Source of the DNA: Candidatus Parcubacteria bacterium
GTDB taxonomy: Bacteria; Patescibacteriota; Minisyncoccia; Minisyncoccales; PEYH01
Reading direction: 5' to 3'
DNA length: 50,247 bases
NCBI GenBank assembly: GCA_026395615.1
Contig: JAPLYH010000051.1
Coordinates: forward strand, 6,318-56,564
Shown: piece after piece, positions 1 to 50,247 of the stretch
Position numbering within the stretch: the stretch's first letter is position 1
How the letters are laid out: each line of letters opens with the position of its first letter
Notes under the pieces: generated by a model
What the model was told of the DNA's origin: nothing
Database searches by the model: none
The model's input: the letters and a program-made list of their open reading frames with translations, nothing else
Translations under genes and position numbers: made by a program

Positions 1-256
1 TATTTAATTTGTCTACGAATTTCTGTTCACGCTCCGTTTTCAAATCCATTCTATTTTCCGTAAACACTGCTTGTACTTCTTGAGGATTTAAATTAAATCT
101 ATCAGCTAATTTTTGTACTATAGCAGGAGTATTATCTGACCCATCTTCTGTCGCCGCAGAAACTACGTTGTATCCTATTAATCCTAATATAGTCACGGAA
201 ACTGTAACTATCACTAACAATGCGATTAATATAAGTCTAAATTTTTTATATTTCAT
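1..256 (-). CDS. hypothetical membrane-anchored protein, 5' part only (gene runs off the left edge)
   Basis: ATG at 256-254 opens MKYKKFRLILIALLVIVTVSVTILGLIGYN... with one hydrophobic helix. The frame stays open to position 1. It is absent from the ORF track because no stop lies inside the window. Confidence 0.4.
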   Translation of the reverse strand, partial: MKYKKFRLILIALLVIVTVSVTILGLIGYNVVSAATEDGSDNTPAIVQKLADRFNLNPQEVQAVFTENRMDLKTEREQKFVDKLN

Positions 257-350
257 ATATCATTTATATTTAATTAATCATCATTGTGACCTTTATATTA
301 TTTAATACAACTTGATTAAAAATTTATTTCAACTATTAATCAATGGAACT

Positions 351-794
351 TTATTGAGTAGGATTTACTGGATTTTGCGGTCTAACTTGTATTGAATTAG
401 CCGTTACGCTGCCATCCTGATTTGCGGTACCATCAACTAAAATAGTTTTACTTATTGTCAAATCCTGAATTGTCCCAGCTACAGTTTTGCTAATATCTAT
501 ACTATTTGAATAAAAAATTATCTTTGACCCACCATCTTGAAGTTTTATGGTAACGCTTTTATCATCCTGAGCAATAACTTCTCCTGATATAAAATTGGCA
601 GTTCCTACTCTACTGCCTCTTGTCCCCGCAGCCATTCGTTGCTGGCGCTGTTCTGGCGTAAGATTTTGAAAATTTCCCAAGCCAAACCCAGTGGGACTCT
701 TTCCTTGCCCATATTTCATCCCGCCATAAAACATTAATCCTCCAACCACAATAATTACTGCTATTGATATTATGATTATTATTTTATTTTGCAT
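351..794 (-). CDS. hypothetical protein with N-terminal signal/anchor helix
   Basis: 147-aa ORF with N-terminal IIIIISIAVIIVVGGLMFYGG and a soluble beta-rich remainder. No family recognised. Confidence 0.5.
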   Translation of the reverse strand: MQNKIIIIISIAVIIVVGGLMFYGGMKYGQGKSPTGFGLGNFQNLTPEQRQQRMAAGTRGSRVGTANFISGEVIAQDDKSVTIKLQDGGSKIIFYSNSIDISKTVAGTIQDLTISKTILVDGTANQDGSVTANSIQVRPQNPVNPTQ

Positions 795-817
795 ATATTT
801 TTAAATTATTTTTAATT

Positions 818-2041
818 TTACTCGTACCTTAATGCTTCTATTGGATTAAGTGATGCTGCGCGCTTGGCGGGATAATATCCAAAAACAATTCCAATCGCTG
901 CGGAAACTCCAAATGCCAATATTATTGAAAATAAAGAAAGACTCGTTGAAACGCCTGCAAATTGTTTAATAAAAAATGAAATAAACCACCCTAGAAAAAT
1001 ACCTAAAAAGCCTCCGAAAAAAGTAAGAACTATTGACTCTGCCAAAAACTGCCTGCTTATATCTTTCCTTTTTGCGCCAATTGCTTTACGGAGTCCGATT
1101 TCACGAGTGCGCTCAGTGACTGTCGTAAGCATCATATTCATAATCCCAATACCACCAACTATGAGAGAGATACCGGCAATAGAAGCAAGTAAAATAGTCA
1201 TTGTATTCATCACCGTAGATGCGGTTTGCACAATATCCTGCTGGTTCAAAATTTGAAAATCTGCGAGTTGAGAATTTGATATATTATGCTTTTGTAATAA
1301 CAAATCAGTTATCTGTTGCTGAACCGTTGACATACTATTTTTATCTGCTGCCTCAACACTGATAGTTGTTAAATAATCATCCCCCGCAAGAAATCGTTGA
1401 GCTGTTGAAAGAGGAACAAATACAATATCATCTTGACTGCCAAATCCTGTGCCACCTTTAGACGTCGTAACTCCTATTACTTTAAAATCAACCTTATTAA
1501 TACGTATCGTCTGGCCAATAGGATTTACTCCCTCGCCAAAAAGATCATCTCTGACAGTTGGGCCAAGGACTACTACTTTTGATAAACTACGAACATTCTG
1601 CTCAGAGATAAAAGAACCAGTATCTATTTGAACATTCCTCACTTGAAGGTAATCTGCCACAGTCCCGACTACCTGCGTATTTGTATTATTTCCTTTAGCA
1701 GTTATCTGATACCTTCTAGATGTTTCTGGGGCAACGGCCTTAATGAGAGAGATATTCTGTTGAATCCCTTCCGCATCTGCTTGAGTTAATGTCTGGGCGG
1801 AACCACGACCAGCACTTACCTGAATACCAGTTCCTCGCTGAGCGCCAGGCATAATCAATATCAAATTAGATCCAATAGATTCAATACTTGATTCTATTGA
1901 GTTTTGAGCACCCTGTCCTATAGAAATCATTGCAATAACAGAGCCAATTCCTATGACTATGCCTAAAATCGTAAGTCCTGATCTGGCTTTATTAACGCTT
2001 ATCGCTGCAAAAGTTTCCTGTAAAATATCTTTTACATTCAT
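818..2041 (-). CDS. ABC transporter permease, MacB/FtsX family
   Basis: 407 aa with an N-terminal TM, a large extracytoplasmic domain and a C-terminal FtsX-type TM bundle ending ...YYPAKRAASLNPIEALRYE. It lies directly downstream of the ATPase gene. Confidence 0.85.
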   Translation of the reverse strand: MNVKDILQETFAAISVNKARSGLTILGIVIGIGSVIAMISIGQGAQNSIESSIESIGSNLILIMPGAQRGTGIQVSAGRGSAQTLTQADAEGIQQNISLIKAVAPETSRRYQITAKGNNTNTQVVGTVADYLQVRNVQIDTGSFISEQNVRSLSKVVVLGPTVRDDLFGEGVNPIGQTIRINKVDFKVIGVTTSKGGTGFGSQDDIVFVPLSTAQRFLAGDDYLTTISVEAADKNSMSTVQQQITDLLLQKHNISNSQLADFQILNQQDIVQTASTVMNTMTILLASIAGISLIVGGIGIMNMMLTTVTERTREIGLRKAIGAKRKDISRQFLAESIVLTFFGGFLGIFLGWFISFFIKQFAGVSTSLSLFSIILAFGVSAAIGIVFGYYPAKRAASLNPIEALRYE

Positions 2042-2047
2042 AATTCA

Positions 2048-2758
2048 TTATTCACTATAATTAACAACTCTACTCTTGATATTTTTCTCATCTTCTATAA
2101 TTTCTCCATCTAAAATATGAATAATACGATTAGCATGCTCTGCCACATAGCGCTCATGAGTAATAAGAACAATCGTACGACTATATTCTTTATTTAATCT
2201 TTGGAAAGTATCTAATACTATCTCTCCTGTTTTAGTATCAAGATTTCCAGTTGGTTCATCCGCCAAAATGACTGAAGGATTATTAACTAAAGCTCTGGCA
2301 ATGGCGACTCTCTGCATCTGACCTCCGGAAAGTTGATTTGAGAGATGTTTCCATCTATCTTCCGAAAGTCCCGCAGAAATAAGAGATGCCCTCGCTCTCT
2401 CTTCCCGCTCTTTAGCGGGTACTCCCGCATACATTAAAGGAAGCTCTACATTTCGCAATACAGTTGTTCTTGGAAGCAAATTATATGACTGAAAAACGAA
2501 TCCGATTTTATCTCTTCTTATGTCGGCCAAGTCATTATCAGTCATACTGGAAACATCTTTATTATTAAAAAAATATTCACCCTTGGTAGGAGAATCAAGG
2601 GCTCCCAAAATATGCATCAAAGTTGATTTTCCTGAACCAGAAGGTCCCATAATGGCAACAAATTCTCCATCATTAATCTTAAAAGAAATTCCCTTAAGCA
2701 CGATGGTTTCTGTATTGCCATTTTTATAAACCTTAGTAATGTTTTTACATTCAATCAT
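2048..2758 (-). CDS. ABC transporter ATP-binding protein (MacB/LolD-like)
   Basis: Walker [10 protein letters not shown], signature [15 protein letters not shown], Walker [12 protein letters not shown] and H-loop ITHE. Confidence 0.9.
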   Translation of the reverse strand: MIECKNITKVYKNGNTETIVLKGISFKINDGEFVAIMGPSGSGKSTLMHILGALDSPTKGEYFFNNKDVSSMTDNDLADIRRDKIGFVFQSYNLLPRTTVLRNVELPLMYAGVPAKEREERARASLISAGLSEDRWKHLSNQLSGGQMQRVAIARALVNNPSVILADEPTGNLDTKTGEIVLDTFQRLNKEYSRTIVLITHERYVAEHANRIIHILDGEIIEDEKNIKSRVVNYSE

Positions 2759-2794
2759 AACTTTGATTCACTAATATTTTTATTTTCCAAAAAA

Positions 2795-4603
2795 TTACCG
2801 TTCACCGCCAAGGCCAGGCATTCGGAAACTACTACTTTGTGACTGTGTTTGTGCTGTGCTATTAGCGCTGATAGTTTGGGAAACCACCTGCTCACCTTCT
2901 TGGAGCCCATTTAAAATTTCAGTAAAAGAATCATTAGATAAGCCGATCTGAACCGATTGCTGTTGAGGAGAATTTTTTGAAACTACTCCCGAACTACTTT
3001 TTGCTATTTGGGATATATTATTTTTATCCAAAGGCAATATCTCTACGTAACTTATATCCCCCGATGATTTTACTGCTGAATTCGGAACCATTAATACATC
3101 TTGCCTTACATCTGTGATGACCGCGGCAGAAACACTCATACCAGGCCTTACTCTGTCATCTTGTGTATCAAAACCTATTTTAACGCCATACGATACCACT
3201 CCCTGAGAAATAGTTCCGAGAGTATCTACTTCCAATACTTCGCCAGTTATACTTAAACCATCAATTGCGTCAAAGGTAAGTGTCGCTTTTTGCCCGACCT
3301 TAATTTTCGCAATATCAACCTCATTGAGGGAAATTTCAGCTATTTTTTGCTTACTGATTAAGGTCGCAACAACTGCGCCGGAAGACACTGGTTCTCCTTT
3401 TTTAAAATTGATTTCTGCTACAATACCCTCAAAAGGCGCATAAGTGAAATAATCACTCAATTTTTCTTTGGCGTCTAATAAAGTATTCTCTCTCTGTTTA
3501 ATCGCCAACTCTTGCGTTCTAATATCAAGAGCATCAGCGCCTGCCTTTAAGTTAGCAAGCGATTCTGTTTTTTCAGCGATTGTCCTGTCAGTAGAGATTA
3601 TGGCTTCTTTATCATTTTCTATATTTGTTTTATAGGTAAGTAAATTAGATAAATGAGAATTGGTTTTGGAAGTATAGGTATTGAGATTAGATAAATGGGT
3701 ATCTGCTATGGCCTGAGGATTTAATCCGCGTTCAGTAAGCTTATCTTTATAAAACTGAATTAAATTATTAGCGCTCTTCACTGTTTCGGCAACATCTCTT
3801 GTTGTTTCGTAAGTTTGGCTTATCAACGACCCTATGACGGCCGTATCAGAAGTCCTGCTTGCAGATTTATAATCTGTAAAATTTTGGTTGTAGGAATCTC
3901 TGGCAACTTGATATTTAGAATCAGAATCACTGCTATACTCTAATGACTTATCATCATATTGTTTAACACTATCTCCATAATAATTAACGTTAGATTGGGT
4001 CCCGGAAAAATTATTTCCAAATAATATGCTTTGAAGACCTGTCATAATTGTTGGCAAATCTAAAAAAGTACTGGCCACTTCATTAAATCCGTCATCATAC
4101 GCTTTATTAAGATTATCTTCAGCATTTCTTTTTGATTCTTCGGCTTGAGCCAGAGAGTTTTCCGCCTGAAGAATTGAAAGATTATCCGCTGGTTGTTGTA
4201 ATTTTTCTAAAGATAACTTCGCGCTCTCCAAGTTTGCCTCCGCATCCCTAACTGACTTTTGGGCAACTTTTTCATCTAATTGTAATAGTAATGTCTTCGC
4301 CTTTACTTCTTGACCATTTATTACTCCAACATATACCGCATCACCGGAAGCATTGGCTTTTAAATCGACCTGATTTGAAGCAGATACCTGTCCGCTTCCA
4401 GAAACAGATGCAATTAAAGTTCCTTTTTCCACTGCTGCTAAAACATATTTTGTCTGATTATTATTTTTGCCACCAGCTGCTCTAATTGTAAAAAAAGCTA
4501 TTAAAATAATTGCCAATATAATGATACCGGCAATTAGTTTGTGCCTGGTCGCCCACTTAGATAATTTGTATAAAAAACTTTTAATCTTAGAAAATATTTT
4601 CAT
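2795..4603 (-). CDS. HlyD/MacA-like membrane-fusion (adaptor) protein
   Basis: 602 aa with an N-terminal TM anchor, a long coiled-coil-like middle and a C-terminal barrel-like segment. It is the first gene of the adaptor-ATPase-permease triad. Confidence 0.7.
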   Translation of the reverse strand: MKIFSKIKSFLYKLSKWATRHKLIAGIIILAIILIAFFTIRAAGGKNNNQTKYVLAAVEKGTLIASVSGSGQVSASNQVDLKANASGDAVYVGVINGQEVKAKTLLLQLDEKVAQKSVRDAEANLESAKLSLEKLQQPADNLSILQAENSLAQAEESKRNAEDNLNKAYDDGFNEVASTFLDLPTIMTGLQSILFGNNFSGTQSNVNYYGDSVKQYDDKSLEYSSDSDSKYQVARDSYNQNFTDYKSASRTSDTAVIGSLISQTYETTRDVAETVKSANNLIQFYKDKLTERGLNPQAIADTHLSNLNTYTSKTNSHLSNLLTYKTNIENDKEAIISTDRTIAEKTESLANLKAGADALDIRTQELAIKQRENTLLDAKEKLSDYFTYAPFEGIVAEINFKKGEPVSSGAVVATLISKQKIAEISLNEVDIAKIKVGQKATLTFDAIDGLSITGEVLEVDTLGTISQGVVSYGVKIGFDTQDDRVRPGMSVSAAVITDVRQDVLMVPNSAVKSSGDISYVEILPLDKNNISQIAKSSSGVVSKNSPQQQSVQIGLSNDSFTEILNGLQEGEQVVSQTISANSTAQTQSQSSSFRMPGLGGER

Positions 4604-4711
4604 AAATAAATTATTAAATATTAAAATATCAAAAAAGGATATTCATATTAAATATCCCCACAATATATTACTACAATAAAAACCGATTTTTATTTCCTTA
4701 AAACAAAATCA

Positions 4712-5479
4712 CTATTTCAAATGCGGTTGCGACTTTGGTTCCTTGCGCCCATCAAATTGCGGAAAAAAAGATTCTCTCTCTTCTTCTATTTGGCGAATAC
4801 CAAAAGCACTAATAGATGAATCGCTTTCATCTCCCACAACCATAATCAAATCACCTTCTGACATTTCTTCATTTCTCTGTAAAATAGTTTCTGGTGAAAT
4901 AATTATTGTAAAAACTTCTCCTTTCTCATTTTTCATTATTATTTCTTCATCAGAAATAGTGGATATTTCTCCAATATGGATATTCGGAGAAGATTGCATA
5001 ATATGTGCCCGATAAAAAGGCTCTACAATGGGCATATTTCCCTCTGTTACTCCTCTAAATAATTGAGGGTGCATAGGTGTTAACGAAACTATAAAGCCCA
5101 CCAATAATACAAACACAATTATTCCTAAAATAGAATAAACTAATGGTTTTTTATAAACCCAAGAAAATTTCTCGGCTAAAAACTCTAATATTACTACTAA
5201 GACGAGTATAAAAACCAATAAAAACCACGGGAACCCTGCGAAGAAAATTCCTATACCCCGAGGGCCAAAACCAATTGTATGCCAAAGCCCGGTAGCGTGC
5301 ATTTTAAACATTATAAAACTAAAAATCAGCGCTCCTAGACAGAAAAATAAAATAATTCCTAATATAAAAAGCGCGGTCTTAAATAAAAACAAAACTTTCG
5401 GTGTCATATGTACCTCTTTGTCTTTTATTCTTTTCAAAATCTGCTCCTTTATATTGTTTTTCAGAGAATTATTGTCCAT
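4712..5479 (-). CDS. polytopic membrane protein, possible anti-sigma partner of the upstream ECF sigma
   Basis: 255 aa with several TM helices. Its start overlaps the sigma-factor stop (5469-5479). Function is inferred from position only. Confidence 0.4.
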   Translation of the reverse strand: MDNNSLKNNIKEQILKRIKDKEVHMTPKVLFLFKTALFILGIILFFCLGALIFSFIMFKMHATGLWHTIGFGPRGIGIFFAGFPWFLLVFILVLVVILEFLAEKFSWVYKKPLVYSILGIIVFVLLVGFIVSLTPMHPQLFRGVTEGNMPIVEPFYRAHIMQSSPNIHIGEISTISDEEIIMKNEKGEVFTIIISPETILQRNEEMSEGDLIMVVGDESDSSISAFGIRQIEEERESFFPQFDGRKEPKSQPHLK

Positions 5480-6026
5480 ATATTTTATTATAAATGGATT
5501 TTAATTTTTCTTTTCCCCTATTTAAACGGACGCCTACTGTTGGGATTGGCAAATGTAAAATATCTGCAATCTCTCTATAACTTAACTCTTCCAAGTAATA
5601 AAGAATAATCGGCTCTCGGTATTTTGGCTCCAGTTCGTTCAGGCATTTATCAATTATTTCTTGCATTTCCTGACGATTTAATTCCTTATCCGTCTCGTTG
5701 TCATGAATATGAACGATATGCGGAAAAAAGGTGTCAAAATCGAAGGAAGAAAAAAACTTCCTTTTTCGCAAATGATTAACTAACTCATTATGAGCGATTC
5801 TGTAGAGCCACGAAGAAAATTTCCTTTTAACATCAAAACTTTGAATATTAGTATATGCCTTTATAAAAATGCCTTGAATAATATCATCAGTATCTTCTTT
5901 ATTGGAAAGAAATTTTCGGGCGTAACGCCTGATTTTATCCTCGTATCTTTCAATCAAAATGCCAAAATAATCAGCCTTGCCTGATTGAATCAGATATACA
6001 ATTTCTTCATCGCTTTGCTCCGACAT
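5469..6026 (-). CDS. RNA polymerase sigma-70 factor, ECF subfamily
   Basis: 185 aa. Region 2 is like DDIIQGIFIKAY...FSSWLYRIAHNELVNHLRKRK. Region 4 HTH is LSYREIADILHLPIPTVGVRLNRGKEKLK. Confidence 0.85.
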   Translation of the reverse strand: MSEQSDEEIVYLIQSGKADYFGILIERYEDKIRRYARKFLSNKEDTDDIIQGIFIKAYTNIQSFDVKRKFSSWLYRIAHNELVNHLRKRKFFSSFDFDTFFPHIVHIHDNETDKELNRQEMQEIIDKCLNELEPKYREPIILYYLEELSYREIADILHLPIPTVGVRLNRGKEKLKSIYNKIYGQ

Positions 6027-6065
6027 AAAGTATTATCTAATAACTAATACAATTATTATACCTTT

Positions 6066-6848
6066 TTATTCCAAAATAATTATCCTGACATATCTCCAGC
6101 GATTATATTGGTCTTTAAAAAACTCAAAATTTTTATAACCTTCTTTTTTTAACAACCTGTTTATCTCTGGTTTTTGGAAGGAATCAAATTCAAGATAAAC
6201 TTTTCCATTCGGCTTTAAATAATTCTTCGCTTGTTTTAAAAATCTTTTTATATACAATAAACCATCTTTGCTTGCAAAAAGGGCATTTCGGGGCTCGTAT
6301 TTTAAAACTGACTCTTGTGCTTTCTTTTTACGCCCTTTAGCTATATATGGAGGGTTGACCAATACAAAATCGTATTTCTTTTTAATATTTTTAAAAATAT
6401 CTGTTTGAATAACTGCCGATTTTCTTTTATCTAATTTATTGAGCCGAAGATTAAACCTAATCTGCCATAAAAAATCTTTATCAATCTCACCAAAATCAAC
6501 CCGTGCATTAGGGACATTCTTAAGAACAGCAATTCCAATCGCCCCGCTTCCAGAAAACAAATCTAAACATTCTCGTTCATTTTTTCGTTTTTTTATCTCT
6601 TCAATCGCTTTTTCTACCCAATATTCTGTCTCTGGCCTGGGAATTAATGGTTTTTTCTTTAAATCAATTTTAGTCCCCAAAAACTCTGCAAAACCAATAA
6701 GATAATCCAATGGTTCTCCCCTTTTTAATTTTTCAATATCTGTCTTGGCTCTAGCGGTTAGCTTGCCTTGATATTTCTCTTTTAAAAGCCAATTAATTTG
6801 TTTTTCAAAGAATTCCTGTGATTTATTCATTTTTAAAAACTTTGGCAA
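6066..6848 (-). CDS. prmC: release-factor glutamine N5-methyltransferase (HemK/PrmC family)
   Basis: GEPLDYLIGFAEFLG...LIPRPETEYWVE, SAM site DLFSGSGAIG and catalytic NPPY (VLVNPPYI). Confidence 0.8.
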   Translation of the reverse strand: MPKFLKMNKSQEFFEKQINWLLKEKYQGKLTARAKTDIEKLKRGEPLDYLIGFAEFLGTKIDLKKKPLIPRPETEYWVEKAIEEIKKRKNERECLDLFSGSGAIGIAVLKNVPNARVDFGEIDKDFLWQIRFNLRLNKLDKRKSAVIQTDIFKNIKKKYDFVLVNPPYIAKGRKKKAQESVLKYEPRNALFASKDGLLYIKRFLKQAKNYLKPNGKVYLEFDSFQKPEINRLLKKEGYKNFEFFKDQYNRWRYVRIIILE

Positions 6849-7419
6849 TTAAATAAAATAAATAAAATTCTCTGCTATATTTTCTTACTGCGCTCGGACG
6901 AAATGATTTAACAGAAATAAATAATGTTTTTATTTCTTTTAAAAACTCCGCTGTCCCCTCTCCTTCAAATATTTTGCAAATAAAAATTCCTCTTGGTTTG
7001 AGTGACTGTTTGACAATATCCAAGGCGGCTTTCCCCAGCTCTAATGATTTCGCCACATCTACGAAATGGACACCCGAGGTTCCTGGCGCTGCGTCAGAAA
7101 CTATCATATCAAATTTCTCTTCAAAATTATTCACAAGTTCCTTGATATCGCCCTTTATAAACTTCATATTTTCTTTAAGAGGAATTTTTAAATCAACTAT
7201 ATCAACACCGATTACTTTGCCCTTTCTGCCTACTTTTTCGCTAAGATAAATCATCCAGGAGCCAGGCGCGCATCCAATGTCTAAAATAAAATCACCTGGC
7301 TTAACAAGCCGGTATTTTTTATTTATCTCCTGTAGTTTATAAACTGACCGAGCTGGATAATTTTCCTCTTTAGCTTTTTTAAAATAAGAATCTTGTCTTG
7401 TATCTTTTTGTCTCTTCAT
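6823..7419 (-). CDS. rlmE: 23S rRNA 2'-O-ribose methyltransferase RlmE/FtsJ
   Basis: RSVYKLQEINKKYRLVKPGDFILDIGCAPGSWMIY...DMIVSDAAP is the FtsJ signature. Confidence 0.85.
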   Translation of the reverse strand: MKRQKDTRQDSYFKKAKEENYPARSVYKLQEINKKYRLVKPGDFILDIGCAPGSWMIYLSEKVGRKGKVIGVDIVDLKIPLKENMKFIKGDIKELVNNFEEKFDMIVSDAAPGTSGVHFVDVAKSLELGKAALDIVKQSLKPRGIFICKIFEGEGTAEFLKEIKTLFISVKSFRPSAVRKYSREFYLFYLIAKVFKNE

Positions 7420-7859
7420 TTGTTTTTTCTCTTATATTCAATATATTTTTTAATAGTCTCTCTAAAGGGTTTGGCTAAATCCATTTTAAATCCCTCTTCT
7501 GGGGTTACCCAGACATAATCAATAATTTCTTCGTTATCTAATTTTATATCATCGCTATTTTCTGATTTACATAAAAAGGCGAAAAAAATAACATGACCTG
7601 GTCGAAAAAATTCTTTTGAGTTTATAACCTCATTAAATGAGATTATTGTAATCGGCTCTACTTTTAAACCCACCTCCTCTAGGGCTTCTCTTTTAACGGT
7701 ATTTATCATTTTCTCTCCTGCCTCAATATGACCTCCTGGCATCACCCACTTATTAAACCATTTTGGAGATTTAACTAAAAGAAGCTTGTCTTCTTTGTCT
7801 TCTATTACAATTAGCACAACTATTTCAATTCCCTTGGGAAATTTATTATTTGTAGACAT
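7416..7859 (-). CDS. NUDIX hydrolase
   Basis: Nudix box GGHIEAGEKMINTVKREALEEVGL. Confidence 0.85.
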   Translation of the reverse strand: MSTNNKFPKGIEIVVLIVIEDKEDKLLLVKSPKWFNKWVMPGGHIEAGEKMINTVKREALEEVGLKVEPITIISFNEVINSKEFFRPGHVIFFAFLCKSENSDDIKLDNEEIIDYVWVTPEEGFKMDLAKPFRETIKKYIEYKRKNK

Positions 7860-7862
7860 ATT

Positions 7863-8904
7863 TTATATCTTAGATGAAAGTATTATCACTTTACTTCTTA
7901 TGAATTTATTTTTTATTAATTTTTTAACAATAAACAATATAACCTTAACCGCTGTTTTGTTGTGTTTTAATAAAGTTAAAGCGCTCTCTTGCATCTTTTT
8001 CACTTTTACCATTTTTTTCAATTCCTTCAAATTATAATCAGGGTTGATAATCTTATAAGCAATTTCTTTGCCAGAAAGTATAGCTGCGTAAATTCCTTCT
8101 CCAGTCACTCCATTTGCCAAACCAGCGGCATCACCGGCTAAAAAAAATATTACCAAACTCAACTCCCTGATAATCATAATTTATTAAAGCAGATTCAAAT
8201 TTATATTTTTTAACATCAATTCCGCGCTCTTGGCACCAATTATCAAATTCAACTTTTACATTATCGCTTTTGCTGAATTTTGGATTAATTCCTACTCCAA
8301 CTGAAGCAATCTCTCCTCTGGGAAAAATCCAAGCATAAGTCGGGCCAAATTTTTTATAATCAAAAAATACTTCCAGCTCGTCAAATTTTGAATCAGTAAC
8401 AAGATAATGCATTCCTGCCCCGACTTTTTCAAATTTCAGACCAAGAAATCTTCTGACAATAGAATTGCTTCCATCTGCGCCAATAAGATGTTTATAAAAT
8501 AATCTTTGCCCGTTTCTTAAAAAAACGCTTTGTTTATCTATTTTTACAACTTCTGAATTAAACTCAATTATTGCTCCTGCTTTTTGTGCTTCTTCCAACT
8601 GCCATTTTCCAATATCTTTCCTGTCGCAAGTCCAAATCCATGGGGTATTAAATTCAAATTTTGTGCAATGACCGTCTAAATGAAGATTCGCAGATTTAAA
8701 CTCTTTTGTTATTACGCTGTCCGGCACTCTAATCTTTTTAAAATCTTTAAGAGTAAGTCCTCCTGCACAGGGTTTATCTCCGGCTATACTATTTTTCTCA
8801 AGTATTAAAACTTTTTTATTGCGAGATGCCAAAACCTTTCCAGCAGTAAGCCCGGCTGGTCCAGCTCCGATTATTATTACGTCGTAAACATTTCCTGTTT
8901 CCAT
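7863..8904 (-). pseudogene. geranylgeranyl-reductase-family FAD flavoprotein, split by a 1-nt frameshift in a T8 run
   Basis: The N part (8131-8904) carries YDVIIIGAGPAGLTAG. The C part (7863-8177) carries FLAGDAAGLANGVTGEGI. Deleting one base of the run at 8141-8148 joins ...EFGNIF-LAGDAAG... in one frame. Confidence 0.7.
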
Positions 8905-9006
8905 ATTGATTTATTCTATCAAAAAAACATCAATTAAACTAATCGTAATACTTGTAGGAAACAAAGGGCGCCTCCTACTATTCCAACTAGAAGAGAAAGC
9001 GCCCGA

Positions 9007-10647
9007 CTACTGCTTGTCTGAACCAACCATCTCGGCTTCAAGCGCAGCTATGAGCTCGCCGCCTCGTTGTAGTAAGGCCTTGAGTTCTCCCGCCATAGCG
9101 CTTATTCGCTCTTGCCGAGTAGTTGTCGCCGGCTTCTTTGTTCTGATCCGACCGGAAACTGGTCTAGGCACTGGGACATCTCTTAGCCAGTGAAGCTTAG
9201 ACAGCCCTTCACACTTCTCCTGTGGAACCAACCAGCCCCAATACTTAAACCATGCGTACTGAGCACAACCGACTCTTACGCTACCGAACTTCTTAATCAA
9301 TACTCCGCTCGCTCCGCTCACCAGCCATCCTTCTCCTTCAGGATGTTTTTCCTGCGCTGCAGCACGAAGCGCGGCATATGCTTCGCAACGATTCCCTGGT
9401 AATCCAGCTGGGAAATCTATTGCTTCTCCTCCACTCCTCGCTCCCACCTGTTTACCAGCTGCCTTAGGCACCGGAACGACTCTCAACCAGTAGGTTCTTG
9501 CTCCGCCACCCTGTTCCTTCCTACCCTCTTCTGTAGTAAGCCAACCAGCACTTCTCAATCGCATGAAAAGCTTACTAGCTATTCGTTTTCCGAATCGTTC
9601 GCGCAAAACTCCGCTTGCCCTGCACACCAACCATCCTCCTTCAGGATGTTCTTCTTTTGCAGCAGCAAGAAGTATTGCATACGCCTCACGGTATTTCTCT
9701 GGTAGGTCAATAGGAGAATCCTTTACTTCTCCTATATCTCTTGGTTCCGTTCTTGGTTCCGTTCTTGGTTCCGTTCTTGGTTCCGTTCTTGGTTCCGTTC
9801 TTGGTTCCGTTCTTGGTTCCGCCCGCTTACCAGCTGTCTTAGATACTGGAACGTCCCTAAGCCAGTGGTCTTTACCTCTGCTTCCTTCTGCGTTCTTTGT
9901 TTCTTCTGAGGTCAACCAACCATTTCCCTTAAACCAGGCATAGTAGGTTGAAAACCCTTTACGGCCAAACTTACCAACCAAAACGCCCAATGCTCTTGGT
10001 ACTATCCATCCCCCTTCGGGATGTTTTCCTTGCGCTGCGGCACGAAGTGCGGCATATGCTTCACGGTATTTCTCCGGCAGACCAGCAGGAAAGTCACCTT
10101 CAATCGGATGAATCGACTGCCGTTGAACCACCGGAGTGATTGGTGAAACAGCTGGTGTTGTTGGTTTCTTGACAGCAAGAGCAGCCAGCTTACGTGGTAG
10201 AGCCAACTCTGGCATCTTTTCTGCTGTCGCTCGTGCCGAAGGTTGCAACCCAATTCCACTCAATTCTCGTAGTGATCTCTCTTGATGTAACGTCTCTATT
10301 CCCCTTGAACAAAGATGAGTTCCTCTGCCAGCAGGCCTCCTCTTAGCATTGACTGCTTCTCCTTCTCTTCTCCTCGGTCGTTCCGCATCGTCTGCGAATA
10401 GATTCACATTCGGTCTGTCTTGCCAAAGCCATCCAGTATCGCCTCTGATTCTTGCTGCTCTTGAGTGAATCTGGTAGGCCTCTTTGACCTCGGAAAGACT
10501 GACCGTAGGATGTTGATCTACTACTGCCGCCAACAAAGAATTCAGTGAAGCGTGGCTAATGCCGTCGCCCTTTACCCCGAGGATTAGCTGTTTGAATGAC
10601 TCATAGCCATCCAACTTAACTATCCCCACTCCCGTTCCGTTTCCCAT
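9007..10647 (-). CDS. GC-rich repeat protein of unknown function (three ~100-aa internal repeats plus an (EPRT)n linker)
   Basis: ATG at 10647 lies 7 nt after GAGGAGGG (10655-10662). The 546-aa product carries three copies of FPAGLPEKYREAYAALRAAAQ.KHPEGGW...GWL...HWLRDVPV and a C-terminal helical tail. It is clearly more GC-rich than its flanks. Confidence 0.7.
   Translation of the reverse strand: MGNGTGVGIVKLDGYESFKQLILGVKGDGISHASLNSLLAAVVDQHPTVSLSEVKEAYQIHSRAARIRGDTGWLWQDRPNVNLFADDAERPRRREGEAVNAKRRPAGRGTHLCSRGIETLHQERSLRELSGIGLQPSARATAEKMPELALPRKLAALAVKKPTTPAVSPITPVVQRQSIHPIEGDFPAGLPEKYREAYAALRAAAQGKHPEGGWIVPRALGVLVGKFGRKGFSTYYAWFKGNGWLTSEETKNAEGSRGKDHWLRDVPVSKTAGKRAEPRTEPRTEPRTEPRTEPRTEPRTEPRDIGEVKDSPIDLPEKYREAYAILLAAAKEEHPEGGWLVCRASGVLRERFGKRIASKLFMRLRSAGWLTTEEGRKEQGGGARTYWLRVVPVPKAAGKQVGARSGGEAIDFPAGLPGNRCEAYAALRAAAQEKHPEGEGWLVSGASGVLIKKFGSVRVGCAQYAWFKYWGWLVPQEKCEGLSKLHWLRDVPVPRPVSGRIRTKKPATTTRQERISAMAGELKALLQRGGELIAALEAEMVGSDKQ
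9743..9826. repeat. 12-bp tandem repeat ggttccgttctt, about 7 units
   Basis: Six perfect units plus a diverged seventh. It encodes EPRTEPRT... inside the 9007-10647 gene. Confidence 0.95.
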
Positions 10648-10736
10648 TTTACATCCCTCCTCTCGTTCTTGAGATTTGCTCTTGGCTTGCCGTTGATTCA
10701 GACATAAATTGGCAAAGAGCAAAAGAACATATTTTG

Positions 10737-10765
10737 AATTTAGTATTATTATGTCTAAGTGTCAA
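10737..10765 (-). promoter_or_regulatory. sigma70-like promoter for the GC-rich repeat-protein gene
   Basis: Minus strand reads TTGACA (10765-10760), 17 nt, TAAATT (10742-10737), about 90 nt upstream of the ATG. Confidence 0.5.
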
Positions 10766-10821
10766 CGATTAAAACATTTCACTAATAAAAATTATCATTA
10801 AAATATTTATGTTCTCGACTT

Positions 10822-10848
10822 AAAAACCCTCGTGAACAGAGGGTTTTT
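10822..10848 (-). terminator. hairpin terminator after tRNA-Gln
   Basis: aaaaaccctc-gtgaaca-gagggttttt is a perfect stem flanked by A and T runs, so it could act in both directions. Confidence 0.6.
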
Positions 10849-10856
10849 AGTATCAT

Positions 10857-10928
10857 TTGCGGGGCTAGGATTCGAACCTAGAATAGTCGCCTTCAAAGGG
10901 CGATGTCCTACCGTTAGACGACCCCGCA
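10857..10928 (-). tRNA. tRNA-Gln (anticodon TTG)
   Basis: Manual cloverleaf: acceptor TGCGGGG/CCCCGCA with U1-A72, anticodon loop CTTTGAA, T-arm CTAGG-TTCGAAT-CCTAG. No encoded CCA. Confidence 0.9.
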
Positions 10929-10952
10929 GAGTTAATCACTAATCATTTATCA

Positions 10953-12065
10953 TTAATCGCCGATTATTTCAAGGATTGCCAATTCTAATGGCAATTGGGG
11001 AATCGGAGAATATTTAATCTTATTTTGTGCTTCTAAAAATAATTTAAGCGCCTTCCTTATTTCAGGCTCCTTGAATTTTAAAGATTGTTCTTTTAGTTCT
11101 TTCTTCACTTCTTCGGTCAAATTACGAAAAATCGGATTTTCCAAATCAGGGCTTATTTTAAAAATCAACGCTTGACGCAAATATTCAACAATCGCTTTTA
11201 CTAATTCCGAAGGATCCAGTCCTTTCTCAATTATTTCATTCAAAAAATCAACCGCCTTTCCCGCATTTTTTTGAAAAATCAAATCAATTAACTTGGTTAT
11301 CAAGCTTATATCAATTATGCCTAATAATGTTTTCACATCTTCTTCTAAAATTTCTTTTTTATCGTCTTTATCAGAAACCTTGCTAAAACTTAAAACTTGG
11401 TCAAGTAAAACCTCGGCATTTCTGACTGCCCCATCCGCATTCATAACTATAAGCTCTAACGCGGATTTTTCTATTTTTATTTTCTCTTTTTTAACGATTG
11501 CTTCCAATTTGCTCATTATCTCTGACGCTGAAAGTTTTTTAAAATCAAACCTCTGACATCTTGAGCTGATTGTGGAAATCATTTTATGGGCTTCCGTGGT
11601 GGCTAGTATAAATACCGCAAATGAAGGCGGCTCTTCAAGCATCTTAAGTAAAGCGTTAGCCGCATCTTTTGAAAGCTGATGACTTTCATCAATAATAAAA
11701 ACCTTATATTTCATCCGCGTTGGAGAAAATCTAATTCCCTCTTTCAATTCCCTGATATCATCTATTCCTCTGTTTGAAGCAGCGTCAATCTCCACCAAAT
11801 CAATCGCCCTTCCGCTATTTATTTCCATACAGGACTGACATTTATTACAGGGCTCAAAGCCCTGAAGATTTTCACAATTTATGGCTTTCGCCAATAACCG
11901 AGCAACTGTTGTTTTCCCTGAACCCTTTGGACCGGAAAACAAATAACAATGAGATAAAGAATCGTTTTTTATCTCATTAGTTATCGTTCTTATTACATGT
12001 TCCTGACCTACCATCTCTGAAAAGCTTTTCGGTCTATATTTGCGATATAAAACTAAATTAACCAT
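10953..12065 (-). CDS. dnaX: DNA polymerase III subunit gamma/tau
   Basis: Walker A GPKGSGKTT, zinc module CENLQGFEPCNKCQSC, DEAD-like FIIDESHQLS and sensor SRCQRF. Confidence 0.9.
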   Translation of the reverse strand: MVNLVLYRKYRPKSFSEMVGQEHVIRTITNEIKNDSLSHCYLFSGPKGSGKTTVARLLAKAINCENLQGFEPCNKCQSCMEINSGRAIDLVEIDAASNRGIDDIRELKEGIRFSPTRMKYKVFIIDESHQLSKDAANALLKMLEEPPSFAVFILATTEAHKMISTISSRCQRFDFKKLSASEIMSKLEAIVKKEKIKIEKSALELIVMNADGAVRNAEVLLDQVLSFSKVSDKDDKKEILEEDVKTLLGIIDISLITKLIDLIFQKNAGKAVDFLNEIIEKGLDPSELVKAIVEYLRQALIFKISPDLENPIFRNLTEEVKKELKEQSLKFKEPEIRKALKLFLEAQNKIKYSPIPQLPLELAILEIIGD

Positions 12066-12071
12066 AATCCT

Positions 12072-12812
12072 TTATTTGGAAATTAATAAAACAAACAGGT
12101 AAATAGTAGCGAATTTTGCAATTTCTGTGCCAATTTTTTTAATTTCTGGCCACGCTTCCAGGTTCTTCCTATATTTAATAGTTCCAAATACTCCGATAAC
12201 ACCCGCAGCAACAATTATCCACTGATAAGTATTATTGAATATGATAACAGAAAATAAACTTGTCAAGAATAATAGCGCGAAACTTACCGTAAGCAAATAG
12301 AAAATTTTATTCTTCAATAATTTATAACTAACATCTTGATCTGCAATAGAGTGAACTAATTCTGCACACATTGAAGCAATAAAAAGAACAATAATACTCA
12401 TCCAATTAACAGACGCTGCAAATGCCCAATAAACGATCATTGAGCATATAACAGATAAATAAACATTTTTAAACAATCCTATATTTTTCAATTTCAGATT
12501 GTAAAGAGCAATTAAAACCGTGAATATTAACGCAAAAATTAAATTATATCCGATAGTAAGACATAGGCCTAATAGAATCAGCATAAAAGTTAATCCTTGT
12601 AAGGATTTATGGGACAAAGACATATTTCTGTCTTTATCTATCCAGTCATTCATCAAAAGCAGGCCTATTGTTATAAACATCCACCCAGTAATGGGCTTGA
12701 GAATATAAAGAAAGTTGGCATTAGAATCAATTAAGGCGAATAAAATCGGAATCAAAACAGTAGAGAGATATTCTAATCTATACAAAGTATCTCCGTGATA
12801 TTCTTTGAGCAT
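12072..12812 (-). CDS. polytopic membrane protein, tentatively UbiA-like prenyltransferase
   Basis: 246 aa with about 8 TM helices. The Asp-rich loop NDWIDKDRN resembles UbiA motif 1. It is adjacent to a GtrA-like gene. Confidence 0.4.
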   Translation of the reverse strand: MLKEYHGDTLYRLEYLSTVLIPILFALIDSNANFLYILKPITGWMFITIGLLLMNDWIDKDRNMSLSHKSLQGLTFMLILLGLCLTIGYNLIFALIFTVLIALYNLKLKNIGLFKNVYLSVICSMIVYWAFAASVNWMSIIVLFIASMCAELVHSIADQDVSYKLLKNKIFYLLTVSFALLFLTSLFSVIIFNNTYQWIIVAAGVIGVFGTIKYRKNLEAWPEIKKIGTEIAKFATIYLFVLLISK

Positions 12813-12818
12813 TTTATT

Positions 12819-13448
12819 TTATTTCTTAAATACAAAGAATTTATAACCCAAGAAATTCCACATAAAGCCAACCAAAACTCCGATAAACGGCGCGATTATT
12901 CCTGCCAGAACATTACTGGAAACTCCGGCGCTTGAACCAACCATACGGACAATTAATGAAGCGATTCCAACATTAAGCAGAGCGCCAACTCCTGTAATGA
13001 GATAAAATCCAGCAAACTCTTTTCCTTTTACTTTACCGCCTTTTTCAAATGTCCAAGATTTATTCCAAAAATAACTGTTAGTGGCAGCGAATGAGAATGA
13101 TATAAATTTAAAAAATGCGTACAAAGCGATTGTCTGTCCGGCATCTATCTTGCTTACCCATAAAAGAAAACCCAGCACTCCAAAATCAATAAAAGTATTT
13201 AGGGCACCAACAAGAACAAATCTTGCAAGCTGCCAGATAACCTTAATCTTTTTTGCGAGTTTATCCACTATAAACAATCCTGCTAAGATTATAAATGGCA
13301 AAATAATCGGCAATAGGAAAAAATAACCAAACTTAAATCCTTGCCATTTGCTTAAAATATCATGCTCAAGATTTTTAATTGTTGGCAATGCCAAAAGTCC
13401 TATTAAAAAACCGATTATCGCACCTAATTTAATATCTCTTTTTGTCAT
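12819..13448 (-). CDS. GtrA-family membrane protein
   Basis: ARFVLVGALNTFIDFGVLGFLL and NFLGYKFFVF are typical of GtrA-like proteins. 209 aa. Confidence 0.7.
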   Translation of the reverse strand: MTKRDIKLGAIIGFLIGLLALPTIKNLEHDILSKWQGFKFGYFFLLPIILPFIILAGLFIVDKLAKKIKVIWQLARFVLVGALNTFIDFGVLGFLLWVSKIDAGQTIALYAFFKFISFSFAATNSYFWNKSWTFEKGGKVKGKEFAGFYLITGVGALLNVGIASLIVRMVGSSAGVSSNVLAGIIAPFIGVLVGFMWNFLGYKFFVFKK

Positions 13449-13505
13449 AATAAAAGATTAATGATTACTTAATATTATCAGAAACCCTATTTATTGCCAA
13501 GCTAG

Positions 13506-13538
13506 AAATTACGCGGCCGGGGAGCGTGGGACAGAAAT
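13506..13538 (+). repeat. R element, long variant (copy R1)
   Basis: aaattacgcggccggggagcgtgggacagaaat. It is homologous over about 55 nt to the copy at 33759-33791 on the minus strand. Confidence 0.8.
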
Positions 13539-13556
13539 GGAATTTTATGGTCTAAT
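13528..13556 (+). promoter_or_regulatory. promoter-like -35/-10 pair carried by R1
   Basis: GGGACA, 17 nt, TCTAAT. The same arrangement (GGGACA-17-TATAAT) occurs in the 33759 copy. Confidence 0.35.
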
Positions 13557-13633
13557 ATATCACTCATATATCGAGCAGATATCTTAATACCATAACATAT
13601 CACAACAAGTTTGAGTAAAAACCAGAAATGTTC

Positions 13634-13657
13634 ACTACGATGCCGGGTGGCGTAATT
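13634..13657 (+). repeat. R element core (copy R2)
   Basis: actacgatgccgggtggcgtaatt followed by ttttt. It sits between 15-nt direct repeats aagtttgagtaaaaa at 13607-13621 and 13693-13707. Confidence 0.85.
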
Positions 13658-13696
13658 TTTGGAGATTTTTGAAAGAAAGGATATGGATATAAAAGT

Positions 13697-13725
13697 TTGA
13701 GTAAAAAGCGGAAATATATTAGAAT
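13697..13725 (+). promoter_or_regulatory. proximal sigma70-like promoter of cysS
   Basis: TTGAGT, 17 nt, TAGAAT, 31 nt upstream of the cysS ATG. Confidence 0.45.
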
Positions 13726-13756
13726 AAACTAATAACGAAAACAAATAATAATAAGA

Positions 13757-15157
13757 ATGATTAAAGTATATAATTCCCTAAGCAAAAAAGAAGAGATATT
13801 TAAACCCTTAAAAGATAAAAAGGTTGCTTTTTATGTATGCGGGCCAACTGTTTACGGTCCCGGACATATTGGGCATGCGCGAACATATATTGCCTTTGAT
13901 ATCATCAGAAGATATTTGGAGTATAAGGGCTATGATGTGAGATACGCGATGAATATAACCGATATTCATGATGATATTATCACGGCAGCTCAAATGCAAA
14001 AAACCGATATTTTCACTTTAGGAAATAAGTACACAAAAATGTTTTTACATGACCAAAATAATTTGGGTATTAAAAAGGCAAATTTTTATCCAAGGGTAAC
14101 AGAAAACATAAAAGAGATTATAAAATTCATTCAAGAACTGGAAGAAAAAGGGTTTGCTTACGAAAAAGATGATTCTGTATATTTTGACGTTTCAAAATTC
14201 AAGGACTATGGAAAACTCTCCGGAATTAAAATCAAAAAAGCAAAAACCGGGACAAGAGTAGAAACAGACAAATACGAGAGAAAAGAAGCCATTGATTTTG
14301 TTTTGTGGAAGAAAGCAAAACCAGGCGAACCATTTTGGGAAAGCCCTTGGGGACAAGGCAGGCCAGGCTGGCATATTGAATGCTCGGTAATGATTAAAAA
14401 ACATTTAGGAGAACAAATAGATATCCACGCTGGAGCAATAGATTTATTATTTCCCCATCATGAAAATGAAATCGCCCAAACAGAAGCGATTGCCAAGAAA
14501 AAACCATTTGTAAAATATTGGCTGCATGGCGGACTTTTAATGATAAATGGACAAAAGATGTCCAAGTCGCTTGGCAATTTTATAACCATAGAACAAGTAT
14601 TAGAAAAATGGGATTCAAGAGTTATAAGAATGTTTGTCGCTTCAAGCCATTATCAAAGCAAATTGAATTGGTCGGAAAGAAATCTCTTACAGGCTAAGAA
14701 AAATCTGGAGAAAATAGAAGAATTTATAGAAAAACTCAAAACGCAAAACGTAAAAGGTAAAACAACAACAAACTCAAAACAGATTGAATCCTTGATAAGA
14801 AAATCAAAGAAAGAATTTGAAGTGGCAATGGATGATAATTTTAATACTCCTGAAGCGCTGGCCGTATTGTTTGAAATGATGAAAAGTATAAATCCCCTAC
14901 TTGATAAAAATAAAATTGATAAAAAACAGGCAAAAGATATACTGGAGTTCTTAAAAAATATTGATAAAATTTTTAATTTCATTTTCCCTGGTAAAAAAGA
15001 AGCAATTCCTGAACAAATAAAAGAATTAGTAAAAAAGAGGGAAAAGTCAAGAAAAGATAAACAATGGCAAAAAGCAGATGAGATTAGAAAACAAATTGAA
15101 CAACTGGGGTTTAATATAAAAGATACGGCCAACGGAACGGAAGTGAAAAAGAGATAG
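13757..15157 (+). CDS. cysS: cysteine--tRNA ligase
   Basis: HIGH motif (GPGHIGHARTY), KMSKS, WHIECS zinc site and a class I CysRS length of 466 aa. Confidence 0.95.
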   Translation: MIKVYNSLSKKEEIFKPLKDKKVAFYVCGPTVYGPGHIGHARTYIAFDIIRRYLEYKGYDVRYAMNITDIHDDIITAAQMQKTDIFTLGNKYTKMFLHDQNNLGIKKANFYPRVTENIKEIIKFIQELEEKGFAYEKDDSVYFDVSKFKDYGKLSGIKIKKAKTGTRVETDKYERKEAIDFVLWKKAKPGEPFWESPWGQGRPGWHIECSVMIKKHLGEQIDIHAGAIDLLFPHHENEIAQTEAIAKKKPFVKYWLHGGLLMINGQKMSKSLGNFITIEQVLEKWDSRVIRMFVASSHYQSKLNWSERNLLQAKKNLEKIEEFIEKLKTQNVKGKTTTNSKQIESLIRKSKKEFEVAMDDNFNTPEALAVLFEMMKSINPLLDKNKIDKKQAKDILEFLKNIDKIFNFIFPGKKEAIPEQIKELVKKREKSRKDKQWQKADEIRKQIEQLGFNIKDTANGTEVKKR

Positions 15158-15171
15158 AATTATTATCCACA

Positions 15172-15208
15172 GGGCAAAAATGACCGCGCAAAGCGGTCAT
15201 TTTTGCCC
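15172..15208 (+). terminator. 16-bp perfect hairpin after cysS
   Basis: gggcaaaaatgaccgc-gcaaa-gcggtcatttttgccc. The U tract is embedded in the 3' arm, so it is an atypical intrinsic terminator. Confidence 0.55.
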
Positions 15209-15237
15209 CTCTTGCCAAAAATTGGAATTTGGCTAGA

Positions 15238-16653
15238 ATGGAGATAATGGCTGATTACTCAAAAAACAACCAAACTCTGCCCGATAAAACTCCTCCTCAA
15301 AACATTGAGGCTGAGAAATCTTTGCTCGGTAGCTTAATGATCGATAGAAATGCGATTATAAAAGTCGTGGATTTTTTACAACCACGCGATTTTTATAAAA
15401 ACCAACATCAAACAATATACGAATCAATACACGATCTTTTCGACAGAAATCAAGTAATTGATTTCCTATCTTTATCCTCCCGATTACAAGAAAAAGGCAA
15501 ATTAGAGTCAATTGGCGGAAAATCATATCTTACAGAACTCATCAACTCTGTGCCTAATGCAATGCATGTTTTGGATTATGCAAAAATTGTCCAGAAAAAA
15601 AGAATTTTAAGAGATCTTATCCAAACTTCTTATGAAATCGGCAGCATGGGATTCAATGAAGAAGAAGATATTGACATCTTATTAGACAGAGCAGAAAGTC
15701 AGATATTCAACATCGCCCAACGCTCGATGTCCCAACAATTCATTCCGATTAAAAGCGAATTAGAAGGCGCTTTTGAAAGAATAGATAATCTTTCAAAACA
15801 TAAGGGCACGCCACGAGGAGTGCCGACAGGATTTGTTGACTTGGATAAAATACTTTCCGGCCTTCAAAAATCCGACTTGATTATTCTGGCTGCCCGCCCA
15901 TCAATCGGTAAAAGCGGATTGGCTCTGGATATTGCCCGCCACATTGGAGTAAACGAGAAAAAACCAGTCGGAGTTTTTAGCTTGGAAATGTCTAAAGACC
16001 AAGTAATTGACCGTTTTATTGCCAGTCAATCAAATGTTGACCTTTGGAAATTAAGAACAGGTCATCTTTCCGGAGACGGACCTGATAATGATTTTGAAAG
16101 AATCCAGCACGCTCTTGGAGTATTATCAGAAGCTCCCATATTTATAGATGACACTGCTGGGCTTAATATTCTGCAGATGAGAGCAATGGCGAGAAGATTG
16201 CAAGTTCAACATGGATTATCTCTGTTAATAGTTGATTATCTTCAATTAATGGAACCTCGATCTGCTAATATGCAAATGGTTCAACAAATGACAGAAATAT
16301 CCCGTTCGCTTAAGGGATTGGCAAAAGAATTGGAAGTTCCTGTTCTTGCTCTGTCCCAACTTTCAAGAGCAGTGGAACAAAGAACTCCATCAATACCAAA
16401 ATTATCCGACCTCCGCGAAACAGGAGCTTTGGAACAGGATGCTGATGTTGTTTTATTCATTTACCGCGAAGATAAATACAGACAAGACACTGCCAGAAAA
16501 AATATTGCTGATATCTTGATTGCAAAACACAGAAACGGCCCTGTTGGCAAGGCCGAGTTGTATTTTGACGAACCTCGAGCAAGTTTCCGAAATCTAGAAA
16601 AAAGAGAATTTGAAGATCCGGGAAATATTGAACTGGAAGATATTCTTTCTTAA
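15238..16653 (+). CDS. dnaB: replicative DNA helicase DnaB
   Basis: PQNIEAEKSLLGSLM N-domain, Walker A ARPSIGKSGLAL, IVDYLQLM and SQLSRAVEQR. ATG at 15238 is preferred over the TTG at 15229 used by the track. Confidence 0.9.
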   Translation: MEIMADYSKNNQTLPDKTPPQNIEAEKSLLGSLMIDRNAIIKVVDFLQPRDFYKNQHQTIYESIHDLFDRNQVIDFLSLSSRLQEKGKLESIGGKSYLTELINSVPNAMHVLDYAKIVQKKRILRDLIQTSYEIGSMGFNEEEDIDILLDRAESQIFNIAQRSMSQQFIPIKSELEGAFERIDNLSKHKGTPRGVPTGFVDLDKILSGLQKSDLIILAARPSIGKSGLALDIARHIGVNEKKPVGVFSLEMSKDQVIDRFIASQSNVDLWKLRTGHLSGDGPDNDFERIQHALGVLSEAPIFIDDTAGLNILQMRAMARRLQVQHGLSLLIVDYLQLMEPRSANMQMVQQMTEISRSLKGLAKELEVPVLALSQLSRAVEQRTPSIPKLSDLRETGALEQDADVVLFIYREDKYRQDTARKNIADILIAKHRNGPVGKAELYFDEPRASFRNLEKREFEDPGNIELEDILS

Positions 16654-16661
16654 TCTTCTGT

Positions 16662-16976
16662 CTACACTTCCGGAATCTCTTTGATTTCAACTAAAGTATA
16701 AAACTGGCGATGTCCTTTTGTAAGCTTATATCTCTTCTTCGGGCTATATTTAAAGGCGATAACTTTCTTGCCTTTTTTTGTTTCCAAAACCTTTGCCTGG
16801 ACTGTGGCATTTTTCACAAAAGGAGTGCCAATGCTTAATTTTTTATTTCTTTCCAATAATAAAACCTCATCAAAGATAACTTCTTCGTTATCCTTTTTAT
16901 CTAATTTCTCTATTTTTATTTTATCGCCGGGTTTAACAAGATACTGTTTCCCGCCGGTCTTGATTACTGCCAACAT
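16662..16976 (-). CDS. rplU: 50S ribosomal protein L21
   Basis: MLAVIKTGGKQYLVKPGDKIKIEKL... at 104 aa. Confidence 0.9.
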   Translation of the reverse strand: MLAVIKTGGKQYLVKPGDKIKIEKLDKKDNEEVIFDEVLLLERNKKLSIGTPFVKNATVQAKVLETKKGKKVIAFKYSPKKRYKLTKGHRQFYTLVEIKEIPEV

Positions 16977-17007
16977 ATTTTATTAATCATTAATTATTAA
17001 TCATTTA

Positions 17008-18010
17008 TCATTTATCATTATCTTCAGCTGGTAATTGTTTTTCTTCCGGCGAATTGTCTAATAATCTCTCTACCCTATCGCCGAATAAAGAAAGCCGTTT
17101 TTCCGAATTATCATAAGATGATAAAGCATTTTTTAAGTGGCTTCCTAATTTCCTGAAATCATCCATTATCTTTTTGCCATCTTGCTGGACTTTTGTCAAT
17201 CGTTTTAAGATATCTTGGGTCTTTTTTGTTATTTGAACATCTTTATACCAATGATTCACAGCAGAAAGAGTCAACAAGATATTATTCGGTGAAGCCAAAA
17301 TTATTTTCTTAGAACGGGCATATCTTGCCAAATCCTCTTCCCTCATCATTGTTATTTCATAATATACCGCTTCAGCGGGAATATACATAATCGCCTGGTC
17401 GGTTGTCCCTTCTGATGGCAAAATATATTTTGAAGCAATTTCTTGAATTTTCAGCTTGGTATCTTCTATAAATTTTTTACGAAAGAGCTTTTTATCCTCT
17501 TCGCTCTCCGATTCAACCATTTTTCTGTAATTATCATAGGAAAATTTCGCATCTATCGGAAGAATCCTGCCATTCGGAAGTTTTAAAGCCACATCTACTT
17601 GCTCTCCTGAAGAAAATAAATGCTGCGTTGTATAAAGTTCTTTTGGGAAATACTCATTCAAAATATGTTCCAAACTTTCTTCTCCCCACTCTCCTCTTAA
17701 TTTCGGCGACCTGAATATTTCTTGAAAAGATGAAATACTTTTCATCACTTCCTGAACCTGCTTCATATCTTCGCGAATCTGGACAGTTTCTTTGGTAAAC
17801 GAAGAAATCTGCTGATTCATCGCCTTAGAGGTTCCATCAACACTCCCTCTTATTTCTTTTAATTGCCCAGTCATCAAGTCTGTAATCCGTCTTTCAAGGT
17901 CTCTTATTTTATCACTCTGATTTTCATCAACATCTTTTTTCCAAAAGAATAAGGCCTAATGGTCCGATAATCGCGACTATTAAAAAAAATACTAATAAAA
18001 TATCGCTCAT
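17008..18010 (-). pseudogene. rmuC: DNA recombination protein RmuC, N-terminal anchor separated by a 1-nt frameshift in an A6 run
   Basis: The main ORF carries PKLRGEWGEESLEHIL and the RmuC nuclease core. ATG at 18010 opens MSDILLVFFLIVAIIGPLGLILLEKR, which stops after the run at 17935-17940. Removing one base continues ...LLEKDVDENQSDKIRDLERRITDLMTGQLKE in frame. Confidence 0.7.
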
Positions 18011-18083
18011 ATCTCCACTGATATTAACATTTCAAAACCAAAAAAGCAAGAACCGTTAGATTCTAACATTTTTACAATTTATG

Positions 18084-18155
18084 CGGCCCCGACGAGAGTC
18101 GAACTCGTGTACCATGGTTGAGAACCATGTATCCTAACCACTAGATGACGGGGCC
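18084..18155 (-). tRNA. tRNA-Glu (anticodon CTC)
   Basis: Manual cloverleaf: acceptor GGCCCCG/CGGGGCC, anticodon stem CATGG/CCATG with loop TTCTCAA, T-arm ACGAG-TTCGACT-CTCGT. Confidence 0.85.
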
Positions 18156-18229
18156 AATAAAACTACAATAACACAAAAAAAGACTGGTGGCAAACTGTCT
18201 TTTCATCCTTTTTATTATGATTCTCAACT

Positions 18230-19927
18230 CTATTTTTCCGGGACAACTTGATAATAATCCAAAATGTATTTTGCCAATTTCTGGAAAACAAAAACTGCTG
18301 ATTCACTGGCACTCCTGGTTTTCGGACTATCTAATTTCACGGCTATTACAAACCTTGGAGAAAACGCAGGAGCAAAACCAATAAAGCTCTGCCAGGTCTC
18401 ATCACTATAACCCGCTTTATTTATGCCAAGAGAGGAAAAAGGAATTTGTGAAGTTCCGGTTTTCCCTGCAACATAATACCCAGGAACTTGGGCGTCCTTG
18501 CTATATCCGCTCTCCGTAACTGCGATAAGCATTTTTGTAAGATCTTCTGCTGTTTTAGAAGTGATGATTTGTTTTGCCGTTTTATTCGATTGCAACGGCT
18601 CTTTGCTTCCATTATTTACAATTGCTTCAGCCACATATGGCTGGATTAACTTGCCTTTATTGGCAATTACGCAAAAATCTCTTGCCACTTGCATTAAATT
18701 CATACTAATCCCCTGTCCAAAAGACGCGGTGGCGTAATTAATTTCCCAACCCTTTTTAAATTCCTGATTTTCCGAATAAACCTCTCCCCCTAAATCAATG
18801 CCGGTTTTGTCAAAAACCCCAAATTTTTCCAAATAATCAACAAATGTTTGGTGGCTCAATTGATTTTGAACGAATACTGCCCCGGTATTAATTGATTTTT
18901 CCAAAACTTGCGTCATTGTTGATTCTCCCCAAGTCCTATTATCATAATTAGTAATCACTTTATCCTTAATTACTAATCGCCCAACATCTATATAGGTTGT
19001 TTCTGGCGTAATTTTGCCCTCATTAAGAGCTGCTGCCATAGTCACTGCCTTAAAGGCAGAGCCCGGTTCGTAAAATGTCTGAATCGCGTTGTCTTGGAAT
19101 ACTCCGATTTGATTATTCTGAGCATATTCTTGATATTTATTAGGGTCAAAACCGGGGAAATCCGCTAGAGCTAAAACTTTTCCGGACGATGGTTCAATCA
19201 CGATTATTTGCGCTGATTGAAATTTAAAATCTGTTGAATAATCTTTTAATACTTTTTCTGCAAATGCTTGAATATTTTTATCAATGGTCAAAACTAAATC
19301 TGCCCCCCTTATTGAACCTTCATTATTGCTATCCGTGGATTTGCCAAAAGGACCATAGGATATTTTTTGCCATCCCTCCTGCCCTGCTAACACGTCGTTC
19401 CAATATTCTTCTACCCCATATTGCCCTTCTCCGCTTTGATTTACAAAACCCAACACATCCGAAGCAAGCGCTCCAAACGGATAAAAACGCTTGCGCTCTT
19501 GATCTAAATAAACTCCTTCCATATTTAACTCTTGTATTTTTTGTTTTTCTTCTTCGGAAATATTTCTTTTTACAAGGAAAAAGAGCTTATCGCTGTTACT
19601 ATTAATATTATTTAATAATTCATTTTTATCTACAGACAATGCCGGACTTAACAGCTCTGCCACTCTTTCTTTGTCTTCAATCATTTTTGGAGCCACATAA
19701 CAAAACCAGCTTTCTTCATTAGTAGCTGCGAGAACTATATTATCTTTATCATATAAAAAAATATCCCCTCTTGTTCCGGATATTTGTTGAAAAATCTCTT
19801 GGTGTCCCTTTGCCAGAGCCCTATAAAGCTCGCCGTTCATAACTTGAAGAAAAAATAAACGGGCAATAATAGTTGCTCCAATAAGAAAAATAAAAAAATA
19901 AACAATGTTAATTCTTGGAAATTTCAT
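18230..19927 (-). CDS. ftsI: penicillin-binding transpeptidase (FtsI/PBP2-class)
   Basis: N-terminal TM, SxxK (GSAFK), SxN (SIN) and KTGT motifs. It follows ftsL in the dcw cluster. Confidence 0.85.
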   Translation of the reverse strand: MKFPRINIVYFFIFLIGATIIARLFFLQVMNGELYRALAKGHQEIFQQISGTRGDIFLYDKDNIVLAATNEESWFCYVAPKMIEDKERVAELLSPALSVDKNELLNNINSNSDKLFFLVKRNISEEEKQKIQELNMEGVYLDQERKRFYPFGALASDVLGFVNQSGEGQYGVEEYWNDVLAGQEGWQKISYGPFGKSTDSNNEGSIRGADLVLTIDKNIQAFAEKVLKDYSTDFKFQSAQIIVIEPSSGKVLALADFPGFDPNKYQEYAQNNQIGVFQDNAIQTFYEPGSAFKAVTMAAALNEGKITPETTYIDVGRLVIKDKVITNYDNRTWGESTMTQVLEKSINTGAVFVQNQLSHQTFVDYLEKFGVFDKTGIDLGGEVYSENQEFKKGWEINYATASFGQGISMNLMQVARDFCVIANKGKLIQPYVAEAIVNNGSKEPLQSNKTAKQIITSKTAEDLTKMLIAVTESGYSKDAQVPGYYVAGKTGTSQIPFSSLGINKAGYSDETWQSFIGFAPAFSPRFVIAVKLDSPKTRSASESAVFVFQKLAKYILDYYQVVPEK

Positions 19928-19937
19928 TTTGAGAATT

Positions 19938-20258
19938 TCACTTTGCCAATGCTGTTCTTCCCGCTGCTCTGATATAGTGGACTTTATCTATTCTTTCAAA
20001 ATTTAAATCTTGGGCTACTTTATCAATTTCCGGCATTTCTTTTGCAGATACCAAAACTGCTTCTTCTGCATTGGCCGTCGGAAGTCCGGCTAACTTATTT
20101 TGGACCTCGGAAACCAAAATGCTATTTCGCGACAAAGATTGCATTTGAAGAACCCATATCGCAAACAACCCTATAATTGAAAAGATAGATAAACCCCAAA
20201 TAATCTTAAAATTCATTTTGAACGAATTTCTTGAAATTTTTTGAATCCTGACTGTCAT
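19938..20258 (-). CDS. small bitopic cell-division protein, FtsL-like by position
   Basis: 106 aa with a single TM (IIWGLSIFSIIGLFAIWVL), located between rsmH and ftsI. Confidence 0.5.
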   Translation of the reverse strand: MTVRIQKISRNSFKMNFKIIWGLSIFSIIGLFAIWVLQMQSLSRNSILVSEVQNKLAGLPTANAEEAVLVSAKEMPEIDKVAQDLNFERIDKVHYIRAAGRTALAK

Positions 20259-21160
20259 ATAATTTTTCTGGCTATTCTTAATTTTGCCGACCTTGAGCGA
20301 GGATTATTACTGATTTCTTCAAAACCCGGAACTATAGGTTTTTTGGTAATGATTTCAAAAATGTTTATTTCCTGACATCTCTTGAAAAATCTTTTCACTT
20401 CCCCGTCTTCTAAAGAATGAAATGATATCACTGCGATTCTCCCATCCTTTCCTAAAACTTCTGCTGCTTGAATCAATCCTTTTTTTACGTTCTCAATCTC
20501 TGAATTAACGGCTATCCTTAATGCCTGGAATGTTTTGGTTGCAGGATGAAGTTTTTTTCTTTGAAAACGCCCGGGAAGAGCTGACCAAATAATTTCTACT
20601 AAATCAAATGTCGTACGAATCGGTTTTTCTTGTCTTTTCTCAATTATTTTTTTAGCAATCGCTCTGGAAAACTTTTCCTCGCCGTAGTCCTTTAAAATCT
20701 TTTCTATATCTTCTTCTGTATAACTATTCACTATTTCAAGCGCAGTCAAAGAATTAATCTGGGGATTATATCTCATATCCAGCGGTTCATCTTCTTTGAA
20801 AGAGAATCCCCTTCCGCTTTCCTCAAAATGCCAGCTGGACAGGCCTAAGTCCATCACAATTCCGTTTACTGGACCGAAATTTTTCTCTGCAATTATATTT
20901 TTAAGGTTTATATAAGAATCATTCACTAAAATCAATCTGTTCTGGATCTTGGATTTTGAATTCTCATCTCCGCCTTCCTGTTGAAACTTATTGTAAAGTT
21001 CCGGATCCGCTTCTATGGCCAACACTTTCCCGTTCGGTTCTATCGCATCTAATAAAGCGAGCGTATGCCCTCCTTGCCCGAAAGTACAATCAATAAAATT
21101 CTCGTTTGGTTTGGGATTAAGATATTCTATGATTTCTTTTTTAAGTACTGGTATGTGCAT
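20255..21160 (-). CDS. rsmH: 16S rRNA (cytosine1402-N4)-methyltransferase
   Basis: MHIPVLKKEIIEYL...DCTFGQGGHT...DLGLSS...SFHSLEDGEVK is the RsmH/MraW signature. Confidence 0.9.
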   Translation of the reverse strand: MHIPVLKKEIIEYLNPKPNENFIDCTFGQGGHTLALLDAIEPNGKVLAIEADPELYNKFQQEGGDENSKSKIQNRLILVNDSYINLKNIIAEKNFGPVNGIVMDLGLSSWHFEESGRGFSFKEDEPLDMRYNPQINSLTALEIVNSYTEEDIEKILKDYGEEKFSRAIAKKIIEKRQEKPIRTTFDLVEIIWSALPGRFQRKKLHPATKTFQALRIAVNSEIENVKKGLIQAAEVLGKDGRIAVISFHSLEDGEVKRFFKRCQEINIFEIITKKPIVPGFEEISNNPRSRSAKLRIARKII

Positions 21161-21180
21161 CTTTTTCTCCTGTGTTTATT

Positions 21181-21612
21181 TTAGAATCCAACTTCTGTTA
21201 ATCGCTCTGCCATATCTTCCATTCCTTTTTCAGATTTTTGGGTATAACTCTTCCATTTTGCTTCGTCCCAAATTTCCACTCTATTGGAAATGCCGGCAAT
21301 AATTGTTTGCTTTTTTAAGCCAGCATATTTTTTTAAATAATCCGGGACCAATATTCTGCCCAAAGAATCAATTGCCACTTCAGTCGCTCCGGCAAGCATA
21401 AAACGTGAGAATCCCCTTGCATCGGCTTTCTGAAACGGAAGTTCACTTAAACGTTTAGCTAATTTTTCCCATTCGTTTACGGAAAAAAGAAAAAGACAGT
21501 TGTCCAGTCCCCTGGTAATAACTGCCTTGTTTCCTAAAGACTTTCTAAGTTTAGCCGGTATGCCTAACCGTCTTTTTGTATCTAATGAATATGTGTATTC
21601 GCCGATAAACAT
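21181..21612 (-). CDS. mraZ: transcriptional regulator MraZ
   Basis: MFIGEYTYSLDTKRRLGIPAKLR...LVPDYLKKYAGL gives two SpoVT/AbrB-like halves. Start is set at the internal ATG at 21612, not the track's 21918. Confidence 0.85.
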   Translation of the reverse strand: MFIGEYTYSLDTKRRLGIPAKLRKSLGNKAVITRGLDNCLFLFSVNEWEKLAKRLSELPFQKADARGFSRFMLAGATEVAIDSLGRILVPDYLKKYAGLKKQTIIAGISNRVEIWDEAKWKSYTQKSEKGMEDMAERLTEVGF

Positions 21613-21661
21613 GATAATAAATGGGAAAAATGAGATATTATGTATAATTTTCAGTTTTTGA

Positions 21662-21722
21662 GTTATCCCCAGTTCCTGAAAGTTATCCCCACCTTTCTCC
21701 ACAACATCTTCTTTATACCCCA
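21662..21722 (-). promoter_or_regulatory. three TGGGG(A/T)ATAA direct repeats upstream of mraZ (candidate MraZ operator)
   Basis: Minus strand reads TGGGGATAAC twice, 20 nt apart, and GTGGGGTATAAA a further 31 nt upstream, 50-110 nt before the mraZ ATG. Confidence 0.45.
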
Positions 21723-21779
21723 CAATTAACCACCAGTCAACCACTCCCCTGTGGAAAACTTTTTCGCAGATTCTCGCTA

Positions 21780-21808
21780 TTGACTTTTCTCCATAATTAT
21801 AGTAATAT
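21780..21808 (+). promoter_or_regulatory. sigma70-like promoter of the 70-aa gene
   Basis: TTGACT, 17 nt, TAATAT. Confidence 0.5.
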
Positions 21809-21829
21809 TTTTTATAAGGAGGGATATCA

Positions 21830-22042
21830 ATGAACGAGTTGTTCAAACGATGCAAGACAGTGGAGATCAAGGAAGACGAAAAGCTCAACATGAGATACTG
21901 CGGGGCGAATGTCTTCACGGGCTATCCGTCTTGGATCACAAAGATGCTACCAGAAAGACTAGAGGCCAAAGGCCTCAAGATCATCGCAGCCGTACGAAGC
22001 GAAAAAGGAAGTTGTAGCGTTTTCGTTGATCTCGCCGATTAG
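21830..22042 (+). CDS. small (70 aa) GC-richer protein of unknown function, divergent from mraZ
   Basis: AAGGAGGG (21816-21823) lies 6 nt before the ATG. The composition is balanced (MNELFKRCKTVEIKEDEKLNMRYCGANVFTGYPSWITKML...). It has its own promoter and terminator. Confidence 0.6.
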   Translation: MNELFKRCKTVEIKEDEKLNMRYCGANVFTGYPSWITKMLPERLEAKGLKIIAAVRSEKGSCSVFVDLAD

Positions 22043-22060
22043 GAGAGTCGGCTCGGCAGT

Positions 22061-22104
22061 GCGGGGCGGAGGATTCTTGCGAATCCCCGCTCTTTCTTTT
22101 TTTT
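22061..22104 (+). terminator. intrinsic terminator of the 70-aa gene
   Basis: gcgggg-cgga-ggattc-ttgc-gaatcc-ccgc followed by tctttcttttttt. Confidence 0.7.
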
Positions 22105-22126
22105 AAAAAACAAAAAACACATCCAA

Positions 22127-22160
22127 AACAAAAAATATGCCAACTGGCATATTTTTTGTT
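22127..22160 (-). terminator. hairpin terminator after the Cys-rich surface protein gene
   Basis: aaaaaatatgcca-act-ggcatatttttt flanked by A and T runs. Confidence 0.6.
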
Positions 22161-22178
22161 TTGAAATTCTTTAAATTT

Positions 22179-25100
22179 TTATAGTCGCACTAACTCTGCT
22201 TCTCTTTTTTTCTTAAGCCAATGATAACCAGCGAAAGAAAGTATGCCAGCTAATATCAAGATAAATAATATTACCAACCAGAATGCCAAACTGCCAATTA
22301 CTTTAACTATCTGGCCAAAGATTGATCCAGCTGCCGCAGCTCCCTGCACTCCATTTAAAATTTCTATATTAACACTGTCACTTGTTGTTTTATCTCCGCC
22401 ATAGTTAACGGTGCTAAGATTACTTAAGTAAGTTGTCCCCATGGTGAACTCGGTAGCATTGGCAACCTTAGCGTCAAAGCTTATATATTTTGATTGTTTT
22501 GAAGCTAAAGTTCCTAAATTAAGTCCGGCTGCGATATTGCCCACAAAAGGAGAATCATCCACTTTCAAATTGCCTAAATAATTAATATTTGCCGGTAAAA
22601 GATTTTCAAGATTAACATCGCCAACCGGGTCATTACTGGAAGATGCCACTATCACCAAGAAAGAAAGTTTTTCTCCCGGTGATGCTGATATAGTTTTTTT
22701 CCAACCTTCATTAAGTCCTGTTTTATTTGCCAAAACAGATACTGCTACAGTATTAGTTGCCGGAAGTTTTACGTCAACAGGACAAGCGCAAAATGTTTCA
22801 TCGCAATTTGCTATTCCGTCTCCGCAATGCTGACAACTTGAACAATAATCAGCGGAGTCCTTGCTGCAGGTTGTGCCATCGCATTTCAAACTATTGTAGC
22901 ACTTATTTCCATCACAACCGTCTAATGTACAAGAATTAGTATCTGCGCATTCCATATACTTGCTTAATCTGTCCCCCGAATTATTATACCAATAAACATC
23001 ATTATCATAGCATTGCCTAACTTGAGTTATCGGAGTTGTTGAACAAGTAGAATTATAGTTACAGGTTGAATCGCCATTAGAACAAGTTTCATTGGTTGAA
23101 CAATAATCAGCTACTATCCAGGAAGACCAATCTCCCCAGCTACCCAAATTGCCATCGCACTGATTACTATTTCCAGAGCAATATTGAAATCTTATTCTAG
23201 TGCTTTGGCCGACATCAGCTCCGCAACCATCTCCCCAGACACAACTATATTTCGTATCTGACTCGCTTTTGCAAACAGAGCTTGAACTTTTATAGTTTCT
23301 CCCATCACAACAAGGACCAGAAGTACACTGTTGTTGTTGTACACATTGTCCATTGCTACAAATTTCATTACCGCTGCATGTTCTTACAAAACTTTTTTCC
23401 GTACTTGAATTATTGAAACATGCTCCACCTGAACATCCCCTATCATAACAAGTTCTTTCTTTATAAATACTATTTCCTAAACAATAATTAGATCCCCAAG
23501 ATGTGCAGGAATCAGAACCGCAATCTTCATAAATATCTTGCCTGCTGCTATTGGAATCATACCAATAAACATCGCTGGCATAACATAATTTATAATCGTG
23601 ATTTATATAATTGCAATTATTACAATTACCATTGTTACAATTATTATTATTACAACTATTACAACTGGTGCATCCGCAACTTGAATCATTGTTACAAGTA
23701 TACTCGGCTACTCCACCTGAACAATACCAACTTGGTCTTTGATTATCATTGCAATCTCCATAGCCGCAATATGTAGAGCCTAATATGCTCTCTGCTGAAG
23801 ACCACTCTAAACAAGAATCAGAATCATAATTTCCGCAAGTTTGTTTACGAGAACTATCATAACATCTCACTTGCCCAGAATAAGCGCATTCGCTTTGACA
23901 TGATTGCCCGCAATCTTGTGAACAATTATATTGCGTTTCGCCACATTCAGAATTACAAACTCCGTTTCCGCAAGAATAACATTGTGAGGAACAAGAGGAA
24001 TCATTATAAGAACAGGTCCCACCTGAACAGAAATAATCTCTGCGAGTGCTCCCATTACAAGTGTCAGTTCCACAACTTTCCGGACTTGACCATTCTAAAC
24101 AAGAATCAGAATCATAATTTCCGCAGATTTTTCTAGAACCATTATCATTACAAGTTGTTTGTCCAGAAATAGCACACTCATCTTGGCAGGTTGGTTGATT
24201 GCAACTGGAATCAGCCGTACACCTTGATTCGCTTTGAGTATTACAACCGCTTGGATTACAAGTTCTTGTTCGTGTTTGGTACATCTGCCCAGAACTGCAC
24301 CCGCTTTGAGCGCATCCTTGATTATTCCAAGAACCCCAATCACCGCATTGACAAGTAGTTATACATTGACCGTTGCTACAGGTTTTTCCTAATGCTAAAC
24401 AATCCTGATAATTTTCCCATTGATTTTGGGCAGTACAGGCAGCGCTTGAACATCCTCTTACAACCTTTTGCCTTTGAACCATATTTCCAGAGCATTGATA
24501 ATTGTCTGTCCAGGAATCACTACCGCATTCATCATATTTATCTTCTCTTGCGCTGCAAGAGTTATACCAATAAACATCGCTGTCATAACAGGATTTAGAA
24601 TTATGGGTTGTGCATTCAGTTACGCAATTGCCGTTCTGGCAAACTTGGCCGGAACCGCAGCTTGTAGCCGTAGACCATTCCAAACAGGTATCGCAATCGT
24701 AATTGCCACAAGTTTTGTAACTGGCATTACCAGAGCAAGTCTTTTGTCCGAGATATGAACATTCATCAGCACTGCAAGATGGACAAGTTGAAACACATTG
24801 TGCGTTTTGACAAGTTTTTCCACTTGCAGAACAATCCTGATAATTTTCCCATTGATTGTAATCGTAGCAAGAAGAACCGGAACAGCCTTTTTTGTCTTTT
24901 TGTCTTTGAATCCAATCCCCTGAACATTGATAATTATTCGTCCAAGAATCAGAACCACAATCCTGACTGGTACTCCAGGATGCATTAGTAAAACAAGCAG
25001 AGCCAGAACAGCCTTTATCTACCCACTTTCTTTGAAGAGTGCTACCCGAACATTGATAATCACTGGTCCAACCGCTGTCCCCGCATTCACTGAATTTATC

Positions 25101-25487
25101 TTCTCTTGCGCTGCAAGAGTTATACCAATAAACATCACTGTCGTAACAGGATTTAGAATTATGGGTTATACATTCAGTAACACAATTTCCGTTCTGGCAA
25201 ACTTGGCCGGAACCGCAGCTTGTAGCTGTAGACCATTCTAAACAGGTATCACAGTCGTAGTTGCCGCAAGTTCTATAATAAGTACTGTTAGAGCAGGTTT
25301 TTTGGCCATAATACGAACATTCGTCGGAGCAAGTTGGATTTGGAATACACTCTCCATATACTAAATATTTCCCCGAATCATTGTTAGCTTTACCAATAGA
25401 GGCAAAATCAGCCTTTAAAAAAGGTTGAATCAAAATAGCTAATGAAAAAAGAGTGAAAGCAATAAAAAATATTGTTAATTTCTTCAT
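22179..25487 (-). CDS. very large Cys-rich secreted repeat protein with C-terminal membrane anchor
   Basis: 1102 aa with an N-terminal signal-like helix and dozens of CxxC/CGxxxC modules (CGNYDCDTCLEWS..., CYSCGNGVCNSECGETQYNCSQDCG). A DUF11/CARDB-like Ig segment lies near the C-terminus, before a terminal TM plus KKKRE. Confidence 0.85.
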   Translation of the reverse strand: MKKLTIFFIAFTLFSLAILIQPFLKADFASIGKANNDSGKYLVYGECIPNPTCSDECSYYGQKTCSNSTYYRTCGNYDCDTCLEWSTATSCGSGQVCQNGNCVTECITHNSKSCYDSDVYWYNSCSAREDKFSECGDSGWTSDYQCSGSTLQRKWVDKGCSGSACFTNASWSTSQDCGSDSWTNNYQCSGDWIQRQKDKKGCSGSSCYDYNQWENYQDCSASGKTCQNAQCVSTCPSCSADECSYLGQKTCSGNASYKTCGNYDCDTCLEWSTATSCGSGQVCQNGNCVTECTTHNSKSCYDSDVYWYNSCSAREDKYDECGSDSWTDNYQCSGNMVQRQKVVRGCSSAACTAQNQWENYQDCLALGKTCSNGQCITTCQCGDWGSWNNQGCAQSGCSSGQMYQTRTRTCNPSGCNTQSESRCTADSSCNQPTCQDECAISGQTTCNDNGSRKICGNYDSDSCLEWSSPESCGTDTCNGSTRRDYFCSGGTCSYNDSSCSSQCYSCGNGVCNSECGETQYNCSQDCGQSCQSECAYSGQVRCYDSSRKQTCGNYDSDSCLEWSSAESILGSTYCGYGDCNDNQRPSWYCSGGVAEYTCNNDSSCGCTSCNSCNNNNCNNGNCNNCNYINHDYKLCYASDVYWYDSNSSRQDIYEDCGSDSCTSWGSNYCLGNSIYKERTCYDRGCSGGACFNNSSTEKSFVRTCSGNEICSNGQCVQQQQCTSGPCCDGRNYKSSSSVCKSESDTKYSCVWGDGCGADVGQSTRIRFQYCSGNSNQCDGNLGSWGDWSSWIVADYCSTNETCSNGDSTCNYNSTCSTTPITQVRQCYDNDVYWYNNSGDRLSKYMECADTNSCTLDGCDGNKCYNSLKCDGTTCSKDSADYCSSCQHCGDGIANCDETFCACPVDVKLPATNTVAVSVLANKTGLNEGWKKTISASPGEKLSFLVIVASSSNDPVGDVNLENLLPANINYLGNLKVDDSPFVGNIAAGLNLGTLASKQSKYISFDAKVANATEFTMGTTYLSNLSTVNYGGDKTTSDSVNIEILNGVQGAAAAGSIFGQIVKVIGSLAFWLVILFILILAGILSFAGYHWLKKKREAELVRL
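24522..24776. repeat. intragenic repeat copy 2 (about 255 bp)
   Basis: Encodes CSADECSYLGQKTC...CYDSDVYWYNSCSAREDKYDECG. It is roughly 90 percent identical by eye to 25080-25331. Confidence 0.8.
25080..25331. repeat. intragenic repeat copy 1 (about 255 bp)
   Basis: Encodes CSDECSYYGQKTC...CYDSDVYWYNSCSAREDKFSECG. Confidence 0.8.
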
Positions 25488-25610
25488 ATTTTTGGCGTTG
25501 TAACTCGCTATTAAATTTAATCTAACTCTACATTATTTAACTAGTTTTGTCAATAGATTTATTTAGTTTACGCCGATGGAAAAAGATTGTCAATATAGTA
25601 TTAGGCCATT

Positions 25611-25647
25611 AAAAAACAAAAGCGGACATCGTCCGCGTTTGTTTTTT
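25611..25647 (-). terminator. hairpin terminator
   Basis: aaaaaacaaaa-gcggac-atc-gtccgc-gtttgtttttt. Confidence 0.6.
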
Positions 25648-25677
25648 AAATGGATTAACTACCATTATTTCTATGAA

Positions 25678-26817
25678 TTACGCTATGTGATTAAACTCAT
25701 TAGTACTCGTCCCACCTCCCATCATCCATATCTGGAAAAACGGCATTAATAATTCTATAAGATTATCAGATTTTTCCGGCGCACTTATTTCTTGTGTCTG
25801 GTTAAACTCTGAAAAGGCCATTTCAAATCCCAAAGCCATTCCTCCGGTTTGAGTATCATCGGCGCTAAGAGCATAAACATTCTTATCTGTCTTAATTTTA
25901 TAAATATATTTGTCTTTTGTTCCTATCCATATTTCAAACTCTATCTCCCCCGCTTTATCAAAAAAGTTATCTAATTGAGCAACACTCTGATCTTCATCTG
26001 CTGACAATGGTTCCGAGATCAATGAACCAAGTTTAGTACGAACAATATCACGAACTCCTAATATAAATTTCTTAGCGTTTTCTTTATCTACGGTTAATAA
26101 AAAATGATATGCCTGATTATTATTTATCTTTTCATTGGGTAATTTTGCCTTTGTTTTGAATACCGGATATTTTTCAAAAAGTCCCAATATTTCATTCGTA
26201 AGTTCTTGACTTGCTTGCTCATCCATCGTCATTGCCTCTAGACTAAGACCTGCTTCCTTAGGGTCAAATCTAAGCCACTTTCCTATGAATGGATCTAAAT
26301 TGATTCCAGTTGCAGCTAATTGAATACGAAGGACCAAGGGAACAGTAGTGATATTGAGATAAAATACTTTATCTACTACTCTAATCTCTCCCCCAAAAAG
26401 TACTTCCAATCCCTTTTGAACAATAGAAAGATCAACTAAAATCTTTGACTTGGGATTCTCGGGATCTGAATTGTTCTCAAATATATCAAAAACCATCTTT
26501 CCTTCCGCTTTTTCTCCTGAGCTGCTCGGAACATCAAAGTTAACGGTAAATTTAGTCCTTACACTCTCCAGCTTAGACATATTCTCCAGCGCTTCTTTTA
26601 TAATTTTATTAGGAGAAGGCCTTAATGGATTCCAAACAGGGTCCCATATTCCTGTAGCAAAAACAACGCCGATACCTATAATAATCACTATTAAACCAAT
26701 AGCTATCCCTATAAGCACTTTTTTCTTGCTTTTCGGTTTTACTGATGGCTTTTGAGGAAACTCACTAACCTGACTTATTGTCCCTCCCATAGCTGAATTT
26801 TGATTTTGCTCTTCCAT
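25678..26817 (-). CDS. hypothetical membrane-anchored protein
   Basis: 379 aa with one TM (LIGIAIGLIVIIIGIGVVFA) after a short cytoplasmic head. No family recognised. Confidence 0.6.
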   Translation of the reverse strand: MEEQNQNSAMGGTISQVSEFPQKPSVKPKSKKKVLIGIAIGLIVIIIGIGVVFATGIWDPVWNPLRPSPNKIIKEALENMSKLESVRTKFTVNFDVPSSSGEKAEGKMVFDIFENNSDPENPKSKILVDLSIVQKGLEVLFGGEIRVVDKVFYLNITTVPLVLRIQLAATGINLDPFIGKWLRFDPKEAGLSLEAMTMDEQASQELTNEILGLFEKYPVFKTKAKLPNEKINNNQAYHFLLTVDKENAKKFILGVRDIVRTKLGSLISEPLSADEDQSVAQLDNFFDKAGEIEFEIWIGTKDKYIYKIKTDKNVYALSADDTQTGGMALGFEMAFSEFNQTQEISAPEKSDNLIELLMPFFQIWMMGGGTSTNEFNHIA

Positions 26818-26854
26818 AATATTTAATAATTATTGATTAATAATTATTGATTAA

Positions 26855-29429
26855 TTAATCTAATATCTTAATTTTAAATTTCTTAGAATCTATTTGAATC
26901 CTGTCCCCTTTTTTAACTTCATCTTTCAACAGCGCTTCTGCTAAAACATTTTCCACATTATCTTGAATCACTCTCTTCAAATTTCTAGCTCCAAAAGTTA
27001 TATCATACCCAAGCTCAACAATTTTTTCTTTGAGCTCTTCTGTAATTATAAACTCAATATTCTTTTCTATCAACCCTTGTTGAATACTCTTAAGCATCAA
27101 TTGGGCAATATCTAAAAGATTTTCCTTGGTTAATGGCTTGAATAAAACCACTGCGTCAAATCTGTTTATAAACTCCGGACGAAATGTTTTTTCGTCAAAA
27201 AGTCTATTCAATAATTTTTCTTTTACAACGGAAAAATCCAAATTATTCCTAAGAGCATCTAAGATGACCTCATATCCAGCGTTGGAAGTTGCAATAATAA
27301 TAGTATTCTTAAAATCTACTTTTCTGCCCAAACCATCAGTGATATGGCCATCATCCAATACCTGCAAAAATAGATTCAAAATATTTGGATGGGCTTTCTC
27401 AATTTCATCCAACAAAACCAAGGAAAAAGGGTCTTCCCTGACAGGTGTTGTCAATAACCCTTCCTCTCCGGAAGAACCCATCAGGCGAGGAATATCTTCC
27501 TGGGACTGAAACTCCGACATATCAAGACGAATCATTTTTTCCTCTGAACCGAAATATATTTCAGCCAAAGCTTTTGATGTTTCTGTTTTTCCGACACCAG
27601 TAGGTCCTAAAAATAGAAATCCGCCCATAGGGCCTTTCCTTTCTTTTAATTTAGCTCTGGCACGACGCAAAGAAGTAGAAACTTCTCTCACCGCCTCTTC
27701 TTGATTTATGATTCTCTGATGAATAAGGTCCTCTAAATTAAGCAAAATCTCTTTTTCTTTTGTTTCAATTTTCCCAACAGGAATCTCTGTTTTGCGCGCA
27801 ACTATCCTATCTATATCTTCGGGTAAAACCCATTTACCTCTAACATTATCTGTTTTTATCATCGCTTCTTCTAAAACATTGATCGCTTTCTTGGGAAATG
27901 GCACATCAGCAATATATCTGCCAGTTAATTCAACAACTTGTCCTATGGCGGGATAAGTTATAAATCTATTGTATTTAGCTTCCAACCTGGGAGCTAATCT
28001 TTGCAAAATACGAATTGTTTCTTGCGGACTAGGTTCTTTAACTTCCACTTTTGAAAATAAATTTAAAACTGTCGGATTCTCTTCAATTTGTTTATGAAGA
28101 CCGGTATAACTCGCGATAGCTATAATTTTAAATTCAGCAAATTTTAGATAAGTAGCAAGAATTCCAGTTATATCAATTTTACCTGGGCCTATTTCGCCTC
28201 CGACAAAATTATGAAAATCGTCAATAACCAATATGACATTTTTTGCATTTATAACCTCTTTAAAAATTTTATCCAAAGTATCTTCAACTTGGTCCATGTT
28301 CTGCGTCTGGGCAAGCAACTGGGGAATTTGTAATTCTAAAACTCTATTGTAATTAACCGCTAAATAACTCTGACCCTTATTGCTCTTTATTAACTGCTAA
28401 ATAACTCTGACCCTTATTGCTCTTTATAGCTACGGCCTTAATAATATTTTCTATCCCTACTCCCGGCTCCCCGACCAAAAGAACATTATTCACTTCCGGG
28501 CTTGATAAAATTCTTTCAACCTGCTCTATTTCTTTTTCGTATCCAATAACGGTTTGCATTCCCTCGCTCAAAACTAATTGATTATAATCAATGGAATATT
28601 CATCTAAAGTAATTGTGTAGCTACTAGACCAACTCCTGCCTATACTCCCCTTTCGGCTTAAATTATCATAATCCCAAAATCTTTTCTTTTGTTTTTTTAT
28701 TTCCTCTCCCTCCTCCCACCACAGCACGGAGTTTCTGACATCGTCCGGCCTTAAATCCGCATCTAATAAAAATGCTCCCACTACTGGTTCATTTTTAGCT
28801 AAAGCCAAAAACATATCTCCTGGTTCAATATATTTATGTTTTTTAGCTTGAGATATTTCTAAAGCATCTTTAATCGCTTGCTCAAATTTTAAAGAATATA
28901 TACCCCGGCTAAATGCGTCTTGGACTTTTTGAACGGGTAAATTTTCTTCTAATTTGTGTTCTAATGACTTTATATCTAATAATAGGCGTAAAAGAATAAA
29001 ATTTAACTTGGGATTTTCTTTTAAAAGAAAATAGAGAAAGGCAGTTGCGCCTATCGGGAAAATATTTTTTCTTTTTGAAAATCTGATTGTGCTATCAAGA
29101 GCTCTTGCCGTATCTATGCTTAAAAATTCCGCTAAATTTACAACTGGCGTCATTTCTGGTACATCCGGATAAAAAAGCTTATTTTTGACAAAACTGACTA
29201 TTAAAAAACAAACAATACTAATTCCAAAGAATACCAAACCAAATCCCAATAAGAAATTGTATTCATTACTAGGCCCTGTTCCTAAGCTGCCGAATATGAA
29301 AAGTAGAACAAAACAAATTGAAACAATTAAAAAAACAATTTTAAACAACGATATTGCTGAAATAGCGAGCCCGCTTGAAATCCTCGTTGCCTTGAATATT
29401 CCTGTTTTTTGAAAATCAAAATTAAACAT
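26855..29429 (-). pseudogene. membrane-anchored Clp/Hsp100-type double-AAA+ protein, interrupted by a 37-bp tandem duplication
   Basis: The upstream ORF has 2 TM helices, Clp-N-like repeats and a degenerate Walker A, GEPGVGIENII. The downstream ORF has ILVIDDFH, an intact NBD2 (GPTGVGKTETSKALA, LVLLDEIEKAH) and sensor FRPEFINRFD. Removing one 37-bp copy joins ...SYLAVNYNRVLELQIPQLLAQTQNMDQVE... in frame. Confidence 0.75.
28354..28427. repeat. 37-bp tandem duplication (2 copies, 1 mismatch)
   Basis: taaccgctaaataactctgacccttattgctctttat at 28354-28390 and taactgctaa... at 28391-28427. Confidence 0.95.
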
Positions 29430-29812
29430 CAGAATAAAAATTTAATGCCAAAAGCAAAAAGGGCGATTATTATAACTGGCAAAAAAATCCAGCTTAAAAA
29501 TACAATCGCTCCGATTAAAAAAATAAAAACCTCAAATATCAAACCAACAAGAATAAGAACACTCCTTATAATCGCTCCCAATACTCTGGAAAAACTATTG
29601 GAAATAAATGTCTCGGCATATCTGGAAACGCTAAATCCCCTGCCATAATCCCATTGATAACTATGCCAAGGCGCTAAAAATGTTCTCAAAAGAGCGCCAA
29701 CTGAAAAGAAGCTTAAATAAAAGCGGAGGTAATTTTTCCACGCCTTGCCGAGTTCTTTGGGCACATCGTGAAAGTGCCAAATAAAATATTGAATAATAAC
29801 ATTTTGGCTCAT
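29429..29812 (-). CDS. small polytopic membrane protein
   Basis: 127 aa with 3-4 hydrophobic helices. Its stop overlaps the start of the Clp-like gene. Confidence 0.6.
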   Translation of the reverse strand: MSQNVIIQYFIWHFHDVPKELGKAWKNYLRFYLSFFSVGALLRTFLAPWHSYQWDYGRGFSVSRYAETFISNSFSRVLGAIIRSVLILVGLIFEVFIFLIGAIVFLSWIFLPVIIIALFAFGIKFLF

Positions 29813-29836
29813 TGGATAATTTTACCAAAATTATCC

Positions 29837-29870
29837 AAAAACAACAAAGCCACAGACCGTAGACCTGTGG
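29837..29870 (-). terminator. intrinsic terminator closing the island C transcript
   Basis: Minus strand reads ccacag-gtctacggt-ctgtgg followed by ctttgttgttttt. Confidence 0.6.
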
Positions 29871-30272
29871 ATTAATATTTTGATGCTTATTTAAAAAGGG
29901 AAAGCGAGAGCTTCTTCTAGCGCGAAACTTCCCCCTTGACCACTTTTACGGCTTGTGCAGCTAACGCGTGGTCAACTAGTATCTCGCTAGAATCAGCTCT
30001 CGCTTGTGGACCTCTGAATCCTGCAATTGGGTTTGTGCGGACCCACCAAGATCCTACTCTATCCTAGAAAAGGACAGAGGGGGCTATTCACAGTCACTAG
30101 AACGAGCATCAAACTCATCACTGAGTAGCTCTACTAGCCGTGTAAACCCCGGATTGATCGCGACAGCAACCTGTTTAGTACGAGAGGTACGCCCTGGGGT
30201 GCATGGGGATGGCACCCACAGTTCTCGCCCTTCTTAAACTTGGACAATTCGCCATTGCCCACCTCCTCCTTA
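29871..30272 (-). ncRNA. candidate structured RNA or dual-function transcript (island C), unassigned
   Basis: GC-rich block between a predicted promoter and terminator. It has a 100-nt hairpin (29904-29922 pairing 29985-30003) enclosing the helix 29936-29943/29968-29975. Only a 26-codon ORF lies at its 5' end. Confidence 0.4.
30175..30255 (-). CDS. possible 26-aa basic peptide at the 5' end of island C
   Basis: ATG lies 5-9 nt after AAGGAGGAGGTG. The peptide is MANCPSLRRARTVGAIPMHPRAYLSY. The only support is the ribosome-binding site. Confidence 0.3.
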   Translation of the reverse strand: MANCPSLRRARTVGAIPMHPRAYLSY

Positions 30273-30278
30273 ATTCAC

Positions 30279-30307
30279 ATTGTACACCCAACCTTGAAAA
30301 ATGTCAA
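30279..30307 (-). promoter_or_regulatory. near-consensus sigma70 promoter of island C
   Basis: Minus strand reads TTGACA (30307-30302), 17 nt, TACAAT (30284-30279). Confidence 0.6.
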
Positions 30308-30309
30308 GC

Positions 30310-30339
30310 AAAAAACCGCTTTCGAAAAAGCGATTTTTT
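30310..30339 (-). terminator. hairpin terminator after tRNA-Val
   Basis: cgcttt-cgaa-aaagcg flanked by A and T runs. It abuts the -35 box of island C. Confidence 0.6.
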
Positions 30340-30370
30340 GTGCCTGCACTGCGTAGCCTTAGCGAAGCAG

Positions 30371-30444
30371 TGGGCGTAGATGGACTCGAACCATCGACCT
30401 CTATCGTGTGAGGATAGCGCTCTAACCAACTGAGCCATACGCCC
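30371..30444 (-). tRNA. tRNA-Val (anticodon CAC)
   Basis: Manual cloverleaf: acceptor GGGCGTA/TACGCCC, anticodon stem CTATC/GATAG with loop CTCACAC, T-arm GATGG-TTCGAGT-CCATC. Confidence 0.9.
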
Positions 30445-30497
30445 CTTTGTTTATCCTACTACTTTAAACTTTGCCAGTAAAGATATAGAATAAGGCT

Positions 30498-31277
30498 ATG
30501 CAAGTGTTTGATTACCATATTAATCCGAAATCAAAAAAGGGTTTAATATTTAAAACCTTTTATTTCCAACCGGAAAATAGCAATGAAAAACCATTAGGTA
30601 ATTTATGCATTGTCGGAGAATTTTCCGATTCTCTTTCAAAAGATAAAAAAGTTTTAGAGGATTTAAGTAATATTATTAAAGAAGAATTTTTTTCTGACCC
30701 TCATAAAACGCCAGCAGAAGGGTTAAAATCAGCGCTTAAAAAAGGAAACCAATTTTTAGAAGAATTATCTCTTCAGGGAAACGTCAGATGGCTTGGGAAT
30801 TTAAGTATCGCCGTTATTGCTATTAAAGATTTTGATATTCATTTTTCCAAGGCAGGAAATGTTAAATTACTTCTTTTGAGAAGCGGAGAATATCATGATA
30901 TCGGAGAAAATTTAGAATTCCAGAAACAATCTCCTGATAAATCAACCCAAATATTCTCAAATATTGCTTCTGGAAACTTAACAGATAGAGATAGGATTTT
31001 TATTCTCACTCAAGATATATTTGAATTTTTTCATTTGCGCTTAGCAAGCAGGATATCAGATCTTCCAATCGCCACTCCGAAAATAATCTCTGCTTTCCTA
31101 AAGGAAAATAAAAACGAGATGAAAGAATATTCCGGAGCAATGCTAGTAATAACAATCAATAGAAAAGGAATTAAAAAACATTGGTTTCGTTTTTTAAAAA
31201 ATCCTTTAGGCAAAAAAATAGCTTTAATCGTTTCTTTGATTATTATTTTACTTTTGTCTTGCTGGATATTTAGATAG
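30498..31277 (+). CDS. hypothetical protein with C-terminal TM; weak, degenerate PPM/SpoIIE-like pattern
   Basis: 259 aa. ...FSKAGNVKLLLLRSGEYHDIG... and ...DRDRIFILTQDIFEFF loosely recall PP2C-type folds. C-terminal helix is IALIVSLIIILLLSCWIF. Confidence 0.5.
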   Translation: MQVFDYHINPKSKKGLIFKTFYFQPENSNEKPLGNLCIVGEFSDSLSKDKKVLEDLSNIIKEEFFSDPHKTPAEGLKSALKKGNQFLEELSLQGNVRWLGNLSIAVIAIKDFDIHFSKAGNVKLLLLRSGEYHDIGENLEFQKQSPDKSTQIFSNIASGNLTDRDRIFILTQDIFEFFHLRLASRISDLPIATPKIISAFLKENKNEMKEYSGAMLVITINRKGIKKHWFRFLKNPLGKKIALIVSLIIILLLSCWIFR

Positions 31278-31296
31278 TTTGCTCCTCAAAGAAATA

Positions 31297-31321
31297 CAAA
31301 AAACCCTTTCAAGGGTTTTTT
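31297..31321. terminator. bidirectional hairpin terminator between convergent genes
   Basis: aaaaaaccctt-tc-aagggtttttt. Confidence 0.65.
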
Positions 31322-31337
31322 GCTTCTTTTAAATTTC

Positions 31338-31766
31338 TTACTTTAGTTCTATTGTCGCTCCCGCTGCTTCAAATTTCTTTTTAACATCTTCTGCTTCTTC
31401 TTTCTTGGCTTTTTCTTTTATAACCTGAGGTTCAGCAGCTGCTGCATCAACTAAATCTTTAGCTTCCTTTAATCCTTTAGCTGTTGCATCTCTTACTGCC
31501 TTGATAACATCAATCTTTTTATCCCCTACTGTTTTCAAAATAACATCATACTCTGATTTTTCTTCTACTCCTGCTGCAGCATTTGCTGCTGGAGCTGCCA
31601 TCATAGCTACTGGCGCAGCTGCGCTGACTCCAAACTTCTTTTCAAGCACTTTGACCAGTTCCGCTAAATCAACGACTTTCATATCTTCAATTTCCTTGAC
31701 AATTTTAGCGAATTTTTCTGGAACTACTATTTCTTCTTTTTTATCCTCTTTAATATCTTCTGCCAT
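31338..31766 (-). CDS. rplL: 50S ribosomal protein L7/L12
   Basis: Ala-rich hinge and a C-terminal domain [24 protein letters not shown]...[14 protein letters not shown]. Confidence 0.95.
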
Positions 31767-31804
31767 AGTTTTATAAAATTAATTATATTTAATATTCTTT
31801 ATTA

Positions 31805-32332
31805 TTATTTTTCTGCAATTGCCCCAAGGGCATAAACCAGACCTTTAATATTTTCTCTCTGCACAGTCACAAACCCTGAAATCGGCGCAGAAAGCGTTCC
31901 TACTAATTTTGCGAAAAGTTCTTGTTTTGACGGTAATTGGGCTAATACGATAACATCCTCTGCTGACATGAATTCGCTTTTTATTCCATCAGAAATATAT
32001 CCGCCAATAAGCTTTAACTTGTTCTGTTCTTGTGAAAACTGATAAGCGGTTTTTACTGGAGCTATTTCATCCTCAAACCCAAAAATTAATGCTACTTCAT
32101 TTCCTAATTTTTCTTTAGGAAGATCAATATTTTTTTCCTTAAAAGCAAGCTGAGCCAATGTTTTCTTAACTACTATAAACTTTGCTCCTGCTTGTTTTAA
32201 TTTTTTTCTTAAATTAACCAAATCGCCGAATTTTAAACCAGAAAAATTGACAAAAACTATTGATTTTTGTTTTTCAAGGTTTTCTTTTACGGTTTCTATT
32301 ATTTGTTTCTTTTTTTGTTTTGTTAATGGCAT
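31805..32332 (-). CDS. rplJ: 50S ribosomal protein L10
   Basis: 175 aa lying immediately upstream of rplL, with L10-like FVNFSGLKFGDLVNLRKKLKQAGAKFIVVKKTL. Confidence 0.9.
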   Translation of the reverse strand: MPLTKQKKKQIIETVKENLEKQKSIVFVNFSGLKFGDLVNLRKKLKQAGAKFIVVKKTLAQLAFKEKNIDLPKEKLGNEVALIFGFEDEIAPVKTAYQFSQEQNKLKLIGGYISDGIKSEFMSAEDVIVLAQLPSKQELFAKLVGTLSAPISGFVTVQRENIKGLVYALGAIAEK

Positions 32333-32468
32333 ATGTTTAAAAAAATAAATTGTCTCCGGAATTACCGCAGACCAAATAATTTAAATGACAACTGTCATTA
32401 ACTATCTACCTCGATGGGATTTATCCGCAAGCGGACCCATTGTCTACGGCTTCACTTTTTTAATTACG
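32333..32468 (-). promoter_or_regulatory. structured 5' leader of rplJ (possible L10-leader-type autoregulatory element)
   Basis: About 135 nt between the predicted TSS and the ATG carry three hairpins: atggg-tccgcttgcgga-taaa-cccat, aatgaca-gt-tgtcatt and gtctgcgg-taat-tccggagac. The family assignment is not verifiable by eye. Confidence 0.3.
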
Positions 32469-32473
32469 ATATC

Positions 32474-32501
32474 AGTATATATTTTTAAAAAATCTTGTCA
32501 A
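32474..32501 (-). promoter_or_regulatory. sigma70-like promoter of rplJ-rplL
   Basis: Minus strand reads TTGACA (32501-32496), 16 nt, TATACT (32479-32474). Confidence 0.55.
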
Positions 32502-32516
32502 GTCCATTGGAGCCCC

Positions 32517-32541
32517 ATTACGATGCCGGGTGGCGTAATTT
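32517..32541 (+). repeat. R element core (copy R3), left boundary of island D
   Basis: attacgatgccgggtggcgtaattt is identical over 25 nt to 33157-33181. Confidence 0.9.
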
Positions 32542-32554
32542 ATATAATTTATAT

Positions 32555-32599
32555 TTTAAAAGAAGTAGCGGGGACGCACACCGTGTGCACATCCCCGCT
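32555..32599 (-). terminator. intrinsic terminator of island D
   Basis: Minus strand reads agcgggga-tgt-gcaca-cgg-tgtgc-g-tccccgct followed by acttctttt. Confidence 0.65.
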
Positions 32600-32662
32600 C
32601 ATGTTCCGCCGCTCAATTACTCTAGTAGTTTCGCGAACTACTTCGTCAAATCTCGCAGTACG

Positions 32663-32872
32663 CTACGCCTTAGCCGTACAACGAGCCTCGGCCTTGATGC
32701 CGCAGCAACGAGCGACAGAATCCCCGAGATCACAATGCGAGACCTGCCGAACGCAACCGCTTCGCAGTTGAGCCTTAGCAGCTCGCATCTGATCGATCAA
32801 ACCACGTACACAACCCGGACCTGCTCGGATATTCATCGCCGATCTACCTCCTGAAAAAAGCTGCCGGATCAT
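32663..32872 (-). CDS. small Cys-rich protein (69 aa), island D gene 2
   Basis: GGGAGG lies 6 nt before the ATG. The product MIRQLFSGGRSAMNIRAGPGCVRGLIDQMRAAKAQLRSGCVRQVSHCDLGDSVARCCGIKAEARCTAKA has 7 Cys. First codon positions are G-rich, which is coding-like. Confidence 0.4.
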   Translation of the reverse strand: MIRQLFSGGRSAMNIRAGPGCVRGLIDQMRAAKAQLRSGCVRQVSHCDLGDSVARCCGIKAEARCTAKA

Positions 32873-32896
32873 AGTGCGCCTCCCATCGACGAGGGT

Positions 32897-33067
32897 CTAG
32901 GCCACCAGTCCAGCAACACAGCTCGTCGTTCGGGTCGTCTGAGTGGAAACGCCTCGGCTCATAGTGATCTTCATCACTGCCTTGTCGCTTCCAGCTCCAG
33001 CTTCACGTCCTGGCGTTGTCCGCATCGCAAACAACACAGGACTCGCTCGCGAGCCGTAGTTTCGCAT
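32897..33067 (-). CDS. possible 56-aa protein, island D gene 1
   Basis: GAAGGAGG (33075-33082) lies 7 nt before the ATG at 33067. The product is MRNYGSRASPVLFAMRTTPGREAGAGSDKAVMKITMSRGVSTQTTRTTSCVAGLVA. About 70 percent of first codon positions are purines. It is below the track's length cutoff. Confidence 0.3.
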   Translation of the reverse strand: MRNYGSRASPVLFAMRTTPGREAGAGSDKAVMKITMSRGVSTQTTRTTSCVAGLVA

Positions 33068-33109
33068 TATCTATCCTCCTTCGCCATAGAGAATCTCTTG
33101 GCTATTTTT

Positions 33110-33138
33110 ATAATACAAAAAATGACCCTTTGGGTCAA
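33110..33138 (-). promoter_or_regulatory. sigma70-like promoter of island D
   Basis: Minus strand reads TTGACC (33138-33133), 17 nt, TATTAT (33115-33110). Confidence 0.55.
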
Positions 33139-33155
33139 TATTTGTTCGATTTGTG

Positions 33156-33181
33156 AATTACGATGCCGGGTGGCGTAATTT
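33156..33181 (+). repeat. R element core (copy R4), right boundary of island D
   Basis: aattacgatgccgggtggcgtaattt starts one base after the DJ-1-family stop codon. Confidence 0.9.
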
Positions 33182-33709
33182 TTAAAGAGTGTGTAATTTT
33201 TCAATAATAGCCCGACTGAATTCATTAACAGCGGATGGGCCGTTGGCAGTAATAATGTTTCCATCACAAACTACTGGTTTATCAACATATTCCGCTCCAT
33301 TTTCTTGCAAAACTTTAATTGGTTTTTTATCCATTACACTTGACCAGATTGTCGCCTTCCTCCCTTGTAGAACACCCGCTGTTGCCAATATTGCCGGGGC
33401 AATACAAATTGCTGCCAATAATTTTTCCTGTTTAACCATTTCTTGAATAATATTTAAAACTTTCTCATCATCAATATATTTATAAGCTCCTGGGCCACCG
33501 ACAAACATTATTGCATCAAATTCAGATATATTTATTTCATCAAGCACAATATCTATATCTGCTTCTCCCCCGCTTCCGCCAATCGCTGTGCCTTTTTGTG
33601 AACTAACTGTACTCACTTCAAAACCAGCATTTATAAAAGCTTGTTTCGGAATAAAATATTCCTCATCCCGAAAATTTCTAAAAGCTATTATTATCGCAAT
33701 TTTCATCAC
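33182..33709 (-). CDS. DJ-1/PfpI family protein
   Basis: 175 aa with nucleophile-elbow Cys in LLAAICIAPAILATAG, plus DAIMFVGGPG. Confidence 0.85.
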   Translation of the reverse strand: MMKIAIIIAFRNFRDEEYFIPKQAFINAGFEVSTVSSQKGTAIGGSGGEADIDIVLDEINISEFDAIMFVGGPGAYKYIDDEKVLNIIQEMVKQEKLLAAICIAPAILATAGVLQGRKATIWSSVMDKKPIKVLQENGAEYVDKPVVCDGNIITANGPSAVNEFSRAIIEKLHTL

Positions 33710-33740
33710 AAAAAACTTCTAATTAATACGAGATTAAAAT

Positions 33741-33769
33741 ATTATAACACAAAATCTAATTTCTGTCCC
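33741..33769 (-). promoter_or_regulatory. promoter-like pair carried by R5, upstream of the DJ-1-family gene
   Basis: Minus strand reads GGGACA (33769-33764), 17 nt, TATAAT (33746-33741), 32 nt before the ATG. Confidence 0.5.
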
Positions 33770-33791
33770 ACGCCACCCGGCATCGTAATTT
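33759..33791 (-). repeat. R element, long variant (copy R5)
   Basis: Minus strand reads aaattacgatgccgggtggcgtgggacagaaat. Truncated left arms aaactacgatgg (33793-33804) and aaaattacgcgg (33825-33836) lie beside it. Confidence 0.85.
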
Positions 33792-33839
33792 GCCATCGTA
33801 GTTTATTTCAGATCGCCTAATTTTCCGCGTAATTTTCTT

Positions 33840-34838
33840 CTATTTTAAATATCTTTGGATAGCGAGGTTGTGCTCTTTTAGAGTTCTGCTGAAAACCGTT
33901 TCTCCATCGGGCTTTGATAAAAAATAAAGATAACCAGTTTCTTTGGGGTGAATAGCGGCATTAATAGCTGAAATTCCCGGATTAGAAATGGGGCCTGCTG
34001 GCAAGCCAGCGTATTTATAGGTATTATATGGAGAATTTACTTGAGTATCATTTATAGTATAACGCCATTTATCAATGCCCAAAGCATAAGCAACGGTCGC
34101 ACAAGATTGTAAAGGAATATGACTTTCCAAGCGCCTCCAAAAAATTCCAGACACGATTTGGCGATCCTGCTCGGTGGCCACCTCTTTTTCTATTATTGAG
34201 GCCATTGTAACTATTTCAAAAATCATTTTTTCTTGAGAATATATTTCCTCTCTCATTTCTGGAGTAACTTTGTTATTAAAATTGTTTAACATCATTCTTA
34301 CGAACTCATTAACATCTGTTTTATCAGTAATCCAATAAGTATCCGGAAACAGATATCCCTCAAGATTGTTTTTCTCCGGTTTATCAATCAGAAAATCAAA
34401 TTCTTTAACAATTTCTTTAGAGGGAACGATTGCTTGTAAAAAACTTTCTTTTGAAAAAATTCCTTTTTCATCTAAATATTTGGCAATATCATTAATATTC
34501 CATCCTTCAATTATAGTAATTTTTATTCCCTTGATATCTCCTTTAATAATTTTATTAGCTATTTCGCTAATACTCATTGATGAAGATATACTATATTCCC
34601 CTGTTTTTAATTTATATTGCCCACCACTAATAAAAACATAAAAAGAAAAAGCGGTTTTGCTTTTAATCAGTCCCTCTTGTTTTAATTGAGAAGCAATAAC
34701 AGAAAGACCGCTCCCCCTTTCTATTGTAAAAATCTTTTCTGAGGTTCCCGAATTAAGGGGAATGTATAATTGGTAATATGCCCAACCTCCCAGAATCAAT
34801 ATTACAGCAACAACAAATATTAAAAATTTTTTAGACAT
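33840..34838 (-). CDS. mltG: endolytic murein transglycosylase MltG (YceG family)
   Basis: N-terminal TM, ...LEGYLFPDTY... and ...ASIIEKE... catalytic region, ...NTYKYAGLPAGPISNPG.... Confidence 0.9.
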   Translation of the reverse strand: MSKKFLIFVVAVILILGGWAYYQLYIPLNSGTSEKIFTIERGSGLSVIASQLKQEGLIKSKTAFSFYVFISGGQYKLKTGEYSISSSMSISEIANKIIKGDIKGIKITIIEGWNINDIAKYLDEKGIFSKESFLQAIVPSKEIVKEFDFLIDKPEKNNLEGYLFPDTYWITDKTDVNEFVRMMLNNFNNKVTPEMREEIYSQEKMIFEIVTMASIIEKEVATEQDRQIVSGIFWRRLESHIPLQSCATVAYALGIDKWRYTINDTQVNSPYNTYKYAGLPAGPISNPGISAINAAIHPKETGYLYFLSKPDGETVFSRTLKEHNLAIQRYLK

Positions 34839-35454
34839 TTTTATTTTTTACTAATGGAACGAAAACAAATCCAGGGTATTCTTGTTTTTCAAAATTATCT
34901 TCTGATTTTTTGGTAAAAACACAAATTGAATTATGTATAGGGATAACTATTTTTCCTCCAATTTTAAGCTGATTTTTCAAAGCAGAAGGAACGCTATCTG
35001 TCCCTGCTGAACAAAGAATGGCATCATAAAGAGCTTCCTCTAAATAACCATCTCTGCCATCACTACAAACAAACTTAAGTATACCATTTTTTATAAAATC
35101 ATAATTGCTTGCATTCTTTTGTCCGAACTCTTTAAGTTCAGGGATTATTTCAATTCCAATTACTTTTCCCTTATCACCGACAATACTGGCAAGAAGAGTA
35201 CTTGTCCACCCAGAACCCGAACCAATATCAAGAATTTTATCTCCTGGTTTTGGCTCTAATTTTTCTAACATAAACGCTACTACTAACGGTTGAGAAATTG
35301 TTTGTCCAAAGCCTATTGACAGAGCTTCATTTATTTCTGATAAATTCTTTATATCTTCTGGAATAAAATCCTCTCGCTTTATTTCTTTAAACGCTTTTAT
35401 TATCCTATCAGTTTTAAGCCATCCTTGTTCAATTAATTCGTTTATTAAAGTCAT
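34831..35454 (-). CDS. pcm: protein-L-isoaspartate O-methyltransferase
   Basis: GQTISQPLVVAFMLE, SAM site ILDIGSGSGWTSTLLA and DAILCSAG. Confidence 0.85.
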   Translation of the reverse strand: MTLINELIEQGWLKTDRIIKAFKEIKREDFIPEDIKNLSEINEALSIGFGQTISQPLVVAFMLEKLEPKPGDKILDIGSGSGWTSTLLASIVGDKGKVIGIEIIPELKEFGQKNASNYDFIKNGILKFVCSDGRDGYLEEALYDAILCSAGTDSVPSALKNQLKIGGKIVIPIHNSICVFTKKSEDNFEKQEYPGFVFVPLVKNKNV

Positions 35455-35500
35455 ATATAAAGCGAGGATATTTTATTTTAAGATGCATCACGCAGGCCGA

Positions 35501-35676
35501 GCGGGCATGGTTCCCCGCGACAAAGAGGAAGAGCGAGGCAATAAGGTTTCAGGGCAGCTCCCGCAGGTCTGTTTGGCATGGTCCCCGAGCGAAGCGAGGG
35601 GCAAACAGACCGAGGGACGCAGGCTGACAAATCTCGCTGGAGATTTGGACAGCCAGTGACCTGAAATCTTATTGCC
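35501..35676 (-). ncRNA. candidate structured RNA (island E), unassigned; strand uncertain
   Basis: A 17-bp closing helix (35537-35553/35660-35676) encloses a long hairpin (35566-35575/35602-35611 with a cccc/gggg apex) and a second hairpin (35623-35653, 8-bp stem with a 4-nt loop). A further stem lies at 35501-35518. There is no RBS-preceded ORF. Confidence 0.35.
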
Positions 35677-35683
35677 GAGCGGC

Positions 35684-36913
35684 TTACTCATAACCCCTCA
35701 ACGCATCTGTTGGTCTCAACTTCGCAGCTTTGCGGGCAGGTAAATATCCTGAAAGACAACCGATTAAAAACGAGAAAAATAATCCAAATATTATCAAAGA
35801 GGCGGGCATATACGCTTCCAGTAAGAAACTTCCGCTTGCTCGGCTATAACCTTCTATAAGCTTGGCAACGATTAAGCCAAAGATTACTCCACCAGCTCCG
35901 CCAATCAAACCTAAAATCCCTGATTCTATAAGAAAAATTGAAATAACAGCGCTATTCTTAGCTCCTACTGCCTTCAAAACACCAATTTCTTTTGTCCTTT
36001 CGCGAACAGAAGTAAACATTGTATTCATAATTCCAAGACCGCCGACTAAAATTGATATACTTGCAAAAAGCATTACGGCTGCTTGAATTACTCCAACAAT
36101 TCCGCCAGCTATATTGCCCATCTTTTCTGATGTAAGAACTGAAAAATCAGAAACATTTTCTCCTCTTTTTCTCTTTCTTACTTCATCCAATGCCTTTTTA
36201 ATTTTAGCTGCTAATTCATCCGGAGAAACTCCTTCTTTTGCTTTCACCATAATCATTAAAGCACTCCCATCTCTCTCCCCTGTCACCTGTTGATAAACAG
36301 GCCTGTCTAAATAAACAGATGTATCATCGCTTTTACTCCCAATAGAGTTCAATATTCCCACCACTCTGAAAGTTCTGCCATTAATAGTGGCCGCATCTCC
36401 TACTCTGATTCTTCTCCCAAAAAAATCTTTCTGCGCTACCAAGCTGCCGAGCAATATTTCTCTTTTTCCTGGAGATGGCCAAGTTCCTTCGGATAAACTC
36501 CATCCCTGAAAAGTGCTCAAAAAATCCTTACCCTCGTCCCAGGGAAAACTTACTAAAAAAATTACTTTTTGCTCATTATTATAACGCATTAGCTGTGATT
36601 TTTGAGAAGTCGGCAACACCACATCAACTCCTTCTACTTTTTTAATCGTCAAGATATCTTCTTCACTCAACATTTGTCCGCCCATAAATGTGGCTATAGG
36701 ATTATCTATTGCTCCAGGCATAACAAGAATAACGTCTCCTCCTAAAGAATTTAATTGTTTAAGAATAGAATTCTTGATTCCACCACTCAAGGAAATAAGA
36801 GTAATAACCAAAAAGATGCCAACTACTATACCAAAAATAGTTAGCCAACTTCTCAGTTTTCTGTTTCTAAGATTTTTAATAGCAAGTTTAAAATATTCTT
36901 TTATTATTGCCAT
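35684..36913 (-). CDS. ABC transporter permease, MacB/FtsX family (second copy)
   Basis: 409 aa with the same architecture as 818-2041. It ends ...GYLPARKAAKLRPTDALRGYE. Confidence 0.85.
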   Translation of the reverse strand: MAIIKEYFKLAIKNLRNRKLRSWLTIFGIVVGIFLVITLISLSGGIKNSILKQLNSLGGDVILVMPGAIDNPIATFMGGQMLSEEDILTIKKVEGVDVVLPTSQKSQLMRYNNEQKVIFLVSFPWDEGKDFLSTFQGWSLSEGTWPSPGKREILLGSLVAQKDFFGRRIRVGDAATINGRTFRVVGILNSIGSKSDDTSVYLDRPVYQQVTGERDGSALMIMVKAKEGVSPDELAAKIKKALDEVRKRKRGENVSDFSVLTSEKMGNIAGGIVGVIQAAVMLFASISILVGGLGIMNTMFTSVRERTKEIGVLKAVGAKNSAVISIFLIESGILGLIGGAGGVIFGLIVAKLIEGYSRASGSFLLEAYMPASLIIFGLFFSFLIGCLSGYLPARKAAKLRPTDALRGYE

Positions 36914-37629
36914 AAAATATTTTCAGCTTGTTTATGATTTTGAACTATTTGCCCATCAATTATATTAAAAACTTTCTCGCTGTACTTGGCTATAACAGGA
37001 TCATGGGTAACCACCACAATAGTCCCTTTTTCTTTTTTATGAAATTCAACCAACATATCCATGATTTTCTGGCCTGATTGAGAATCAAGATTTCCTGTTG
37101 GCTCATCAGCAATAACTAATTCAGGATCATTAGCAAAGGCCCTGGCAATAGCCACTCTTTGTCTTTGTCCTCCTGAAAGTTCTGATGGTAGATGATTTAC
37201 CCTATCATTTAACCCGACTAAATCTAAAAGATAAAGCGCCCTTGCCTTTCTTTGCGCTTCGGGCGTTCCTTGAAATACCATTGGAATCATTACATTTTCC
37301 AATGCAGTAAGGTGTTGTAATAAATTAAATTGCTGGAAAATAAAGCCGATTTTCTTGCCTCTCGTTTGGGCAAGCTGATTTTCCGAGAGCAAGGAAGTAT
37401 CTTGGCCATCAAGAAAAATCTTTCCTTTAGTAGGAAAATCAAGACATCCAATCATATTTAAAAGAGTGCTCTTGCCCGAACCACTGGGCCCCATAATTGA
37501 AACAAATGTCTGCGAAAGAATTTCTAGATTAATTCCTCTAACTGCAGGCACTTCTACTTTATCCATCTGGTATGTTTTCCAAACATCTTGAAGGCGGATA
37601 ATTGATTTCTCCATATTTTTATTCAACAA
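36904..37629 (-). CDS. ABC transporter ATP-binding protein (second copy)
   Basis: [35 protein letters not shown] and VTHD. Confidence 0.9.
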
Positions 37630-39232
37630 TAACTTTTTCTCCCTCGTTCAACCCTTCAATAACTTCAACTAAATTATTATCTCCCTCAAGTCCGATTCGG
37701 ATTTCTTTTTCTTTTGGTTTGCCATTTTCTAATATTTGTACAAAGGTCTTTTCTCCATCTTTTTGGACTGCATCATCAGAAACAACTAACACATTATTTC
37801 TTGAATCAGTAATAATGGAAATATCTGCTGTCATACCTTGTTTTAAACCTTCTGGCGCTGAATTAAAACTTATTCTTACTTGATAATAAACGACCCCATC
37901 TATTAATTTCTCTGCCGGTTCAATTAAAATTACTTTTCCTTCAAATATCTGTCCCGGAAAAGCAACTAAACTTATTTTCACAAGATCATTATCTTCAATT
38001 TTAACAATATCTTCCTCGTAAATATCAACATCTATCTCAAACTCTTCCGAAGGCAAAACAGAAATTATCGGAACAGTGGCCTGGATGGTTTCCCCTGCCA
38101 ACTTATCAACTGACACAACCGTTCCATCAACAGGACTTCTTAATGAAGCATCATAAATTTGATTCTCTAAAATATCCACGCTGGCTTGCGCACTTCTTAA
38201 TTTTGCTTGATAAAGATTTAAATCTTCTATTCTCGGCTCAGCAACAGTTAAAGCTAAATTATCTTCCGCTGTTTTTAGAGCATCTTTCGCAGTAGCAACA
38301 TTTGCCGTAGCAGTGTCTATGTCAGTTTCATTAGCAAGCTCTACGGAAACAATACTTTGTCGTTCTCCTACAATATTCGTATAAGCAGTATTAATATATT
38401 CTCTTTGCGTATCTAAAGACTCCCTATCTGTAGATGAAACGGTTTTGCGATAACTATCATTTTCTACAATGGTTCTTATTCCTGTTAAATCATCGCGGAT
38501 AACGGCCAAATTCTTCTCAAAATCCCAAATAGCAGAATCTATATTAAATTCAGTAAGATATAAATTAACCGCATCTAAAAATGTTTTCATTTCTCCCACA
38601 ACATCTTCTATTGATTTTTTATATGATTTAACTTCAAGCGAATATTGATCACTATCGCTAAAATATTTACTTTGTATAGATGTTATCGCAGTTAAAGCAT
38701 TATATGCTTTAAGATACGAATCATTGAAAGTATTAAGAGCATCTTCATATGTTTCTTTTAAATCATTATCAGCTGATGATTGAGCATTTGTTAAATCTCT
38801 TTCTTTATTAGCTAAAGTTGTTTTAGCGTTATCTACTGTTGTTTGCGCTACTTGAATTTGTTCTTTACTCGCTCCAGCTATTAATTTATCCAATTCTGCC
38901 TGAGATAGAGCTAAATTCGCCCTCGCCTGCTGGAGTTGAATGTTCAGTTGAGAGTTATCAAGTTTTGCCAATACAGCGCCTTTCACTACCTCGTCCCCTG
39001 CTTTTACAGATATTTTTTCAATTTGGCCTACAGTTTTAAAACTCAAAGGAACAATATCTCCCTTTTTAACTGTTCCGCTTTCTGAAACTTCTTGGATCAC
39101 ATCGCCTTTAGTAACAGTATAAAAATTATAAGTATTGCCTTTTTTAGAAAAAGCGATGATAAGAATAGCAATAATGATAACCGCTATAATTCCAAAAATA
39201 ATAATTGTTTTCTTCTTGAACCTTATTTTCAT
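37619..39232 (-). CDS. HlyD/MacA-like adaptor protein (second copy)
   Basis: 537 aa with an N-terminal TM, a coiled-coil middle and a barrel-like C-terminus. Confidence 0.7.
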   Translation of the reverse strand: MKIRFKKKTIIIFGIIAVIIIAILIIAFSKKGNTYNFYTVTKGDVIQEVSESGTVKKGDIVPLSFKTVGQIEKISVKAGDEVVKGAVLAKLDNSQLNIQLQQARANLALSQAELDKLIAGASKEQIQVAQTTVDNAKTTLANKERDLTNAQSSADNDLKETYEDALNTFNDSYLKAYNALTAITSIQSKYFSDSDQYSLEVKSYKKSIEDVVGEMKTFLDAVNLYLTEFNIDSAIWDFEKNLAVIRDDLTGIRTIVENDSYRKTVSSTDRESLDTQREYINTAYTNIVGERQSIVSVELANETDIDTATANVATAKDALKTAEDNLALTVAEPRIEDLNLYQAKLRSAQASVDILENQIYDASLRSPVDGTVVSVDKLAGETIQATVPIISVLPSEEFEIDVDIYEEDIVKIEDNDLVKISLVAFPGQIFEGKVILIEPAEKLIDGVVYYQVRISFNSAPEGLKQGMTADISIITDSRNNVLVVSDDAVQKDGEKTFVQILENGKPKEKEIRIGLEGDNNLVEVIEGLNEGEKVIVE

Positions 39233-39264
39233 AAAAAATAGAGATTAATTTTAAAAAATAAATA

Positions 39265-39340
39265 TGGCAGGCCCGCCGTGAGTTGAACACGGAACCCCCG
39301 CTTTTGGAGAGCGGTGCTCTGCCAATTGAGCTACGGGCCT
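39265..39340 (-). tRNA. tRNA-Trp (anticodon CCA), 3' CCA encoded
   Basis: Acceptor AGGCCCG/CGGGCCT, anticodon loop CTCCAAA, T-arm CCGTG-TTCAACT-CACGG, followed by G-CCA. Confidence 0.9.
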
Positions 39341-39355
39341 ATATCTAATATTTAA

Positions 39356-39401
39356 GTGCTGGATTGGAGATCTCCGCTCTGCCGATTAGAGCTCCGCTCC
39401 T
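39356..39401 (-). pseudogene. degraded copy of the 5' half of tRNA-Trp
   Basis: AGGAGCGGAGCTCTAATCGGCAGAGCGGAGATCTCCAATCCAGCAC compared with AGGCCCGTAGCTCAATTGGCAGAGCACCGCTCTCCAAAAGCGGG. The D arm and anticodon loop are retained. The anticodon stem no longer pairs and there is no T arm. Confidence 0.5.
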
Positions 39402-39407
39402 ATATTT

Positions 39408-39656
39408 TTACAATCGACGGGCGCAAACAGCAAAATGAAAAAAATATTTTTCTAATCCATCTAAAGAACCTTTGTATTCACGATTATTAGAAATCGCGTC
39501 TAAAAAAACCTCTCTTGCCCGGCCAATCTCTTTAAGCCGACCTCGCCATCTTAAATCTCCCATGGTTAAATCAAACAAATCCAAGGCGCGAAACAGTTCG
39601 CAAAGGGAAAGTTTCTGCCATCTTCCTTGAGCTAAATTTTGATGTATCATTTCCAT
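39408..39656 (-). CDS. hypothetical protein (82 aa)
   Basis: The ORF follows the upstream gene by 9 nt. No family recognised. Confidence 0.4.
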   Translation of the reverse strand: MEMIHQNLAQGRWQKLSLCELFRALDLFDLTMGDLRWRGRLKEIGRAREVFLDAISNNREYKGSLDGLEKYFFHFAVCARRL

Positions 39657-39665
39657 AATCCCGTT

Positions 39666-40016
39666 CTATTCAATTATCAATTTATCTACAATGTTTCTAA
39701 TTTTTTCTTTTGTTTCGGAATTTTCCACATCTCGCGAACAGTTATCAAAAGAAGGTTTAATGTTTACCATTGAATCAAATTCAATCCATTCTTCTTTTGT
39801 TTTACCGGGATAAAGGTTAATGCCCCAGGTTTCTCCTCTTTTTGATCCCTCTTCTTCCATAAGCTTGACCTCTTCATCTGAATGAAGTTCTCCGCCTATT
39901 GCCATAATCTCTTGACCCACATCAACCACTGCCTTAACTAAAATCCCAAACCTTTGCTTGGCGACTTCTTCTAACTGCTTTTTATTTATCGGATTCTTAA
40001 CAATCTGTATTTCCAT
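39666..40016 (-). CDS. hypothetical protein, resembles the DUF5674 family from memory
   Basis: 116 aa with KAVVDVGQEIMAIGGELHSDEEVKLMEEEGSKRGETWGINLYP...IEFDSMVNIKPS. The family call is unverified. Confidence 0.5.
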   Translation of the reverse strand: MEIQIVKNPINKKQLEEVAKQRFGILVKAVVDVGQEIMAIGGELHSDEEVKLMEEEGSKRGETWGINLYPGKTKEEWIEFDSMVNIKPSFDNCSRDVENSETKEKIRNIVDKLIIE

Positions 40017-40026
40017 AATAGGAAAA

Positions 40027-40197
40027 CTACTTCTTGGCTTCTTTGTGTATTGTGTGTTTTCGACACTTTACACAAAACTTTTTCAATTCCAACTTTTTCC
40101 CTTCTGTTGTTGCATCGTGGGATTTCCTTGTGTAATAATTAATCTCTTTACACTCATCGCACCTAAGACGTATAATTGGTTTCTTTTTCTTTGCCAT
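40027..40197 (-). CDS. rpmG: 50S ribosomal protein L33
   Basis: 56 aa: [56 protein letters not shown], with two CxxC pairs. It is below the track cutoff. Confidence 0.85.
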
Positions 40198-40243
40198 AAT
40201 TGTCCGCGAAAATAAGTCGCAATATTAATAATTAATTCCCTTG

Positions 40244-40316
40244 AGCCGGGAGCGAGGGTCGAACTCGCGACCTTTCCCTTACCATGGGAATGCTCTGCCA
40301 ACTGAGCTATCCCGGC
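40244..40316 (-). tRNA. tRNA-Thr (anticodon GGT)
   Basis: Acceptor GCCGGGA/TCCCGGC, anticodon stem TTCCC/GGGAA with loop ATGGTAA, T-arm GCGAG-TTCGACC-CTCGC. Confidence 0.9.
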
Positions 40317-40333
40317 ATTATGATTTATTCATA

Positions 40334-40417
40334 TGGGCAGGGAGGGATTTGAACCCCCGTAGGCCTGAGGCCGCGAGATTTACAGTCTCGTCCATTTGAC
40401 CGCTCTGGCACCTGCCC
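40334..40417 (-). tRNA. tRNA-Tyr (anticodon GTA), long variable arm
   Basis: Acceptor GGGCAGG/CCTGCCC, anticodon loop CTGTAAA, variable arm GCGGCCTCAGGCCTAC, T-arm GGGGG-TTCAAAT-CCCTC. Confidence 0.9.
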
Positions 40418-40481
40418 AGAATAATTATTTATCAATAATTGACTTGAATATTATCATAAACCTTCCTTATTTTCAACATTT

Positions 40482-41186
40482 TTAGCTATTTTTCTTTTTC
40501 CAATCATCTATATCCTTATGATTACCAGAAAGAAGAACTTTTGGCACTTTCCAAAATTTGACTTTTCGAAATTTTGGAGGACAAAATTTACAATTTTTTA
40601 AATATTTTCCAGGTTCTAAAATCTCTGGGCGAGTATATTGAGGATACTCTTTATCCTCCAGCGTAAAACTCTCCTCTTTTAGCGATTCATTTTTTATCAC
40701 TCCCGGTATTAATCTAGAAACCGCGTCAACTACTACCATAGCTGGGATTTCCCCTCCAGTAAGTACATATTCTCCTATTGAAATTTCTTCATCAGCTATA
40801 TATTTCGCCACTCTTTCGTCAACTCCTTCATAGCGTCCACAAATTAATATCACCTGTTCATATTTTTTAGCTAATTCCCGAGCTTTATTTTGATTAAACG
40901 GTTTACCTTTTGCGGAAAATAAAATGATTCTTCTGCCTTTATTATTAATCTTCCTATTAATAATCTTCTTAACTGCCTTAAGAATAATATCCGCTTTTAA
41001 AATCATCCCTGCTCCCCCGCTATATGGTCTACTGTCAACCGTGTGGTGTCTATCTGTGGCAGAATCTCTTAGATTGTGAATATTAATCTTCACCAGCTTT
41101 CTTTTTTGAGCTCGTTTGATGATACTTTCGTTGAAGTATGAGTCAAAAATCTCCGGAAATATTGTTATAATATCAAATCTAATCAT
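40482..41186 (-). CDS. trmD: tRNA (guanine37-N1)-methyltransferase
   Basis: MIRFDIITIFPEIF..., SAM knot YSGGAGMIL and ICGRYEGVDERV...EISIGEYVLTGGE. The start is taken at the internal ATG; the track ORF extends to 41213. Confidence 0.9.
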   Translation of the reverse strand: MIRFDIITIFPEIFDSYFNESIIKRAQKRKLVKINIHNLRDSATDRHHTVDSRPYSGGAGMILKADIILKAVKKIINRKINNKGRRIILFSAKGKPFNQNKARELAKKYEQVILICGRYEGVDERVAKYIADEEISIGEYVLTGGEIPAMVVVDAVSRLIPGVIKNESLKEESFTLEDKEYPQYTRPEILEPGKYLKNCKFCPPKFRKVKFWKVPKVLLSGNHKDIDDWKKKNS

Positions 41187-41251
41187 AGGTTTACCAAAAA
41201 ACCGCACTACCATATGATAGCACGGCTCTTTGTTTTTGAAAACTAAACTAA

Positions 41252-41572
41252 TTAAAGCTTTAAATCGTCAAATTTTGGTTCACTGGTTTTTTCCCGATTC
41301 ATCGGTCTACCTGAACCGCCTTCTGGTTCTTCTATTTTAAGATTGACGCGGGCATGATTCTTTAAACCAATAATGCGAAGCAAGGTTCTGATAGCTCTGA
41401 CTGTAGAGCCCTCTCGGCCGATAATTTGGCCCATATCTTCCTTGTTAAGATTAAGGTTTAATAAAACGCCCATTTCATCAACATTGCGGTCAATCTTGAC
41501 ATCGTTTGGATTGTCTACTAAGGCCTTGACGACAAACTCAAGGAAATCTTTGTCAGGTGTCTTTTCTGCCAT
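41252..41572 (-). CDS. KH-domain RNA-binding protein (YlqC-like) with C-terminal extension
   Basis: GQIIGREGSTVRAIRTLL GxxG loop, between rpsP and trmD as in the usual operon. Confidence 0.8.
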   Translation of the reverse strand: MAEKTPDKDFLEFVVKALVDNPNDVKIDRNVDEMGVLLNLNLNKEDMGQIIGREGSTVRAIRTLLRIIGLKNHARVNLKIEEPEGGSGRPMNREKTSEPKFDDLKL

Positions 41573-41688
41573 ATTCTTTAAATCTTATTATTTCACTTTC
41601 CGACCTTTCCATTCTATCCTCTGTAAAAACAGAGTTGGGAACTCCTATTATTTTAATTCTTTAAAAAAGAATGTCAAGATTAATATTG

Positions 41689-42129
41689 CTAGACTTGTTC
41701 TTTTTCTGATTCTTTTGGTTCATCACTTCCTAATTCTTGCTTTGGTTGTTCTGGCGCCTCTGGTTTAATTTCTTCCTTCGGAGCTTCTTCCTTTGTGACT
41801 TCCGCCTTCGGAGCTTCAACGCTCGGTTGCTGGACTACCGCTGGTTCCTCTCCTTTTCCCTTTTTAACGCTATGAACCGCTAATTTCACGCCTGTTATTA
41901 TTTTATTCTTTACTAATAGATTGTGTATTGTATCTGATGGTTGTGCCCCTTTAGAAATCCAATATTTTATCCTTTCAGAGTTGAAAATTTTTTCTTTTGT
42001 TTTCGGATCATAAGAACCGAGTTGTTCTATAAACTTTCCGCTCTTTGGAGGACGGGTCTTTTCAGTAACCACTATTTTATATGATGGCTGGTGTAATTTT
42101 CCCCGTCTTAAAAATCGTATTGATAACAT
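41689..42129 (-). CDS. rpsP: 30S ribosomal protein S16 with K/E/P-rich C-terminal tail
   Basis: MLSIRFLRRGKLHQPSYKIVVTEKTRPPKSGKFIEQLGSYDP..., followed by about 60 aa of low-complexity tail. Confidence 0.9.
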   Translation of the reverse strand: MLSIRFLRRGKLHQPSYKIVVTEKTRPPKSGKFIEQLGSYDPKTKEKIFNSERIKYWISKGAQPSDTIHNLLVKNKIITGVKLAVHSVKKGKGEEPAVVQQPSVEAPKAEVTKEEAPKEEIKPEAPEQPKQELGSDEPKESEKEQV

Positions 42130-42162
42130 AAATGAATAAATGATTAATATTCAATAATAAGA

Positions 42163-42840
42163 TTATTTTTTCTGCCAACCCCTTTTTTTAATTCCTGCGC
42201 TGGCAGCGTTTTCTTCCGCTTCCTGCTTTGACATTCCTTCTCCTTGGGCTATTAATTTTTCTCCCAAAAAGACACCTGCAACGAAACTCTCTTTTAAAAC
42301 TTCATAATGGGGTGTTATTTTCTCTTTTTCCTGGGCCATTTCCTGAAATTGGCTCTTATGATCTATAAATTCATGATTGGCCAATATTGACGGTAATTTA
42401 GCGCTTAAATACTTTTCTATGAAGTTTTTACATATTTCATAGCCCTGGTCAAGATATAGGGCGCCAATAAATGCTTCCAAAGTATTTGCCAATATCTCTT
42501 GCCTCGCTTTTCCCCTTTCCTTATGTTCTCCTTTAGATAGCAACAAAAATTCATTAAAATCAAGTTCTTTTGCTGCCTTAGATAATGATTTGCTGTTAAC
42601 CAACGCTGCTCGCCAGCTTGTGAGAGCTCCCTCTCCCTCTTCGGGATAATCTTTATATAATTGTTCGCTTATTACTAACTCCAGAACTGCGTCTCCTAAA
42701 AATTCTAATCGCTCATTGTGCCCCGTGCAGAATTTCGGATTTTCATTTAAATAAGAACGGTGACAAAATGCCTGCGCTAAAAGTTCTTTATCGCGAAAAC
42801 CGATATTTAATTTTTTTTCCAGTTTTGAAAAATCCTCCAT
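42163..42840 (-). CDS. rnc: ribonuclease III
   Basis: Signature ERLEFLGDAVLELV plus a C-terminal dsRBD. Confidence 0.9.
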   Translation of the reverse strand: MEDFSKLEKKLNIGFRDKELLAQAFCHRSYLNENPKFCTGHNERLEFLGDAVLELVISEQLYKDYPEEGEGALTSWRAALVNSKSLSKAAKELDFNEFLLLSKGEHKERGKARQEILANTLEAFIGALYLDQGYEICKNFIEKYLSAKLPSILANHEFIDHKSQFQEMAQEKEKITPHYEVLKESFVAGVFLGEKLIAQGEGMSKQEAEENAASAGIKKRGWQKK

Positions 42841-42857
42841 CGCTTTTTACTTATTTA

Positions 42858-43283
42858 TTATTCTTTTCCTTCCATTTCTTTATACACGGTACCCAATACT
42901 CCGTTAACGAATTTTCCTGACGATTCACCTCCGAACATTTTTGCTAATTCAATCGCCTCATTGATTGCTACCTTAGGTGGAACCTCTTCTTTACTAGAAT
43001 AAATTAATTCATAAAGCCCTATTCTTAAAACATTTCTATCCACTATATTTATTTGTTCAATCGGCCACTCTGGCGCCGCTTTTTCAATAATCTTATCTAT
43101 CTTATCCATATTATCAGATACACCAAGAGCTAATTTACGAGCAAATTCAGTATCTTCTAAGCCAGGCCCGAACTCTTTAATATTTCTTTCTAAAACCTCG
43201 GGAAGATTTACTTTATCACCCATAAAGTCCTTCTCATACAATGATTGCATCGCTATACTTCTTGAAAGATGTCTGCTTCCCAT
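42858..43283 (-). CDS. nusB: transcription antitermination factor NusB
   Basis: 141 aa: [11 protein letters not shown]...[13 protein letters not shown]...[14 protein letters not shown]. Confidence 0.85.
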
Positions 43284-43298
43284 TTTATTGAAAATTTA

Positions 43299-43574
43299 CT
43301 ACTTGCTTAATGATTCCATTGTTAATGGTTTATCTTGAGCTTTTTTATCTTCCTTCATTTCTTTCTCTTTCTTCTTACGTTCTTTCTTGTCTAATTTTTT
43401 CAACACATCAACCACCATTCTTCCTTTATAATAACCGCAATTCTTGCATAATGTATGGCGAGCTACTGACTTTCCACATTTGGGACAAATACTCAAACTC
43501 GGCTGCTCTAAAAATATATGCTGTCTTCTTTGGTTTTTACTTGATTTAGTTGTTTTATGCCTAGGTACTCCCAT
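43299..43574 (-). CDS. rpmF: 50S ribosomal protein L32 with K/E-rich tail
   Basis: MGVPRHKTTKSSKNQRRQH...CPKCGKSVARHTLCKNCGYYKG zinc ribbon. Confidence 0.85.
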   Translation of the reverse strand: MGVPRHKTTKSSKNQRRQHIFLEQPSLSICPKCGKSVARHTLCKNCGYYKGRMVVDVLKKLDKKERKKKEKEMKEDKKAQDKPLTMESLSK

Positions 43575-43698
43575 ATTACTTTGTTCGTTTTAAACGAGTT
43601 TAATAAATTAAAAGTGGATAAAAAAAGAAAACGCCTATAAACCACTACTATGTTATTAGCAGATAACTTAAAAAAAAGCAAGAAAAATTAATACAATT

Positions 43699-45831
43699 TT
43701 ATTGAGGAGCTATTTCTATCCACCCAGGCATCGGAAGTTTAATACTCGTATTCTTTGTTTTTTCACAAATACCAACCGAGTCGCTTACCCTTAGGGTGAC
43801 AGAATTATTTCCTGCGCTAAAAAATTGGATGTGCGGTTCAGCACTAGAAGAGTTAGTACTATCAACAAACGATGCGGTTCCTGGAATAATCCACGACCAA
43901 GAATTACAAGATACCTCATTATTGCTTGAATTATAACACTTTGATAAATTATCCATAATCACTGTTTCTTCAACTGCCGGACTTGCTGGCTCCCAATTAA
44001 AATCAGACCAAGGATAAGCATGCCATGGAGTTGGTACATCTACGGTGCCAGACCAATCATACGACCAAACACCATTAATATCCTTAACTTTTGACCCACT
44101 GTCGGTAAGGGAACCACATCAACACCAGATGTTCCACGAGATCCGGGAGCAACGCTCTGCGCTATTGTAAATTCCTGTATCACACCGCCTCCAAAACCCG
44201 GGTTAGGAGCTATATCAATCTTATATTCTGCCTGAGGATTATCTCCTGTATATAACCAACTAAAATCAATATGTCCTTTCTTTTGTATAGATGTGCAATA
44301 ACTGGTCGAATCCCTTCTAAAATCGCTTACAACCGGAGCACTTGAAAAACTAAAATTCGTTTGAACTTTGTGGTCATTTGTCACGCCGCACGATGTACCC
44401 TGATTATCACAATTAAAACTTATCCAACCCATTACATCGCCTCCCCATGCCCAACCATGAAATTCACCATCATCCGTATCAATATATACGCCATAATTTG
44501 CGCCTCCATCAGTCGAATCTTTTCTTAATTTTATCCAACCATCCCAACCATCTCCATAACCAACTGCTCTTGCCCAACCATAAACGCAGCCGACACTTCC
44601 ACAAACATTACCATCCAAATCAACCTTCGCAGTGCTATTCGGCGCACCCGGCCTGCCAGATAAAGACGGGTTAAAATCGATCCAACCAATTTCATTTATT
44701 CCAGTATTTGGGTCATTCATATCATAATAAGCATAGCCAACCAAATTGCCATCTGCTTCTATATCTACTCCATAATTTGCCCCTGTGTTTAAATTTTTAC
44801 AACTGAAACTGGCCCATCCTAATCCTAATTTTTGTGGAGAAACTGACTGAGGTGCTCCTGCCCACGCCCAACCAGAAACATTATGATTTTGGCAAGTGCT
44901 GACAACAGTTACCCCTGTTCCAGAGGCTACTCTACTTACTCCTCCCCCGCCAGAGAAATCAGCGGTATCACTGAAACTTCCTGCGCTTGTTGGAGAAAAT
45001 TGAATAGTTGCTGTTTGGCTCGCTCCACCAGAAAGATTGTAAGAGCAACCGCTTGTGCAGGAAAATGGCGCAGCCAAACCGGTCACAGAACCAGACAGAG
45101 TTCCACCGCCTGTATTTTGGATTGTAAAGTCTAAATAAGAAGAGAGTCCGATATTAACATTCCCAAAGCTCAAAGAAGCAGGAGTGACAGAGATTGCCGG
45201 AGGATTAACTATTCTTGTTTGGACAGAATAATCTCTAATATTACAAAAAGGACGGCTACAGTTGATCATATATAGTCGAACATATCTTCCTGTAACTTCG
45301 GAGAAGGTTTTCTCTACCCAAGCGTCTGGAGTGTTTACGGTCCAACTAGTGACAACACTTGTCCAAGTAGAAGCATCATCTGAAACATCTATATTCATCG
45401 GAAAAGGTTTTCTCTACCCAAGTATCTGGAGTACTTACAGTCCAACTAGTGACAACCCTTGTCCAAGTAGAAGCATCATCTGAAACATCTATATTCATTG
45501 TCTGAGGAACATCGTAAGAATATATCCACACCCTCACTGCACTGATACATTTTTTACTGTCTAAATTTCCATAAGTCCACTTTGGAGCTCCTGTCGCACT
45601 ACCAAACCAATAATCGGTAGTGATACCATTAGAGACATTAGAACATGGATAATAAGAAGGGCTATATTCGTCACTACAAACATCTGTGCCTGTTATCTGA
45701 TAGGATGCAGTACCGCCACAATCCGCAGCCTCTACTTTCTCATGATTATTTGTTGGGTAATAAAACCCCACTAGCATGATGCCAGTTATTATCAGCAAGC
45801 TAATCAAAATTTGTTTGCGGAAAAATTTCAT
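43699..45831 (-). pseudogene. secreted multidomain surface protein (discoidin-like, HYDIN/PapD-like and PKD-like modules) broken at two sites
   Basis: Three consecutive ORFs (45376-45831, 44040-45398, 43699-43962). The first junction is a 100-bp tandem duplication. At the second, the downstream frame is already open from 44118 and reads ...SKVKDINGVWSYDWSGTVDVPTPW... into the PKD-like end. Confidence 0.6.
45299..45498. repeat. 100-bp tandem duplication (2 copies, 7 mismatches)
   Basis: gtccaagtag recurs at 45361 and 45461. The copies encode MNIDVSDDASTWT(S/R)VVTSWTV(N/S)TPD(A/T)WVEKTFS. Confidence 0.95.
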
Positions 45832-45867
45832 AATAATCAGGATTTTATTAATTTAATCATCAATTTA

Positions 45868-48800
45868 TCACCTCCATCCCGTGGAAGTACAGGTCGTTTT
45901 TTTAACAGTATCTTGAGAACAATCAGGGTTACCCGCACCCATACCATTATACGATATTAAATATACACTCCAATACGCTCTTGCTGTCCAAGAATCTGAA
46001 ACACAATGATTTACACAGTTATAATAACAAGTACTGCCGCTTGCAAAATATGTCGGTTCTTTAGTAGTATCCGTCGTATATGCGCAATTTATATTAGCAG
46101 TTTGAGCACACGTACCTGAAGTACAACACCCGCCATCACAAAAACCACAAGCTTTACAGGTAACATTATCATCTGTCCAACCCACATGAGGTGATCTTCC
46201 ATCACATTGAGAAGGCGCACCACACCCAAAAGGAGAACTGCCAGATTGACAAAGCCCATAACCTCCACCTGTCCATTCACACGCTCCGGCGCAATTCATT
46301 GCACAATCTGAAGAACAATTAGAAGCAGTTTCTCCACAAGAAGAATTACAAACTCCATTTCCACAAGAATAACAGCTCGTTGAACAATTTGTTGTGTGAC
46401 TCTCTGTACATCCATCTCCATCGCTATCGTAACAATTATTATAAGTGGTTCCAGAACATCCAGAAGAAGAACATTCATTAGTACATAAACAGCTTGTATC
46501 ATAATTGCAATACGCGTATGTGGCGTTATCAGTAAGACATTTATCAGTAGTAGAGACACAATCCTCAATAGATGACCATGATGACCAAGTTCCATAAGTT
46601 ATAGTGCCATTACAATTTGCACCAGAGCCAGAACATTTTTGACTATTCGTTCTGTTCATACTTTGAGGATCACTACCACAGGTCGTTCCCGTACATTGAT
46701 AATCATATTCTGTCCAAGTATTGCAAACATAAGAAGAAGGATTGAAAGAATCACTGGGGCAAGTTGTGCTTGAACCAGTACAATATTCTGTAACATCACA
46801 AGCCCCTGCTGAAGCTCGACAAACATAACTTGACGACCGATAATTACACCCATCACAACAAGCGCCTGAAGAACAAGTGCAAGCAGGACTTACTGTAATT
46901 GTTGCCCAATTATAAGCTGTTGTTCCACCTCTATCAACTCTTATCGCTGCTGTATATGTTCCTATGGAAGAATAATTACAAATATCGGTGGCAGTGTAAG
47001 AAGTAGCAGAAGTTGTTTGGTCTAGCTCATAAATTCCATCATTGGTGCAGTCAAATCTGTACCTAATATTGCCTGTTGCTGTTCCGGAAACGCTAGCTGT
47101 AAAATCAACACCATTTAATGGCGCTGTGCCAGAAGAAGGACTGGCAGAAAGAGTAGTAGAAAGAGTTGAAGCAACCAAATTCCCTTTTACAATTTTCGCA
47201 TTGGTGGCTGACTTTGCTATTATGCCGTCAACAACAATACTTTTGAGATTATTGAAAATTAATCTTGAATTAGCGTTAATTTGAACTGTAACGCCTGTTC
47301 CTATTGTAAGATTACGTAAGATTACCTCCTTCCACACCATCATCGCCCGTAATTTCACATAAAGTGCTACCTCCAAGAGTTGCTGTACTTATAGTATAAT
47401 TCGTGTTTGTCGTGCCTGTTGGAATACATTTTGGCGTTATCCCATTTCCAGAAACAGGTCTACTCGCTCCAGCTGCCCCAGAGAATACAACAGTACCACT
47501 GAAGCTTCCAACGCTTGTAGGACTAAACTTAATTGTAGTGGACTGACTGGCTCCAGCAGTGAGATTATATGTACAACCATTAAAGCAAGAAAATGGCGCC
47601 GTTAAACCGCTTACAGAACCTAATAATGCTCCTCCACCCGTGTTTTGAACAGTAAAATCCATATTATAATAAGCTCCATTATTAACATTGCCAAAATTAA
47701 GAGATGCAGGAGTAACAGAAATGGTGGGGTTGGGCAGTGTATATGTAACACTCAACTTCGGCTCGTAGCCTGAACCTGTCTCGGCAGTATAAGGATAAAT
47801 ATACTCTTCATAAAAAATTCCGCTGATATCATTAGAACTCCTAAGACATAGTTTAGTTATCGCACCTGTGCCTTTTTGAATCCATCCGATTCCCTGGGAG
47901 CTCATAGGAATATTGACATATAGACCAAAATTAGTATTAAATGCGCTACTACCTATCTGTCCACCGTTACCTGAATAATACCCTTTATAAAAGTCACTCC
48001 CGCTTAAAGGAATTTGAGGATGGCTTGGTTGTCCGCTCTGAATAACCACATTAAAGCTTCCTGGACCAGGACTACCGCTCATTAAACCAAGGGTTGCTGC
48101 GCTAATGGTCGCAGTTGAAGGAATTGCGGATGTATCAAAATATACAAATCCTCTCATTATTCTATACTTTCCCTGAGAAGTGCTATATTGCCCAACACTC
48201 AAATCGTATGTCCTTACATAATCAGCGGTATAAAGATTCCAAACGCTTGAATAATTTGTAGAGCCAATGGGCATTAAATCACCATCTTCCAAAGAAGAAG
48301 AACCAACATAAGAATCATCAATGACAACGGGGTAATCAACTGAATCAAAACTTGACGAACTTAAAATTTTTCTATCTCCATCTATCCTGAAGCTCTCTAA
48401 AGGATTTTTTTTAGCATCAATAGCATAAGGGGCGGATGCTCTAAGGTTGCCCGATATATTTGACTTTATTTCAATATCGCCGTTCGGGTTTAATGCAAAT
48501 ATATAAAATTCTAAAATGTTTCCCTCTATTAATCTCAGCTGTCTTTTACAAATCCCGTAATCCCACTCAAGAACATTGTTATGATAATTTTTATTATAAG
48601 GATCATTTTTTAATAAAATCGGGGTATCAGAAATAGGCATCACTTCTTTTTCATTAAGGAAAATCTGAGGATTCCACTTGGCTATATCTCCTTTTTTAAT
48701 ACCTTCAGATAAATCATAAATGGCGCTTACCATAGTATTCGCGCCATTAACGGAGACAGCAAAAAAATTATTCCCACCCTCAAATAAACCTTCTTCTTTC

Positions 48801-49111
48801 TGTGCCCAAGCAATATTAATTTCTTCCCCATCCTGATTAATTTTGGGCACACTGGAAATCTCCGCCTGGAATTTTCCATTGCCTAAATTTTCCACCAAAG
48901 TATAGGGGTTAATATATTTTTTAGTTCCCGGGACTGTATCAGACAACTCTTGGTAAAATTTAATCATTTCCTCCTGTGTCAAAATTTTACCTCCTGGCTG
49001 AGGTTCATTGGGTTTAATAGTTTTAAATTGAAGTATGAAAAACAAAGCGACCGCAATGACTATTACTAGTAAAATTGCAGGAAAAATAATCTTATTATTT
49101 ATTTTTAACAT
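45868..49111 (-). pseudogene. about 1077-aa secreted surface protein (HYDIN/PapD-like module, PKD-like module, Cys-rich C-terminal half) split by a 10-bp tandem duplication
   Basis: The upstream ORF ends ...GGNLT*. Deleting one copy of gtaagattac reads ...GGNLTIGTGVTVQINANS... straight into the downstream ORF. Confidence 0.7.
47306..47325. repeat. 10-bp perfect tandem duplication gtaagattac x2
   Basis: Read directly at 47306-47315 and 47316-47325. It creates the stop at 47312-47314. Confidence 0.95.
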
Positions 49112-49133
49112 ATTTTTAAATACATTATAAAAA

Positions 49134-49628
49134 TTAAGGAGCGGAGTGCCAGAAAAGCCCCATTTGGTTTTTCTGACCAGCTTTTAATAAATATTCAAAA
49201 TTAACCTGATAAGATATTCCTGGTTCTAAATTTTGGGGATTCCAATTAATTTTATAATGCGCAATATTTTTTTCTTTATCCTCAAAGAAACGGACAAAAT
49301 TTAAAATCTTAAATCCATTTCCATCTTGGACGGTAGCTACAGCGGATTCAATTTCATCTGGATTCTTTAAAATAAGAATTATTGTTTGCTCTTCTCCTTG
49401 TTTTAATTCAAAAGGGTCAAACATTACTTCCACAAAGTTTCCAGCTTCATCTCCTGAAATAGAAAATCTATCTCCCCTTTGAGATAATTCATAAGGTTTA
49501 TTAGTATTCCCCAGCGATATCAGCTCTTCGTTCATTGTCCACCAGCCCTCAATATCTCCCCACAGCCAAATACCTAAAAGAATAACCAATAATAGGACAA
49601 TTATCATAAAGGAGATTGTTTTTTCCAT
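49134..49628 (-). CDS. hypothetical secreted or anchored protein
   Basis: 164 aa with N-terminal helix ISFMIIVLLLVILLGIWLW. Confidence 0.6.
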   Translation of the reverse strand: MEKTISFMIIVLLLVILLGIWLWGDIEGWWTMNEELISLGNTNKPYELSQRGDRFSISGDEAGNFVEVMFDPFELKQGEEQTIILILKNPDEIESAVATVQDGNGFKILNFVRFFEDKEKNIAHYKINWNPQNLEPGISYQVNFEYLLKAGQKNQMGLFWHSAP

Positions 49629-49658
49629 AATGATTGATTATTAATCATTAATCACTAA

Positions 49659-50247
49659 TCATTTTCTAAAAGAATCAATATCTATAAAAGATTTAACTGT
49701 TTGGTCATCGTATAAATTACCCTTATCTTCTGCGTGGTCTAAACGAGTGGCAATCAAACGATAAGAAAACTTAGAATTCTCTTGCCCTTGTGCTAATTTA
49801 ATAATGAATTTTGAGCCATCAATATAGGCATAAAGAGAAGCGTTATCTTGAGTTGAAACAAAAGGAATAATACTTTCTCTATAAGCGGTCTGCCAAAATA
49901 ACCACAAATCAGAACCTTCCAATTCTTTTGCCAAATCAAGCTCTAAACTATCCCCTATCAATTGGGATTCCCCGACTACCTCTATCTTCTGACCAATTGA
50001 ATCAGGCAAATAACTGGTATATTTTTTATTGTTGATATTAAATACCGGGTCAATTTCTCTCACGCCCTTAAGTTTATAACCTACAAAATCAATCCACGGC
50101 GCAGGCAATGTGCTTCCCGTATTTATAATAAATGGAGAATTGCCTAATGCCGTGCCACTTGTCCATACAGTAATATAGTTAGCTGTACCACTTCCACCTA
50201 TTCCTCCAGTTGGAGTTTGCCAAGTAGCCAAACCAGTGGCATCAGAA
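49659..50247 (-). CDS. C-terminal part of a larger protein (runs off the right edge); tail-fibre/adhesin-like GSGTANYITVWT...LGNSPFII motif
   Basis: The frame is open through 50247 (...SDATGLATWQTPTGGIGGSGTANYITVW...). The track's TTG start is probably internal. Confidence 0.6.
   Translation of the reverse strand, partial: SDATGLATWQTPTGGIGGSGTANYITVWTSGTALGNSPFIINTGSTLPAPWIDFVGYKLKGVREIDPVFNINNKKYTSYLPDSIGQKIEVVGESQLIGDSLELDLAKELEGSDLWLFWQTAYRESIIPFVSTQDNASLYAYIDGSKFIIKLAQGQENSKFSYRLIATRLDHAEDKGNLYDDQTVKSFIDIDSFRK

Follow-up and report, generated by a model that had tools for sequence, protein, structure and literature searches.

A GC-rich accessory gene beside dnaX-tRNA-Gln in a Parcubacteria lineage encodes a protein with three predicted winged-helix modules

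Winged-helix (WH) domains occur in several described groups of proteins with which the present locus can be compared: (i) RepA_N proteins bind repeated DNA sites, are carried on mobile DNA beside iterons and consist of one WH domain and a host-specific C-domain; (ii) phage initiators, lambda-O-like proteins, replisome organisers and HTH_36 proteins (phrog_391, PF13730, PF09681, PF07120, PF14297) have one N-terminal WH domain each, followed by linkers; (iii) MarR, Fur, PadR and TrmBL2, the last being a chromatin protein, are basic DNA binders with one WH per chain and dedicated dimerisation domains; (iv) SelB (C-terminal WH1-4), STK19, TFIIIC tau-B and ESCRT-II have consecutive WH domains in a single polypeptide. 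RepE/pi-type initiators carry two WH domains, and ori-lambda is located within gene O. SelB binds RNA, i.e., its four WH domains bind the SECIS hairpin; ESCRT-II and cullins use WH domains as scaffolds. Genomes of Patescibacteria (CPR) are very small, and for the majority of the genes specific to their lineages no function has been assigned.

The locus described here belongs to an uncultured freshwater Parcubacteria known from a 54-contig metagenome assembly. The window, i.e., the whole stretch of 50,247 nucleotides that was analysed, contains a GC-rich unit with one gene (Table 1), whose product is named P0001. Only two relatives were found, P0002 (on L001) and P0021 (on L013), both syntenic and both GC-rich. 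The reading that we prefer, and which is on balance probable when taken as a whole, is that P0001 is a predicted tandem-WH nucleic-acid-binding protein, i.e., an accessory DNA organiser or regulator of foreign derivation, encoded by an autonomous, expressed gene with its own promoter, conserved leader, strong ribosome-binding site and terminator. An orphan gene in a defined variable slot is given in this way a predicted fold and a plausible biochemical activity. If P0001 does prove to be such an organiser or regulator, it would join the small number of candidate accessory regulators known from these reduced genomes; being confined to a very narrow lineage, the gene is of modest practical value.

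Table 1. Features of the unit and of its flanks (positions are those of the window).
Feature	Position	Strand	Remarks
tRNA-Gln(UUG)	10857..10928	-	upstream flank; own terminator hairpin 10820-10850
Sigma-70-like promoter TTGACA-17-TAAATT	10737..10765	-	10/12 consensus matches
Conserved 5' leader, ~90 nt	10648..10736	-	ribosome-binding site GAGGAGGG at 10655-10662, 7 nt before ATG
CDS of P0001, 546 aa	9007..10647	-	ATG at 10647; stop codon 9007-9009
N-terminal 3-helix domain, aa 1-75	10423..10647	-	AF2 helices 15-26, 35-45, 51-68; pLDDT 70-85
Disordered Arg/Pro/Ala-rich basic linker, aa 76-183	10099..10422	-	pLDDT 26-32, no secondary structure
Predicted WH module 1, aa 184-268, core type A	9844..10098	-	AF2 and repeat alignment
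Perfect 12-bp x 6.9 tandem array, (EPRT)7	9739..9821	-	within linker 2 (aa 269-311, nt 9715-9843)
Predicted WH module 2, aa 312-394, core type B	9466..9714	-	AF2 and repeat alignment
Predicted WH module 3, aa 413-494, divergent core	9166..9411	-	AF2 and repeat alignment
Long amphipathic C-terminal helix, aa 511-546	9010..9117	-	AF2 helix 511-543; pLDDT 77-86
Intrinsic-terminator-like hairpin + UUUGUUU	8959..9004	-	-22.2 kcal/mol, z = -2.76
Geranylgeranyl-reductase-family gene, frameshifted	7863..8904	-	downstream flank, native GC

A longer ORF (9007-10722, minus strand) reaches 571 aa from a TTG start. The ATG start gives a product beginning with MGNGTG, and identical start residues are found in the syntenic homologue; the 546-aa product of the initial annotation is retained. 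The signals that had been read around the gene (promoter, ribosome-binding site, GGGCGC/GCGCCC hairpin followed by TTTGTTT) are all present. L001 keeps both promoter hexamers, the -10 box with a single substitution (TAAATT to TAGATT). From the -35 box to the ATG the identity with L001 is 88%, whereas the sequences upstream of the -35 box are unrelated (17%); the similarity starts about 10 nt upstream of that box, which marks the boundary of the unit. At the left junction the contigs of the L001 and L013 lineages stop 40-130 nt upstream. The GGGCGC/GCGCCC stem is part of the larger hairpin of Table 1, and the ends of this stem and the T-tract are kept in L001 and L013. The leader RNA folds no better than shuffled sequence (z = -1.3), and the Rfam search gave no match except the tRNA. 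Antisense «terminators» were also predicted at 9326, 9632 and 10007; they are not signals and stem from the CATCC...GGATG palindrome that codes for HPEGGW.

P0001 comprises, in this order, an N-terminal domain, a disordered basic linker, three WH modules (with the (EPRT)7 linker between modules 1 and 2) and a long C-terminal helix, as seen in the AF2 model. The whole protein is basic (net charge +25, pI 9.8), and so are every WH module (pI 9.0-9.8) and the first linker (net charge +7, pI 10.8). An N-terminal region of about 190 aa had been delimited; it is present, but it is not one unit, since the model divides it into a folded domain of about 75 aa and a disordered linker of about 108 aa. 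The domain is 53% identical to that of P0002 (dN/dS 0.23) and is followed by a conserved motif, DTGWLWQDRPN. The dN/dS of the linker is 0.60, i.e., its constraint is relaxed. A fourth WH in the N-terminal domain is ruled out (hhalign against the repeat profile, probability 0.2 %).

The three repeats are borne out by 26 invariant columns across six repeat copies. In its core, module 1 has an identity of 82-91% with repeat 2 of P0002 and with the first repeat visible in L013, and module 2 one of 84% with repeat 1 of P0002. The core of module 3 reaches no more than 53% identity with any other module, while its H1 segment is type-A-like (80% identical to module 1). The C-terminal helix, already recognised as amphipathic in the initial annotation, is found in the model, is 77% identical to that of P0002 and may serve oligomerisation. 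In type-A modules H3 is an aromatic-rich helix (Tyr, Trp, Phe) and not a basic one, with 8-12 aromatic residues per module; this is uncommon in a helix that reads the major groove.

The AF2 model of one repeat, based on an 8-repeat alignment, has the order H1-b1-H2-H3-b2-b3 (H15-27, E37-40, H42-50, H52-65, E68-70, E83-86) with pLDDT 71.9 and pTM 0.59, and the full-length model shows the WH pattern three times; the alignments behind these models are shallow (8 and 3 rows). The repeats are thus predicted to adopt the WH fold with canonical topology, which agrees with what had been read by eye from the sequence. The structural neighbours found with Foldseek point in the same direction, though every E value for one repeat is at least 0.008, i.e., weak. 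In the PDB, 4pql, 4pt7 and 5kbj, all of them RepA_N N-terminal domains, rank first (E 0.018-0.08, TMq 0.51-0.59, probability 0.92-1.0), ahead of Fur, MarR, TrmBL2 and PadR, and nearly all of the top 50 are WH/HTH or WH-containing. In BFVD the highest ranks go to phage proteins named «replication initiator» and to HTH proteins (E 0.008-0.05, TMq 0.49-0.62), and all named matches are WH/HTH; over PDB and BFVD together TMq is 0.4-0.62. The full model gave weak matches to the tandem-WH proteins TFIIIC, ESCRT-II and STK19 (E 0.012-0.6), for which whole-chain TM values of 0.09-0.13 carry no information. At the sequence level, the full protein and the 8-repeat set returned only low-complexity EPRT or sub-threshold matches from Pfam, PHROGs, NCBIfam, PADLOC and PDB, and the PADLOC defence models gave no match at E <= 1 for P0001 or P0002. 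Neither the sequence family nor its architecture, in which disordered tethers string together three winged helices, has been described; both are new to the WH world.

The first place among the PDB matches raises the question of a replication function. P0001 resembles RepA_N proteins in its predicted WH modules, its putative binding to repeated DNA sites and its putative link to mobile DNA. It differs from them in sequence (16-18 % identity, E >= 0.018, no sequence-profile match) and in organisation, i.e., three tandem modules in a chromosomal single-gene unit, with neither iterons nor replication partners. The phage initiator set is comparable through the BFVD matches and through language-model leads to Phage_rep_org_N, DUF1376, Lin1244_N and HTH_36 (scores 0.79-0.87), but each of its members has one WH as against three here, and the matches are all below significance. 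By the levels that the tools state, this holds for the structural matches (RepA_N included), for the language-model leads and for phrog_391 («replication initiation O-like»; E 2e-3 with the whole protein, 0.37 with a single repeat). At E <= 1e-5 this genome yields no PF13730 match, and the link to HTH_36 fails (hhalign against five initiator-like Patescibacteria examples, probability 0.1 %). Most PF13730 matches in Patescibacteria are LexA or TrmB-type WH domains.

Together with the perfect tandem array inside the gene, which recalls ori-lambda in gene O, these likenesses would fit the view that P0001 was once the replication initiator or replisome organiser of a plasmid or phage that had integrated (iteron-binding Rep, lambda-O or DnaD-like), and is now domesticated or a remnant; the former origin would be the internal 12-bp array or repeats close by. 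We consider this improbable. The gene has no helicase, loader, primase, integrase or partition gene as a neighbour; no direct-repeat family other than the 12-bp coding microsatellite, and no iteron, lies near the gene; and the 12-bp EPRT unit has no other occurrence in the genome, i.e., it is not dispersed. The number of EPRT units is about 7 in P0001, about 1 in L001 and about 3 in L013, the behaviour of a coding microsatellite and not of conserved iterons. The gene stays at a single chromosomal site, and under purifying selection, in three lineages, which likewise argues against a replicon remnant. The likeness of the modelled WH modules to replication initiators is at the level of the fold only.

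MarR, Fur, PadR and TrmBL2 share fold and topology with the modules (TMq 0.43-0.51) and are basic as they are. They show no sequence similarity to P0001, in which the modules are concatenated in one chain through disordered tethers instead of being brought together by dimerisation domains. SelB, STK19, TFIIIC tau-B and ESCRT-II are closer in having consecutive WH domains in one polypeptide, but they are not homologous and belong to other kingdoms and partners. With SelB and the WH scaffolds in mind, the modules could bind RNA or single-stranded nucleic acid, or act as a protein-protein scaffold, in place of reading dsDNA. The aromatic H3 of type-A modules, a weak language-model lead of one repeat to the T4 RegA translational-repressor cluster (0.87), the scaffold-type matches of the full-length model and the lack of candidate binding-site arrays near the gene or elsewhere in the genome are consistent with this. 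On the other hand, the modules and linkers are all basic, the majority of the top structural neighbours bind dsDNA, and the RegA and scaffold matches are weak. Such a role is an unlikely one.

In the preferred reading, a DNA organiser or regulator, the WH modules would contact nucleic acid, as their basic charge suggests, most probably dsDNA and by means of the H3 helix and the beta-wing. Connected by flexible linkers, among them the (EPRT)n microsatellite with its capacity to expand, the three modules may jointly recognise a site that is composite or repeated. Molecules would be paired or bundled through the C-terminal helix, and the protein would then work as a site-specific DNA organiser or regulator.

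The gene is restricted to one narrow lineage and has no sequence relatives outside it. A word search of 5.8 G proteins gave one true match, the other 18 being EPRT-repeat matches to peptidase-domain proteins, and an exhaustive phmmer search of 1.84 G representatives gave one additional true match; the repeat profile had no match in the 5.8 G proteins. No homologue was found in INPHARED phages, IMG/VR, JGI metagenome contigs, GTDB genome contigs or 40 relatives; in the same genus and the same family it was not found in 4 and 20 genomes, respectively. Nor was the gene found in about 400 same-order genomes, where a single match at E 0.0025 is an unrelated Cys-rich repeat protein. A higher-GC host or neighbour had been considered a conceivable donor; no homologue outside the lineage was found in any of the protein and contig collections and no donor lineage emerges, so that this idea is unsupported.

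Purifying selection acts on the WH modules, orthologous ones having a dN/dS of 0.10-0.30 and the flanking genes one of 0.08-0.20. The order of the modules is A-B-D here vs. B-A-C in a relative, and core types A, B and C are each 73-91 % identical across species. Modules have thus been re-ordered between close relatives, each of them still being under purifying selection. A bolder interpretation is that P0001 is a natural modular DNA-reading array, in which each core type would be specific for one short DNA word, recombination between copies of the near-invariant HPEGGW/H1 segments would re-order the cores, and the (EPRT)n microsatellite would re-space them, so that the composite target would be re-programmed between strains; one possible role would be to recognise or silence the many GC-rich foreign islands of this AT-rich reduced genome. 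Taken together, these propositions are a long shot.

The block of about 1.7 kb was initially singled out by its GC content, and the contrast is real: the gene has a GC of 0.50 vs. 0.36 for the genome. In 500-bp windows the island reaches 0.48-0.54, as against about 0.30-0.36 in the flanks; in 1.5-kb windows the genome has a mean of 0.360 (SD 0.035) and the island goes up to 0.505. The tetranucleotide correlation between island and genome is 0.12 (typical windows 0.91 +/- 0.11), which ranks the island about 4th-5th most atypical among 609 windows. The gene has GC1 0.60, GC2 0.51 and GC3 0.40, the GC3 of native genes being 0.30 +/- 0.08. A GC3 of only 0.40 means that the amino-acid composition accounts for much of the excess in GC: Ala, Arg, Gly and Pro make up 11.2, 9.5, 10.8 and 6.8 % of P0001 vs. 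6.0, 4.0, 6.5 and 3.8 % in native genes, an enrichment in the four residues that had been named. The synonymous-codon log-ratio is -0.01 vs. -0.48 +/- 0.10 for native genes, i.e., 4.7 SD apart. Lys AAG is used at 0.67 (native 0.22) and Leu TTA at 0.07 (native 0.40), and the choices for Arg, Gly, Ala and Glu are near native. The genome has about 15 further GC-rich islands, with unrelated cargo.

The unit lies, as the initial annotation had it, between the tRNA-Gln and a broken reductase gene, the latter being split into 257 + 104 aa here and intact (346 aa) in relatives. The tRNA belongs to a conserved dnaX-tRNA-Gln backbone and not to the unit: the adjacency is kept in G001, G002, G004 and G005. 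The slot 3' of the tRNA carries other accessory genes in two same-genus loci read. The reductase accompanies the WH gene in all three lineages and was not found in G001-G005 at E <= 1e-20; compared with the nearest reference genome, the extra DNA is the WH gene plus the native-GC reductase and not the WH gene alone. The other neighbours are dnaX, NUDIX and RlmE. Except for a terminator-like hairpin, the unit has no DNA similarity to the rest of the genome.

Atypical composition, position next to a tRNA and patchy presence in relatives are features shared with tRNA-linked islands and integrative elements. In contrast to these, the unit is one gene with its own signals and has no integrase, duplicated tRNA 3' end or flanking direct repeats. 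No site-specific recombinase or integrase ORF is found from 4.5 to 13.5 kb, and no repeat of the tRNA gene within 4500-11100, i.e., no tRNA-derived att repeat there. The data support an accessory status for the gene, with its atypical composition and its variable slot; it is neither present at this locus in all relatives with similar composition nor clearly homologous to a housekeeping family. Horizontal acquisition, as first proposed, keeps the support of composition and slot, but the tRNA position alone is no proof of tRNA-targeted integration. The gene probably arrived from foreign DNA, i.e., from a foreign or mobile element, possibly a phage or plasmid, into the slot downstream of dnaX-tRNA-Gln.

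The opposite view is that of a native, fast-evolving, lineage-specific gene, which would have arisen or diverged beyond recognition within the lineage and whose GC would reflect an Ala/Arg/Gly/Pro-rich, partly disordered protein. It accounts for the excess held mostly by GC1 and GC2, for the near-native codons, for the synteny in three lineages and for the failure to find a donor, an integrase or an att site. It agrees poorly with the synonymous-codon log-ratio and the codons of Lys and Leu, with a tetranucleotide signature among the most atypical of the genome, with the failure to find the gene in four same-genus species, with a slot that is variable in the two of them whose loci were read, and with the existence of the other GC-rich islands. 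We regard a native origin as quite unlikely.

The metagenomic source and the internal repeats, which break short-read contigs, call for a check of the assembly, i.e., of whether the stretch is a chimera or a non-coding GC-rich segment with a chance ORF. This is effectively refuted: in 11 DNA runs from three studies, 0.72-0.99 of the words sampled from the stretch and from its junctions with AT-rich sequence on either side are present; contigs of X11, one of these runs, independently span both junctions; and the ORF stays open in two diverged relatives with dN/dS well below 1. RNA runs were picked for holding the gene and are stored as contigs, so that their matches do not give relative expression. 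In three lake metatranscriptomes, six perfect-match contigs lie inside the gene and 0 on 3 kb of neighbouring genes; the gene thus appears to be transcribed in lakes.

The GC-rich minus-strand ORF at 9007-10722 (the WH gene) is best regarded as an expressed accessory gene for a predicted tandem winged-helix (WH) nucleic-acid-binding protein, and the gene is best placed in a variable slot after tRNA-Gln. Its start was fixed at the ATG at 10647, giving the 546-aa product P0001, since the syntenic homologue P0002 also begins with MGNGTG. The promoter, ribosome-binding site and hairpin named in the initial annotation were all found, and ORF calls agree with its placement of the gene between tRNA-Gln and a broken reductase gene. 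The reductase is unbroken (346 aa) in relatives, i.e., on the homologue-bearing contigs L001 and L013. Its frameshift lies within 8131-8177, in a T-run region; an independent DNA run, X11, yields a contig (8135-9091) that reads identically across the T-run, thus the frameshift probably exists in the population rather than being an error of one assembly. The tRNA-Gln terminator hairpin (10820-10850) has two 28-nt copies, 89 % identical, on another contig of the genome (C37, 8208-8235 and 8955-8982) and may be a recurrent terminator or REP-like element.

Features of the WH gene, its product and its surroundings (window positions, unless aa is indicated)
Feature	Position	Remarks
Promoter TTGACA-17-TAAATT	10765-10737	minus strand
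Ribosome-binding site GAGGAGGG	7 nt ahead of ATG	minus strand
GGGCGC/GCGCCC stem	after WH gene	within -22 kcal/mol hairpin, then UUUGUUU
tRNA-Gln(UUG)	upstream of WH gene	own terminator hairpin
Geranylgeranyl-reductase-family gene	downstream of WH gene	broken into 257 + 104 aa
Three-helix N-domain	aa 15-68	predicted, AlphaFold2
Disordered stretch (first linker)	aa 76-183	predicted, AlphaFold2
Three similar modules	aa about 192-263, 317-388, 418-488	predicted, AlphaFold2
Disordered linkers	between modules	predicted, AlphaFold2
Long C-terminal helix	aa 511-543	predicted, AlphaFold2
Metatranscriptome contigs in WH gene	9371-9520, 9590-9739, 9775-9816, 10002-10118, 10208-10358, 10408-10652	
Core type A	window repeat 1, L001 repeat 2, first visible L013 repeat	82-91 % identical
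Core type B	window repeat 2, L001 repeat 1	84 %
Core type C	L001 repeat 3, last L013 repeat	73 %
Core type D	window repeat 3	no partner

The block is compositionally atypical, as had been claimed: its GC content is 0.48-0.54 (500-bp windows) vs. about 0.30-0.36 on either side, and it reaches 0.505 in 1.5-kb windows, of which the SD is 0.035 over the source genome (587 kb, 54 contigs, 98.9 % complete, GC 0.360). The correlation of its tetranucleotide profile with the genome is 0.12 vs. 0.91 +/- 0.11, i.e., about the 4th-5th lowest among 609 windows. GC1, GC2 and GC3 are 0.60, 0.51 and 0.40 (native means 0.44, 0.34 and 0.30); much of the GC excess reflects the Ala/Arg/Gly/Pro-rich protein. Codon usage is atypical too: the synonymous log-ratio is -0.01, vs. 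-0.48 +/- 0.10 (native genes) and +0.41 +/- 0.12 (strongly GC-rich island genes), and the share of AAG among Lys codons is 0.67 vs. 0.22. About 15 GC-rich islands (GC 0.44-0.53 vs. 0.36 for the genome; GC3 0.55-0.65) are scattered in the genome, e.g., C50:4751-9500, C6:11501-13750 and others on C29, C32, C44, C11 and C16. Their cargo is unrelated: two PKD-domain surface proteins, an SPFH/Band-7 protein, a ParB-CE-domain protein, a thymidylate kinase and several ORFs without Pfam match. The WH gene belongs to this compositional minority, although its third codon positions are less extreme; its composition fits, without proving it, older or differently sourced foreign DNA.

Two true homologues were found in public data: (i) P0002, of 530 aa and 45 % identical in colinear alignment, on the 4.7-kb Logan contig L001, where the gene likewise has a GC content of about 0.50 beside flanks of roughly 0.30; (ii) P0021, the 3' part of an ORF left open at the end of the 2.9-kb JGI contig L013. 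Both are followed by the reductase and rlmE genes, as in the window. Searches did not find the WH gene in 4 same-genus species, 20 same-family genomes and about 400 genomes of the order. The dnaX-tRNA-Gln pair is retained in same-genus genomes and the content downstream varies. By eye, the slot of G001 (L012, 5400-8100) holds a 90-aa GIY-YIG-like ORF, NUDIX, toxin-antitoxin-like (RelE/antitoxin-like pair) and RhuM-like ORFs, then rlmE; that of G002 (L011, 800-8000; about 7 kb) holds an amidase-like ORF, a Fic-like ORF and others, then NUDIX. In these two genomes the interval from tRNA-Gln to rlmE appears as an accessory-gene hot spot of the genus. The reductase was not found in the related genomes G001-G005, therefore the extra DNA relative to G001 consists of the WH gene and the reductase, the latter with native GC. 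An integrase and a tRNA-derived repeat were looked for around the WH gene and neither was found. A foreign origin is probable, and a mobile element is a possible source. That the gene is instead native and fast-evolving is unlikely; the protein-driven part of the GC excess is consistent with it, and the restricted distribution and the codon usage argue against it. The higher-GC host initially suggested as donor has no support so far, the phage, IMG/VR, JGI and GTDB collections having given no match. A 246-aa membrane-protein ORF (12072-12812), lying between dnaX and the conserved gene that follows, has no tblastn match in the corresponding G001 and G002 loci and may represent a further lineage-specific insertion.

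The similarity of the window to L001 sets in about 10 nt ahead of the -35 box; identity is 88 % from there to the ATG vs. 17 % further upstream. All three lineages (window, L001, L013) keep the terminator and the spacer that separates it from the reductase. Conservation is higher in the promoter and the leader of about 90 nt (10648-10770; 88 %) than in the N-terminal third of the coding sequence (about 70 %, measured over an HSP that also spans the leader). An 8-bp inverted repeat, AGACATAA / TTATGTCT, has one copy in the promoter spacer and the other in the leader, both kept in L001, and one change in a leader hairpin is compensatory (GCC/GGC to GTC/GAC). The leader fold is not significant; the repeat and hairpin could be a candidate operator or leader structure.

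The stretch is nearly intact in 11 DNA runs from three studies, labelled freshwater and lake water, so that an assembly chimera is ruled out. In three lake metatranscriptomes, six contigs lie inside the WH gene without mismatch, and about 3 kb of neighbouring genes have no genuine match. These runs were chosen for containing the gene and are stored as unstranded contigs; transcription is thus suggested and not measured.

The three repeats initially described are real: the six copies of P0001 and P0002 share 26 invariant columns. The full-length model (three-sequence alignment) has a pLDDT of 57.7 overall and 70-86 in the folded parts. The single-repeat model (eight-repeat alignment; pLDDT 71.9, pTM 0.59) has the order H1-b1-H2-H3-b2-b3, i.e., a predicted canonical winged-helix topology, which strengthens the earlier winged-helix-like reading. 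Best Foldseek matches of one repeat in PDB are nearly all winged-helix proteins or WH-containing domains, ranked as RepA_N initiator N-domains (4pql, 4pt7, 5kbj), then Fur, MarR, TrmBL2 and PadR, none of them strong (lowest E 0.018, highest TMq 0.59). The full-length model weakly matches tandem-WH proteins. P0001 has a net charge of +25 and a pI of 9.8 (9.0-9.8 per WH module, 10.8 for the first linker). The disordered basic linkers would tether the protein, which probably oligomerises via the predicted C-terminal helix. That the tandem WH modules bind RNA or protein instead is rather unlikely. The basic charge is consistent with nucleic-acid binding. In linker 2, a perfect 12-bp x 6.9 array (9739-9821) encodes (EPRT)7.

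A remnant replication initiator is unlikely as well. Resemblance to initiators is seen in the RepA_N matches, in the top named BFVD matches (phage "replication initiator" and HTH proteins, E 0.008-0.05), in the best family match, phrog_391 "replication initiation O-like" (E 2e-3 for the whole protein, 0.37 for one repeat), and among language-model look-alikes scoring 0.79-0.89, under the trust level of the tool (Phage_rep_org_N, DUF1376, Lin1244_N and HTH_36, besides the translational repressor T4 RegA). Pfam, PHROGs, NCBIfam, PADLOC and PDB sequence searches gave no meaningful match, PF13730 (HTH_36) has no match in the source genome, and comparing the repeat profile with initiator-like Patescibacteria HTH_36 domains by hhalign gave a probability of 0.1 %. 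Membership of an initiator family is thus not supported and the resemblance remains at fold level only.

The genes flanking the homologue on L001 are 71-92 % identical in protein to those of the window, and it is largely the module order that makes the WH proteins so dissimilar in colinear alignment. When the cores (the part after the HPEGGW motif) are typed by identity, the order is A-B-D in P0001 and B-A-C in P0002; the visible part of L013 comprises the tail of a B-like module, then A, then C. H1 segments vary less, and their pattern differs from the core types. dN/dS is 0.10-0.30 for orthologous modules, 0.23 for the N-domain, 0.60 for the first linker and 0.08-0.20 for flanking genes. EPRT units number about 7 (window), 1 (L001) and 3 (L013). 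Antisense terminators predicted in the repeats are spurious, being caused by a CATCC-N(5-8)-GGATG palindrome at the HPEGGW codons of every window repeat (9326-9345, 9632-9648, 10007-10023). No other DNA segment of the repeats is as conserved as this palindrome, which sits where homogenised H1 parts meet type-specific cores and is thus a plausible recombination point.

Follow-up and report, generated by a model that had tools for sequence, protein, structure and literature searches.

The 50,247-nt stretch analysed here (the window) is part of the 587-kb genome of a Candidatus Parcubacteria bacterium (G000). It contains five copies of a GC-rich palindromic hairpin, the R element, and a re-scan recovered all of them at the intergenic sites given in a first-pass annotation of the sequence. 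Every copy in the window is extragenic, and the neighbouring genes are cysS and those for DJ-1/PfpI, L10, YceG and GtrA. The features of the locus are as follows.

13506-13527, plus strand: R hairpin with variant centre, AAATTACG-CGGCCGGGGAG-CGT, its right arm swapped for a promoter-like module
13528-13556, plus strand: promoter-like module GGGACA-17-TCTAAT, pointing at cysS, with a weak -10
13607-13621, plus strand: 15-nt direct repeat AAGTTTGAGTAAAAA, left copy
13632-13662, plus strand: R copy of the hairpin-2 type with CTCAC-like lead, CTACG arm and T-run
13693-13707, plus strand: 15-nt repeat, right copy, within the native box TTTGAGTAAAAAGCGG, which all five species of the genus have upstream of cysS
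32516-32540, plus strand: single R hairpin, left arm CATTACG, between the rplJ promoter and the terminator end of island D
32554-33138, minus strand: island D, with promoter 33138-33110 and terminator hairpin 32599-32567
33156-33180, plus strand: single R hairpin of exact consensus, directly after the DJ-1 stop codon
33741-33769, minus strand: promoter-like module GGGACA-17-TATAAT with TG extension, pointing at the DJ-1/PfpI gene
33770-33791, minus strand: R hairpin, inverted copy, its right arm swapped for the promoter-like module
33794-33836, minus strand: two truncated hairpin arms, CATCGTAG.. and CGCGTAATTTT, beside the 33770 copy

The 23-nt R core matches three times in the window, against 0.00 expected from shuffles. 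The core of the 13632-13662 copy occupies 13633-13657 with the left arm CACTACG, and because this copy matches positions 68-97 of the genome-wide doublet described below, it is a truncated doublet. The window thus contains single hairpins and doublet fragments, where the earlier reading saw only single hairpins. Truncated arms had been placed beside the inverted copy (33759 in that reading, 33770 here), and they are found at ~33794-33803 and ~33826-33836. Island D is bracketed by two R hairpins in the same orientation, as had been described, and itself lies outside the repeat family. The core sits 14-17 nt (15-20 nt had been claimed) upstream of the -35 boxes of rplJ (32501) and island D (33138), with the 33156-33180 hairpin 17 nt upstream of the latter. 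A 611-nt deletion joint from 32547 to 33159 in sequencing run X8 was read as cross-mapping of another locus and not as a strain variant; 36 letters at the joint are identical to the spacer within the G000:C5:3803-3896 doublet, and one side spans only 26 nt. Loose read ends at 32541, 33139 and 33770 stem from C16, C29 and C39 and are not window variants, and three independent DNA runs showed no insertion or deletion within the population at the window locus.

The promoter-like extension attributed to the 13506 and 33759 copies is shared as proposed. The string GCGTGGGACAGAAAT occurs exactly twice in the window, at 13524-13538 (plus) and 33759-33773 (minus), against 0.02 expected, and identity between the two long versions, counted on an alignment, is ~81% across 53 nt. 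A promoter scan scored GGGACA-17-TATAAT at 33769-33741 (minus) at 10/12, while the version at 13528-13556 is weaker and was not flagged. The suggestion of a portable promoter holds only for a four-copy sub-module, the hairpin joined to GGGACA-17-TATAAT, which is a predicted promoter.

The 15-nt direct repeats reported around the 13633 copy (13607-13621 and 13693-13707) are exact. Since the right copy is the native conserved box, a duplication did occur here, as the proposed target duplication supposed, but it is a single case, and classical target duplication was rejected as a trait of the family. Aligned doublets showed no conservation in their flanks, and the 13607/13693 repeat is the lone flanking duplication seen. 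A 15-nt duplication is not the usual leftover of Y1 transposition and counts against the REP-RAYT reading reached below.

R is not confined to the window. Counting the motif across the genome, a step proposed in the first-pass annotation, gave ~48 hairpins in 587 kb, every one extragenic, with arms AATTACG and CGTAATT around an 11-nt GC centre and with covarying stem positions (AT/GG, CC/GG, CG/CG, AG/CT). The 25 most frequent 16-mers of the genome all derive from R, the top one having 32 copies. About 20 copies are organised as conserved doublets of ~118 nt, in which a conserved 40-nt spacer separates hairpin 1 from hairpin 2, and hairpin 2 is followed by a T-run and then a TTWTCCACAGG box, the tail reading TTATCCACAGG. 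Hairpin 1 has its centre direct in ~2/3 of doublets and flipped in ~1/3 (six). The ends of the doublet differ (AATTACG.. versus ..CCACAGG) and form no terminal inverted repeats. Within 45 nt of full hairpins lie 15 orphan half-arms, against 1.3 expected. The arms are of the form TTACG/CGTAA, with no 5' GTAG/CGTC tag at the foot of the palindrome; GTAG occurs only inside the reverse-strand arm of hairpin 2.

A Y1/HUH transposase-like gene flanked by the R element is present outside the window at G000:C5:3954-4709, in single copy, which answers the earlier suggestion that a tyrosine recombinase might be encoded elsewhere in the genome. Full doublets lie upstream and downstream of this gene in all five species of the genus. 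In G000 it is interrupted by a scaffold gap of N, but judging from the duplicated gap edges and the orthologue in G003 the gene is probably intact. Its neighbours, clpB and a membrane-protein gene, are the same in genera g1, g2, g6 and g9, which places it at one chromosomal locus, and clpB is also upstream in metagenome-contig loci L060 and L061. The 236-residue product scores 25.9 bits against Pfam Y1_Tnp (cut-off 23). Against NCBIfam REP_Tyr_transpos it reaches 33-35 bits where 80 are required, which marks it as distantly related and not an equivalog. H86-F-H88 (HFH), Y145, N149 and P150 are invariant or nearly so among 38 homologues, giving a Tyr-x3-NP motif. Searching the PDB by sequence did not recover the E. 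coli enzyme, and with a profile only ISDra2 came up, marginally, which made a fold search necessary. With an AlphaFold model (pLDDT 86.7), the best PDB match was 4ER8, the E. coli REP-associated transposase with REP hairpin (E 1.4e-5), followed by the TnpA structures of ISDra2 and IS608 (2XM3, 2A6M).

The association between gene and hairpin extends to relatives. Every paralogue or orthologue examined in the family carries its own hairpin on both flanks, and other genera of the family have 14-30 hairpins per genome, each with its own variants. A class-wide search for the ACGAG..CTCGT core matched in 1 of 150 other genomes, few because the hairpin sequences are lineage-specific, and the distribution was therefore traced through the protein. 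In a set of 73 loci from across Patescibacteria, the two flanks of the gene have a word of at least 14 nt in common at 61, mostly palindromic, against 0/73 in a cross-locus control. Occupancy differs between sister species, as had been considered for strains: three window loci vary in R content among the five species, and G000 lacks counterparts of the doublet at G003:C51:254 and of the single hairpin at G003:C42:4996. Another 'hairpin' in G003 (L079:5452) is intragenic and was discounted as an R element.

We conclude, with a probability of roughly 0.77, that R is a REP-type (repetitive extragenic palindrome) family whose cognate is a single-copy, vertically inherited Y1/HUH transposase of the RAYT kind. 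Among the functions listed in the first-pass annotation, a small mobile or recombinogenic unit is the one that this pairing supports. Besides the 15-nt duplication, the points that tell against the REP-RAYT reading are the low REP_Tyr_transpos score, the lack of the 5' tag, the weak fold of the commonest G000 variant (given below) and the missing insertions or deletions within the population at the window locus. Binding, cleavage, a single-stranded route and regulatory use are what we infer for the system from its repeats, gene and fold. The transposase would act on single-stranded DNA, probably at replication forks, where it would recognise the folded hairpins, and is predicted to cut and rejoin them with an HUH-bound metal and Tyr145. 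Doublets may then be copied or moved to sites outside genes, frequently within or next to hairpins already present. Settled copies might be tolerated or reused: the hairpin with its T-run could terminate transcripts or insulate, and the GGGACA-17-TATAAT derivative could serve as a promoter. Direct repeats arising from the copies could act as break points at which small GC-rich units, island D among them, are gained or lost.

It is very unlikely that the hairpins are instead plain intrinsic terminators (partly bidirectional) or insulators that gene conversion keeps similar and whose place beside the Y1 gene is incidental. An A-run precedes the stem and a T-run follows it, a terminator scan flags 13640, 32523 and 33163 as terminator-like, and the CC and AGG..CCT variants fold at ~-15 kcal/mol as RNA. 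Doublets between co-directional genes always have the orientation of those genes, which we count toward the REP-type reading; such strict co-orientation would also fit selection for terminator function. However, the stem of the commonest variant in G000 (ATG..TGG) is weak (-4.6 kcal/mol as DNA, -6.3 as RNA), copies occur in divergent promoter regions (13506/13633, C29b, C37a, C39b), the 32516 and 33156 copies point against the local genes, and RNA contigs of island D reach only 32554, at its own strong terminator and short of the 32516 hairpin. The 40-nt spacer, the tail box, the half-arm debris and the cognate hairpins at 61/73 homologues would all be left unexplained. Of the hairpin terminator put forward earlier, a possible secondary role is what survives.

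The fold of the Y1 protein bears on a further reading, which we judge very unlikely, in which the doublets are MITE- or PATE-like deletion derivatives of an autonomous IS200/IS605-type element whose transposase moves both itself and the doublets. Elements such as IS608 and ISDra2 share the fold, the catalytic motifs and, on the evidence of the fold, the HUH/Tyr chemistry; they have hairpins on one strand flanking the gene, in direct orientation on its two sides here like left and right IS ends, and a single-stranded DNA route is likely in both. Against this, the gene is present in one copy per genome with no second copy in G000, its position is conserved in four genera, and the repeats have multiplied and not the gene. 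The ORFs of the G000 locus include no tnpB-like partner. In contrast to a MITE such as the Correia element, the doublet has unlike ends, and the 15-nt repeat at 13607/13693 is the one flanking duplication seen.

A highly improbable alternative is that a host protein (DnaA or a dimeric regulator) binds the palindrome and/or the TTWTCCACA box, and that this function drove their spread. The perfectly symmetric arms, the position of the core ahead of two -35 boxes, and the location of 15 of the 44 TTWTCCACA boxes of the genome inside doublets would agree with it, and the box is kept beside the hairpin in other genera too. Yet the distance to downstream starts varies from 26 to ~300 nt, and the hairpin sequence follows the lineage of the Y1 protein, not any regulon. 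A candidate regulator was not found, and the shared operator of the first-pass annotation has no support.

That the doublet is a multi-copy small RNA gene, as its 118 conserved nucleotides, terminal hairpin and T-run and co-orientation with genes might suggest, is barely credible given that its left edge has no conserved promoter, that the consensus fold shows little covariation beyond the two hairpins, that an Rfam scan of the window, which holds no full doublet, returned only tRNAs and the L10 leader and nothing for the hairpins or island D, and that depth in an RNA run was 0 at 33144-33277 and 1.6 at 32474-32607, although the stretch covered by that run contains no full doublet. The outer arms of the doublet are predicted to pair over long range (-19 kcal/mol, z -1.9), and since this comes with little covariation, the consensus fold does not settle an RNA role.

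The REP-RAYT pairing is a known kind of system and, in the literature searched, was not previously described in Patescibacteria; an incomplete search found no paper linking RAYT or REP with Patescibacteria phyla. Work on such systems has centred on Proteobacteria and, to a lesser extent, has covered Cyanobacteria and Bacteroidetes. Finding the same logic in a 0.6-Mb Patescibacteria genome and at most of 73 loci from many candidate phyla points to a wider host range, and indicates that streamlined genomes keep such repeats. In these small genomes, with 26-49 copies, every copy is traceable. For annotation, the family accounts for contig breaks at repeats, many 'transposase' calls, false DnaA-box matches and variable intergenic spacers. 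Rather doubtful, and offered tentatively, is a broader picture in which these proteins form an ancient clade of domesticated, vertically transmitted Y1 transposases across Patescibacteria, each co-evolving with its own hairpin, and in which the modular doublet here is a source of terminators and promoters, bears a DnaA-box-like motif and marks where small GC-rich expressed units such as island D are gained and lost. If true, a partnership of repeat and transposase would shape both gene regulation and the flux of genomes that are among the smallest known in bacteria.

Compared with known systems, R resembles E. coli REP/BIME and TnpA_REP (RayT) in being a short extragenic palindrome in many copies, with a single-copy Y1/HUH gene flanked by its own repeats; the density of ~80 hairpins per Mb is similar to that of E. 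coli REP. In contrast, the Y1 protein is only 12% identical in sequence to E. coli TnpA_REP and has a long C-terminal helical extension, R lacks the 5' GTAG tag in its usual place, and the host genome is an ultra-small one. Like Pseudomonas REPIN-RAYT (Bertels and Rainey 2011, PMC3116915; Bertels et al. 2017, PMC5581495), R forms doublets, its gene-flanking 16-mers are the most abundant in the genome, and the gene is vertical and single-copy while repeat variants are lineage-specific. R differs from REPINs in that its hairpins are each self-complementary, lie 65-67 nt apart with the conserved spacer and tail box, are of two orientations at the centre of hairpin 1, and make up a small population. 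Set against the single long hairpin of an inverted REPIN doublet, R has the predicted pairing of its outer arms together with hairpin centres that are direct in most doublets.

The motif types NH[IFV]H and YIxxNP are those of TnpA_Y1 subclass 2.4 (Quentin et al. 2018, PMC6006769), with FQ in place of the WQ motif; on motifs the protein is a candidate member. The main text of PMC6006769 names none of Parcubacteria, Patescibacteria, Microgenomates or candidate phyla. It names an in-frame REP insertion inside the transposase gene as typical of subclass 2.4, and the G005 and G009 orthologues share this trait, with an in-frame REP insertion in the gene.

The R element is an extragenic palindrome in which AATTACG and CGTAATT arms enclose an 11-nt GC-rich centre. 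Within the window, C3:6318-56564 of assembly G000, which is assigned to the Patescibacteria/Parcubacteria group from homologue names, its 23-nt core was matched three times against 0.00 expected, and the copies adjoin cysS and the genes for DJ-1/PfpI, L10, YceG and GtrA.

R copies in the window, found by sequence match
13633, + strand, palindrome AATTACG-11-nt centre-CGTAATT; right part of a genome-wide doublet
32516, + strand, same palindrome
33156, + strand, same palindrome
13506, variant copy
33770-33791, inverted copy

The exact 15-mer GCGTGGGACAGAAAT is common to 13524-13538 and 33759-33773, the extended versions of two copies are about 81% alike across 53 nt, and the copies of the 15-nt direct repeats are exact. 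Since the copies, the shared 15-mer and the repeats were all re-found, the first-pass annotation's description of the element holds, to within one base. The box TTTGAGTAAAAAGCGGAAA lies at 13693-13712, just 5' of cysS, and each of the genus's five species has it at the orthologous site.

The motif, which had been suggested to be a possible mobile or recombinogenic unit, extends beyond the window loci. Across the full assembly (587 kb, 36% GC, 54 contigs, 98.9% complete) we counted about 48 R-type hairpins, none of them inside a credible gene. The 25 commonest 16-mers of the genome are all R-derived, with up to 32 copies, and 51 of the 68 16-mers with at least five copies are R-related; among the remaining frequent 16-mers, those listed resemble simple tandem repeats. 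Hairpin positions 8-9 and 17-19 covary (AT/GG, CC/GG, CG/CG and AG/CT), and the stem is therefore under constraint. Folding is weak for the main variant (-4.6 kcal/mol as DNA, -6.3 as RNA), whereas energies of about -15 were obtained for other variants. Approximately 20 copies lie in a conserved doublet of ~118 nt (alignments A1 and A2; e.g. 12-130 of extracted locus L042), composed of hairpin 1, a 40-nt spacer, hairpin 2 with a CTACG left arm, five T and the box TT(A/T)TCCACAGG, in that order. The two hairpins are spaced at 65 or 67 nt, and six doublets carry a flipped centre in hairpin 1. Several contigs terminate in doublets, and some assembly breaks are thereby accounted for. The ends of C12, C17, C32 and C35 fall inside R doublets; the assembly is thus fragmented in part by the family itself, whose copy number is probably under-counted. 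R doublets also contain 15 of the 44 sites genome-wide that match the DnaA-box consensus TTWTCCACA and 7 of the 15 perfect TTATCCACA sites; such sites would lead origin prediction astray and might be of consequence for DnaA.

The first-pass annotation had proposed seeking a recombinase elsewhere in the genome, and the search led to a transposase gene. A Pfam Y1_Tnp search identified one Y1 tyrosine transposase gene, on the minus strand at C5:3954-4709, flanked by doublets.

Doublets flanking the Y1 gene
Upstream, ~55 nt before the start, full doublet in gene-sense orientation
Downstream, ~70 nt past the stop, full doublet in gene-sense orientation

The same doublet-gene-doublet arrangement is observed in all four sister species. 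The gene contains 41 N (C5:~4150-4190) between duplicated 15-nt edges (15-mer GTTTAATTTTTTAGA); read across this gap it encodes a 236-aa protein collinear with P0001, the intact orthologue of sister species G003, and the gap probably arose in scaffolding, so that an intact gene looks broken. The protein scores 25.9 bits against Pfam Y1_Tnp, above the cut-off of 23, and is a distant match to NCBIfam REP_Tyr_transpos (33-35 bits, cut-off 80). H86, F87, H88, Y145 and N149 are invariant in 38 homologues, and P150 nearly so. The best fold match of its AlphaFold model (pLDDT 86.7) is 4ER8 (E 1.4e-5, target TM 0.60), the REP-associated tyrosine transposase of E. coli in complex with a REP hairpin, followed by the ISDra2 and IS608 transposases.

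The R system shares with REP/REPIN-RAYT systems the transposase fold and motifs, a single-copy and vertically inherited gene, repeats flanking that gene, and repeats that supply the genome's most frequent 16-mers. It differs from them in sequence, having neither the GTAG/CGTC tag nor an NCBIfam score at equivalog level, and the R doublet differs from classical REPINs. We consider the R family and the Y1 gene an additional member of the REP/REPIN-RAYT kind, whose mechanism we infer. In an incomplete paper library, no literature was found linking RAYT, REPIN or REP with Patescibacteria, Parcubacteria, Saccharibacteria or CPR, and the 2018 survey of Y1 enzymes (PMC6006769) mentions none of the names Parcubacteria, Patescibacteria, Microgenomates and candidate phyla in its main text.

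High-scoring Y1 orthologues occupy one common locus, and share a downstream membrane-protein gene, in four genera of the family (g1, g2, g6 and g9); clpB lies upstream in the window's genome and in metagenome-contig loci L060 and L061. Every orthologue or paralogue examined in the family is bordered on either side by a hairpin of its own (TGCAACGAGGACGGGCCTCGTTGCA in g2 and g6, CAATAGGCCGGGTCTATTG in g9), the palindromes of the paralogues being quite different, and in g2 and g6 a TTATCCACAGG box immediately adjoins the hairpin.

Hairpins per genome (control with reversed patterns, 0-4 matches)
Window's genus, 26-49
Genus g2, 30 and 16
Genus g6, one genome, 16
Genus g7, one genome, 14

More than 527 Y1 relatives were found in a species-representative genome collection, in many candidate phyla including Harrison-, Nomura-, Adler-, Kaiser-, Yonath-, Uhr-, Davies- and Beckwithbacteria. 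At 61 of the 73 loci with enough flank, the two sides have a word of 14 nt or longer (median 21) in common, and most of these words are palindromic; pairing flanks of different loci gave 0/73. Two orthologues, G005 (L067) and G009 (L068), carry their own hairpin in frame ~197 nt into the Y1 gene, where it encodes ..LQRGPSSLQNY.. in a low-confidence loop of the model. They match in this trait TnpA_Y1 subclass 2.4, for which an in-frame hairpin within the transposase gene was named typical by Quentin et al. 2018 (PMC6006769). The G019 Y1 gene may keep a remnant of such a hairpin.

Occupancy, which the first-pass annotation had suggested comparing between strains, differs between sister species, with all three R-bearing window spacers varying among the five species.

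R-bearing window spacers (G000, window's genome; G001-G004, sister species)
5' of cysS: G000, two R copies; G001 and G002, one hairpin; G003 and G004, unrelated hairpins
rplJ-DJ-1: G002, doublet; G003, partial doublet; G000, G001 and G004, R elements together with a GC-rich unit that differs from one species to the next
5' of DJ-1: G001, G003 and G004, full doublet; G000, hairpin plus promoter-like module

When 19 G003 hairpin loci were mapped onto G000, both flanks fell on one contig for 13, of which nine are occupied in both genomes, with unequal hairpin numbers at four of the nine. The doublet at G003:C51:254 and the single hairpin at G003:C42:4996 have no G000 counterpart. Truncated arms beside full hairpins are enriched ~10-fold (15 versus 1.3 expected), and tandem half-arms break past ..TACGATG, at the loop edge, a pattern compatible with hairpins being cut and rejoined repeatedly, or with slippage there. 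Left half-arms form tandem triplets at G000:C16:345-525 and G000:C54:3780-3830 (CTCACTACGATG and AAATTACGATG, three times each), where right arms are doubled and all breaks lie at the loop edge. Three DNA runs revealed no variation within the population at the window locus; the single apparent deletion was a cross-mapping artefact.

Island D, the minus-strand GC-rich unit between rplJ and DJ-1, is covered contiguously over 32554-33078 by lake metatranscriptome RNA contigs, and the adjoining DJ-1 gene has zero RNA depth. This cover fits the positions of the predicted promoter (33138-33110) and predicted terminator hairpin (32599-32567). A paralogue at G000:C29:17480-18130 (77% identity) has the same palindromic predicted promoter, TGACCCAAAGGGTCA, with a doublet ~110 nt upstream of it. 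G002 and G003 contain no GC-rich unit in this spacer, and the units of G001 and G004 are unrelated. About 14 of 20 doublet loci, counted by eye from the map, have a GC-rich block no more than a few hundred nt away, defined as at least 50% GC over 300-700 nt in the 36% GC genome (contigs C5, C10, C16, C19, C29, C32, C37, C45 and C51). Given the absence of island D in G003 and these doublets by GC-rich blocks, R elements therefore mark spacers where GC-rich units are gained and lost. They may be entry sites for the units, and candidate movers are the Y1 enzyme and recombination between 25-nt direct repeats.

All doublets between co-directional genes lie in the direction of those genes, and none is found between truly convergent genes. 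Strand-specific insertion during replication is known for IS608 and ISDra2, and by analogy the co-orientation would fit such insertion here; selection for the hairpin and T-run as a terminator fits equally well. The promoter-like module is present in four copies in the window's genome; in it, GGGACA, a TG-containing 17-nt spacer and TATAAT take the place of the hairpin's right arm.

Copies of the promoter-like module
Upstream of cysS
Upstream of DJ-1
C54, 5' of a gene read by eye as likely trpS
C39, adjoining a doublet

What the first reader, a model, noticed from the sequence alone, without database searches (positions are those of the whole stretch)
29837..30307. Island C: a complete promoter-to-terminator GC-rich unit next to tRNA-Val, with a 26-codon ORF and about 300 nt of dense RNA helices
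A GC-rich block of about 430 bp lies between tRNA-Val and a membrane-protein gene. It is organised as a stand-alone minus-strand transcription unit. The promoter is TTGACA (30307-30302), 17 nt, TACAAT (30284-30279). Next comes AAGGAGGAGGTG and an ATG at 30255 that opens only a 26-codon Arg-rich ORF. About 300 nt without any ORF follow, ending at a hairpin plus U-tract (29837-29870). The untranslated part is strongly self-complementary. The arms gcgagagcttcttctagcg (29904-29922) and cgctagaatcagctctcgc (29985-30003) pair 9+7 bp around a 3x3 internal loop. They enclose a second 8-bp helix, ttgaccac/gtggtcaa. A gggtgc/gcaccc stem sits inside the small ORF. I could not find the hallmark motifs of RNase P, tmRNA, SRP or 6S RNA. 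GC-rich intergenic blocks in AT-rich genomes are a classic signature of structured non-coding RNAs, so this is a candidate new ncRNA or a dual-function small-protein RNA.
Basis: partly seen in the sequence, partly recalled or inferred. Interest (0 to 1): 0.7.

Follow-up and report, generated by a model that had tools for sequence, protein, structure and literature searches.

The report
Strain-variable structured RNA cassette, Parcubacteria
A 430-base GC-rich insert next to a tRNA gene in an uncultured Parcubacteria genome is a self-contained unit that most likely makes a tightly folded RNA of no known family, but it occurs only in one narrow lineage and its function is unknown.

Summary
These are the GC-rich block, an 11/12 sigma-70 promoter, a Shine-Dalgarno (SD) site with a 26-codon ORF, the nested helices and the terminator. 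No Rfam 15 family matches, even at E<=10. The minus strand folds far better than shuffles (z = -7.7); the plus strand gives z = -3.4. One diverged copy (L010, 67% identity in the RNA body) keeps the promoter, several helices and strong folding (z = -5.1). Placing the same substitutions at random columns removes the excess stability (0/400 in both directions). Conservation follows nucleotides rather than the reading frame.

The island is not a housekeeping RNA or a leader. It fills a strain-variable slot between two terminators. Relatives carry a 78-aa ORF, a HigB/HigA-like pair or other ORFs there, and a strain whose neighbouring gene is 98% identical lacks it. The terminator hairpin belongs to the conserved framework. 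The downstream gene has its own leaderless-type promoter.

Only two sequence variants were found, so covariation cannot be tested statistically.

Verdict: a real, unclassified, accessory structured-RNA gene. The mini-ORF is probably incidental or regulatory. Interest is moderate.

The parts
30370..30444 (-). tRNA-Val(CAC). This is the upstream neighbour (context) and the left anchor of the variable slot.
   Evidence: ARAGORN. Rfam tRNA model, 71.1 bits.
30309..30340 (-). Hairpin plus T-run that terminates tRNA-Val. It is left-hand framework shared with L010, L003 and L032.
   Evidence: Inverted repeat I2, 14-nt arms, 93% complementary. The same element precedes different payloads in L003 and L032.
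29879..30309 (-). Island C cassette, the variable payload of about 431 bp (edges good to about 5 nt).
   Evidence: Left edge: similarity to L032 ends after AAAGCGGTTTT. Right edge: contigs L009, L037 and L038 begin at ATATTAATCCACAGG, and L011 shares only AATCCACAG onward.
30279..30307 (-). Sigma-70-type promoter, TTGACA-17-TACAAT. The predicted transcription start is near 30272.
   Evidence: 11 of 12 matches. L010 has TTGACC-17-TATAGT. The -10 region aligns with that of the 78-aa cassettes. The start site is inferred.
30260..30271 (-). Shine-Dalgarno-like purine block, AAGGAGGAGGTG.
   Evidence: Read from the sequence. GGAGGTGGG is retained in L010. It can pair with the ACCUCUCG block at -9.8 (window) and -11.5 (L010) kcal/mol.
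30175..30255 (-). 26-codon mini-ORF, MANCPSLRRARTVGAIPMHPRAYLSY, with its stop codon.
   Evidence: L010 has a 23-codon counterpart, MMASCPRRASNVGVDPQHPKTPR. The C-terminus is not conserved. The block ACCTCTCGTA is coding in the window but lies after the stop in L010.
30241..30261 (-). Hairpin Ha, which encloses the start codon (UGGGCAAU/AUUGUCCA).
   Evidence: MFE fold. The local fold is -9.6 kcal/mol in the window and -5.7 in L010, with one-sided changes.
30197..30217 (-). Hairpin Hb, GGGUGC/GCACCC, with a conserved C-rich loop AUCCCC.
   Evidence: Local folds are -13.7 and -13.8 kcal/mol in the two variants. L010 gains two pairs.
30179..30188 (-). Conserved block ACCUCUCGUA, which resembles an anti-SD sequence.
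   Evidence: Invariant in A1. Duplex with the SD block computed.
30080..30150 (-). Central multi-stem domain He.
   Evidence: Sequence identity is only about 59% here. Both variants still fold to -27.2 and -27.3 kcal/mol with a closing G/C helix.
30011..30080 (-). Two hairpins. About 42 nt of this stretch (CCUUUUCUAGG...CACAAACC) is missing from L010, so it is an expansion segment.
   Evidence: Alignments A1 and A2. MFE fold.
29894..30015 (-). Long 3' hairpin Hh. Its base is AAGCGAGAGC/GCUCUCGCUU, and a purine loop GGGG(G)AAG stays unpaired. The inner ttgaccac/gtggtcaa helix occurs only in the window.
   Evidence: Inverted repeat I1. Local folds are -54.5 (window) and -31.2 (L010) kcal/mol. 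There is one G-C to A-U double change and one C-G to U-G change.
29890..29911 (-). Longest invariant block, GCUCUCGCUUUCCCUUUUUAAA. The pyrimidine tract pairs with a 5' purine segment and closes the whole fold.
   Evidence: 22 of 22 identical to L010. It closes the fold in the MFE structures of both variants. Duplex energies.
29838..29873 (-). Framework terminator: AAUCCACAGG...CUGUGG hairpin plus a T-tract. The island transcript should end here.
   Evidence: The same hairpin is present, and duplicated, in L011, which has no island.
29810..29847 (-). The downstream gene's own promoter (TTGTTG-17-TGGTAAAAT) and a 12+12 palindrome. The ATG at 29812 lies 6 nt after the -10 box.
   Evidence: Palindrome I3. 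The spacing is conserved in L001, L003, L005, L010 and L011. Promoter function and a leaderless mRNA are inferred.

Best explanation
Island C is an accessory, strain-variable cassette of about 431 bp (29879-30309). It sits in an expression slot between the tRNA-Val terminator and the terminator/promoter framework of the 127-aa/ClpB-like operon. From its own near-consensus promoter it should give a minus-strand transcript of about 430 nt that ends at the framework terminator.

The functional product is most likely the folded RNA itself. Predicted features:
- A multi-branched fold closed by pairing between a 5' purine segment and the invariant 3' tract CUUUCCCUUUUU.
- A start-codon hairpin.
- A hairpin with a C-rich loop (AUCCCC).
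- A variable central domain.
- A long 3' hairpin with an unpaired GGGGAAG loop.

The proposed mode of action is inferred, not shown. Three purine segments are the SD-like block, AAGANGGG and the GGGGAAG loop. Three C/U-rich segments are the AUCCCC loop, ACCUCUCG and the 3' tract. These could form alternative or tertiary pairings within the RNA. As in C-rich-loop regulatory RNAs, they could also pair with ribosome-binding regions of mRNAs.

The SD site plus 23-26-codon ORF is probably a by-product of the slot's 5' region or a cis-regulatory feature, not a conserved peptide gene.
For: Autonomous unit:
- The promoter scores 11/12 and is conserved in L010.
- The upstream tRNA has its own terminator.
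- In every relative, with or without the island, the downstream gene has a -10 box 6 nt before its ATG and no SD site.

Structure:
- The window RNA body gives z = -7.7 and L010 gives z = -5.1. The plus strand gives z = -3.4.
- Controls are much weaker: the 78-aa coding cassette gives z = +0.68, the L032 cassette -3.2 and a GC-rich coding stretch -2.5.

Selection for structure:
- Placing the 96 observed substitutions at random aligned columns gives -92.0 +/- 5.9 kcal/mol, against -121.1 for the real L010.
- The reverse test gives -123.1 +/- 5.5, against -160.6 for the real window sequence. None of 400 simulations reached the observed value in either direction.
- Whole hairpins are gained or lost cleanly.
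- Domains keep their folding energy although the sequence diverges.

Against a coding role:
- ACCTCTCGTA is conserved but lies inside the ORF in one variant and after the stop in the other.
- ATCCCCA is conserved across a possible +1/-1 frame shift.
- Most codon differences change the amino acid.
- No gene caller predicted any ORF here in six assemblies.

No known family: Rfam at gathering scores and at E<=10, plus ARAGORN.
Against: - Only two sequence variants exist, so no statistically valid covariation test is possible. Just 2-6 double changes were seen, and 20-26 single-sequence MFE pairs do not carry over to the other variant.
- Overall identity of the RNA body (67%) is barely above third-codon-position identity of the adjacent gene (62%). 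The middle third is at 59%.
- Part of the middle may not be homologous, which would weaken the substitution-placement test.
- No expression data are available.
- The island is absent from close relatives and from every large collection scanned. It is therefore dispensable and could be a recently acquired selfish or decaying element.
- The SD site and ATG are retained in both variants.
Confidence: 0.5

Rival explanations
1. It is a small-protein gene or a dual-function RNA. The 23-26-aa peptide (MA[NS]CP..RRA..VG..P.HP) is translated and functional, and the structured remainder acts as a stabilising or regulatory 3' region.
For: - A strong SD site lies 6 nt before the ATG in both variants.
- The N-terminal half of the peptide is partly conserved.
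- The 6-nt indel is in frame, and the frame is the same again at the shared His-Pro.
- Relatives use the same slot and a homologous promoter for a 78-aa ORF.
Against: - The ORF length is what a random sequence after any ATG would give.
- The C-terminus and the stop position are not conserved.
- Conserved nucleotide blocks ignore the reading frame.
- Nearly all codon differences change the amino acid.
- The peptide matches no Pfam or PADLOC model.
- The start codon lies in a hairpin, and the SD site can be sequestered.
Confidence: 0.2
2. It is a decaying remnant of a foreign, GC-rich cassette that once coded for protein or belonged to a mobile element. It has no current function, and the folding is a side effect of its composition or history.
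For: - The slot holds protein-coding payloads in relatives: a 78-aa ORF, a HigB/HigA-like pair, a 129-aa ORF and a 100-aa ORF.
- The island is rare and dispensable.
- Its middle third diverges at about the neutral rate.
- The same MAG carries a 37-bp duplication that splits its ClpB-like gene.
Against: - Dinucleotide-controlled z-scores of -7.7 and -5.1 persist in two variants that differ at 33% of aligned sites. Random placement of the same changes abolishes the excess stability.
- A promoter scoring 10-11 of 12 is kept in both variants.
- No frame shows protein-like conservation between the variants.
- The sequence is identical in five assemblies.
Confidence: 0.13
3. It is a type I toxin-antitoxin-like or other RNA-based selfish or defence module. 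The heavily folded mRNA uses 5'-3' fold-back pairing to restrain translation of a small toxic peptide, or the RNA itself is the effector.
For: - The same slot carries a type II toxin-antitoxin pair (Gp49/HigB-like plus HTH_3) in L011-L014 and L017.
- The locus is an insertion hot spot: L001 and L032 have a disrupted tRNA-Val with a nested replacement copy.
- The 5' purine and 3' pyrimidine closing helix recalls the fold-back inhibition of hok mRNA.
- The island is present in some close strains and absent in others.
Against: - The peptide is basic and polar, not a hydrophobic membrane toxin.
- No antisense promoter was found inside the island.
- No second small RNA gene is present.
- There is no PADLOC match.
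Confidence: 0.1
4. It is a cis-regulatory leader, such as a riboswitch or attenuator, that controls read-through into the 127-aa/ClpB-like operon.
For: It is on the same strand as the operon and directly upstream of it. It ends in an intrinsic terminator 25 nt before the ATG at 29812.
Against: - The operon is intact and syntenic in relatives that carry quite different payloads or none.
- The terminator and a -10 box 6 nt before the ATG are framework elements present regardless of payload.
- The gene has no SD site, so a read-through transcript would be poorly translated (inference).
Confidence: 0.04

Closest known systems
Staphylococcus aureus RNAIII (Rfam RF00503), a dual-function regulatory RNA that encodes the 26-aa delta-haemolysin
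   Same: - It has its own promoter and an intrinsic terminator.
- It is several hundred nucleotides long and folds into many hairpins.
- Long-range pairing joins its 5' and 3' regions.
- It carries a small ORF with an SD site near the 5' end.
- It has unpaired C-rich hairpin loops.

These RNAIII features come from general knowledge.
   Different: - There is no sequence or covariance-model similarity.
- The island's peptide is not amphipathic and is poorly conserved.
- No quorum-sensing context is present.
- The host is a Parcubacteria MAG.
- No targets are known.
C-rich-loop sRNAs of low-GC Gram-positive bacteria (RsaE/RoxS type; UCCC motif, Geissmann et al. 2009, PMC2790875)
   Same: A conserved unpaired C-rich motif (AUCCCC loop, CUUUCCC tract) lies in an AT-rich genome that uses GGAGG-type ribosome-binding sites. 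The RNA ends in an intrinsic terminator.
   Different: - The island is two to four times longer.
- No Rfam family matches.
- It is strain-specific rather than conserved across a genus.
- Target pairing was not tested. I saw only the title and abstract of the paper in the search listing.
hok/Sok-type type I toxin mRNAs
   Same: The transcript is about 400 nt and compactly folded. Its 3' end pairs with the 5' translation-initiation region. It is an accessory element found in variable loci.
   Different: There is no hydrophobic toxin ORF, no antisense RNA promoter and no homology.
Orphan GC-rich intergenic structured-RNA candidates from the Breaker-laboratory GC-IGR surveys (for example PMC6429828 and PMC11109978)
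   Same: The discovery signature is the same: a long GC-rich intergenic region in an AT-rich genome with predicted structure and no known family.
   Different: Those motifs are defined by covariation across many representatives. This one has two variants and sits in a hypervariable cassette slot.

Membership tests
Known large or housekeeping RNAs in Rfam 15 (RNase P, tmRNA, SRP, 6S, ROOL, GOLLD, OLE, HEARO, raiA and others) | A match to the family covariance model at or near its gathering score. | tested here: not met
   No hit in 29837-30310 at gathering scores. None at E<=10 with lax filters on 29700-30460. None at E<=0.5 across the window. ARAGORN found no tmRNA.
Housekeeping RNA of any kind | Present in close relatives. 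| tested here: inconclusive
   It is absent from this locus in relatives whose neighbouring genes are 73-98% identical. Whether it lies elsewhere in those genomes could not be checked. A GTDB scan with a 19-mer from the most conserved block gave only chance hits.
Riboswitch or cis-regulatory leader of the downstream operon | No independent promoter lies between the element and the regulated gene. | tested here: not met
   TGGTAAAAT lies 6 nt before the ATG, preceded by TTGTTG at a 17-nt spacing. This is conserved in loci with every kind of payload. Promoter activity itself is inferred.
Riboswitch or cis-regulatory leader of the downstream operon | The element occurs together with the regulated gene across relatives. 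| tested here: not met
   The 127-aa/ClpB-like operon is conserved in all relatives. Apart from the window's own strain (L034-L036, L039), the island was seen whole only in L010, with 3' traces in L009.
Type I toxin-antitoxin | A small hydrophobic toxin ORF. | tested here: not met
   The peptide MANCPSLRRARTVGAIPMHPRAYLSY is basic and polar. The only hydrophobic ORF (20 aa, 30121..30059) is not kept in L010.
Type I toxin-antitoxin | An antisense or adjacent small RNA gene with its own promoter. | tested here: inconclusive
   The consensus scan found no plus-strand promoter inside the island, only a 9/12 site at its 5' edge. Weak promoters cannot be excluded.
Type I toxin-antitoxin | A compact mRNA with 5'-3' fold-back pairing. 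| tested here: met
   A closing helix between a 5' purine segment and the 3' CUUUCCCUUUUU tract appears in the MFE folds of both variants.
Dual-function sRNA (RNAIII-like) | An autonomous promoter, an intrinsic terminator and a small ORF with an SD site, all kept in homologs. | tested here: met
   Only two variants are available.
Dual-function sRNA (RNAIII-like) | The peptide is under purifying selection. | tested here: inconclusive
   About 12 of 23 residues are shared. The C-terminus and stop differ. Conserved nucleotide blocks are independent of the frame. Two sequences are too few for a dN/dS estimate.
Dual-function sRNA (RNAIII-like) | Homology to RF00503. | tested here: not met
   No Rfam hit.
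Transposable element, MITE or integron cassette | Terminal inverted repeats, target-site duplication or an attC-like site at the ends. | tested here: not met
   No flanking direct or inverted repeats of 9 nt or more were found around 29879-30309. The tRNA 3' end and the framework hairpin are not duplicated in the window.
Transposable element, MITE or integron cassette | Multiple copies. | tested here: inconclusive
   There is a single copy in the 50-kb window. The rest of the genome is not available. Several assemblies break at the cassette edge, which is consistent with strain variation or with repeats.
Structured ncRNA (generic criteria) | Statistically significant covariation supports the helices. 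| not testable with these tools
   Only two variants were found. The indirect test of substitution placement supports selection for structure.

The most novel reading that the evidence does not exclude
Island C and the second island (32545-33156) could be examples of an undescribed class of RNA-only accessory cassettes in Parcubacteria. Such cassettes would be self-contained, GC-rich and strongly folded transcripts that come and go at intrinsic-terminator sites, in the same slots that also receive toxin-antitoxin pairs. They might act as RNA-based selfish, defence or regulatory elements. The second island is equally GC-rich, has its own promoter and SD site, folds strongly on one strand and is flanked by a duplicated terminator hairpin.
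Probability: 0.15. Interest if true: 0.7.

Novelty: new member of a known kind. Interest (0 to 1): 0.4.

Why it matters
Non-coding RNA content is largely uncharted in Candidate Phyla Radiation (CPR) bacteria, the large group of small-genome uncultured bacteria that includes Parcubacteria. If this is a real RNA gene, it shows that these reduced genomes still exchange strain-specific structured RNAs at defined slots next to tRNA genes and terminators.

It also gives a concrete case of about 400 nt in which structure is maintained through 33% sequence divergence. That case can be tested by metatranscriptomics and by mining raw reads. The practical value is limited for now, because the RNA is confined to one lineage and no function can be assigned.

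Tried and rejected
- **Known RNA families.** Rfam at gathering scores and at permissive E-values, plus ARAGORN, gave nothing. My own inspection found no RNase P P4 motif and no tmRNA T-arm or acceptor motif.
- **Homolog searches by DNA pattern.** I used 19-mers from the 22-nt invariant block.
  - JGI metagenomes: 10 hits, all chance.
  - GTDB genomes: 4 hits, all chance and none from CPR organisms.
  - Five IMG/VR scans with four patterns: only chance hits.
  - blastn against phages and plasmids: no match.
- **Homolog searches by synteny.** I started from the 127-aa and 259-aa neighbour proteins and made 11 contig look-ups. These gave one diverged copy (L010), one 3' fragment (L009) and identical copies in four more samples (L034-L036, L039).
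- **Spurious-ORF trick.** None of eight island ORFs is in the 15-billion-protein collection. Non-ATG starts may have been translated differently there, so this negative result is soft.
- **Protein-family searches.** Island ORFs and neighbouring cassette proteins had no informative Pfam, PADLOC or NCBIfam hits, apart from the Gp49/HTH_3 pair in L011.
- **Repeats.** The island has no other copy in the window, no flanking repeats and no att-like duplication.
- **Reverse-transcriptase context.** I looked for a retron or defence-associated reverse transcriptase. The GC-rich 571-aa ORF at 9007-10722 is a low-complexity protein, not a reverse transcriptase.
- **Leader or riboswitch reading.** Rejected because of the framework promoter and the variable payloads.
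- **Literature.** Two full-text searches found nothing on such RNAs in Patescibacteria/CPR.
- **Covariance model.** I did not build one.
Full report
**1.

The block at about 29880-30310 has roughly 51% G+C, against 36.7% for the window. On the minus strand the features run in this order:
- tRNA-Val(CAC) at 30370-30444.
- The tRNA's own hairpin terminator at 30309-30340.
- An 11/12 sigma-70 promoter, TTGACA-17-TACAAT, at 30307..30279.
- AAGGAGGAGGTG at 30271-30260.
- An ATG at 30255 that opens a 26-codon ORF ending at 30175.
- About 300 nt without an ORF of note.
- A 9-bp hairpin plus T-tract at 29870..29838.

The 28-nt inverted repeat lies at 29902-29929 / 29978-30005, the inner ttgaccac/gtggtcaa helix lies inside it, and the gggtgc/gcaccc stem lies at 30197-30217.

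**2. The folding is not due to composition**

| Sequence | MFE (kcal/mol) | z vs dinucleotide shuffles |
|---|---|---|
| Island, minus strand, with terminator | -173.5 | -7.0 |
| Island, minus strand, body only | -160.6 | -7.7 |
| Island, plus strand | -138.8 | -3.4 |
| Control: 78-aa coding cassette in the same slot (L003) | -71.6 | +0.68 |
| Control: GC-rich payload of L032 | -150.3 | -3.2 |
| Control: GC-rich coding stretch of the window | -127.3 | -2.5 |

The difference between the two strands points to a minus-strand RNA.

**3. It is not a known RNA**

Rfam 15 gives no hit at gathering scores. It gives none at E<=10 on the island alone and none at E<=0.5 over the whole window. ARAGORN finds no tmRNA.

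**4. Context: a hypervariable slot**

The source is a Candidatus Parcubacteria MAG. The gene order rplJ-rplL, a 259-aa gene on the opposite strand, tRNA-Val, [slot], a 127-aa gene and a ClpB-like gene is conserved in relatives. The slot content is not.

| Loci | Identity of neighbouring protein to the window | Slot content |
|---|---|---|
| L001-L004 | 77% and 73% (127-aa protein) | 78-aa ORF |
| L011-L014, L017 | 74-75% (127-aa protein) | Gp49/HigB-like plus HTH_3 pair |
| L005-L007 | 60% (127-aa protein) | 129-aa ORF on the other strand |
| L032 | 98% (259-aa protein) | GC-rich 100-aa ORF on the other strand |
| L010 | 83% (127-aa protein) | Island C, diverged copy |
| L034-L036, L039 | 100% (127-aa protein) | Island C, identical copy |

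Several assemblies break exactly at the right-hand edge, at ATATTAATCCACAGG (L009, L037, L038).

In L011 the CCACAG...CTGTGG hairpin, its T-tract and the start of the 127-aa gene are duplicated on both sides of the toxin-antitoxin pair. The "terminator" of the finding is therefore framework, not part of the island.

The framework also carries TTGTTG-17-TGGTAAAAT, with the -10 box 6 nt before the ATG and no SD site, in all relatives. I infer that the 127-aa gene has its own promoter and a leaderless mRNA. This rules out a riboswitch or leader role for the island.

The island's -10 region aligns with that of the 78-aa cassettes. The promoter may therefore belong to the slot and only the transcribed payload may be exchanged.

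**5. The homolog**

L010:44-447 matches the island with nhmmer E = 4e-29.

| Region (window vs L010) | Identity |
|---|---|
| RNA body, aligned columns (122 gap columns excluded) | 67% |
| 5' third | 71% |
| Middle third | 59% |
| 3' third | 72% |
| Third codon positions of the adjacent 127-aa gene | 62% |
| Framework | 90% |

Conservation comes in blocks. The longest is the 22-nt GCTCTCGCTTTCCCTTTTTAAA. Others are AAGCGAGAGCTG, ACCTCTCGTA, CTAGTGACT, TCAAGGGG and GCACCCCA.

Two whole hairpins of the window are cleanly absent from L010, including the ttgaccac/gtggtcaa helix.

L010 also folds strongly, with z = -5.1 for the body. Domain by domain, the folding energies compare as follows:
- Hb hairpin: -13.7 (window) and -13.8 (L010) kcal/mol.
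- Central domain: -27.2 and -27.3 kcal/mol, despite low identity.
- Start-codon hairpin: retained in both.
- Long 3' hairpin: retained in both.

Both MFE folds are closed by pairing of a 5' purine segment with the invariant 3' pyrimidine tract.

**6. Test for selection on structure**

I kept the alignment, the indels and the numbers and kinds of substitutions, and placed the 96 substitutions at random aligned columns.
- L010-like sequences derived from the window fold to -92.0 +/- 5.9 kcal/mol. That is about the level of shuffled L010 sequence. The real L010 reaches -121.1 (0 of 400 simulations as low).
- The reverse test gives -123.1 +/- 5.5, against -160.6 for the real window sequence (0 of 400).

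Divergence of this size would have erased the structure unless the structure was maintained. One caveat applies. Parts of the middle may be non-homologous replacements rather than substitutions. Even so, both variants are independently highly structured.

Classical covariation cannot be assessed with two sequences. RNAalifold shows 6 double changes among 70 pairs. Of the single-sequence MFE pairs, 20-26 do not carry over to the other variant.

**7. The mini-ORF**

L010 has MMASCPRRASNVGVDPQHPKTPR, against MANCPSLRRARTVGAIPMHPRAYLSY in the window.

For a peptide:
- The SD site and ATG are kept.
- The indel is in frame.
- The N-terminal half is partly shared.

Against a peptide:
- The C-terminus and stop differ.
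- ACCTCTCGTA is coding in one variant and follows the stop in the other.
- ATCCCCA is conserved but may be read in a shifted frame.
- Almost every codon difference changes the amino acid.
- A length of 23-26 codons is what a random sequence after an ATG would give.
- No gene caller annotated an ORF there.

I rate a functional peptide at about 0.2.

**8. Mechanism (inferred)**

The conserved unpaired or alternatively paired elements fall into two groups.
- Three purine segments: the SD block, AAGANGGG and the GGGG(G)AAG loop.
- Three C/U-rich segments: the AUCCCC loop, ACCUCUCG and CUUUCCCUUUUU.

Computed duplexes, window first and L010 second:
- SD block with ACCUCUCG: -9.8 and -11.5 kcal/mol.
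- SD block with the 3' tract: -12.0 and -11.1 kcal/mol.
- C-rich loop with G-rich loop: -9.9 and -10.0 kcal/mol.
- G-rich loop with the 3' tract: -14.6 and -12.7 kcal/mol.

This fits a compact fold, possibly with tertiary contacts, in which access to the ribosome-binding site is gated. It also fits a regulatory RNA whose C-rich elements pair with ribosome-binding sites of other mRNAs, as in RNAIII or RsaE-type RNAs. None of this has been demonstrated.

**9. Distribution and rivals**

All large scans were negative. The element is rare and dispensable. The rival explanations, with my confidence in each, are:
- Peptide gene or dual-function RNA: 0.2.
- Decaying foreign remnant: 0.13.
- Type I toxin-antitoxin-like or RNA-based selfish module: 0.1.
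- Leader of the downstream operon: 0.04.

**10. Verdict**

This is a real, unclassified, accessory structured-RNA unit. The main qualification is that the island is a strain-variable cassette with only two known variants, not a conserved ncRNA class. Interest is 0.4.

Noticed in passing
window 32517-33184 (island body 32545-33156, minus strand): A second GC-rich island (up to 60% G+C) lies between the DJ-1/PfpI gene and the L10 leader. It is flanked by a 28-nt direct repeat, ATTACGATGCCGGGTGGCGTAATTT, which is itself a hairpin. It has a promoter-like TTGACC...TATTAT, a GAAGGAGG site with an ATG (56-aa ORF), a second AGGAGG site with an ATG (57-69-aa Cys-rich ORF), and a strong terminator. It folds strongly on one strand only: z = -5.8 on minus and -2.3 on plus. 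It has no similarity to Island C, no Rfam hit and no homologs for the 69-aa ORF. The same slot differs among L001, L003, L005 and L011.
   Followed up: partly
L001:3225-3505 and L032 (reverse complement of 1-1000): In two relatives the tRNA-Val(CAC) gene next to the slot is interrupted after its D-arm by an insert of about 230 nt. The insert contains a complete second tRNA-Val(CAC). ARAGORN calls only the nested copy in L001 and calls none in L032, where a run of N interrupts the nested copy. This suggests an insertion that brings its own replacement tRNA and marks the locus as an integration hot spot.
   Followed up: partly
L011:3070-3260 and 3930-4010: The HigB/HigA-like cassette is flanked by a direct duplication of the framework: the AATCCACAG...CTGTGG hairpin, the T-tract, the promoter and the first few dozen nt of the 127-aa gene. 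Together with the 28-nt repeat around the second island, this suggests that insertions in this lineage occur at intrinsic terminators and duplicate them.
   Followed up: partly
window 28358-28394: A 37-bp tandem duplication (aaagagcaataagggtcagagttatttagcNgttaat, twice) splits the ClpB-like gene into 350-aa and 487-aa ORFs. Logan assemblies that are otherwise nearly identical have an intact 845-aa gene. This is either a recent pseudogenisation or an assembly artefact.
   Followed up: yes
window 29812-29838: A perfect 12+12 palindrome, TTGGATAATTTT-GGT-AAAATTATCCAA, overlaps the -10 box and the start codon of the 127-aa/ClpB-like operon. It could be an operator for a repressor. It does not match the CIRCE, CtsR or HAIR consensus sequences as I recall them.
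   Followed up: no
window 35455-35683 (minus strand): An intergenic stretch of about 230 nt with 61% G+C lies between the FtsX-like permease and PCMT genes. By eye it contains a long inverted repeat (GGCAATAAGATTTCAGG ... CCTGAAACCTTATTGCC). It has no Rfam hit.
   Followed up: no
window 9007-10722: A GC-rich (53-57%) 571-aa ORF contains tandem repeats (GGAACCAAGAAC units in the mRNA). Its only Pfam hit is a weak, low-complexity one. It lies beside the DNA polymerase III gamma/tau gene.
   Followed up: partly

Follow-up and report, generated by a model that had tools for sequence, protein, structure and literature searches.

The interval between the DJ-1/PfpI gene and the rplJ promoter of this Parcubacteria genome raises the question whether a GC-rich block enclosed by two identical repeats is a mobile cassette or a resident gene with repeats on either side. 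The genes around the block, all on the minus strand of the window (the whole stretch of 50,247 nucleotides that was analysed), are arranged in the order FtsX permease, PCMT methyltransferase, YceG, DJ-1/PfpI, the block itself (hereinafter the island), rplJ promoter, L10 leader, rplJ and rplL. The L10 protein encoded in the window is identical to MCX6738350.1. The DJ-1/PfpI gene (33709-33182, minus strand) is located directly upstream of the island, and the rplJ promoter (32501-32474, minus strand), together with the L10 leader (32467-32335, minus strand, a match to RF00557 located between this promoter and rplJ), forms the downstream boundary of a gap with variable content. The GC-rich character of the block between the repeats, described in an earlier note on this DNA, is borne out by measurement: the GC content is 0.54-0.57 in the block 32545-33110 versus 0.367 for the window, which represents an AT-rich genome. 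Other GC-rich islands of the window were compared with this one and are not copies of it.

The same note reported perfect 25-nt direct repeats on the two sides of the block and took them for the geometry of a site-specifically inserted cassette. Both copies of the repeat, ATTACGATGCCGGGTGGCGTAATTT, are indeed present, at 32517-32541 and at 33157-33181, with a perfect match and in the same orientation. The interpretation of the island as a site-specific cassette is, however, not supported by the results described here. Instead, two ordinary things jointly mimic a cassette, namely REP-type repeats on both sides and a clade-restricted orphan gene that occupies a variable gap.

The bracketing repeats and their family

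Each of the two bracketing repeats is a short imperfect palindrome that is able to form a hairpin, with an ATTACG/CGTAAT stem and an 11-nt centre; the copy on the rplJ side (32517-32541) reads ATTACG-ATGCCGGGTGG-CGTAAT followed by TTT. No occurrence of the repeat is expected by chance (0 matches in 100 dinucleotide shuffles), and yet the pair is not unique in the window. The same core is found at 33767-33789 on the minus strand, between YceG and DJ-1, where it is inverted relative to the other two copies, shares the first 20 nt with them and is fused to the -35 element (GGGACA) of the DJ-1 promoter. Another copy of the core, on the plus strand at 13634-13656 (ACTACG...GTAATTTTTGGAG, 1 mismatch), is of the "second-repeat" type, and sequence comparison adds a degenerate copy at 13508 (no strand assigned). 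Altogether, the 50-kb window contains 4 copies and 1 degenerate copy, all intergenic, in both orientations and exclusively as singlets, with no doublets.

Cognate hairpins are present at orthologous and at other intergenic sites in related Patescibacteria, e.g., ATTACGAGGCCCGGCCTCGTAAT in the related loci L005, L008, L012 and L022. The stems in these relatives are either perfect 9-bp helices (ATTACGAGG-CCCGG-CCTCGTAAT) or compensated variants (ATTACCCGC/GCGGGTAAT); L012 additionally possesses a variant hairpin, ATTACCCGC-TCCGG-GCGGGTAAT, so that the stems are kept via changes on both arms. A scan of JGI metagenome contigs identifies the exact 20-mer of the window in 14 contigs, mostly as a doublet. 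In the repeat unit obtained by alignment of the metagenomic copies, which is about 125 nt long, a conserved spacer of 41 nt separates repeat 1 from repeat 2 (ACT/ACA-ACG...GTAAT), and TTTTTGGAG and AAAGTTATCCACAGGG follow. Such units are found in unrelated intergenic contexts, e.g., upstream of RNase P RNA and 23S rRNA. Doublets with a conserved spacer, 64-65 nt apart, are present in L005, L012, L020 and L022-L033. An Rfam search with the repeat doublets from nine related loci yields no match.

In L031 and L020, an ORF of 236 amino acids is located between two doublets, with the bracketing units in direct orientation. The product of this ORF matches the Pfam profile Y1_Tnp with a score of 25.9 bits (the cut-off is 23); the best NCBIfam match is REP_Tyr_transpos, with a score of 33 that is below the cut-off of 80. 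Dispersed palindromes, doublets and RAYT-type transposases are the hallmarks of REP/REPIN systems (PMC3116915, PMC3337134). The family described here resembles REP/REPIN elements with their RAYTs (Bertels & Rainey 2011, PMC3116915; PMC3337134; PMC5581495) in that the element is a strictly intergenic 23-nt imperfect palindrome, that numerous dispersed copies occur in either orientation and often as doublets with a conserved spacer, that a gene for a Y1 HUH transposase is flanked by the elements, and that the copies inside one genome carry the same derived variant. The differences are also clear: the host belongs to Parcubacteria/Patescibacteria; the doublets are mostly direct, not inverted (a single inverted doublet is found in L022); the transposase gene is placed between direct-orientation units, as in the ends of IS200/IS605; the score against the RAYT profile is under the curated cut-off; and the unit has a 3' tail, TTTTTGGAG-AAAGTTATCCACAGGG. 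Given these similarities, the 25-nt repeats of the window would be single members of a palindromic, REP-like family that belongs to this Parcubacteria clade and that, as a doublet, appears to flank a gene for a tyrosine transposase of the Y1 (IS200/RAYT-like) type in related genomes. Repeats of such a dispersed family, represented at many unrelated loci, do not mark sites at which the block was inserted or would be excised.

Order of events in the DJ-1/rplJ gap

The gap between DJ-1 and rplJ was compared over eight lineages that were collected via L10 homologues and their contigs. The empty site anticipated in the earlier note, with the DJ-1 stop codon, a single repeat and the rplJ promoter, is found in L022 and L035, which have a small hairpin between the repeat and the promoter and no island. 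The gap of L005 contains only two repeats, placed 64 nt apart; in L008-L011, a very short AT-rich ORF is followed by a terminator and two hairpins, the first of them a cognate one; and in L012-L019, one or two repeats are followed by an unrelated GC-rich module of about 300 nt with its own promoter, SD, 16-codon ORF and terminator. The inserts of L012 and L008 were considered as possible diverged homologues of the island but show no similarity to it; the fold of the L012 insert is no more than modest (z = -2.6). Homologues of the island are present in L007, where the contig begins within the island, and, at full length, in L039, and contigs of the same species from Logan contain the island unchanged. 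Near-identical contigs are present in the runs ERR15302213, ERR15302175, ERR15302182 and ERR15302206, and the more divergent contig of L039 in SRR22388164. Given that more distant relatives are devoid of it, the island is accessory.

Comparison of the three loci that contain the island reveals the order in which the parts were assembled. In L007 and L039, the island terminator runs straight into the -35 element of the rplJ promoter, with no repeat between the two, and the window possesses an extra 53 nt at this position, a segment that includes the repeat at 32517-32541 and is missing from the other two loci. The dS for rplJ is 0.16 between the window and L007, compared to 0.40 and 0.39 for the respective distances to L039, so that L039 is the outgroup. 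Because L007 and the outgroup both have the island without the rplJ-side copy, this copy was gained in the lineage of the window after the island. Conversely, the copy on the DJ-1 side (33157-33181) is old because it is shared with L039, which has the same variant in the same place and in the same orientation. Thus, the direct-repeat bracket is secondary and was not left by a site-specific insertion. The single-repeat empty site does exist, but solely because the ancestral gap had a repeat downstream of DJ-1. The island has diverged in step with the flanking genes, which is the pattern expected under vertical descent. The island appears to have been inherited vertically within a small clade (the window, L007 and L039), inside a gap that has other contents in other relatives.

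These observations bear directly on the possibility that the island is a mobile cassette with repeat hairpins as its ends, propagated by recombination between the repeats or by a trans-acting Y1 transposase in an IS200/IS605-like geometry. Such mobility would account for the two identical hairpins placed around the block in direct orientation, for the one-repeat empty sites of L022 and L035, for the placement of the Y1 transposase gene of L031 and L020 itself between direct-orientation repeat units, and for the different inserts in the gap among the relatives. It is, however, at odds with a bracket that is younger than the island, with the divergence of the island along with its neighbours, with the identity between the two bracketing copies, which ends at the edges of the element, and with the existence of a locus, L005, that has both hairpins but no island. 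The proposal that the repeats serve as excision sites fails on the same loci, considering that L005 carries two copies without the island and L007 and L039 carry the island without the rplJ-side copy. Nor does the cassette recur at other copies of the repeat, a check suggested in the earlier note: the window, the 39 related loci, phages, plasmids, viral contigs and a metagenome scan yielded no further copy of the island, with no match in a blastn search of the island against phages and plasmids and none in three exact-pattern scans of viral contigs. In our assessment, a mobile cassette is therefore very improbable.

Comparison with known mobile systems leads to the same picture. Integron gene cassettes and their attC sites are similar to the island in that a small unit lies between hairpin-forming repeats and that the empty site is found in some relatives. 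Unlike these cassettes, the island has no integrase next to it, comes with its own promoter and is older than its downstream repeat, and its repeats are dispersed 23-nt elements, compared to attC sites of 57-141 nt. In an integron-like arrangement, occupied sites always carry both flanking sites, whereas L007 and L039 are occupied but have no downstream repeat and L005 carries two repeats while unoccupied; similarly, the same or sister cassettes would be expected at other sites with a recombinase nearby, whereas neither such cassettes nor, in a screen of the window for a Y1 transposase gene, a recombinase was found. As for a non-autonomous IS200/IS605-like element, the two same-strand end hairpins are present in the window but the right-hand one is missing in L007 and L039.

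The transcription unit and its reading frames

The earlier note described a self-contained minus-strand expression unit with a promoter, two SDs, two ORFs and a terminator, and all these signals are present. The predicted promoter is of the sigma-70 type (TTGACC-17-TATTAT, 33110-33138, minus strand) and is conserved in L039. The predicted intrinsic terminator (32555-32599, minus strand), a 15-pair GC-rich hairpin (stem 32599-32567) followed by ACTTCTTTTAAA, is conserved in both L007 and L039. The island would accordingly form a transcription unit of about 550 nt with its own promoter and terminator, the RNA being predicted to start near 33103 and to end near 32555. A hairpin, TGACCCAAAGGGTCA, with a T-run (33137-33117) overlaps the island promoter such that the -35 hexamer is inside the hairpin; this element also resembles a terminator of DJ-1. 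Another hairpin, AGTAGTT-CGCGA-AACTACT, read from the sequences, is located in the 3'UTR (32624-32642, minus strand), and its stem is kept in L007 by a G-U pair and in L039 in the form GTAGTCCC/GGGCTAC, with both arms changed. The sequence GCGAAACTAC is duplicated, occurring at 33065-33056, at the start of ORF1, and at 32634-32625, in the 3'UTR hairpin, in agreement with the earlier observation that the 3'-arm sequence of this hairpin recurs at the beginning of ORF1.

ORF1 (32897-33067, minus strand, 56 codons) is a putative leader ORF preceded by the SD GAAGGAGG at 33075-33082. The window and L039 have the SD, the ATG and the TAG in common. The N-terminal half of ORF1 is not conserved; the 3' half shows nucleotide-level conservation, with a C-terminal block of 41 nt that is identical between the window and L039 despite a dS of 0.4-0.58 nearby. 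Given that the overall dN/dS of ORF1 is 0.89 and that a CGA codon of L039 corresponds to an in-frame TGA in L007, translation of ORF1 is doubtful. In the window, ORF1 and ORF2 share the same frame. A single ORF1-ORF2 frame with read-through of the TAG was considered and is ruled out by the 5-nt indel between the ORFs that separates the two frames in L007.

ORF2 (32663-32836, minus strand, 57 codons and a stop) is intact in three lineages and has the layout MNIRAGPGCVRGLIDQMR-(variable)-RQVSHCDLGDSVARCCGIKAEARCTAKA. The earlier description of a 69-codon ORF with 7 Cys at 32872-32663, preceded by GGGAGG, holds with respect to the ORF and the GGGAGG, but the number of Cys is 6, not 7. The conserved start is the ATG at 32836, with the SD GGAGG at 32851-32847, and the upstream ATG at 32872 is not conserved in the relatives. 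Across the lineages, the product consists of 55-57 amino acids with five invariant Cys; the sequences are MNIRAGPGCVRGLIDQMRAAKAQLRSGCVRQVSHCDLGDSVARCCGIKAEARCTAKA in the window, MNIRAGPGCVRGLIDQMREVERHSVSRQVSHCDLGESVARCCGIKIEGRCTAKA in L007 and MKIRAGPGCVRGLIDQMREVERHTLLAVGRQVSHCDLGDSVDRCCGIKAETRCFA in L039. The pairwise dN/dS among the three lineages is 0.24-0.48, with a dS of 0.29-0.58, similar to that of the neighbouring genes. In the two conserved blocks of ORF2, with 41 sites per position, the variable sites on codon positions 1, 2 and 3 number 2, 3 and 14, respectively, so that 14 of the 19 are in the third position, and this calculation rests on about 20 variable sites in three lineages. 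No codon periodicity is seen elsewhere in the island, the corresponding counts being 7, 7 and 10 for the inter-ORF region, 10, 12 and 11 for the 3'UTR, and 8, 6 and 5 for the N-terminal part of ORF1. The indel within ORF2 is 9 nt long and therefore in-frame. Antisense coding over ORF2 was also considered and is rejected because the antisense frame that shares the third codon positions contains stop codons in two lineages. Thus, purifying selection, codon periodicity and a kept frame and start are all observed for ORF2, albeit in a small sample.

The earlier statement that neither small protein is recognisable agrees with the results of the searches, which revealed no homologue in the libraries covered: the ORF1 and ORF2 peptides have no significant match in Pfam, PADLOC, PHROGs, NCBIfam or PDB sequences; a word-indexed search with the ORF2 alignment yields no candidates; and a metagenome scan with back-translated ORF2 yields no match. 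The only tblastn match of ORF2, with E = 0.9, is taken as chance. A full HMMER search against 1.84 billion representatives retrieves one match with E = 9.6e-4, an SH3-repeat protein that shares only "NVRAGPG" with ORF2 and is likewise judged to be due to chance. The AlphaFold2 model of ORF2 alone is of low confidence (pLDDT 66) and hence too poor for a fold search. A Cys-rich peptide was among the roles envisaged in the earlier note, and ORF2, with its protein-coding substitution pattern, fits that description. The five invariant Cys suggest, as a conjecture from the sequence, metal binding or disulfides.

RNA structure and possible functions of the island

The minimum free energy of the island transcript is -240 kcal/mol, with z = -6.3 compared to 100 dinucleotide shuffles for the minus strand; the complementary plus strand has z = -2.8, and the DJ-1 and rplJ mRNAs of equal length have z of about 0. 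Independent folds of the window and L007 sequences have the core and basal helices in common. There are three variable blocks that cannot be aligned, each of which forms a different hairpin tip in each lineage. The three-way consensus fold (the window, L007 and L039) includes 141 pairs, 6 of them with changes on both sides, and in the test of covariation, which involves only two or three sequences, 71 of 500 shuffles reach the observed score. In the predicted structure, long helices form between the 3' half of ORF1, which supplies their 5' strand, and the beginning of the ORF2 coding sequence; the SD and AUG of ORF2 are located in a small hairpin at the tip of the fold; and the SD of ORF1 pairs with the 3' end of the transcript. 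A search of Rfam 15 over 32300-33300 detects no match to the island, whether at the gathering score or with E relaxed to 10, and identifies only the L10 leader, which is outside the island.

In AT-rich genomes, long intergenic regions of high GC content are enriched in structured ncRNAs (PMC6429828, PMC8723152, PMC11109978), and this precedent is one of the considerations behind the proposal that the island represents a large, structured ncRNA in which both ORFs are incidental or merely tolerated. Like the candidates from such regions (PMC6429828, PMC11109978), the island is long and GC-rich against a genomic GC content of 37%, has a highly significant, strand-specific fold and adjoins a terminator. 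The formation of hairpin tips by the three variable blocks in every lineage, and the C-terminal block of ORF1, which exceeds the neighbouring synonymous sites in conservation, are compatible with this proposal as well. The GC content of ORF2 by codon position is 0.64, 0.57 and 0.50, i.e., it is flat and the same as in the untranslated parts, which is unusual for a protein gene and fits a constraint at the RNA level. Unlike those candidates, however, the island includes an ORF with a protein-coding pattern of substitutions and matches no described family. The three-base periodicity, the dN/dS below 0.5 and the in-frame indel of ORF2, and the retention of its SD, ATG and reading frame in three lineages argue for translation, and the covariation is not significant with so few sequences. 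On balance, a purely non-coding role appears unlikely.

The shape of the transcript also brings to mind type I toxin-antitoxin modules of the hok/mok kind, in which a stable folded mRNA would carry a leader ORF that gates the translation of a small toxic protein. The similarities to hok/mok mRNAs include a long, very stable fold of some 550 nt, a leader ORF upstream of an ORF for a protein of roughly 50 to 55 amino acids with a sequestered initiation region (the SD and AUG of ORF2 are buried, and the ORF1 SD is predicted to pair with the 3' end), the presence of a separate promoter and terminator, and the patchy distribution among relatives. Unlike Hok, however, the ORF2 protein is not hydrophobic and, as read from MNIRAGPGCVRGLIDQMR...CCGIKAEARCTAKA, is devoid of a membrane-spanning stretch; there is no convincing antisense or divergent sRNA promoter that overlaps the mRNA, the sole promoter-like site on the plus strand (33087-33114) pointing away from it and not being conserved in L039; and no sequence or profile similarity is detectable, including PADLOC and Pfam. 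The absence of a membrane-spanning segment from ORF2 and of any apparent antisense promoter overlapping the mRNA speaks against a hok-like toxin, and we regard such a module as improbable.

The explanation that we consider probable combines REP-like repeats with an island that is a structured mRNA gene, ORF2 being a conserved small protein and the product of a clade-restricted orphan gene. Under this combined explanation, ORF2 would be preceded by a leader of about 270 nt that contains the poorly conserved ORF1, and ribosomes reading ORF1 might open the long helices, with ORF2 translated only then. Such coupling by unfolding is inferred from the predicted structure. A bolder scenario, in which the second direct REP hairpin has created, around a resident small-protein gene, a nascent REP-cargo-REP element with the kind of ends that Y1 (IS200/RAYT-type) transposases recognise, to be mobilised by them in trans, and, separately, the transcript represents a new Parcubacteria-specific class of structured dual-function RNA plus Cys-rich peptide, is speculative and hardly likely.

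The finding has no bearing on any long-standing open question; both the gene of the island and its RNA are genuine and of mild interest. The analysis removes a tempting false lead, given that, in a reduced Patescibacteria genome, a perfect bracket of direct repeats turns out to result from REP-type elements that landed on the two sides of a gene, and not from the action of a cassette integration system. It also documents in Parcubacteria a repeat family of the REP/Y1-transposase type with a well-defined doublet unit, and a DJ-1/rplJ gap that accommodates different small modules in different relatives. Finally, it documents an orphan, conserved Cys-rich protein of 55-57 amino acids that is predicted to be produced from an unusually folded mRNA. 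Hardly any small proteins or structured RNAs have been characterised in uncultured episymbiotic bacteria, and the island is therefore a clean candidate for tests of expression and function.

Variation next to the island and after rplL

Contigs L002, L003 and L004, assembled in Logan from three separate samples, all end at position 32598 of the window, which is the exact outer edge of the terminator hairpin of the island; these shared ends could be caused either by a drop in coverage at the hairpin or by strain variation. In a different lineage, represented by L012 and L013-L018, the gap between the DJ-1-family gene and rplJ contains a GC-rich module of about 300 nt (L012 9560-9870) that is unrelated to the island in the window; besides a 16-codon ORF (MRARASPRVSSMRFRV), this module has a promoter, a terminator and a strong SD. 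L018 departs from L012 in two ways: 17 nt are duplicated, and a deletion of 36 nt takes out one repeat hairpin. Directly after rplL, the island-bearing relative L007 encodes an IS200-family transposase followed by a GC-rich 181-codon ORF (1771-2842); the counterpart of this site in the window is occupied by a gene for a protein of 259 aa.

Other GC-rich segments of the window

A GC-rich island on the minus strand beside tRNA-Val (29880-30369) has a strong, strand-specific predicted fold (z = -6.4) and no match in Rfam. Given that relatives have a gap of comparable length at the corresponding position, this island may represent a conserved, unrecognised RNA gene. Another GC-rich island, of about 230 nt (35456-35690, plus strand), separates the FtsX and PCMT genes, contains internal repeats and also shows no match in Rfam; its best fold (z = -7.2) is that of the strand opposite these genes. 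L008 and L012, two relatives of the window, have only 34-61 nt between FtsX and PCMT, so this island is another variable insert. Adjoining tRNA-Gln is a 571-codon ORF (9007-10722, minus strand; GC 0.50) with about 7 copies of the 12-nt tandem repeat GGTTCCGTTCTT near 9750-9830. No Pfam domains are detected in this ORF, the only PHROG match being a weak one to 'replication initiation O-like', and the region may be foreign DNA.

The repeat doublet, a DnaA-box-like motif and a transposase-like gene

The motif GTTATCCACAGGG, which includes the DnaA-box consensus TTATCCACA, is regularly positioned after the second repeat and ahead of promoters, in L005 (~9763), L022 (~2476 and ~3107) and L012 (~9547, reverse). 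The single copy in the window (15163-15171) lies past the gene that ends at 15157 and adjoins a terminator hairpin. The repeat doublet itself spans about 125 nt in a well-defined order, namely R1, a conserved 41-nt spacer, R2, TTTTTGGAG and AAAGTTATCCACAGGG, and is found in L031, L020, L024, L025, L026, L030 and L033. In L027 and L030, the initial 11 nt of the repeat (ATTACGACGTT) occur in two tandem duplications ahead of the full copy (in L030, immediately 5' of the repeat at 2042), a pattern that repeated rounds of cleavage and joining at the foot of the hairpin may have left behind. In L031 (4255-5290) and L020, two direct-orientation doublets bracket a gene for a 236-aa Y1 HUH transposase-like protein. 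Together, the doublets and this gene resemble a patescibacterial REPIN/RAYT-type system whose end geometry is IS200-like.

Follow-up and report, generated by a model that had tools for sequence, protein, structure and literature searches.

Three-armed structured repeats in the gene spacers of Parcubacteria: a covarying element family that folds on the strand opposite its neighbor genes

The window, the whole stretch of 50,247 nucleotides of Parcubacteria DNA analyzed here, harbors a copy of a previously undescribed family of three-armed elements of ~150 nt that no Rfam family matches. The branched fold of these elements is confirmed to be real, conserved, and non-coding. The family occurs chiefly in a single class of Patescibacteria with tiny genomes (Parcubacteria), and the strand selected to fold is the + strand of the window, which is antisense to the permease and pcm genes on either side. 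Long persistence under structural constraint is combined with ongoing gain, loss, and recombination of copies. Tentatively, and at a little under an even chance, the family may be regarded as a propagating, non-autonomous (selfish or semi-domesticated) structured repeat.

The element lies in a spacer of 229 nt (35455-35683) that is bordered on one side by the stop codon (35684, - strand) of a MacB/FtsX permease gene (35684-36913, - strand) and on the other by the start (35454, - strand) of pcm, which encodes a protein-L-isoaspartate methyltransferase (34831-35454, - strand). An ABC ATPase gene and an HlyD-type gene are located further upstream and yceG downstream, in an assembly of 587 kb with 36% GC and 98.9% completeness. 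The spacer had been singled out in the initial annotation as a GC-rich island, which is borne out by a GC content of 0.58 in 35500-35699 compared to 0.25-0.37 in the flanking genes. The helices drawn by eye at that stage are found as well. They comprise a 17-bp closing helix (35537-35553 with 35660-35676) with a single G.U pair (G35546.U35667), a long helix (35566-35575 with 35602-35611) capped by CCCC..GGGG at 35583-35601, and a second hairpin (35623-35653) with the loop CGCUGG. The flank word GCCGAGCGG is present on both sides (35496-35504 and 35674-35682). The spacer folds with a minimum free energy of -100.3 kcal/mol (z -6.3) on the + strand and -88.9 kcal/mol (z -5.9) on the - strand, and none of 200 dinucleotide shuffles reached the value of either strand. 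A separate stem at 35501-35518 stands only in part: it is predicted for the window sequence alone, and the conserved pairing deduced from homology with type B copies (see below) differs. This stem is a single-sequence prediction because 35496-35539 is, by homology, a degenerate type B arm.

Neither transcription signals nor known RNA families were detected at the locus. A hairpin-plus-U scan of both strands over 35250-35900 returned nothing terminator-like, in agreement with the earlier remark that a U-tract terminator is lacking; an intrinsic terminator is thereby rejected, as no U tract follows the hairpin. A consensus scan of both strands of the locus for a sigma-70-like promoter gave no match. 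The comparison with Rfam that had been proposed was carried out at three levels, and no known family matches the window region or 12 diverse members. Rfam 15 at the gathering threshold reports only tRNAs and an L10 leader in the whole window, the region 35380-35780 at E<=10 yields only noise of 17 bits or less with the HEARO model unmatched, and the 12 diverse copies at E<=0.5 yield only a tRNA.

By sequence comparison, the window copy is a chimera of three pieces that are joined at a shared GCGAGG motif, with the core abutting the permease stop codon. The first piece (35462-35495, + strand) is a remnant of the 5′ arm of P0, the outer AU-rich helix, and consists of GCGAGG, an AT-rich arm, and ..GCAG. 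The P0 3′ arm is absent from the window copy; complete copies, in which the 5′ arm is paired to an inverted 3′ arm, are found in G005, G013, G000 (C50/C10), and the genus g7. P0 is common among the copies, and its arms vary between lineages yet stay complementary. The sequence ..TTTTAAAATGCATCC, first suspected to be a shared promoter, is the P0 5′ arm. The second piece (35496-35539, + strand) was aligned with intact type B copies and represents a decayed arm 1 of this subtype, in which CCGAGCG (35497-35503) faces AGCGAGG (35532-35538) through tandem G.A pairs and encloses a GGCAUGG loop (35504-35510) and a decayed hairpin. Intact type B elements take on the same plan in a shorter form, with P0, an arm of the order CCGAGCG-GGCAUGG-hairpin-AGCGAGG, and an arm with a CUCGCUGG loop. 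The third piece is a complete type A core of 153 nt (35531-35683, + strand), which is defined by covariation and by the covariance model R1 and matches the full length of that model (positions 1-151) with 160.4 bits (E 2.7e-40).

The type A core is a three-way junction on the + strand. Its closing helix P1 is formed by 35533-35556, namely the 5′ strand proper (35539-35556) and an outward extension, with 35657-35680. The extension runs through G37 and G38, a tandem G.A (G35, A36), and then G33 and C34. In the consensus, P1 is a closing helix of ~18 bp followed by a symmetric GCGAGG/CCGAGC element with tandem G.A pairs and then two more pairs. The P1 3′ strand plus CCGAGCGG (35657-35683) stops just short of the permease stop codon, whose reverse complement (35684-35686) begins 1 nt further on. 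The junction is tight, the helices being separated by 0, 1, and 2 unpaired nucleotides. Arm 1 (35557-35621), delimited by covariation and mutual information, starts with P2 (35557-58 and 35560-62 with 35614-16 and 35619-20) and a CG(N)AG/CGAG internal loop. It continues with P3 (35566-75 with 35602-11) and a conserved GCAUGGU loop (35576-82), an asymmetric 7-nt bulge with the consensus GCAYGGU. P4 (35583-86 with 35598-601) completes the arm with a tandem G.A and a GAA triloop, and A35621 lies in the junction. The length of P4 differs among copies; in the consensus it often contains a further tandem G.A and has a tip of 3 nt, GAA for example. Arm 2 (35622-35654) is the single hairpin P5, whose loop CGCUGG (35635-35640) is near-invariant and kept across the order and the class.

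The covariation of the closing helix, which the initial annotation had suggested examining, turned out to be abundant. An alignment of 20 copies from 13 genomes (A1) was used to build R1, and RNAalifold predicts 41 pairs on it, 28 of which show compensatory double changes. When 45 copies were aligned to the model, 97.6% of the pair cells were paired, compared to 79% in shuffles and 25-48% with slid partners; double changes were present in 37 of the 41 pairs, and none of 500 shuffles reached any of these measures. Double compensatory changes are seen in 14 of the 15 model pairs of P1, whose two outermost pairs also covary, and in 10 of the 12 pairs of P5. Among 98 copies, the top mutual-information pairs all belong to nested helices, and additional pairs of P2, P3, and P4 were recovered. 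A pseudoknot between the P5 loop and the junction was considered and rejected, as the covarying positions belong to a nested extension of P2 and no long-range non-nested mutual-information signal is present. No reading frame across the whole element is open in more than 38 of the 98 copies, which rejects a small protein or type I toxin encoded opposite the element. The proposed conserved, non-coding three-way junction is thus upheld by model matches across genomes, compensatory changes, and the lack of an Rfam family, and the three points on which it had been said to depend (conservation, compensation, and novelty against known families) all came out in favor of the element.

Four properties identify the + strand as the one selected to fold. 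G.U pairs on this strand exceed A.C combinations, the counterparts of G.U on the complement, with ratios of 63:20 (45 copies) and 112:37 (98 copies). Its free energy is the lower one in 95 of 98 copies, by 7.8 kcal/mol on average, and it is also favored under DNA energy parameters in 92 of 98. Purines are enriched on it, and its GC skew of +0.14 is the opposite of that in the coding DNA on either side. Finally, several tandem G.A motifs are conserved, which would read U.C/C.U on the complementary (mRNA) strand.

The family is dispersed and patchy. The source genome carries three further related copies (contigs C19, C50, and C10). BLAST searches with the spacer gave matches in 23 of 61 relatives, with up to 14 in G005; many of these lie at contig ends, as is typical of repeats that interrupt assemblies. 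Matches to the first 70 nt of the spacer (5′) and to its last 150 nt (3′) occur independently of each other, and the module at 35470-35539 is dispersed on its own, for instance with 84% identity at three G005 loci. Full-length matches to R1 were obtained in 52 of 151 genomes of an order sample (1-8 copies each, scores to 160 bits), in 48 of 151 of a class sample (25-95 bits outside the order), and in 7 of 151 of a phylum sample, which include G000 and one genome of the same order, the other five scoring 36-68 bits. Overall, positive genomes carry 1-9 copies, and about a third of the sampled order and class genomes are positive. Two degenerate-pattern scans of IMG/VR viral sequences returned at least 117 and 23 pattern matches; among the 103 loci scored with the model (80 of the at least 117 from the first scan), no true copy was found. 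In a full-text literature search, we came across no account of such an element in Parcubacteria or in other bacteria of the candidate phyla radiation.

The genomic placement was analyzed for 98 order-level copies with the folded strand set as +. The gene on the 3′ side is convergent to the element in 90 of 97 copies with a median gap of 2.5 nt to its stop codon, and 55 of the 90 gaps fall within -15 to +10 nt. In spacers between co-directional genes, 74 copies are antisense and 4 are sense (78 cases, ~95% antisense), while 11 copies occupy convergent and 3 divergent spacers. The occupied spacers include pheS|pheT, secD|secF, dnaK|dnaJ, rpsG|fusA, and galT|tpiA, and copies also follow rplW, rpsI, serS, and lepA. 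These neighbors are core or housekeeping genes without a common functional theme. A riboswitch or 5′ leader is rejected by the 74 antisense versus 4 sense copies and by the unrelated neighbor genes.

Copies are lost and remodeled at individual spacers. Between the permease gene and pcm, the genomes G001, G003, and G004 have only 23-62 nt, with remnants or a partial shell. The spacer of G001 (33 nt) retains only GAGCGG beside the stop codon and that of G003 (23 nt) only AAGCGAGG beside the start codon. In G004, GCGAGG-CAATAA.. is fused to the P0 3′ arm and CCGAGCGG, the P0 5′ arm being gone, and G013 retains a P0 arm at this locus. In the dnaK|dnaJ spacer of one genus, G018 and G023 carry a type A core; G025, whose DnaJ is 93% identical, carries a type B interior with both P0 arms, and G018 has one arm of a similar shell. 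In G010, the same spacer is reduced to 62 nt with a GA-motif scar. Chimeric or nested copies are found in G000 (C50/C10), in L012, and in the window. The contigs C19 and C50 overlap beside serS with flanks that are 97% and 89% identical and interiors that differ (type A versus an A/B hybrid). G005 has undergone a recent burst of at least eight near-identical units of ~170 nt with unrelated flanks. The element is dispensable at any single spacer. The idea of a cis element of the permease-pcm operon, which the initial annotation had entertained, is not supported: the family is multi-copy and dispersed between unrelated housekeeping genes, the same spacer in genomes of the same genus lacks the element or bears only scars of it, and the strand selected for folding is antisense to the operon mRNA. 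An element that is dispersed and nearly always located on the strand opposite its neighbor genes is not a control element of this one operon.

If the family is a propagating repeat, it would spread and recombine among intergenic spacers, and the fold of the + strand would be what the propagating or maintaining machinery recognizes. This fold is more likely to be formed by RNA than by single-stranded DNA. Genomes as streamlined as these may tolerate an insertion only directly behind a stop codon. The antisense orientation could be nearly the sole survivor either because the active strand is harmful inside the mRNA of an essential operon or because integration is coupled to the direction of replication. 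We infer the mobility from dispersal, turnover, and chimerism; an intermediate of mobility was not seen. Several observations fit this reading poorly. No target-site duplication was found at eight near-identical G005/G013 copies, and no mobilizing enzyme was found: in the five high-copy genomes, none of the TnpB, IS110, reverse transcriptase, or Y1 genes adjoins an element. TnpB is encoded in 0 of 5 and reverse transcriptase in 2 of 5 of these genomes; IS110 is encoded in 2 of 5, with the element at neither locus. An omega-RNA of TnpB/IscB or a bridge RNA of IS110 is rejected on these grounds and by the unmatched HEARO model. Copies inside one genome are often old (41-75% identity, with the nearest relative in another genome for 45 of 70) yet still fold. 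The loop sequences are kept class-wide, which a transposase that recognizes terminal inverted repeats would not require, and the orientation is more mixed among the 11 distant class-level copies examined.

The main rival, which is rather unlikely, holds that the family is a functional non-coding RNA that is expressed from the + strand, antisense to the operons, with each copy selected in its host, for instance as a protein-binding or catalytic RNA or as a cis-antisense regulator of neighbor cistrons. The independent small RNA that the initial annotation had put forward as its other option would belong here. Syntenic copies bear directly on the choice between this and the propagating repeat. 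Where copies occupy the same position in different genera or families, most of their differences are compensatory changes on both sides of a pair, and few pairs are broken (in one example 17 kept double changes, one single change, and no broken pair). Such compensation in place suggests that every copy is under selection of its own, as would be expected of a functional RNA, instead of only a few master copies. The very strong covariation, the class-wide loops GCAYGGU and CGCUGG, the tandem G.A motifs, the purine-rich + strand, and divergent paralogs in one genome that still fold are also in line with an RNA. A modest enrichment of -10-like hexamers directly upstream also points this way: in 97 copies, their number rises weakly beside the 5′ end of the element (13 in the last 5-nt bin compared to ~5 elsewhere). 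This positional scan, however, revealed no conserved promoter upstream of the copies, no conserved terminator was found either, and in many copies the start codon of the neighbor gene lies merely 5-25 nt from the 5′ end of the element. Loss or scarring at orthologous loci of close relatives also argues against an RNA that is needed by its host, as do the patchy occurrence in about one third of genomes at 1 to 14 copies and the lack of a functional theme among the neighbors. An L7Ae-type partner is missing from the order, since PF01248 exceeds the cut-off in 0 of 151 genomes; a K-turn or L7Ae-binding RNA is rejected on this basis and because the tandem G.A sites are symmetric or contain a 1-nt bulge instead of the 3-nt bulge of a K-turn. 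None of the public RNA runs is shown to contain this DNA. In four metatranscriptomes from the same lake samples, the contig depth is zero over the five-gene neighborhood from yceG to the ABC ATPase gene, so the organism is not detectable in those data sets. The only signal at the neighborhood is a conserved ABC motif that stems from other organisms.

It is unlikely, though conceivable, that the family represents a new class of structured RNA that is active and confined to Parcubacteria, with the loops GCAYGGU and CGCUGG as its functional sites. One possibility would be a ribozyme that cleaves itself or acts in cis in another way, another the RNA part of an unrecognized mobile or defense system. 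If this were true, sense copies would be nearly absent because the active strand damages any mRNA that contains it.

Another reading, which we consider clearly unlikely, sees the folded + strand as single-stranded DNA and as a site for a HUH (Y1) transposase or another structure-specific recombinase, in analogy to REP/REPIN-RAYT, the ends of IS200/IS605, and the bottom strands of integron attC sites. The missing target-site duplications agree with it, as does the occurrence of Y1 genes in all five high-copy genomes. Across the order, Y1 is found in 78 of 151 genomes and is somewhat enriched among element-positive ones (34 of 52 compared to 44 of 99 element-negative genomes, odds ratio ~2.4). 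Yet no Y1 match was obtained in 18 of the 52 element-positive genomes, some of which carry 4-7 copies, and neither the element nor its motifs flank the Y1 genes: R1 gave no match at 4 Y1 loci with filters off, and motifs of the element are not enriched at 23 Y1 loci. P4 mostly ends in a 3-nt loop (GAA among others) behind a closing C-G pair, and GCGAAGC occurs at its tips. GAA triloops of the GCGAAGC type with C-G closure are exceptionally stable in DNA. The preference for the + strand under DNA parameters and the attC-like position directly after stop codons, with the folded strand opposite to the ORF, also suit a DNA site. The copies, however, are located among housekeeping operons and not in cassette arrays, and we know of no DNA recognition site that consists of a 150-nt three-way junction with conserved loops. 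In line with a DNA site, and likewise with a propagating repeat, the orientation is tied to replication direction in G055, a single contig with dnaA at 304 kb, in which the folded strand is the lagging-strand sequence in 6 of 6 copies and the neighbors of the two copies examined run with replication. The folded strand would thereby, however, lie on the leading-strand template and not on the lagging one, which is opposite to the IS608 paradigm and speaks against a DNA site.

It is quite improbable that the element acts on the sense strand as part of the mRNA, where a hairpin after the stop codon would shield the upstream cistron from 3′ exonucleases or serve as an RNase III site, much as REP or ERIC sequences do in enterobacterial operons. 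Copies lie nearly always inside co-directional gene pairs and start ~2 nt after a stop codon, a placement by which the complementary version would presumably be transcribed together with the flanking genes. The - strand of the window also folds strongly, with the energy and z-score given above; RNase III is encoded, as expected, in all five genomes checked. The mRNA strand, however, has the weaker fold in 95 of 98 copies and carries A.C mismatches in a 3:1 excess over G.U pairs, and the tandem G.A motifs become U.C/C.U on it. A hairpin purely for stability or processing would moreover need no conserved three-way junction, conserved loops, or single orientation, and close relatives do without the element at the same spacers. 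Very improbable indeed is a functionless palindrome whose arms are kept complementary by template-switching during replication (quasi-palindrome correction); all covarying pairs are nested inverted repeats and the elements do recombine and form chimeras, but the class-wide unpaired loops, the non-Watson-Crick G.A pairs, the 3:1 G.U bias, and the 95% orientation bias would be left unexplained.

The genomes of the candidate phyla radiation are tiny and have almost no spare DNA, yet about a third of the genomes sampled in the class carry 1-9 copies of a 150-nt element whose fold is kept by compensatory mutation more cleanly than that of many curated RNA families. If the family is selfish, it would constitute a new and unusually elaborate bacterial interspersed repeat that persists within core operons such as pheST, secDF, dnaKJ, and rpsG-fusA. 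Because the element breaks assemblies, such a repeat would also offer a useful marker for recombination and strain variation among uncultured lineages. If it is functional, it would be a sizeable uncharacterized class of non-coding RNA with antisense placement as a distinctive case of orientation-dependent selection. In practice, a covariance model would stop these GC-rich islands from being discovered anew, one after another, as orphan RNAs or mis-called as small ORFs.

In its lifestyle, the family resembles REP, ERIC, MITE, and attC-like repeats, while no sequence or model relationship to any of these was found. REP/BIME and REPIN-RAYT sequences are likewise GC-rich, extragenic, multi-copy, and palindromic, occupy operon spacers and the 3′ ends of genes, and are without target-site duplications; the Y1 genes of the five high-copy genomes are reminiscent of the link to RAYT. 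REP units, however, are simple hairpins of 20-40 nt and not a three-way junction of 140-170 nt with conserved loops. The RAYT gene is flanked by its repeats, whereas the Y1 genes here are unflanked by the element and their co-occurrence with it is weak. The 95% uniform orientation relative to the genes is a further difference from REP. ERIC/IRU, Correia (NEMIS), RUP, BOX, and the Rickettsia RPE share the size (100-170 nt), the long imperfect dyad symmetry, the insertion between genes of transcribed operons, the patchy multi-copy spread, and a context from which no function emerges. The Parcubacteria element differs from them by the lack of any sequence or Rfam relationship, by a branched fold that covaries across a class and lies antisense to the transcripts, and by the absence of a detectable target-site duplication or of a parent IS among the TnpB, IS110, reverse transcriptase, and Y1 genes of the five high-copy genomes. 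The arms of P0 and P1 might be compared to the terminal inverted repeats of a MITE: they are inverted repeats, but they covary between lineages instead of representing one fixed sequence.

Integron attC sites (e.g. the Vibrio VCRs) are similar in their position immediately 3′ of an ORF, in a folding strand opposite to that ORF, and in a structure that is kept more than the sequence of the helices. The closing helix of the element ends in GCAAC...GUUGC, which is reminiscent of AAC/GTT cores; the ends GGCAAC/GTTGCC match only the AAC/GTT part of the attC core RYYYAAC/GTTRRRY. Unlike attC sites, the copies are dispersed among housekeeping operons and not arrayed beside an integrase, and their internal loops are conserved in sequence. 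The GC clusters and palindromic repeats in the AT-rich mitochondrial genomes of yeast and Volvox are also GC-rich, foldable, located in spacers, and regarded as selfish (PMC2670323). They are short and lineage-specific, without the conserved multi-helix architecture or loops of the present element. The Sib/QUAD RNAs of E. coli are comparable in that several structured copies of ~140 nt per genome are encoded in antisense; in the Parcubacteria family, no conserved small ORF is present on the opposite strand, neither a promoter nor a terminator was detected, and the copies are placed inside housekeeping operons. What is new compared to known repeats is the branched fold with its conserved loops, the depth of its conservation, the strand-specific folding, and the rule of orientation.

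Two contig ends of the window's own assembly, G000 (C19:1-459 and C50:1-505), represent the same locus adjoining serS. Their flanks are 97% and 89% identical, and their interiors are unlike: C19 carries a complete type A copy, the form of the window core, while C50 carries a type A/B hybrid that is chimeric with the shorter sister form. Either strains are polymorphic here or one locus is a paralogue of the other, a situation that probably broke the assembly. Two copies also lie close together in the relative G030 (locus L098, contig C3), where they are inverted relative to each other at positions 1106-1248 (- strand) and 1501-1643 (+ strand) of the locus and separated by about 250 nt.

The window copy is crossed on the gene strand by a 67-codon ORF that starts with ATG (35488-35691, - strand) and overlaps the stop codon of the permease gene. 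The ORF is not conserved in the other copies, where any single frame stays open in at most 38 of 98.

In the relative G002 (L092, contig C27, upstream of pcm), short tandem repeats of the AAAATCC/AAAACCC type take the place of the element in the permease-pcm spacer, and the pcm match is split, with one part covering residues 1-98 and the other residues 95-204. In the relative G003 (L089, contig C24), the sequence before pcm consists of a tRNA-like stretch followed by no more of the permease gene than its final ~20 codons, which indicates that the locus was rearranged and left a C-terminal remnant of the permease behind.

Runs of the motif TACGAAT/ACGAATT (ATTCGTA on the gene strand) occur within the 50-80 nt that flank element copies at their 5' end, between the element and the start of the next gene, at five loci from several genomes (L004, L066, L079, L069, and L061). 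They possibly belong to the short repeat family AATTACG...CGTAATT, which the initial annotation had noted in the window.

Matches to the HUH transposase Y1_Tnp are strongly expanded in three relatives with genomes of 0.6-0.8 Mb (22 in G116, 18 in G157, and 15 in G158). Most of these matches lie inside open frames of about 225-320 aa, which exceed the typical length of an IS200 TnpA.
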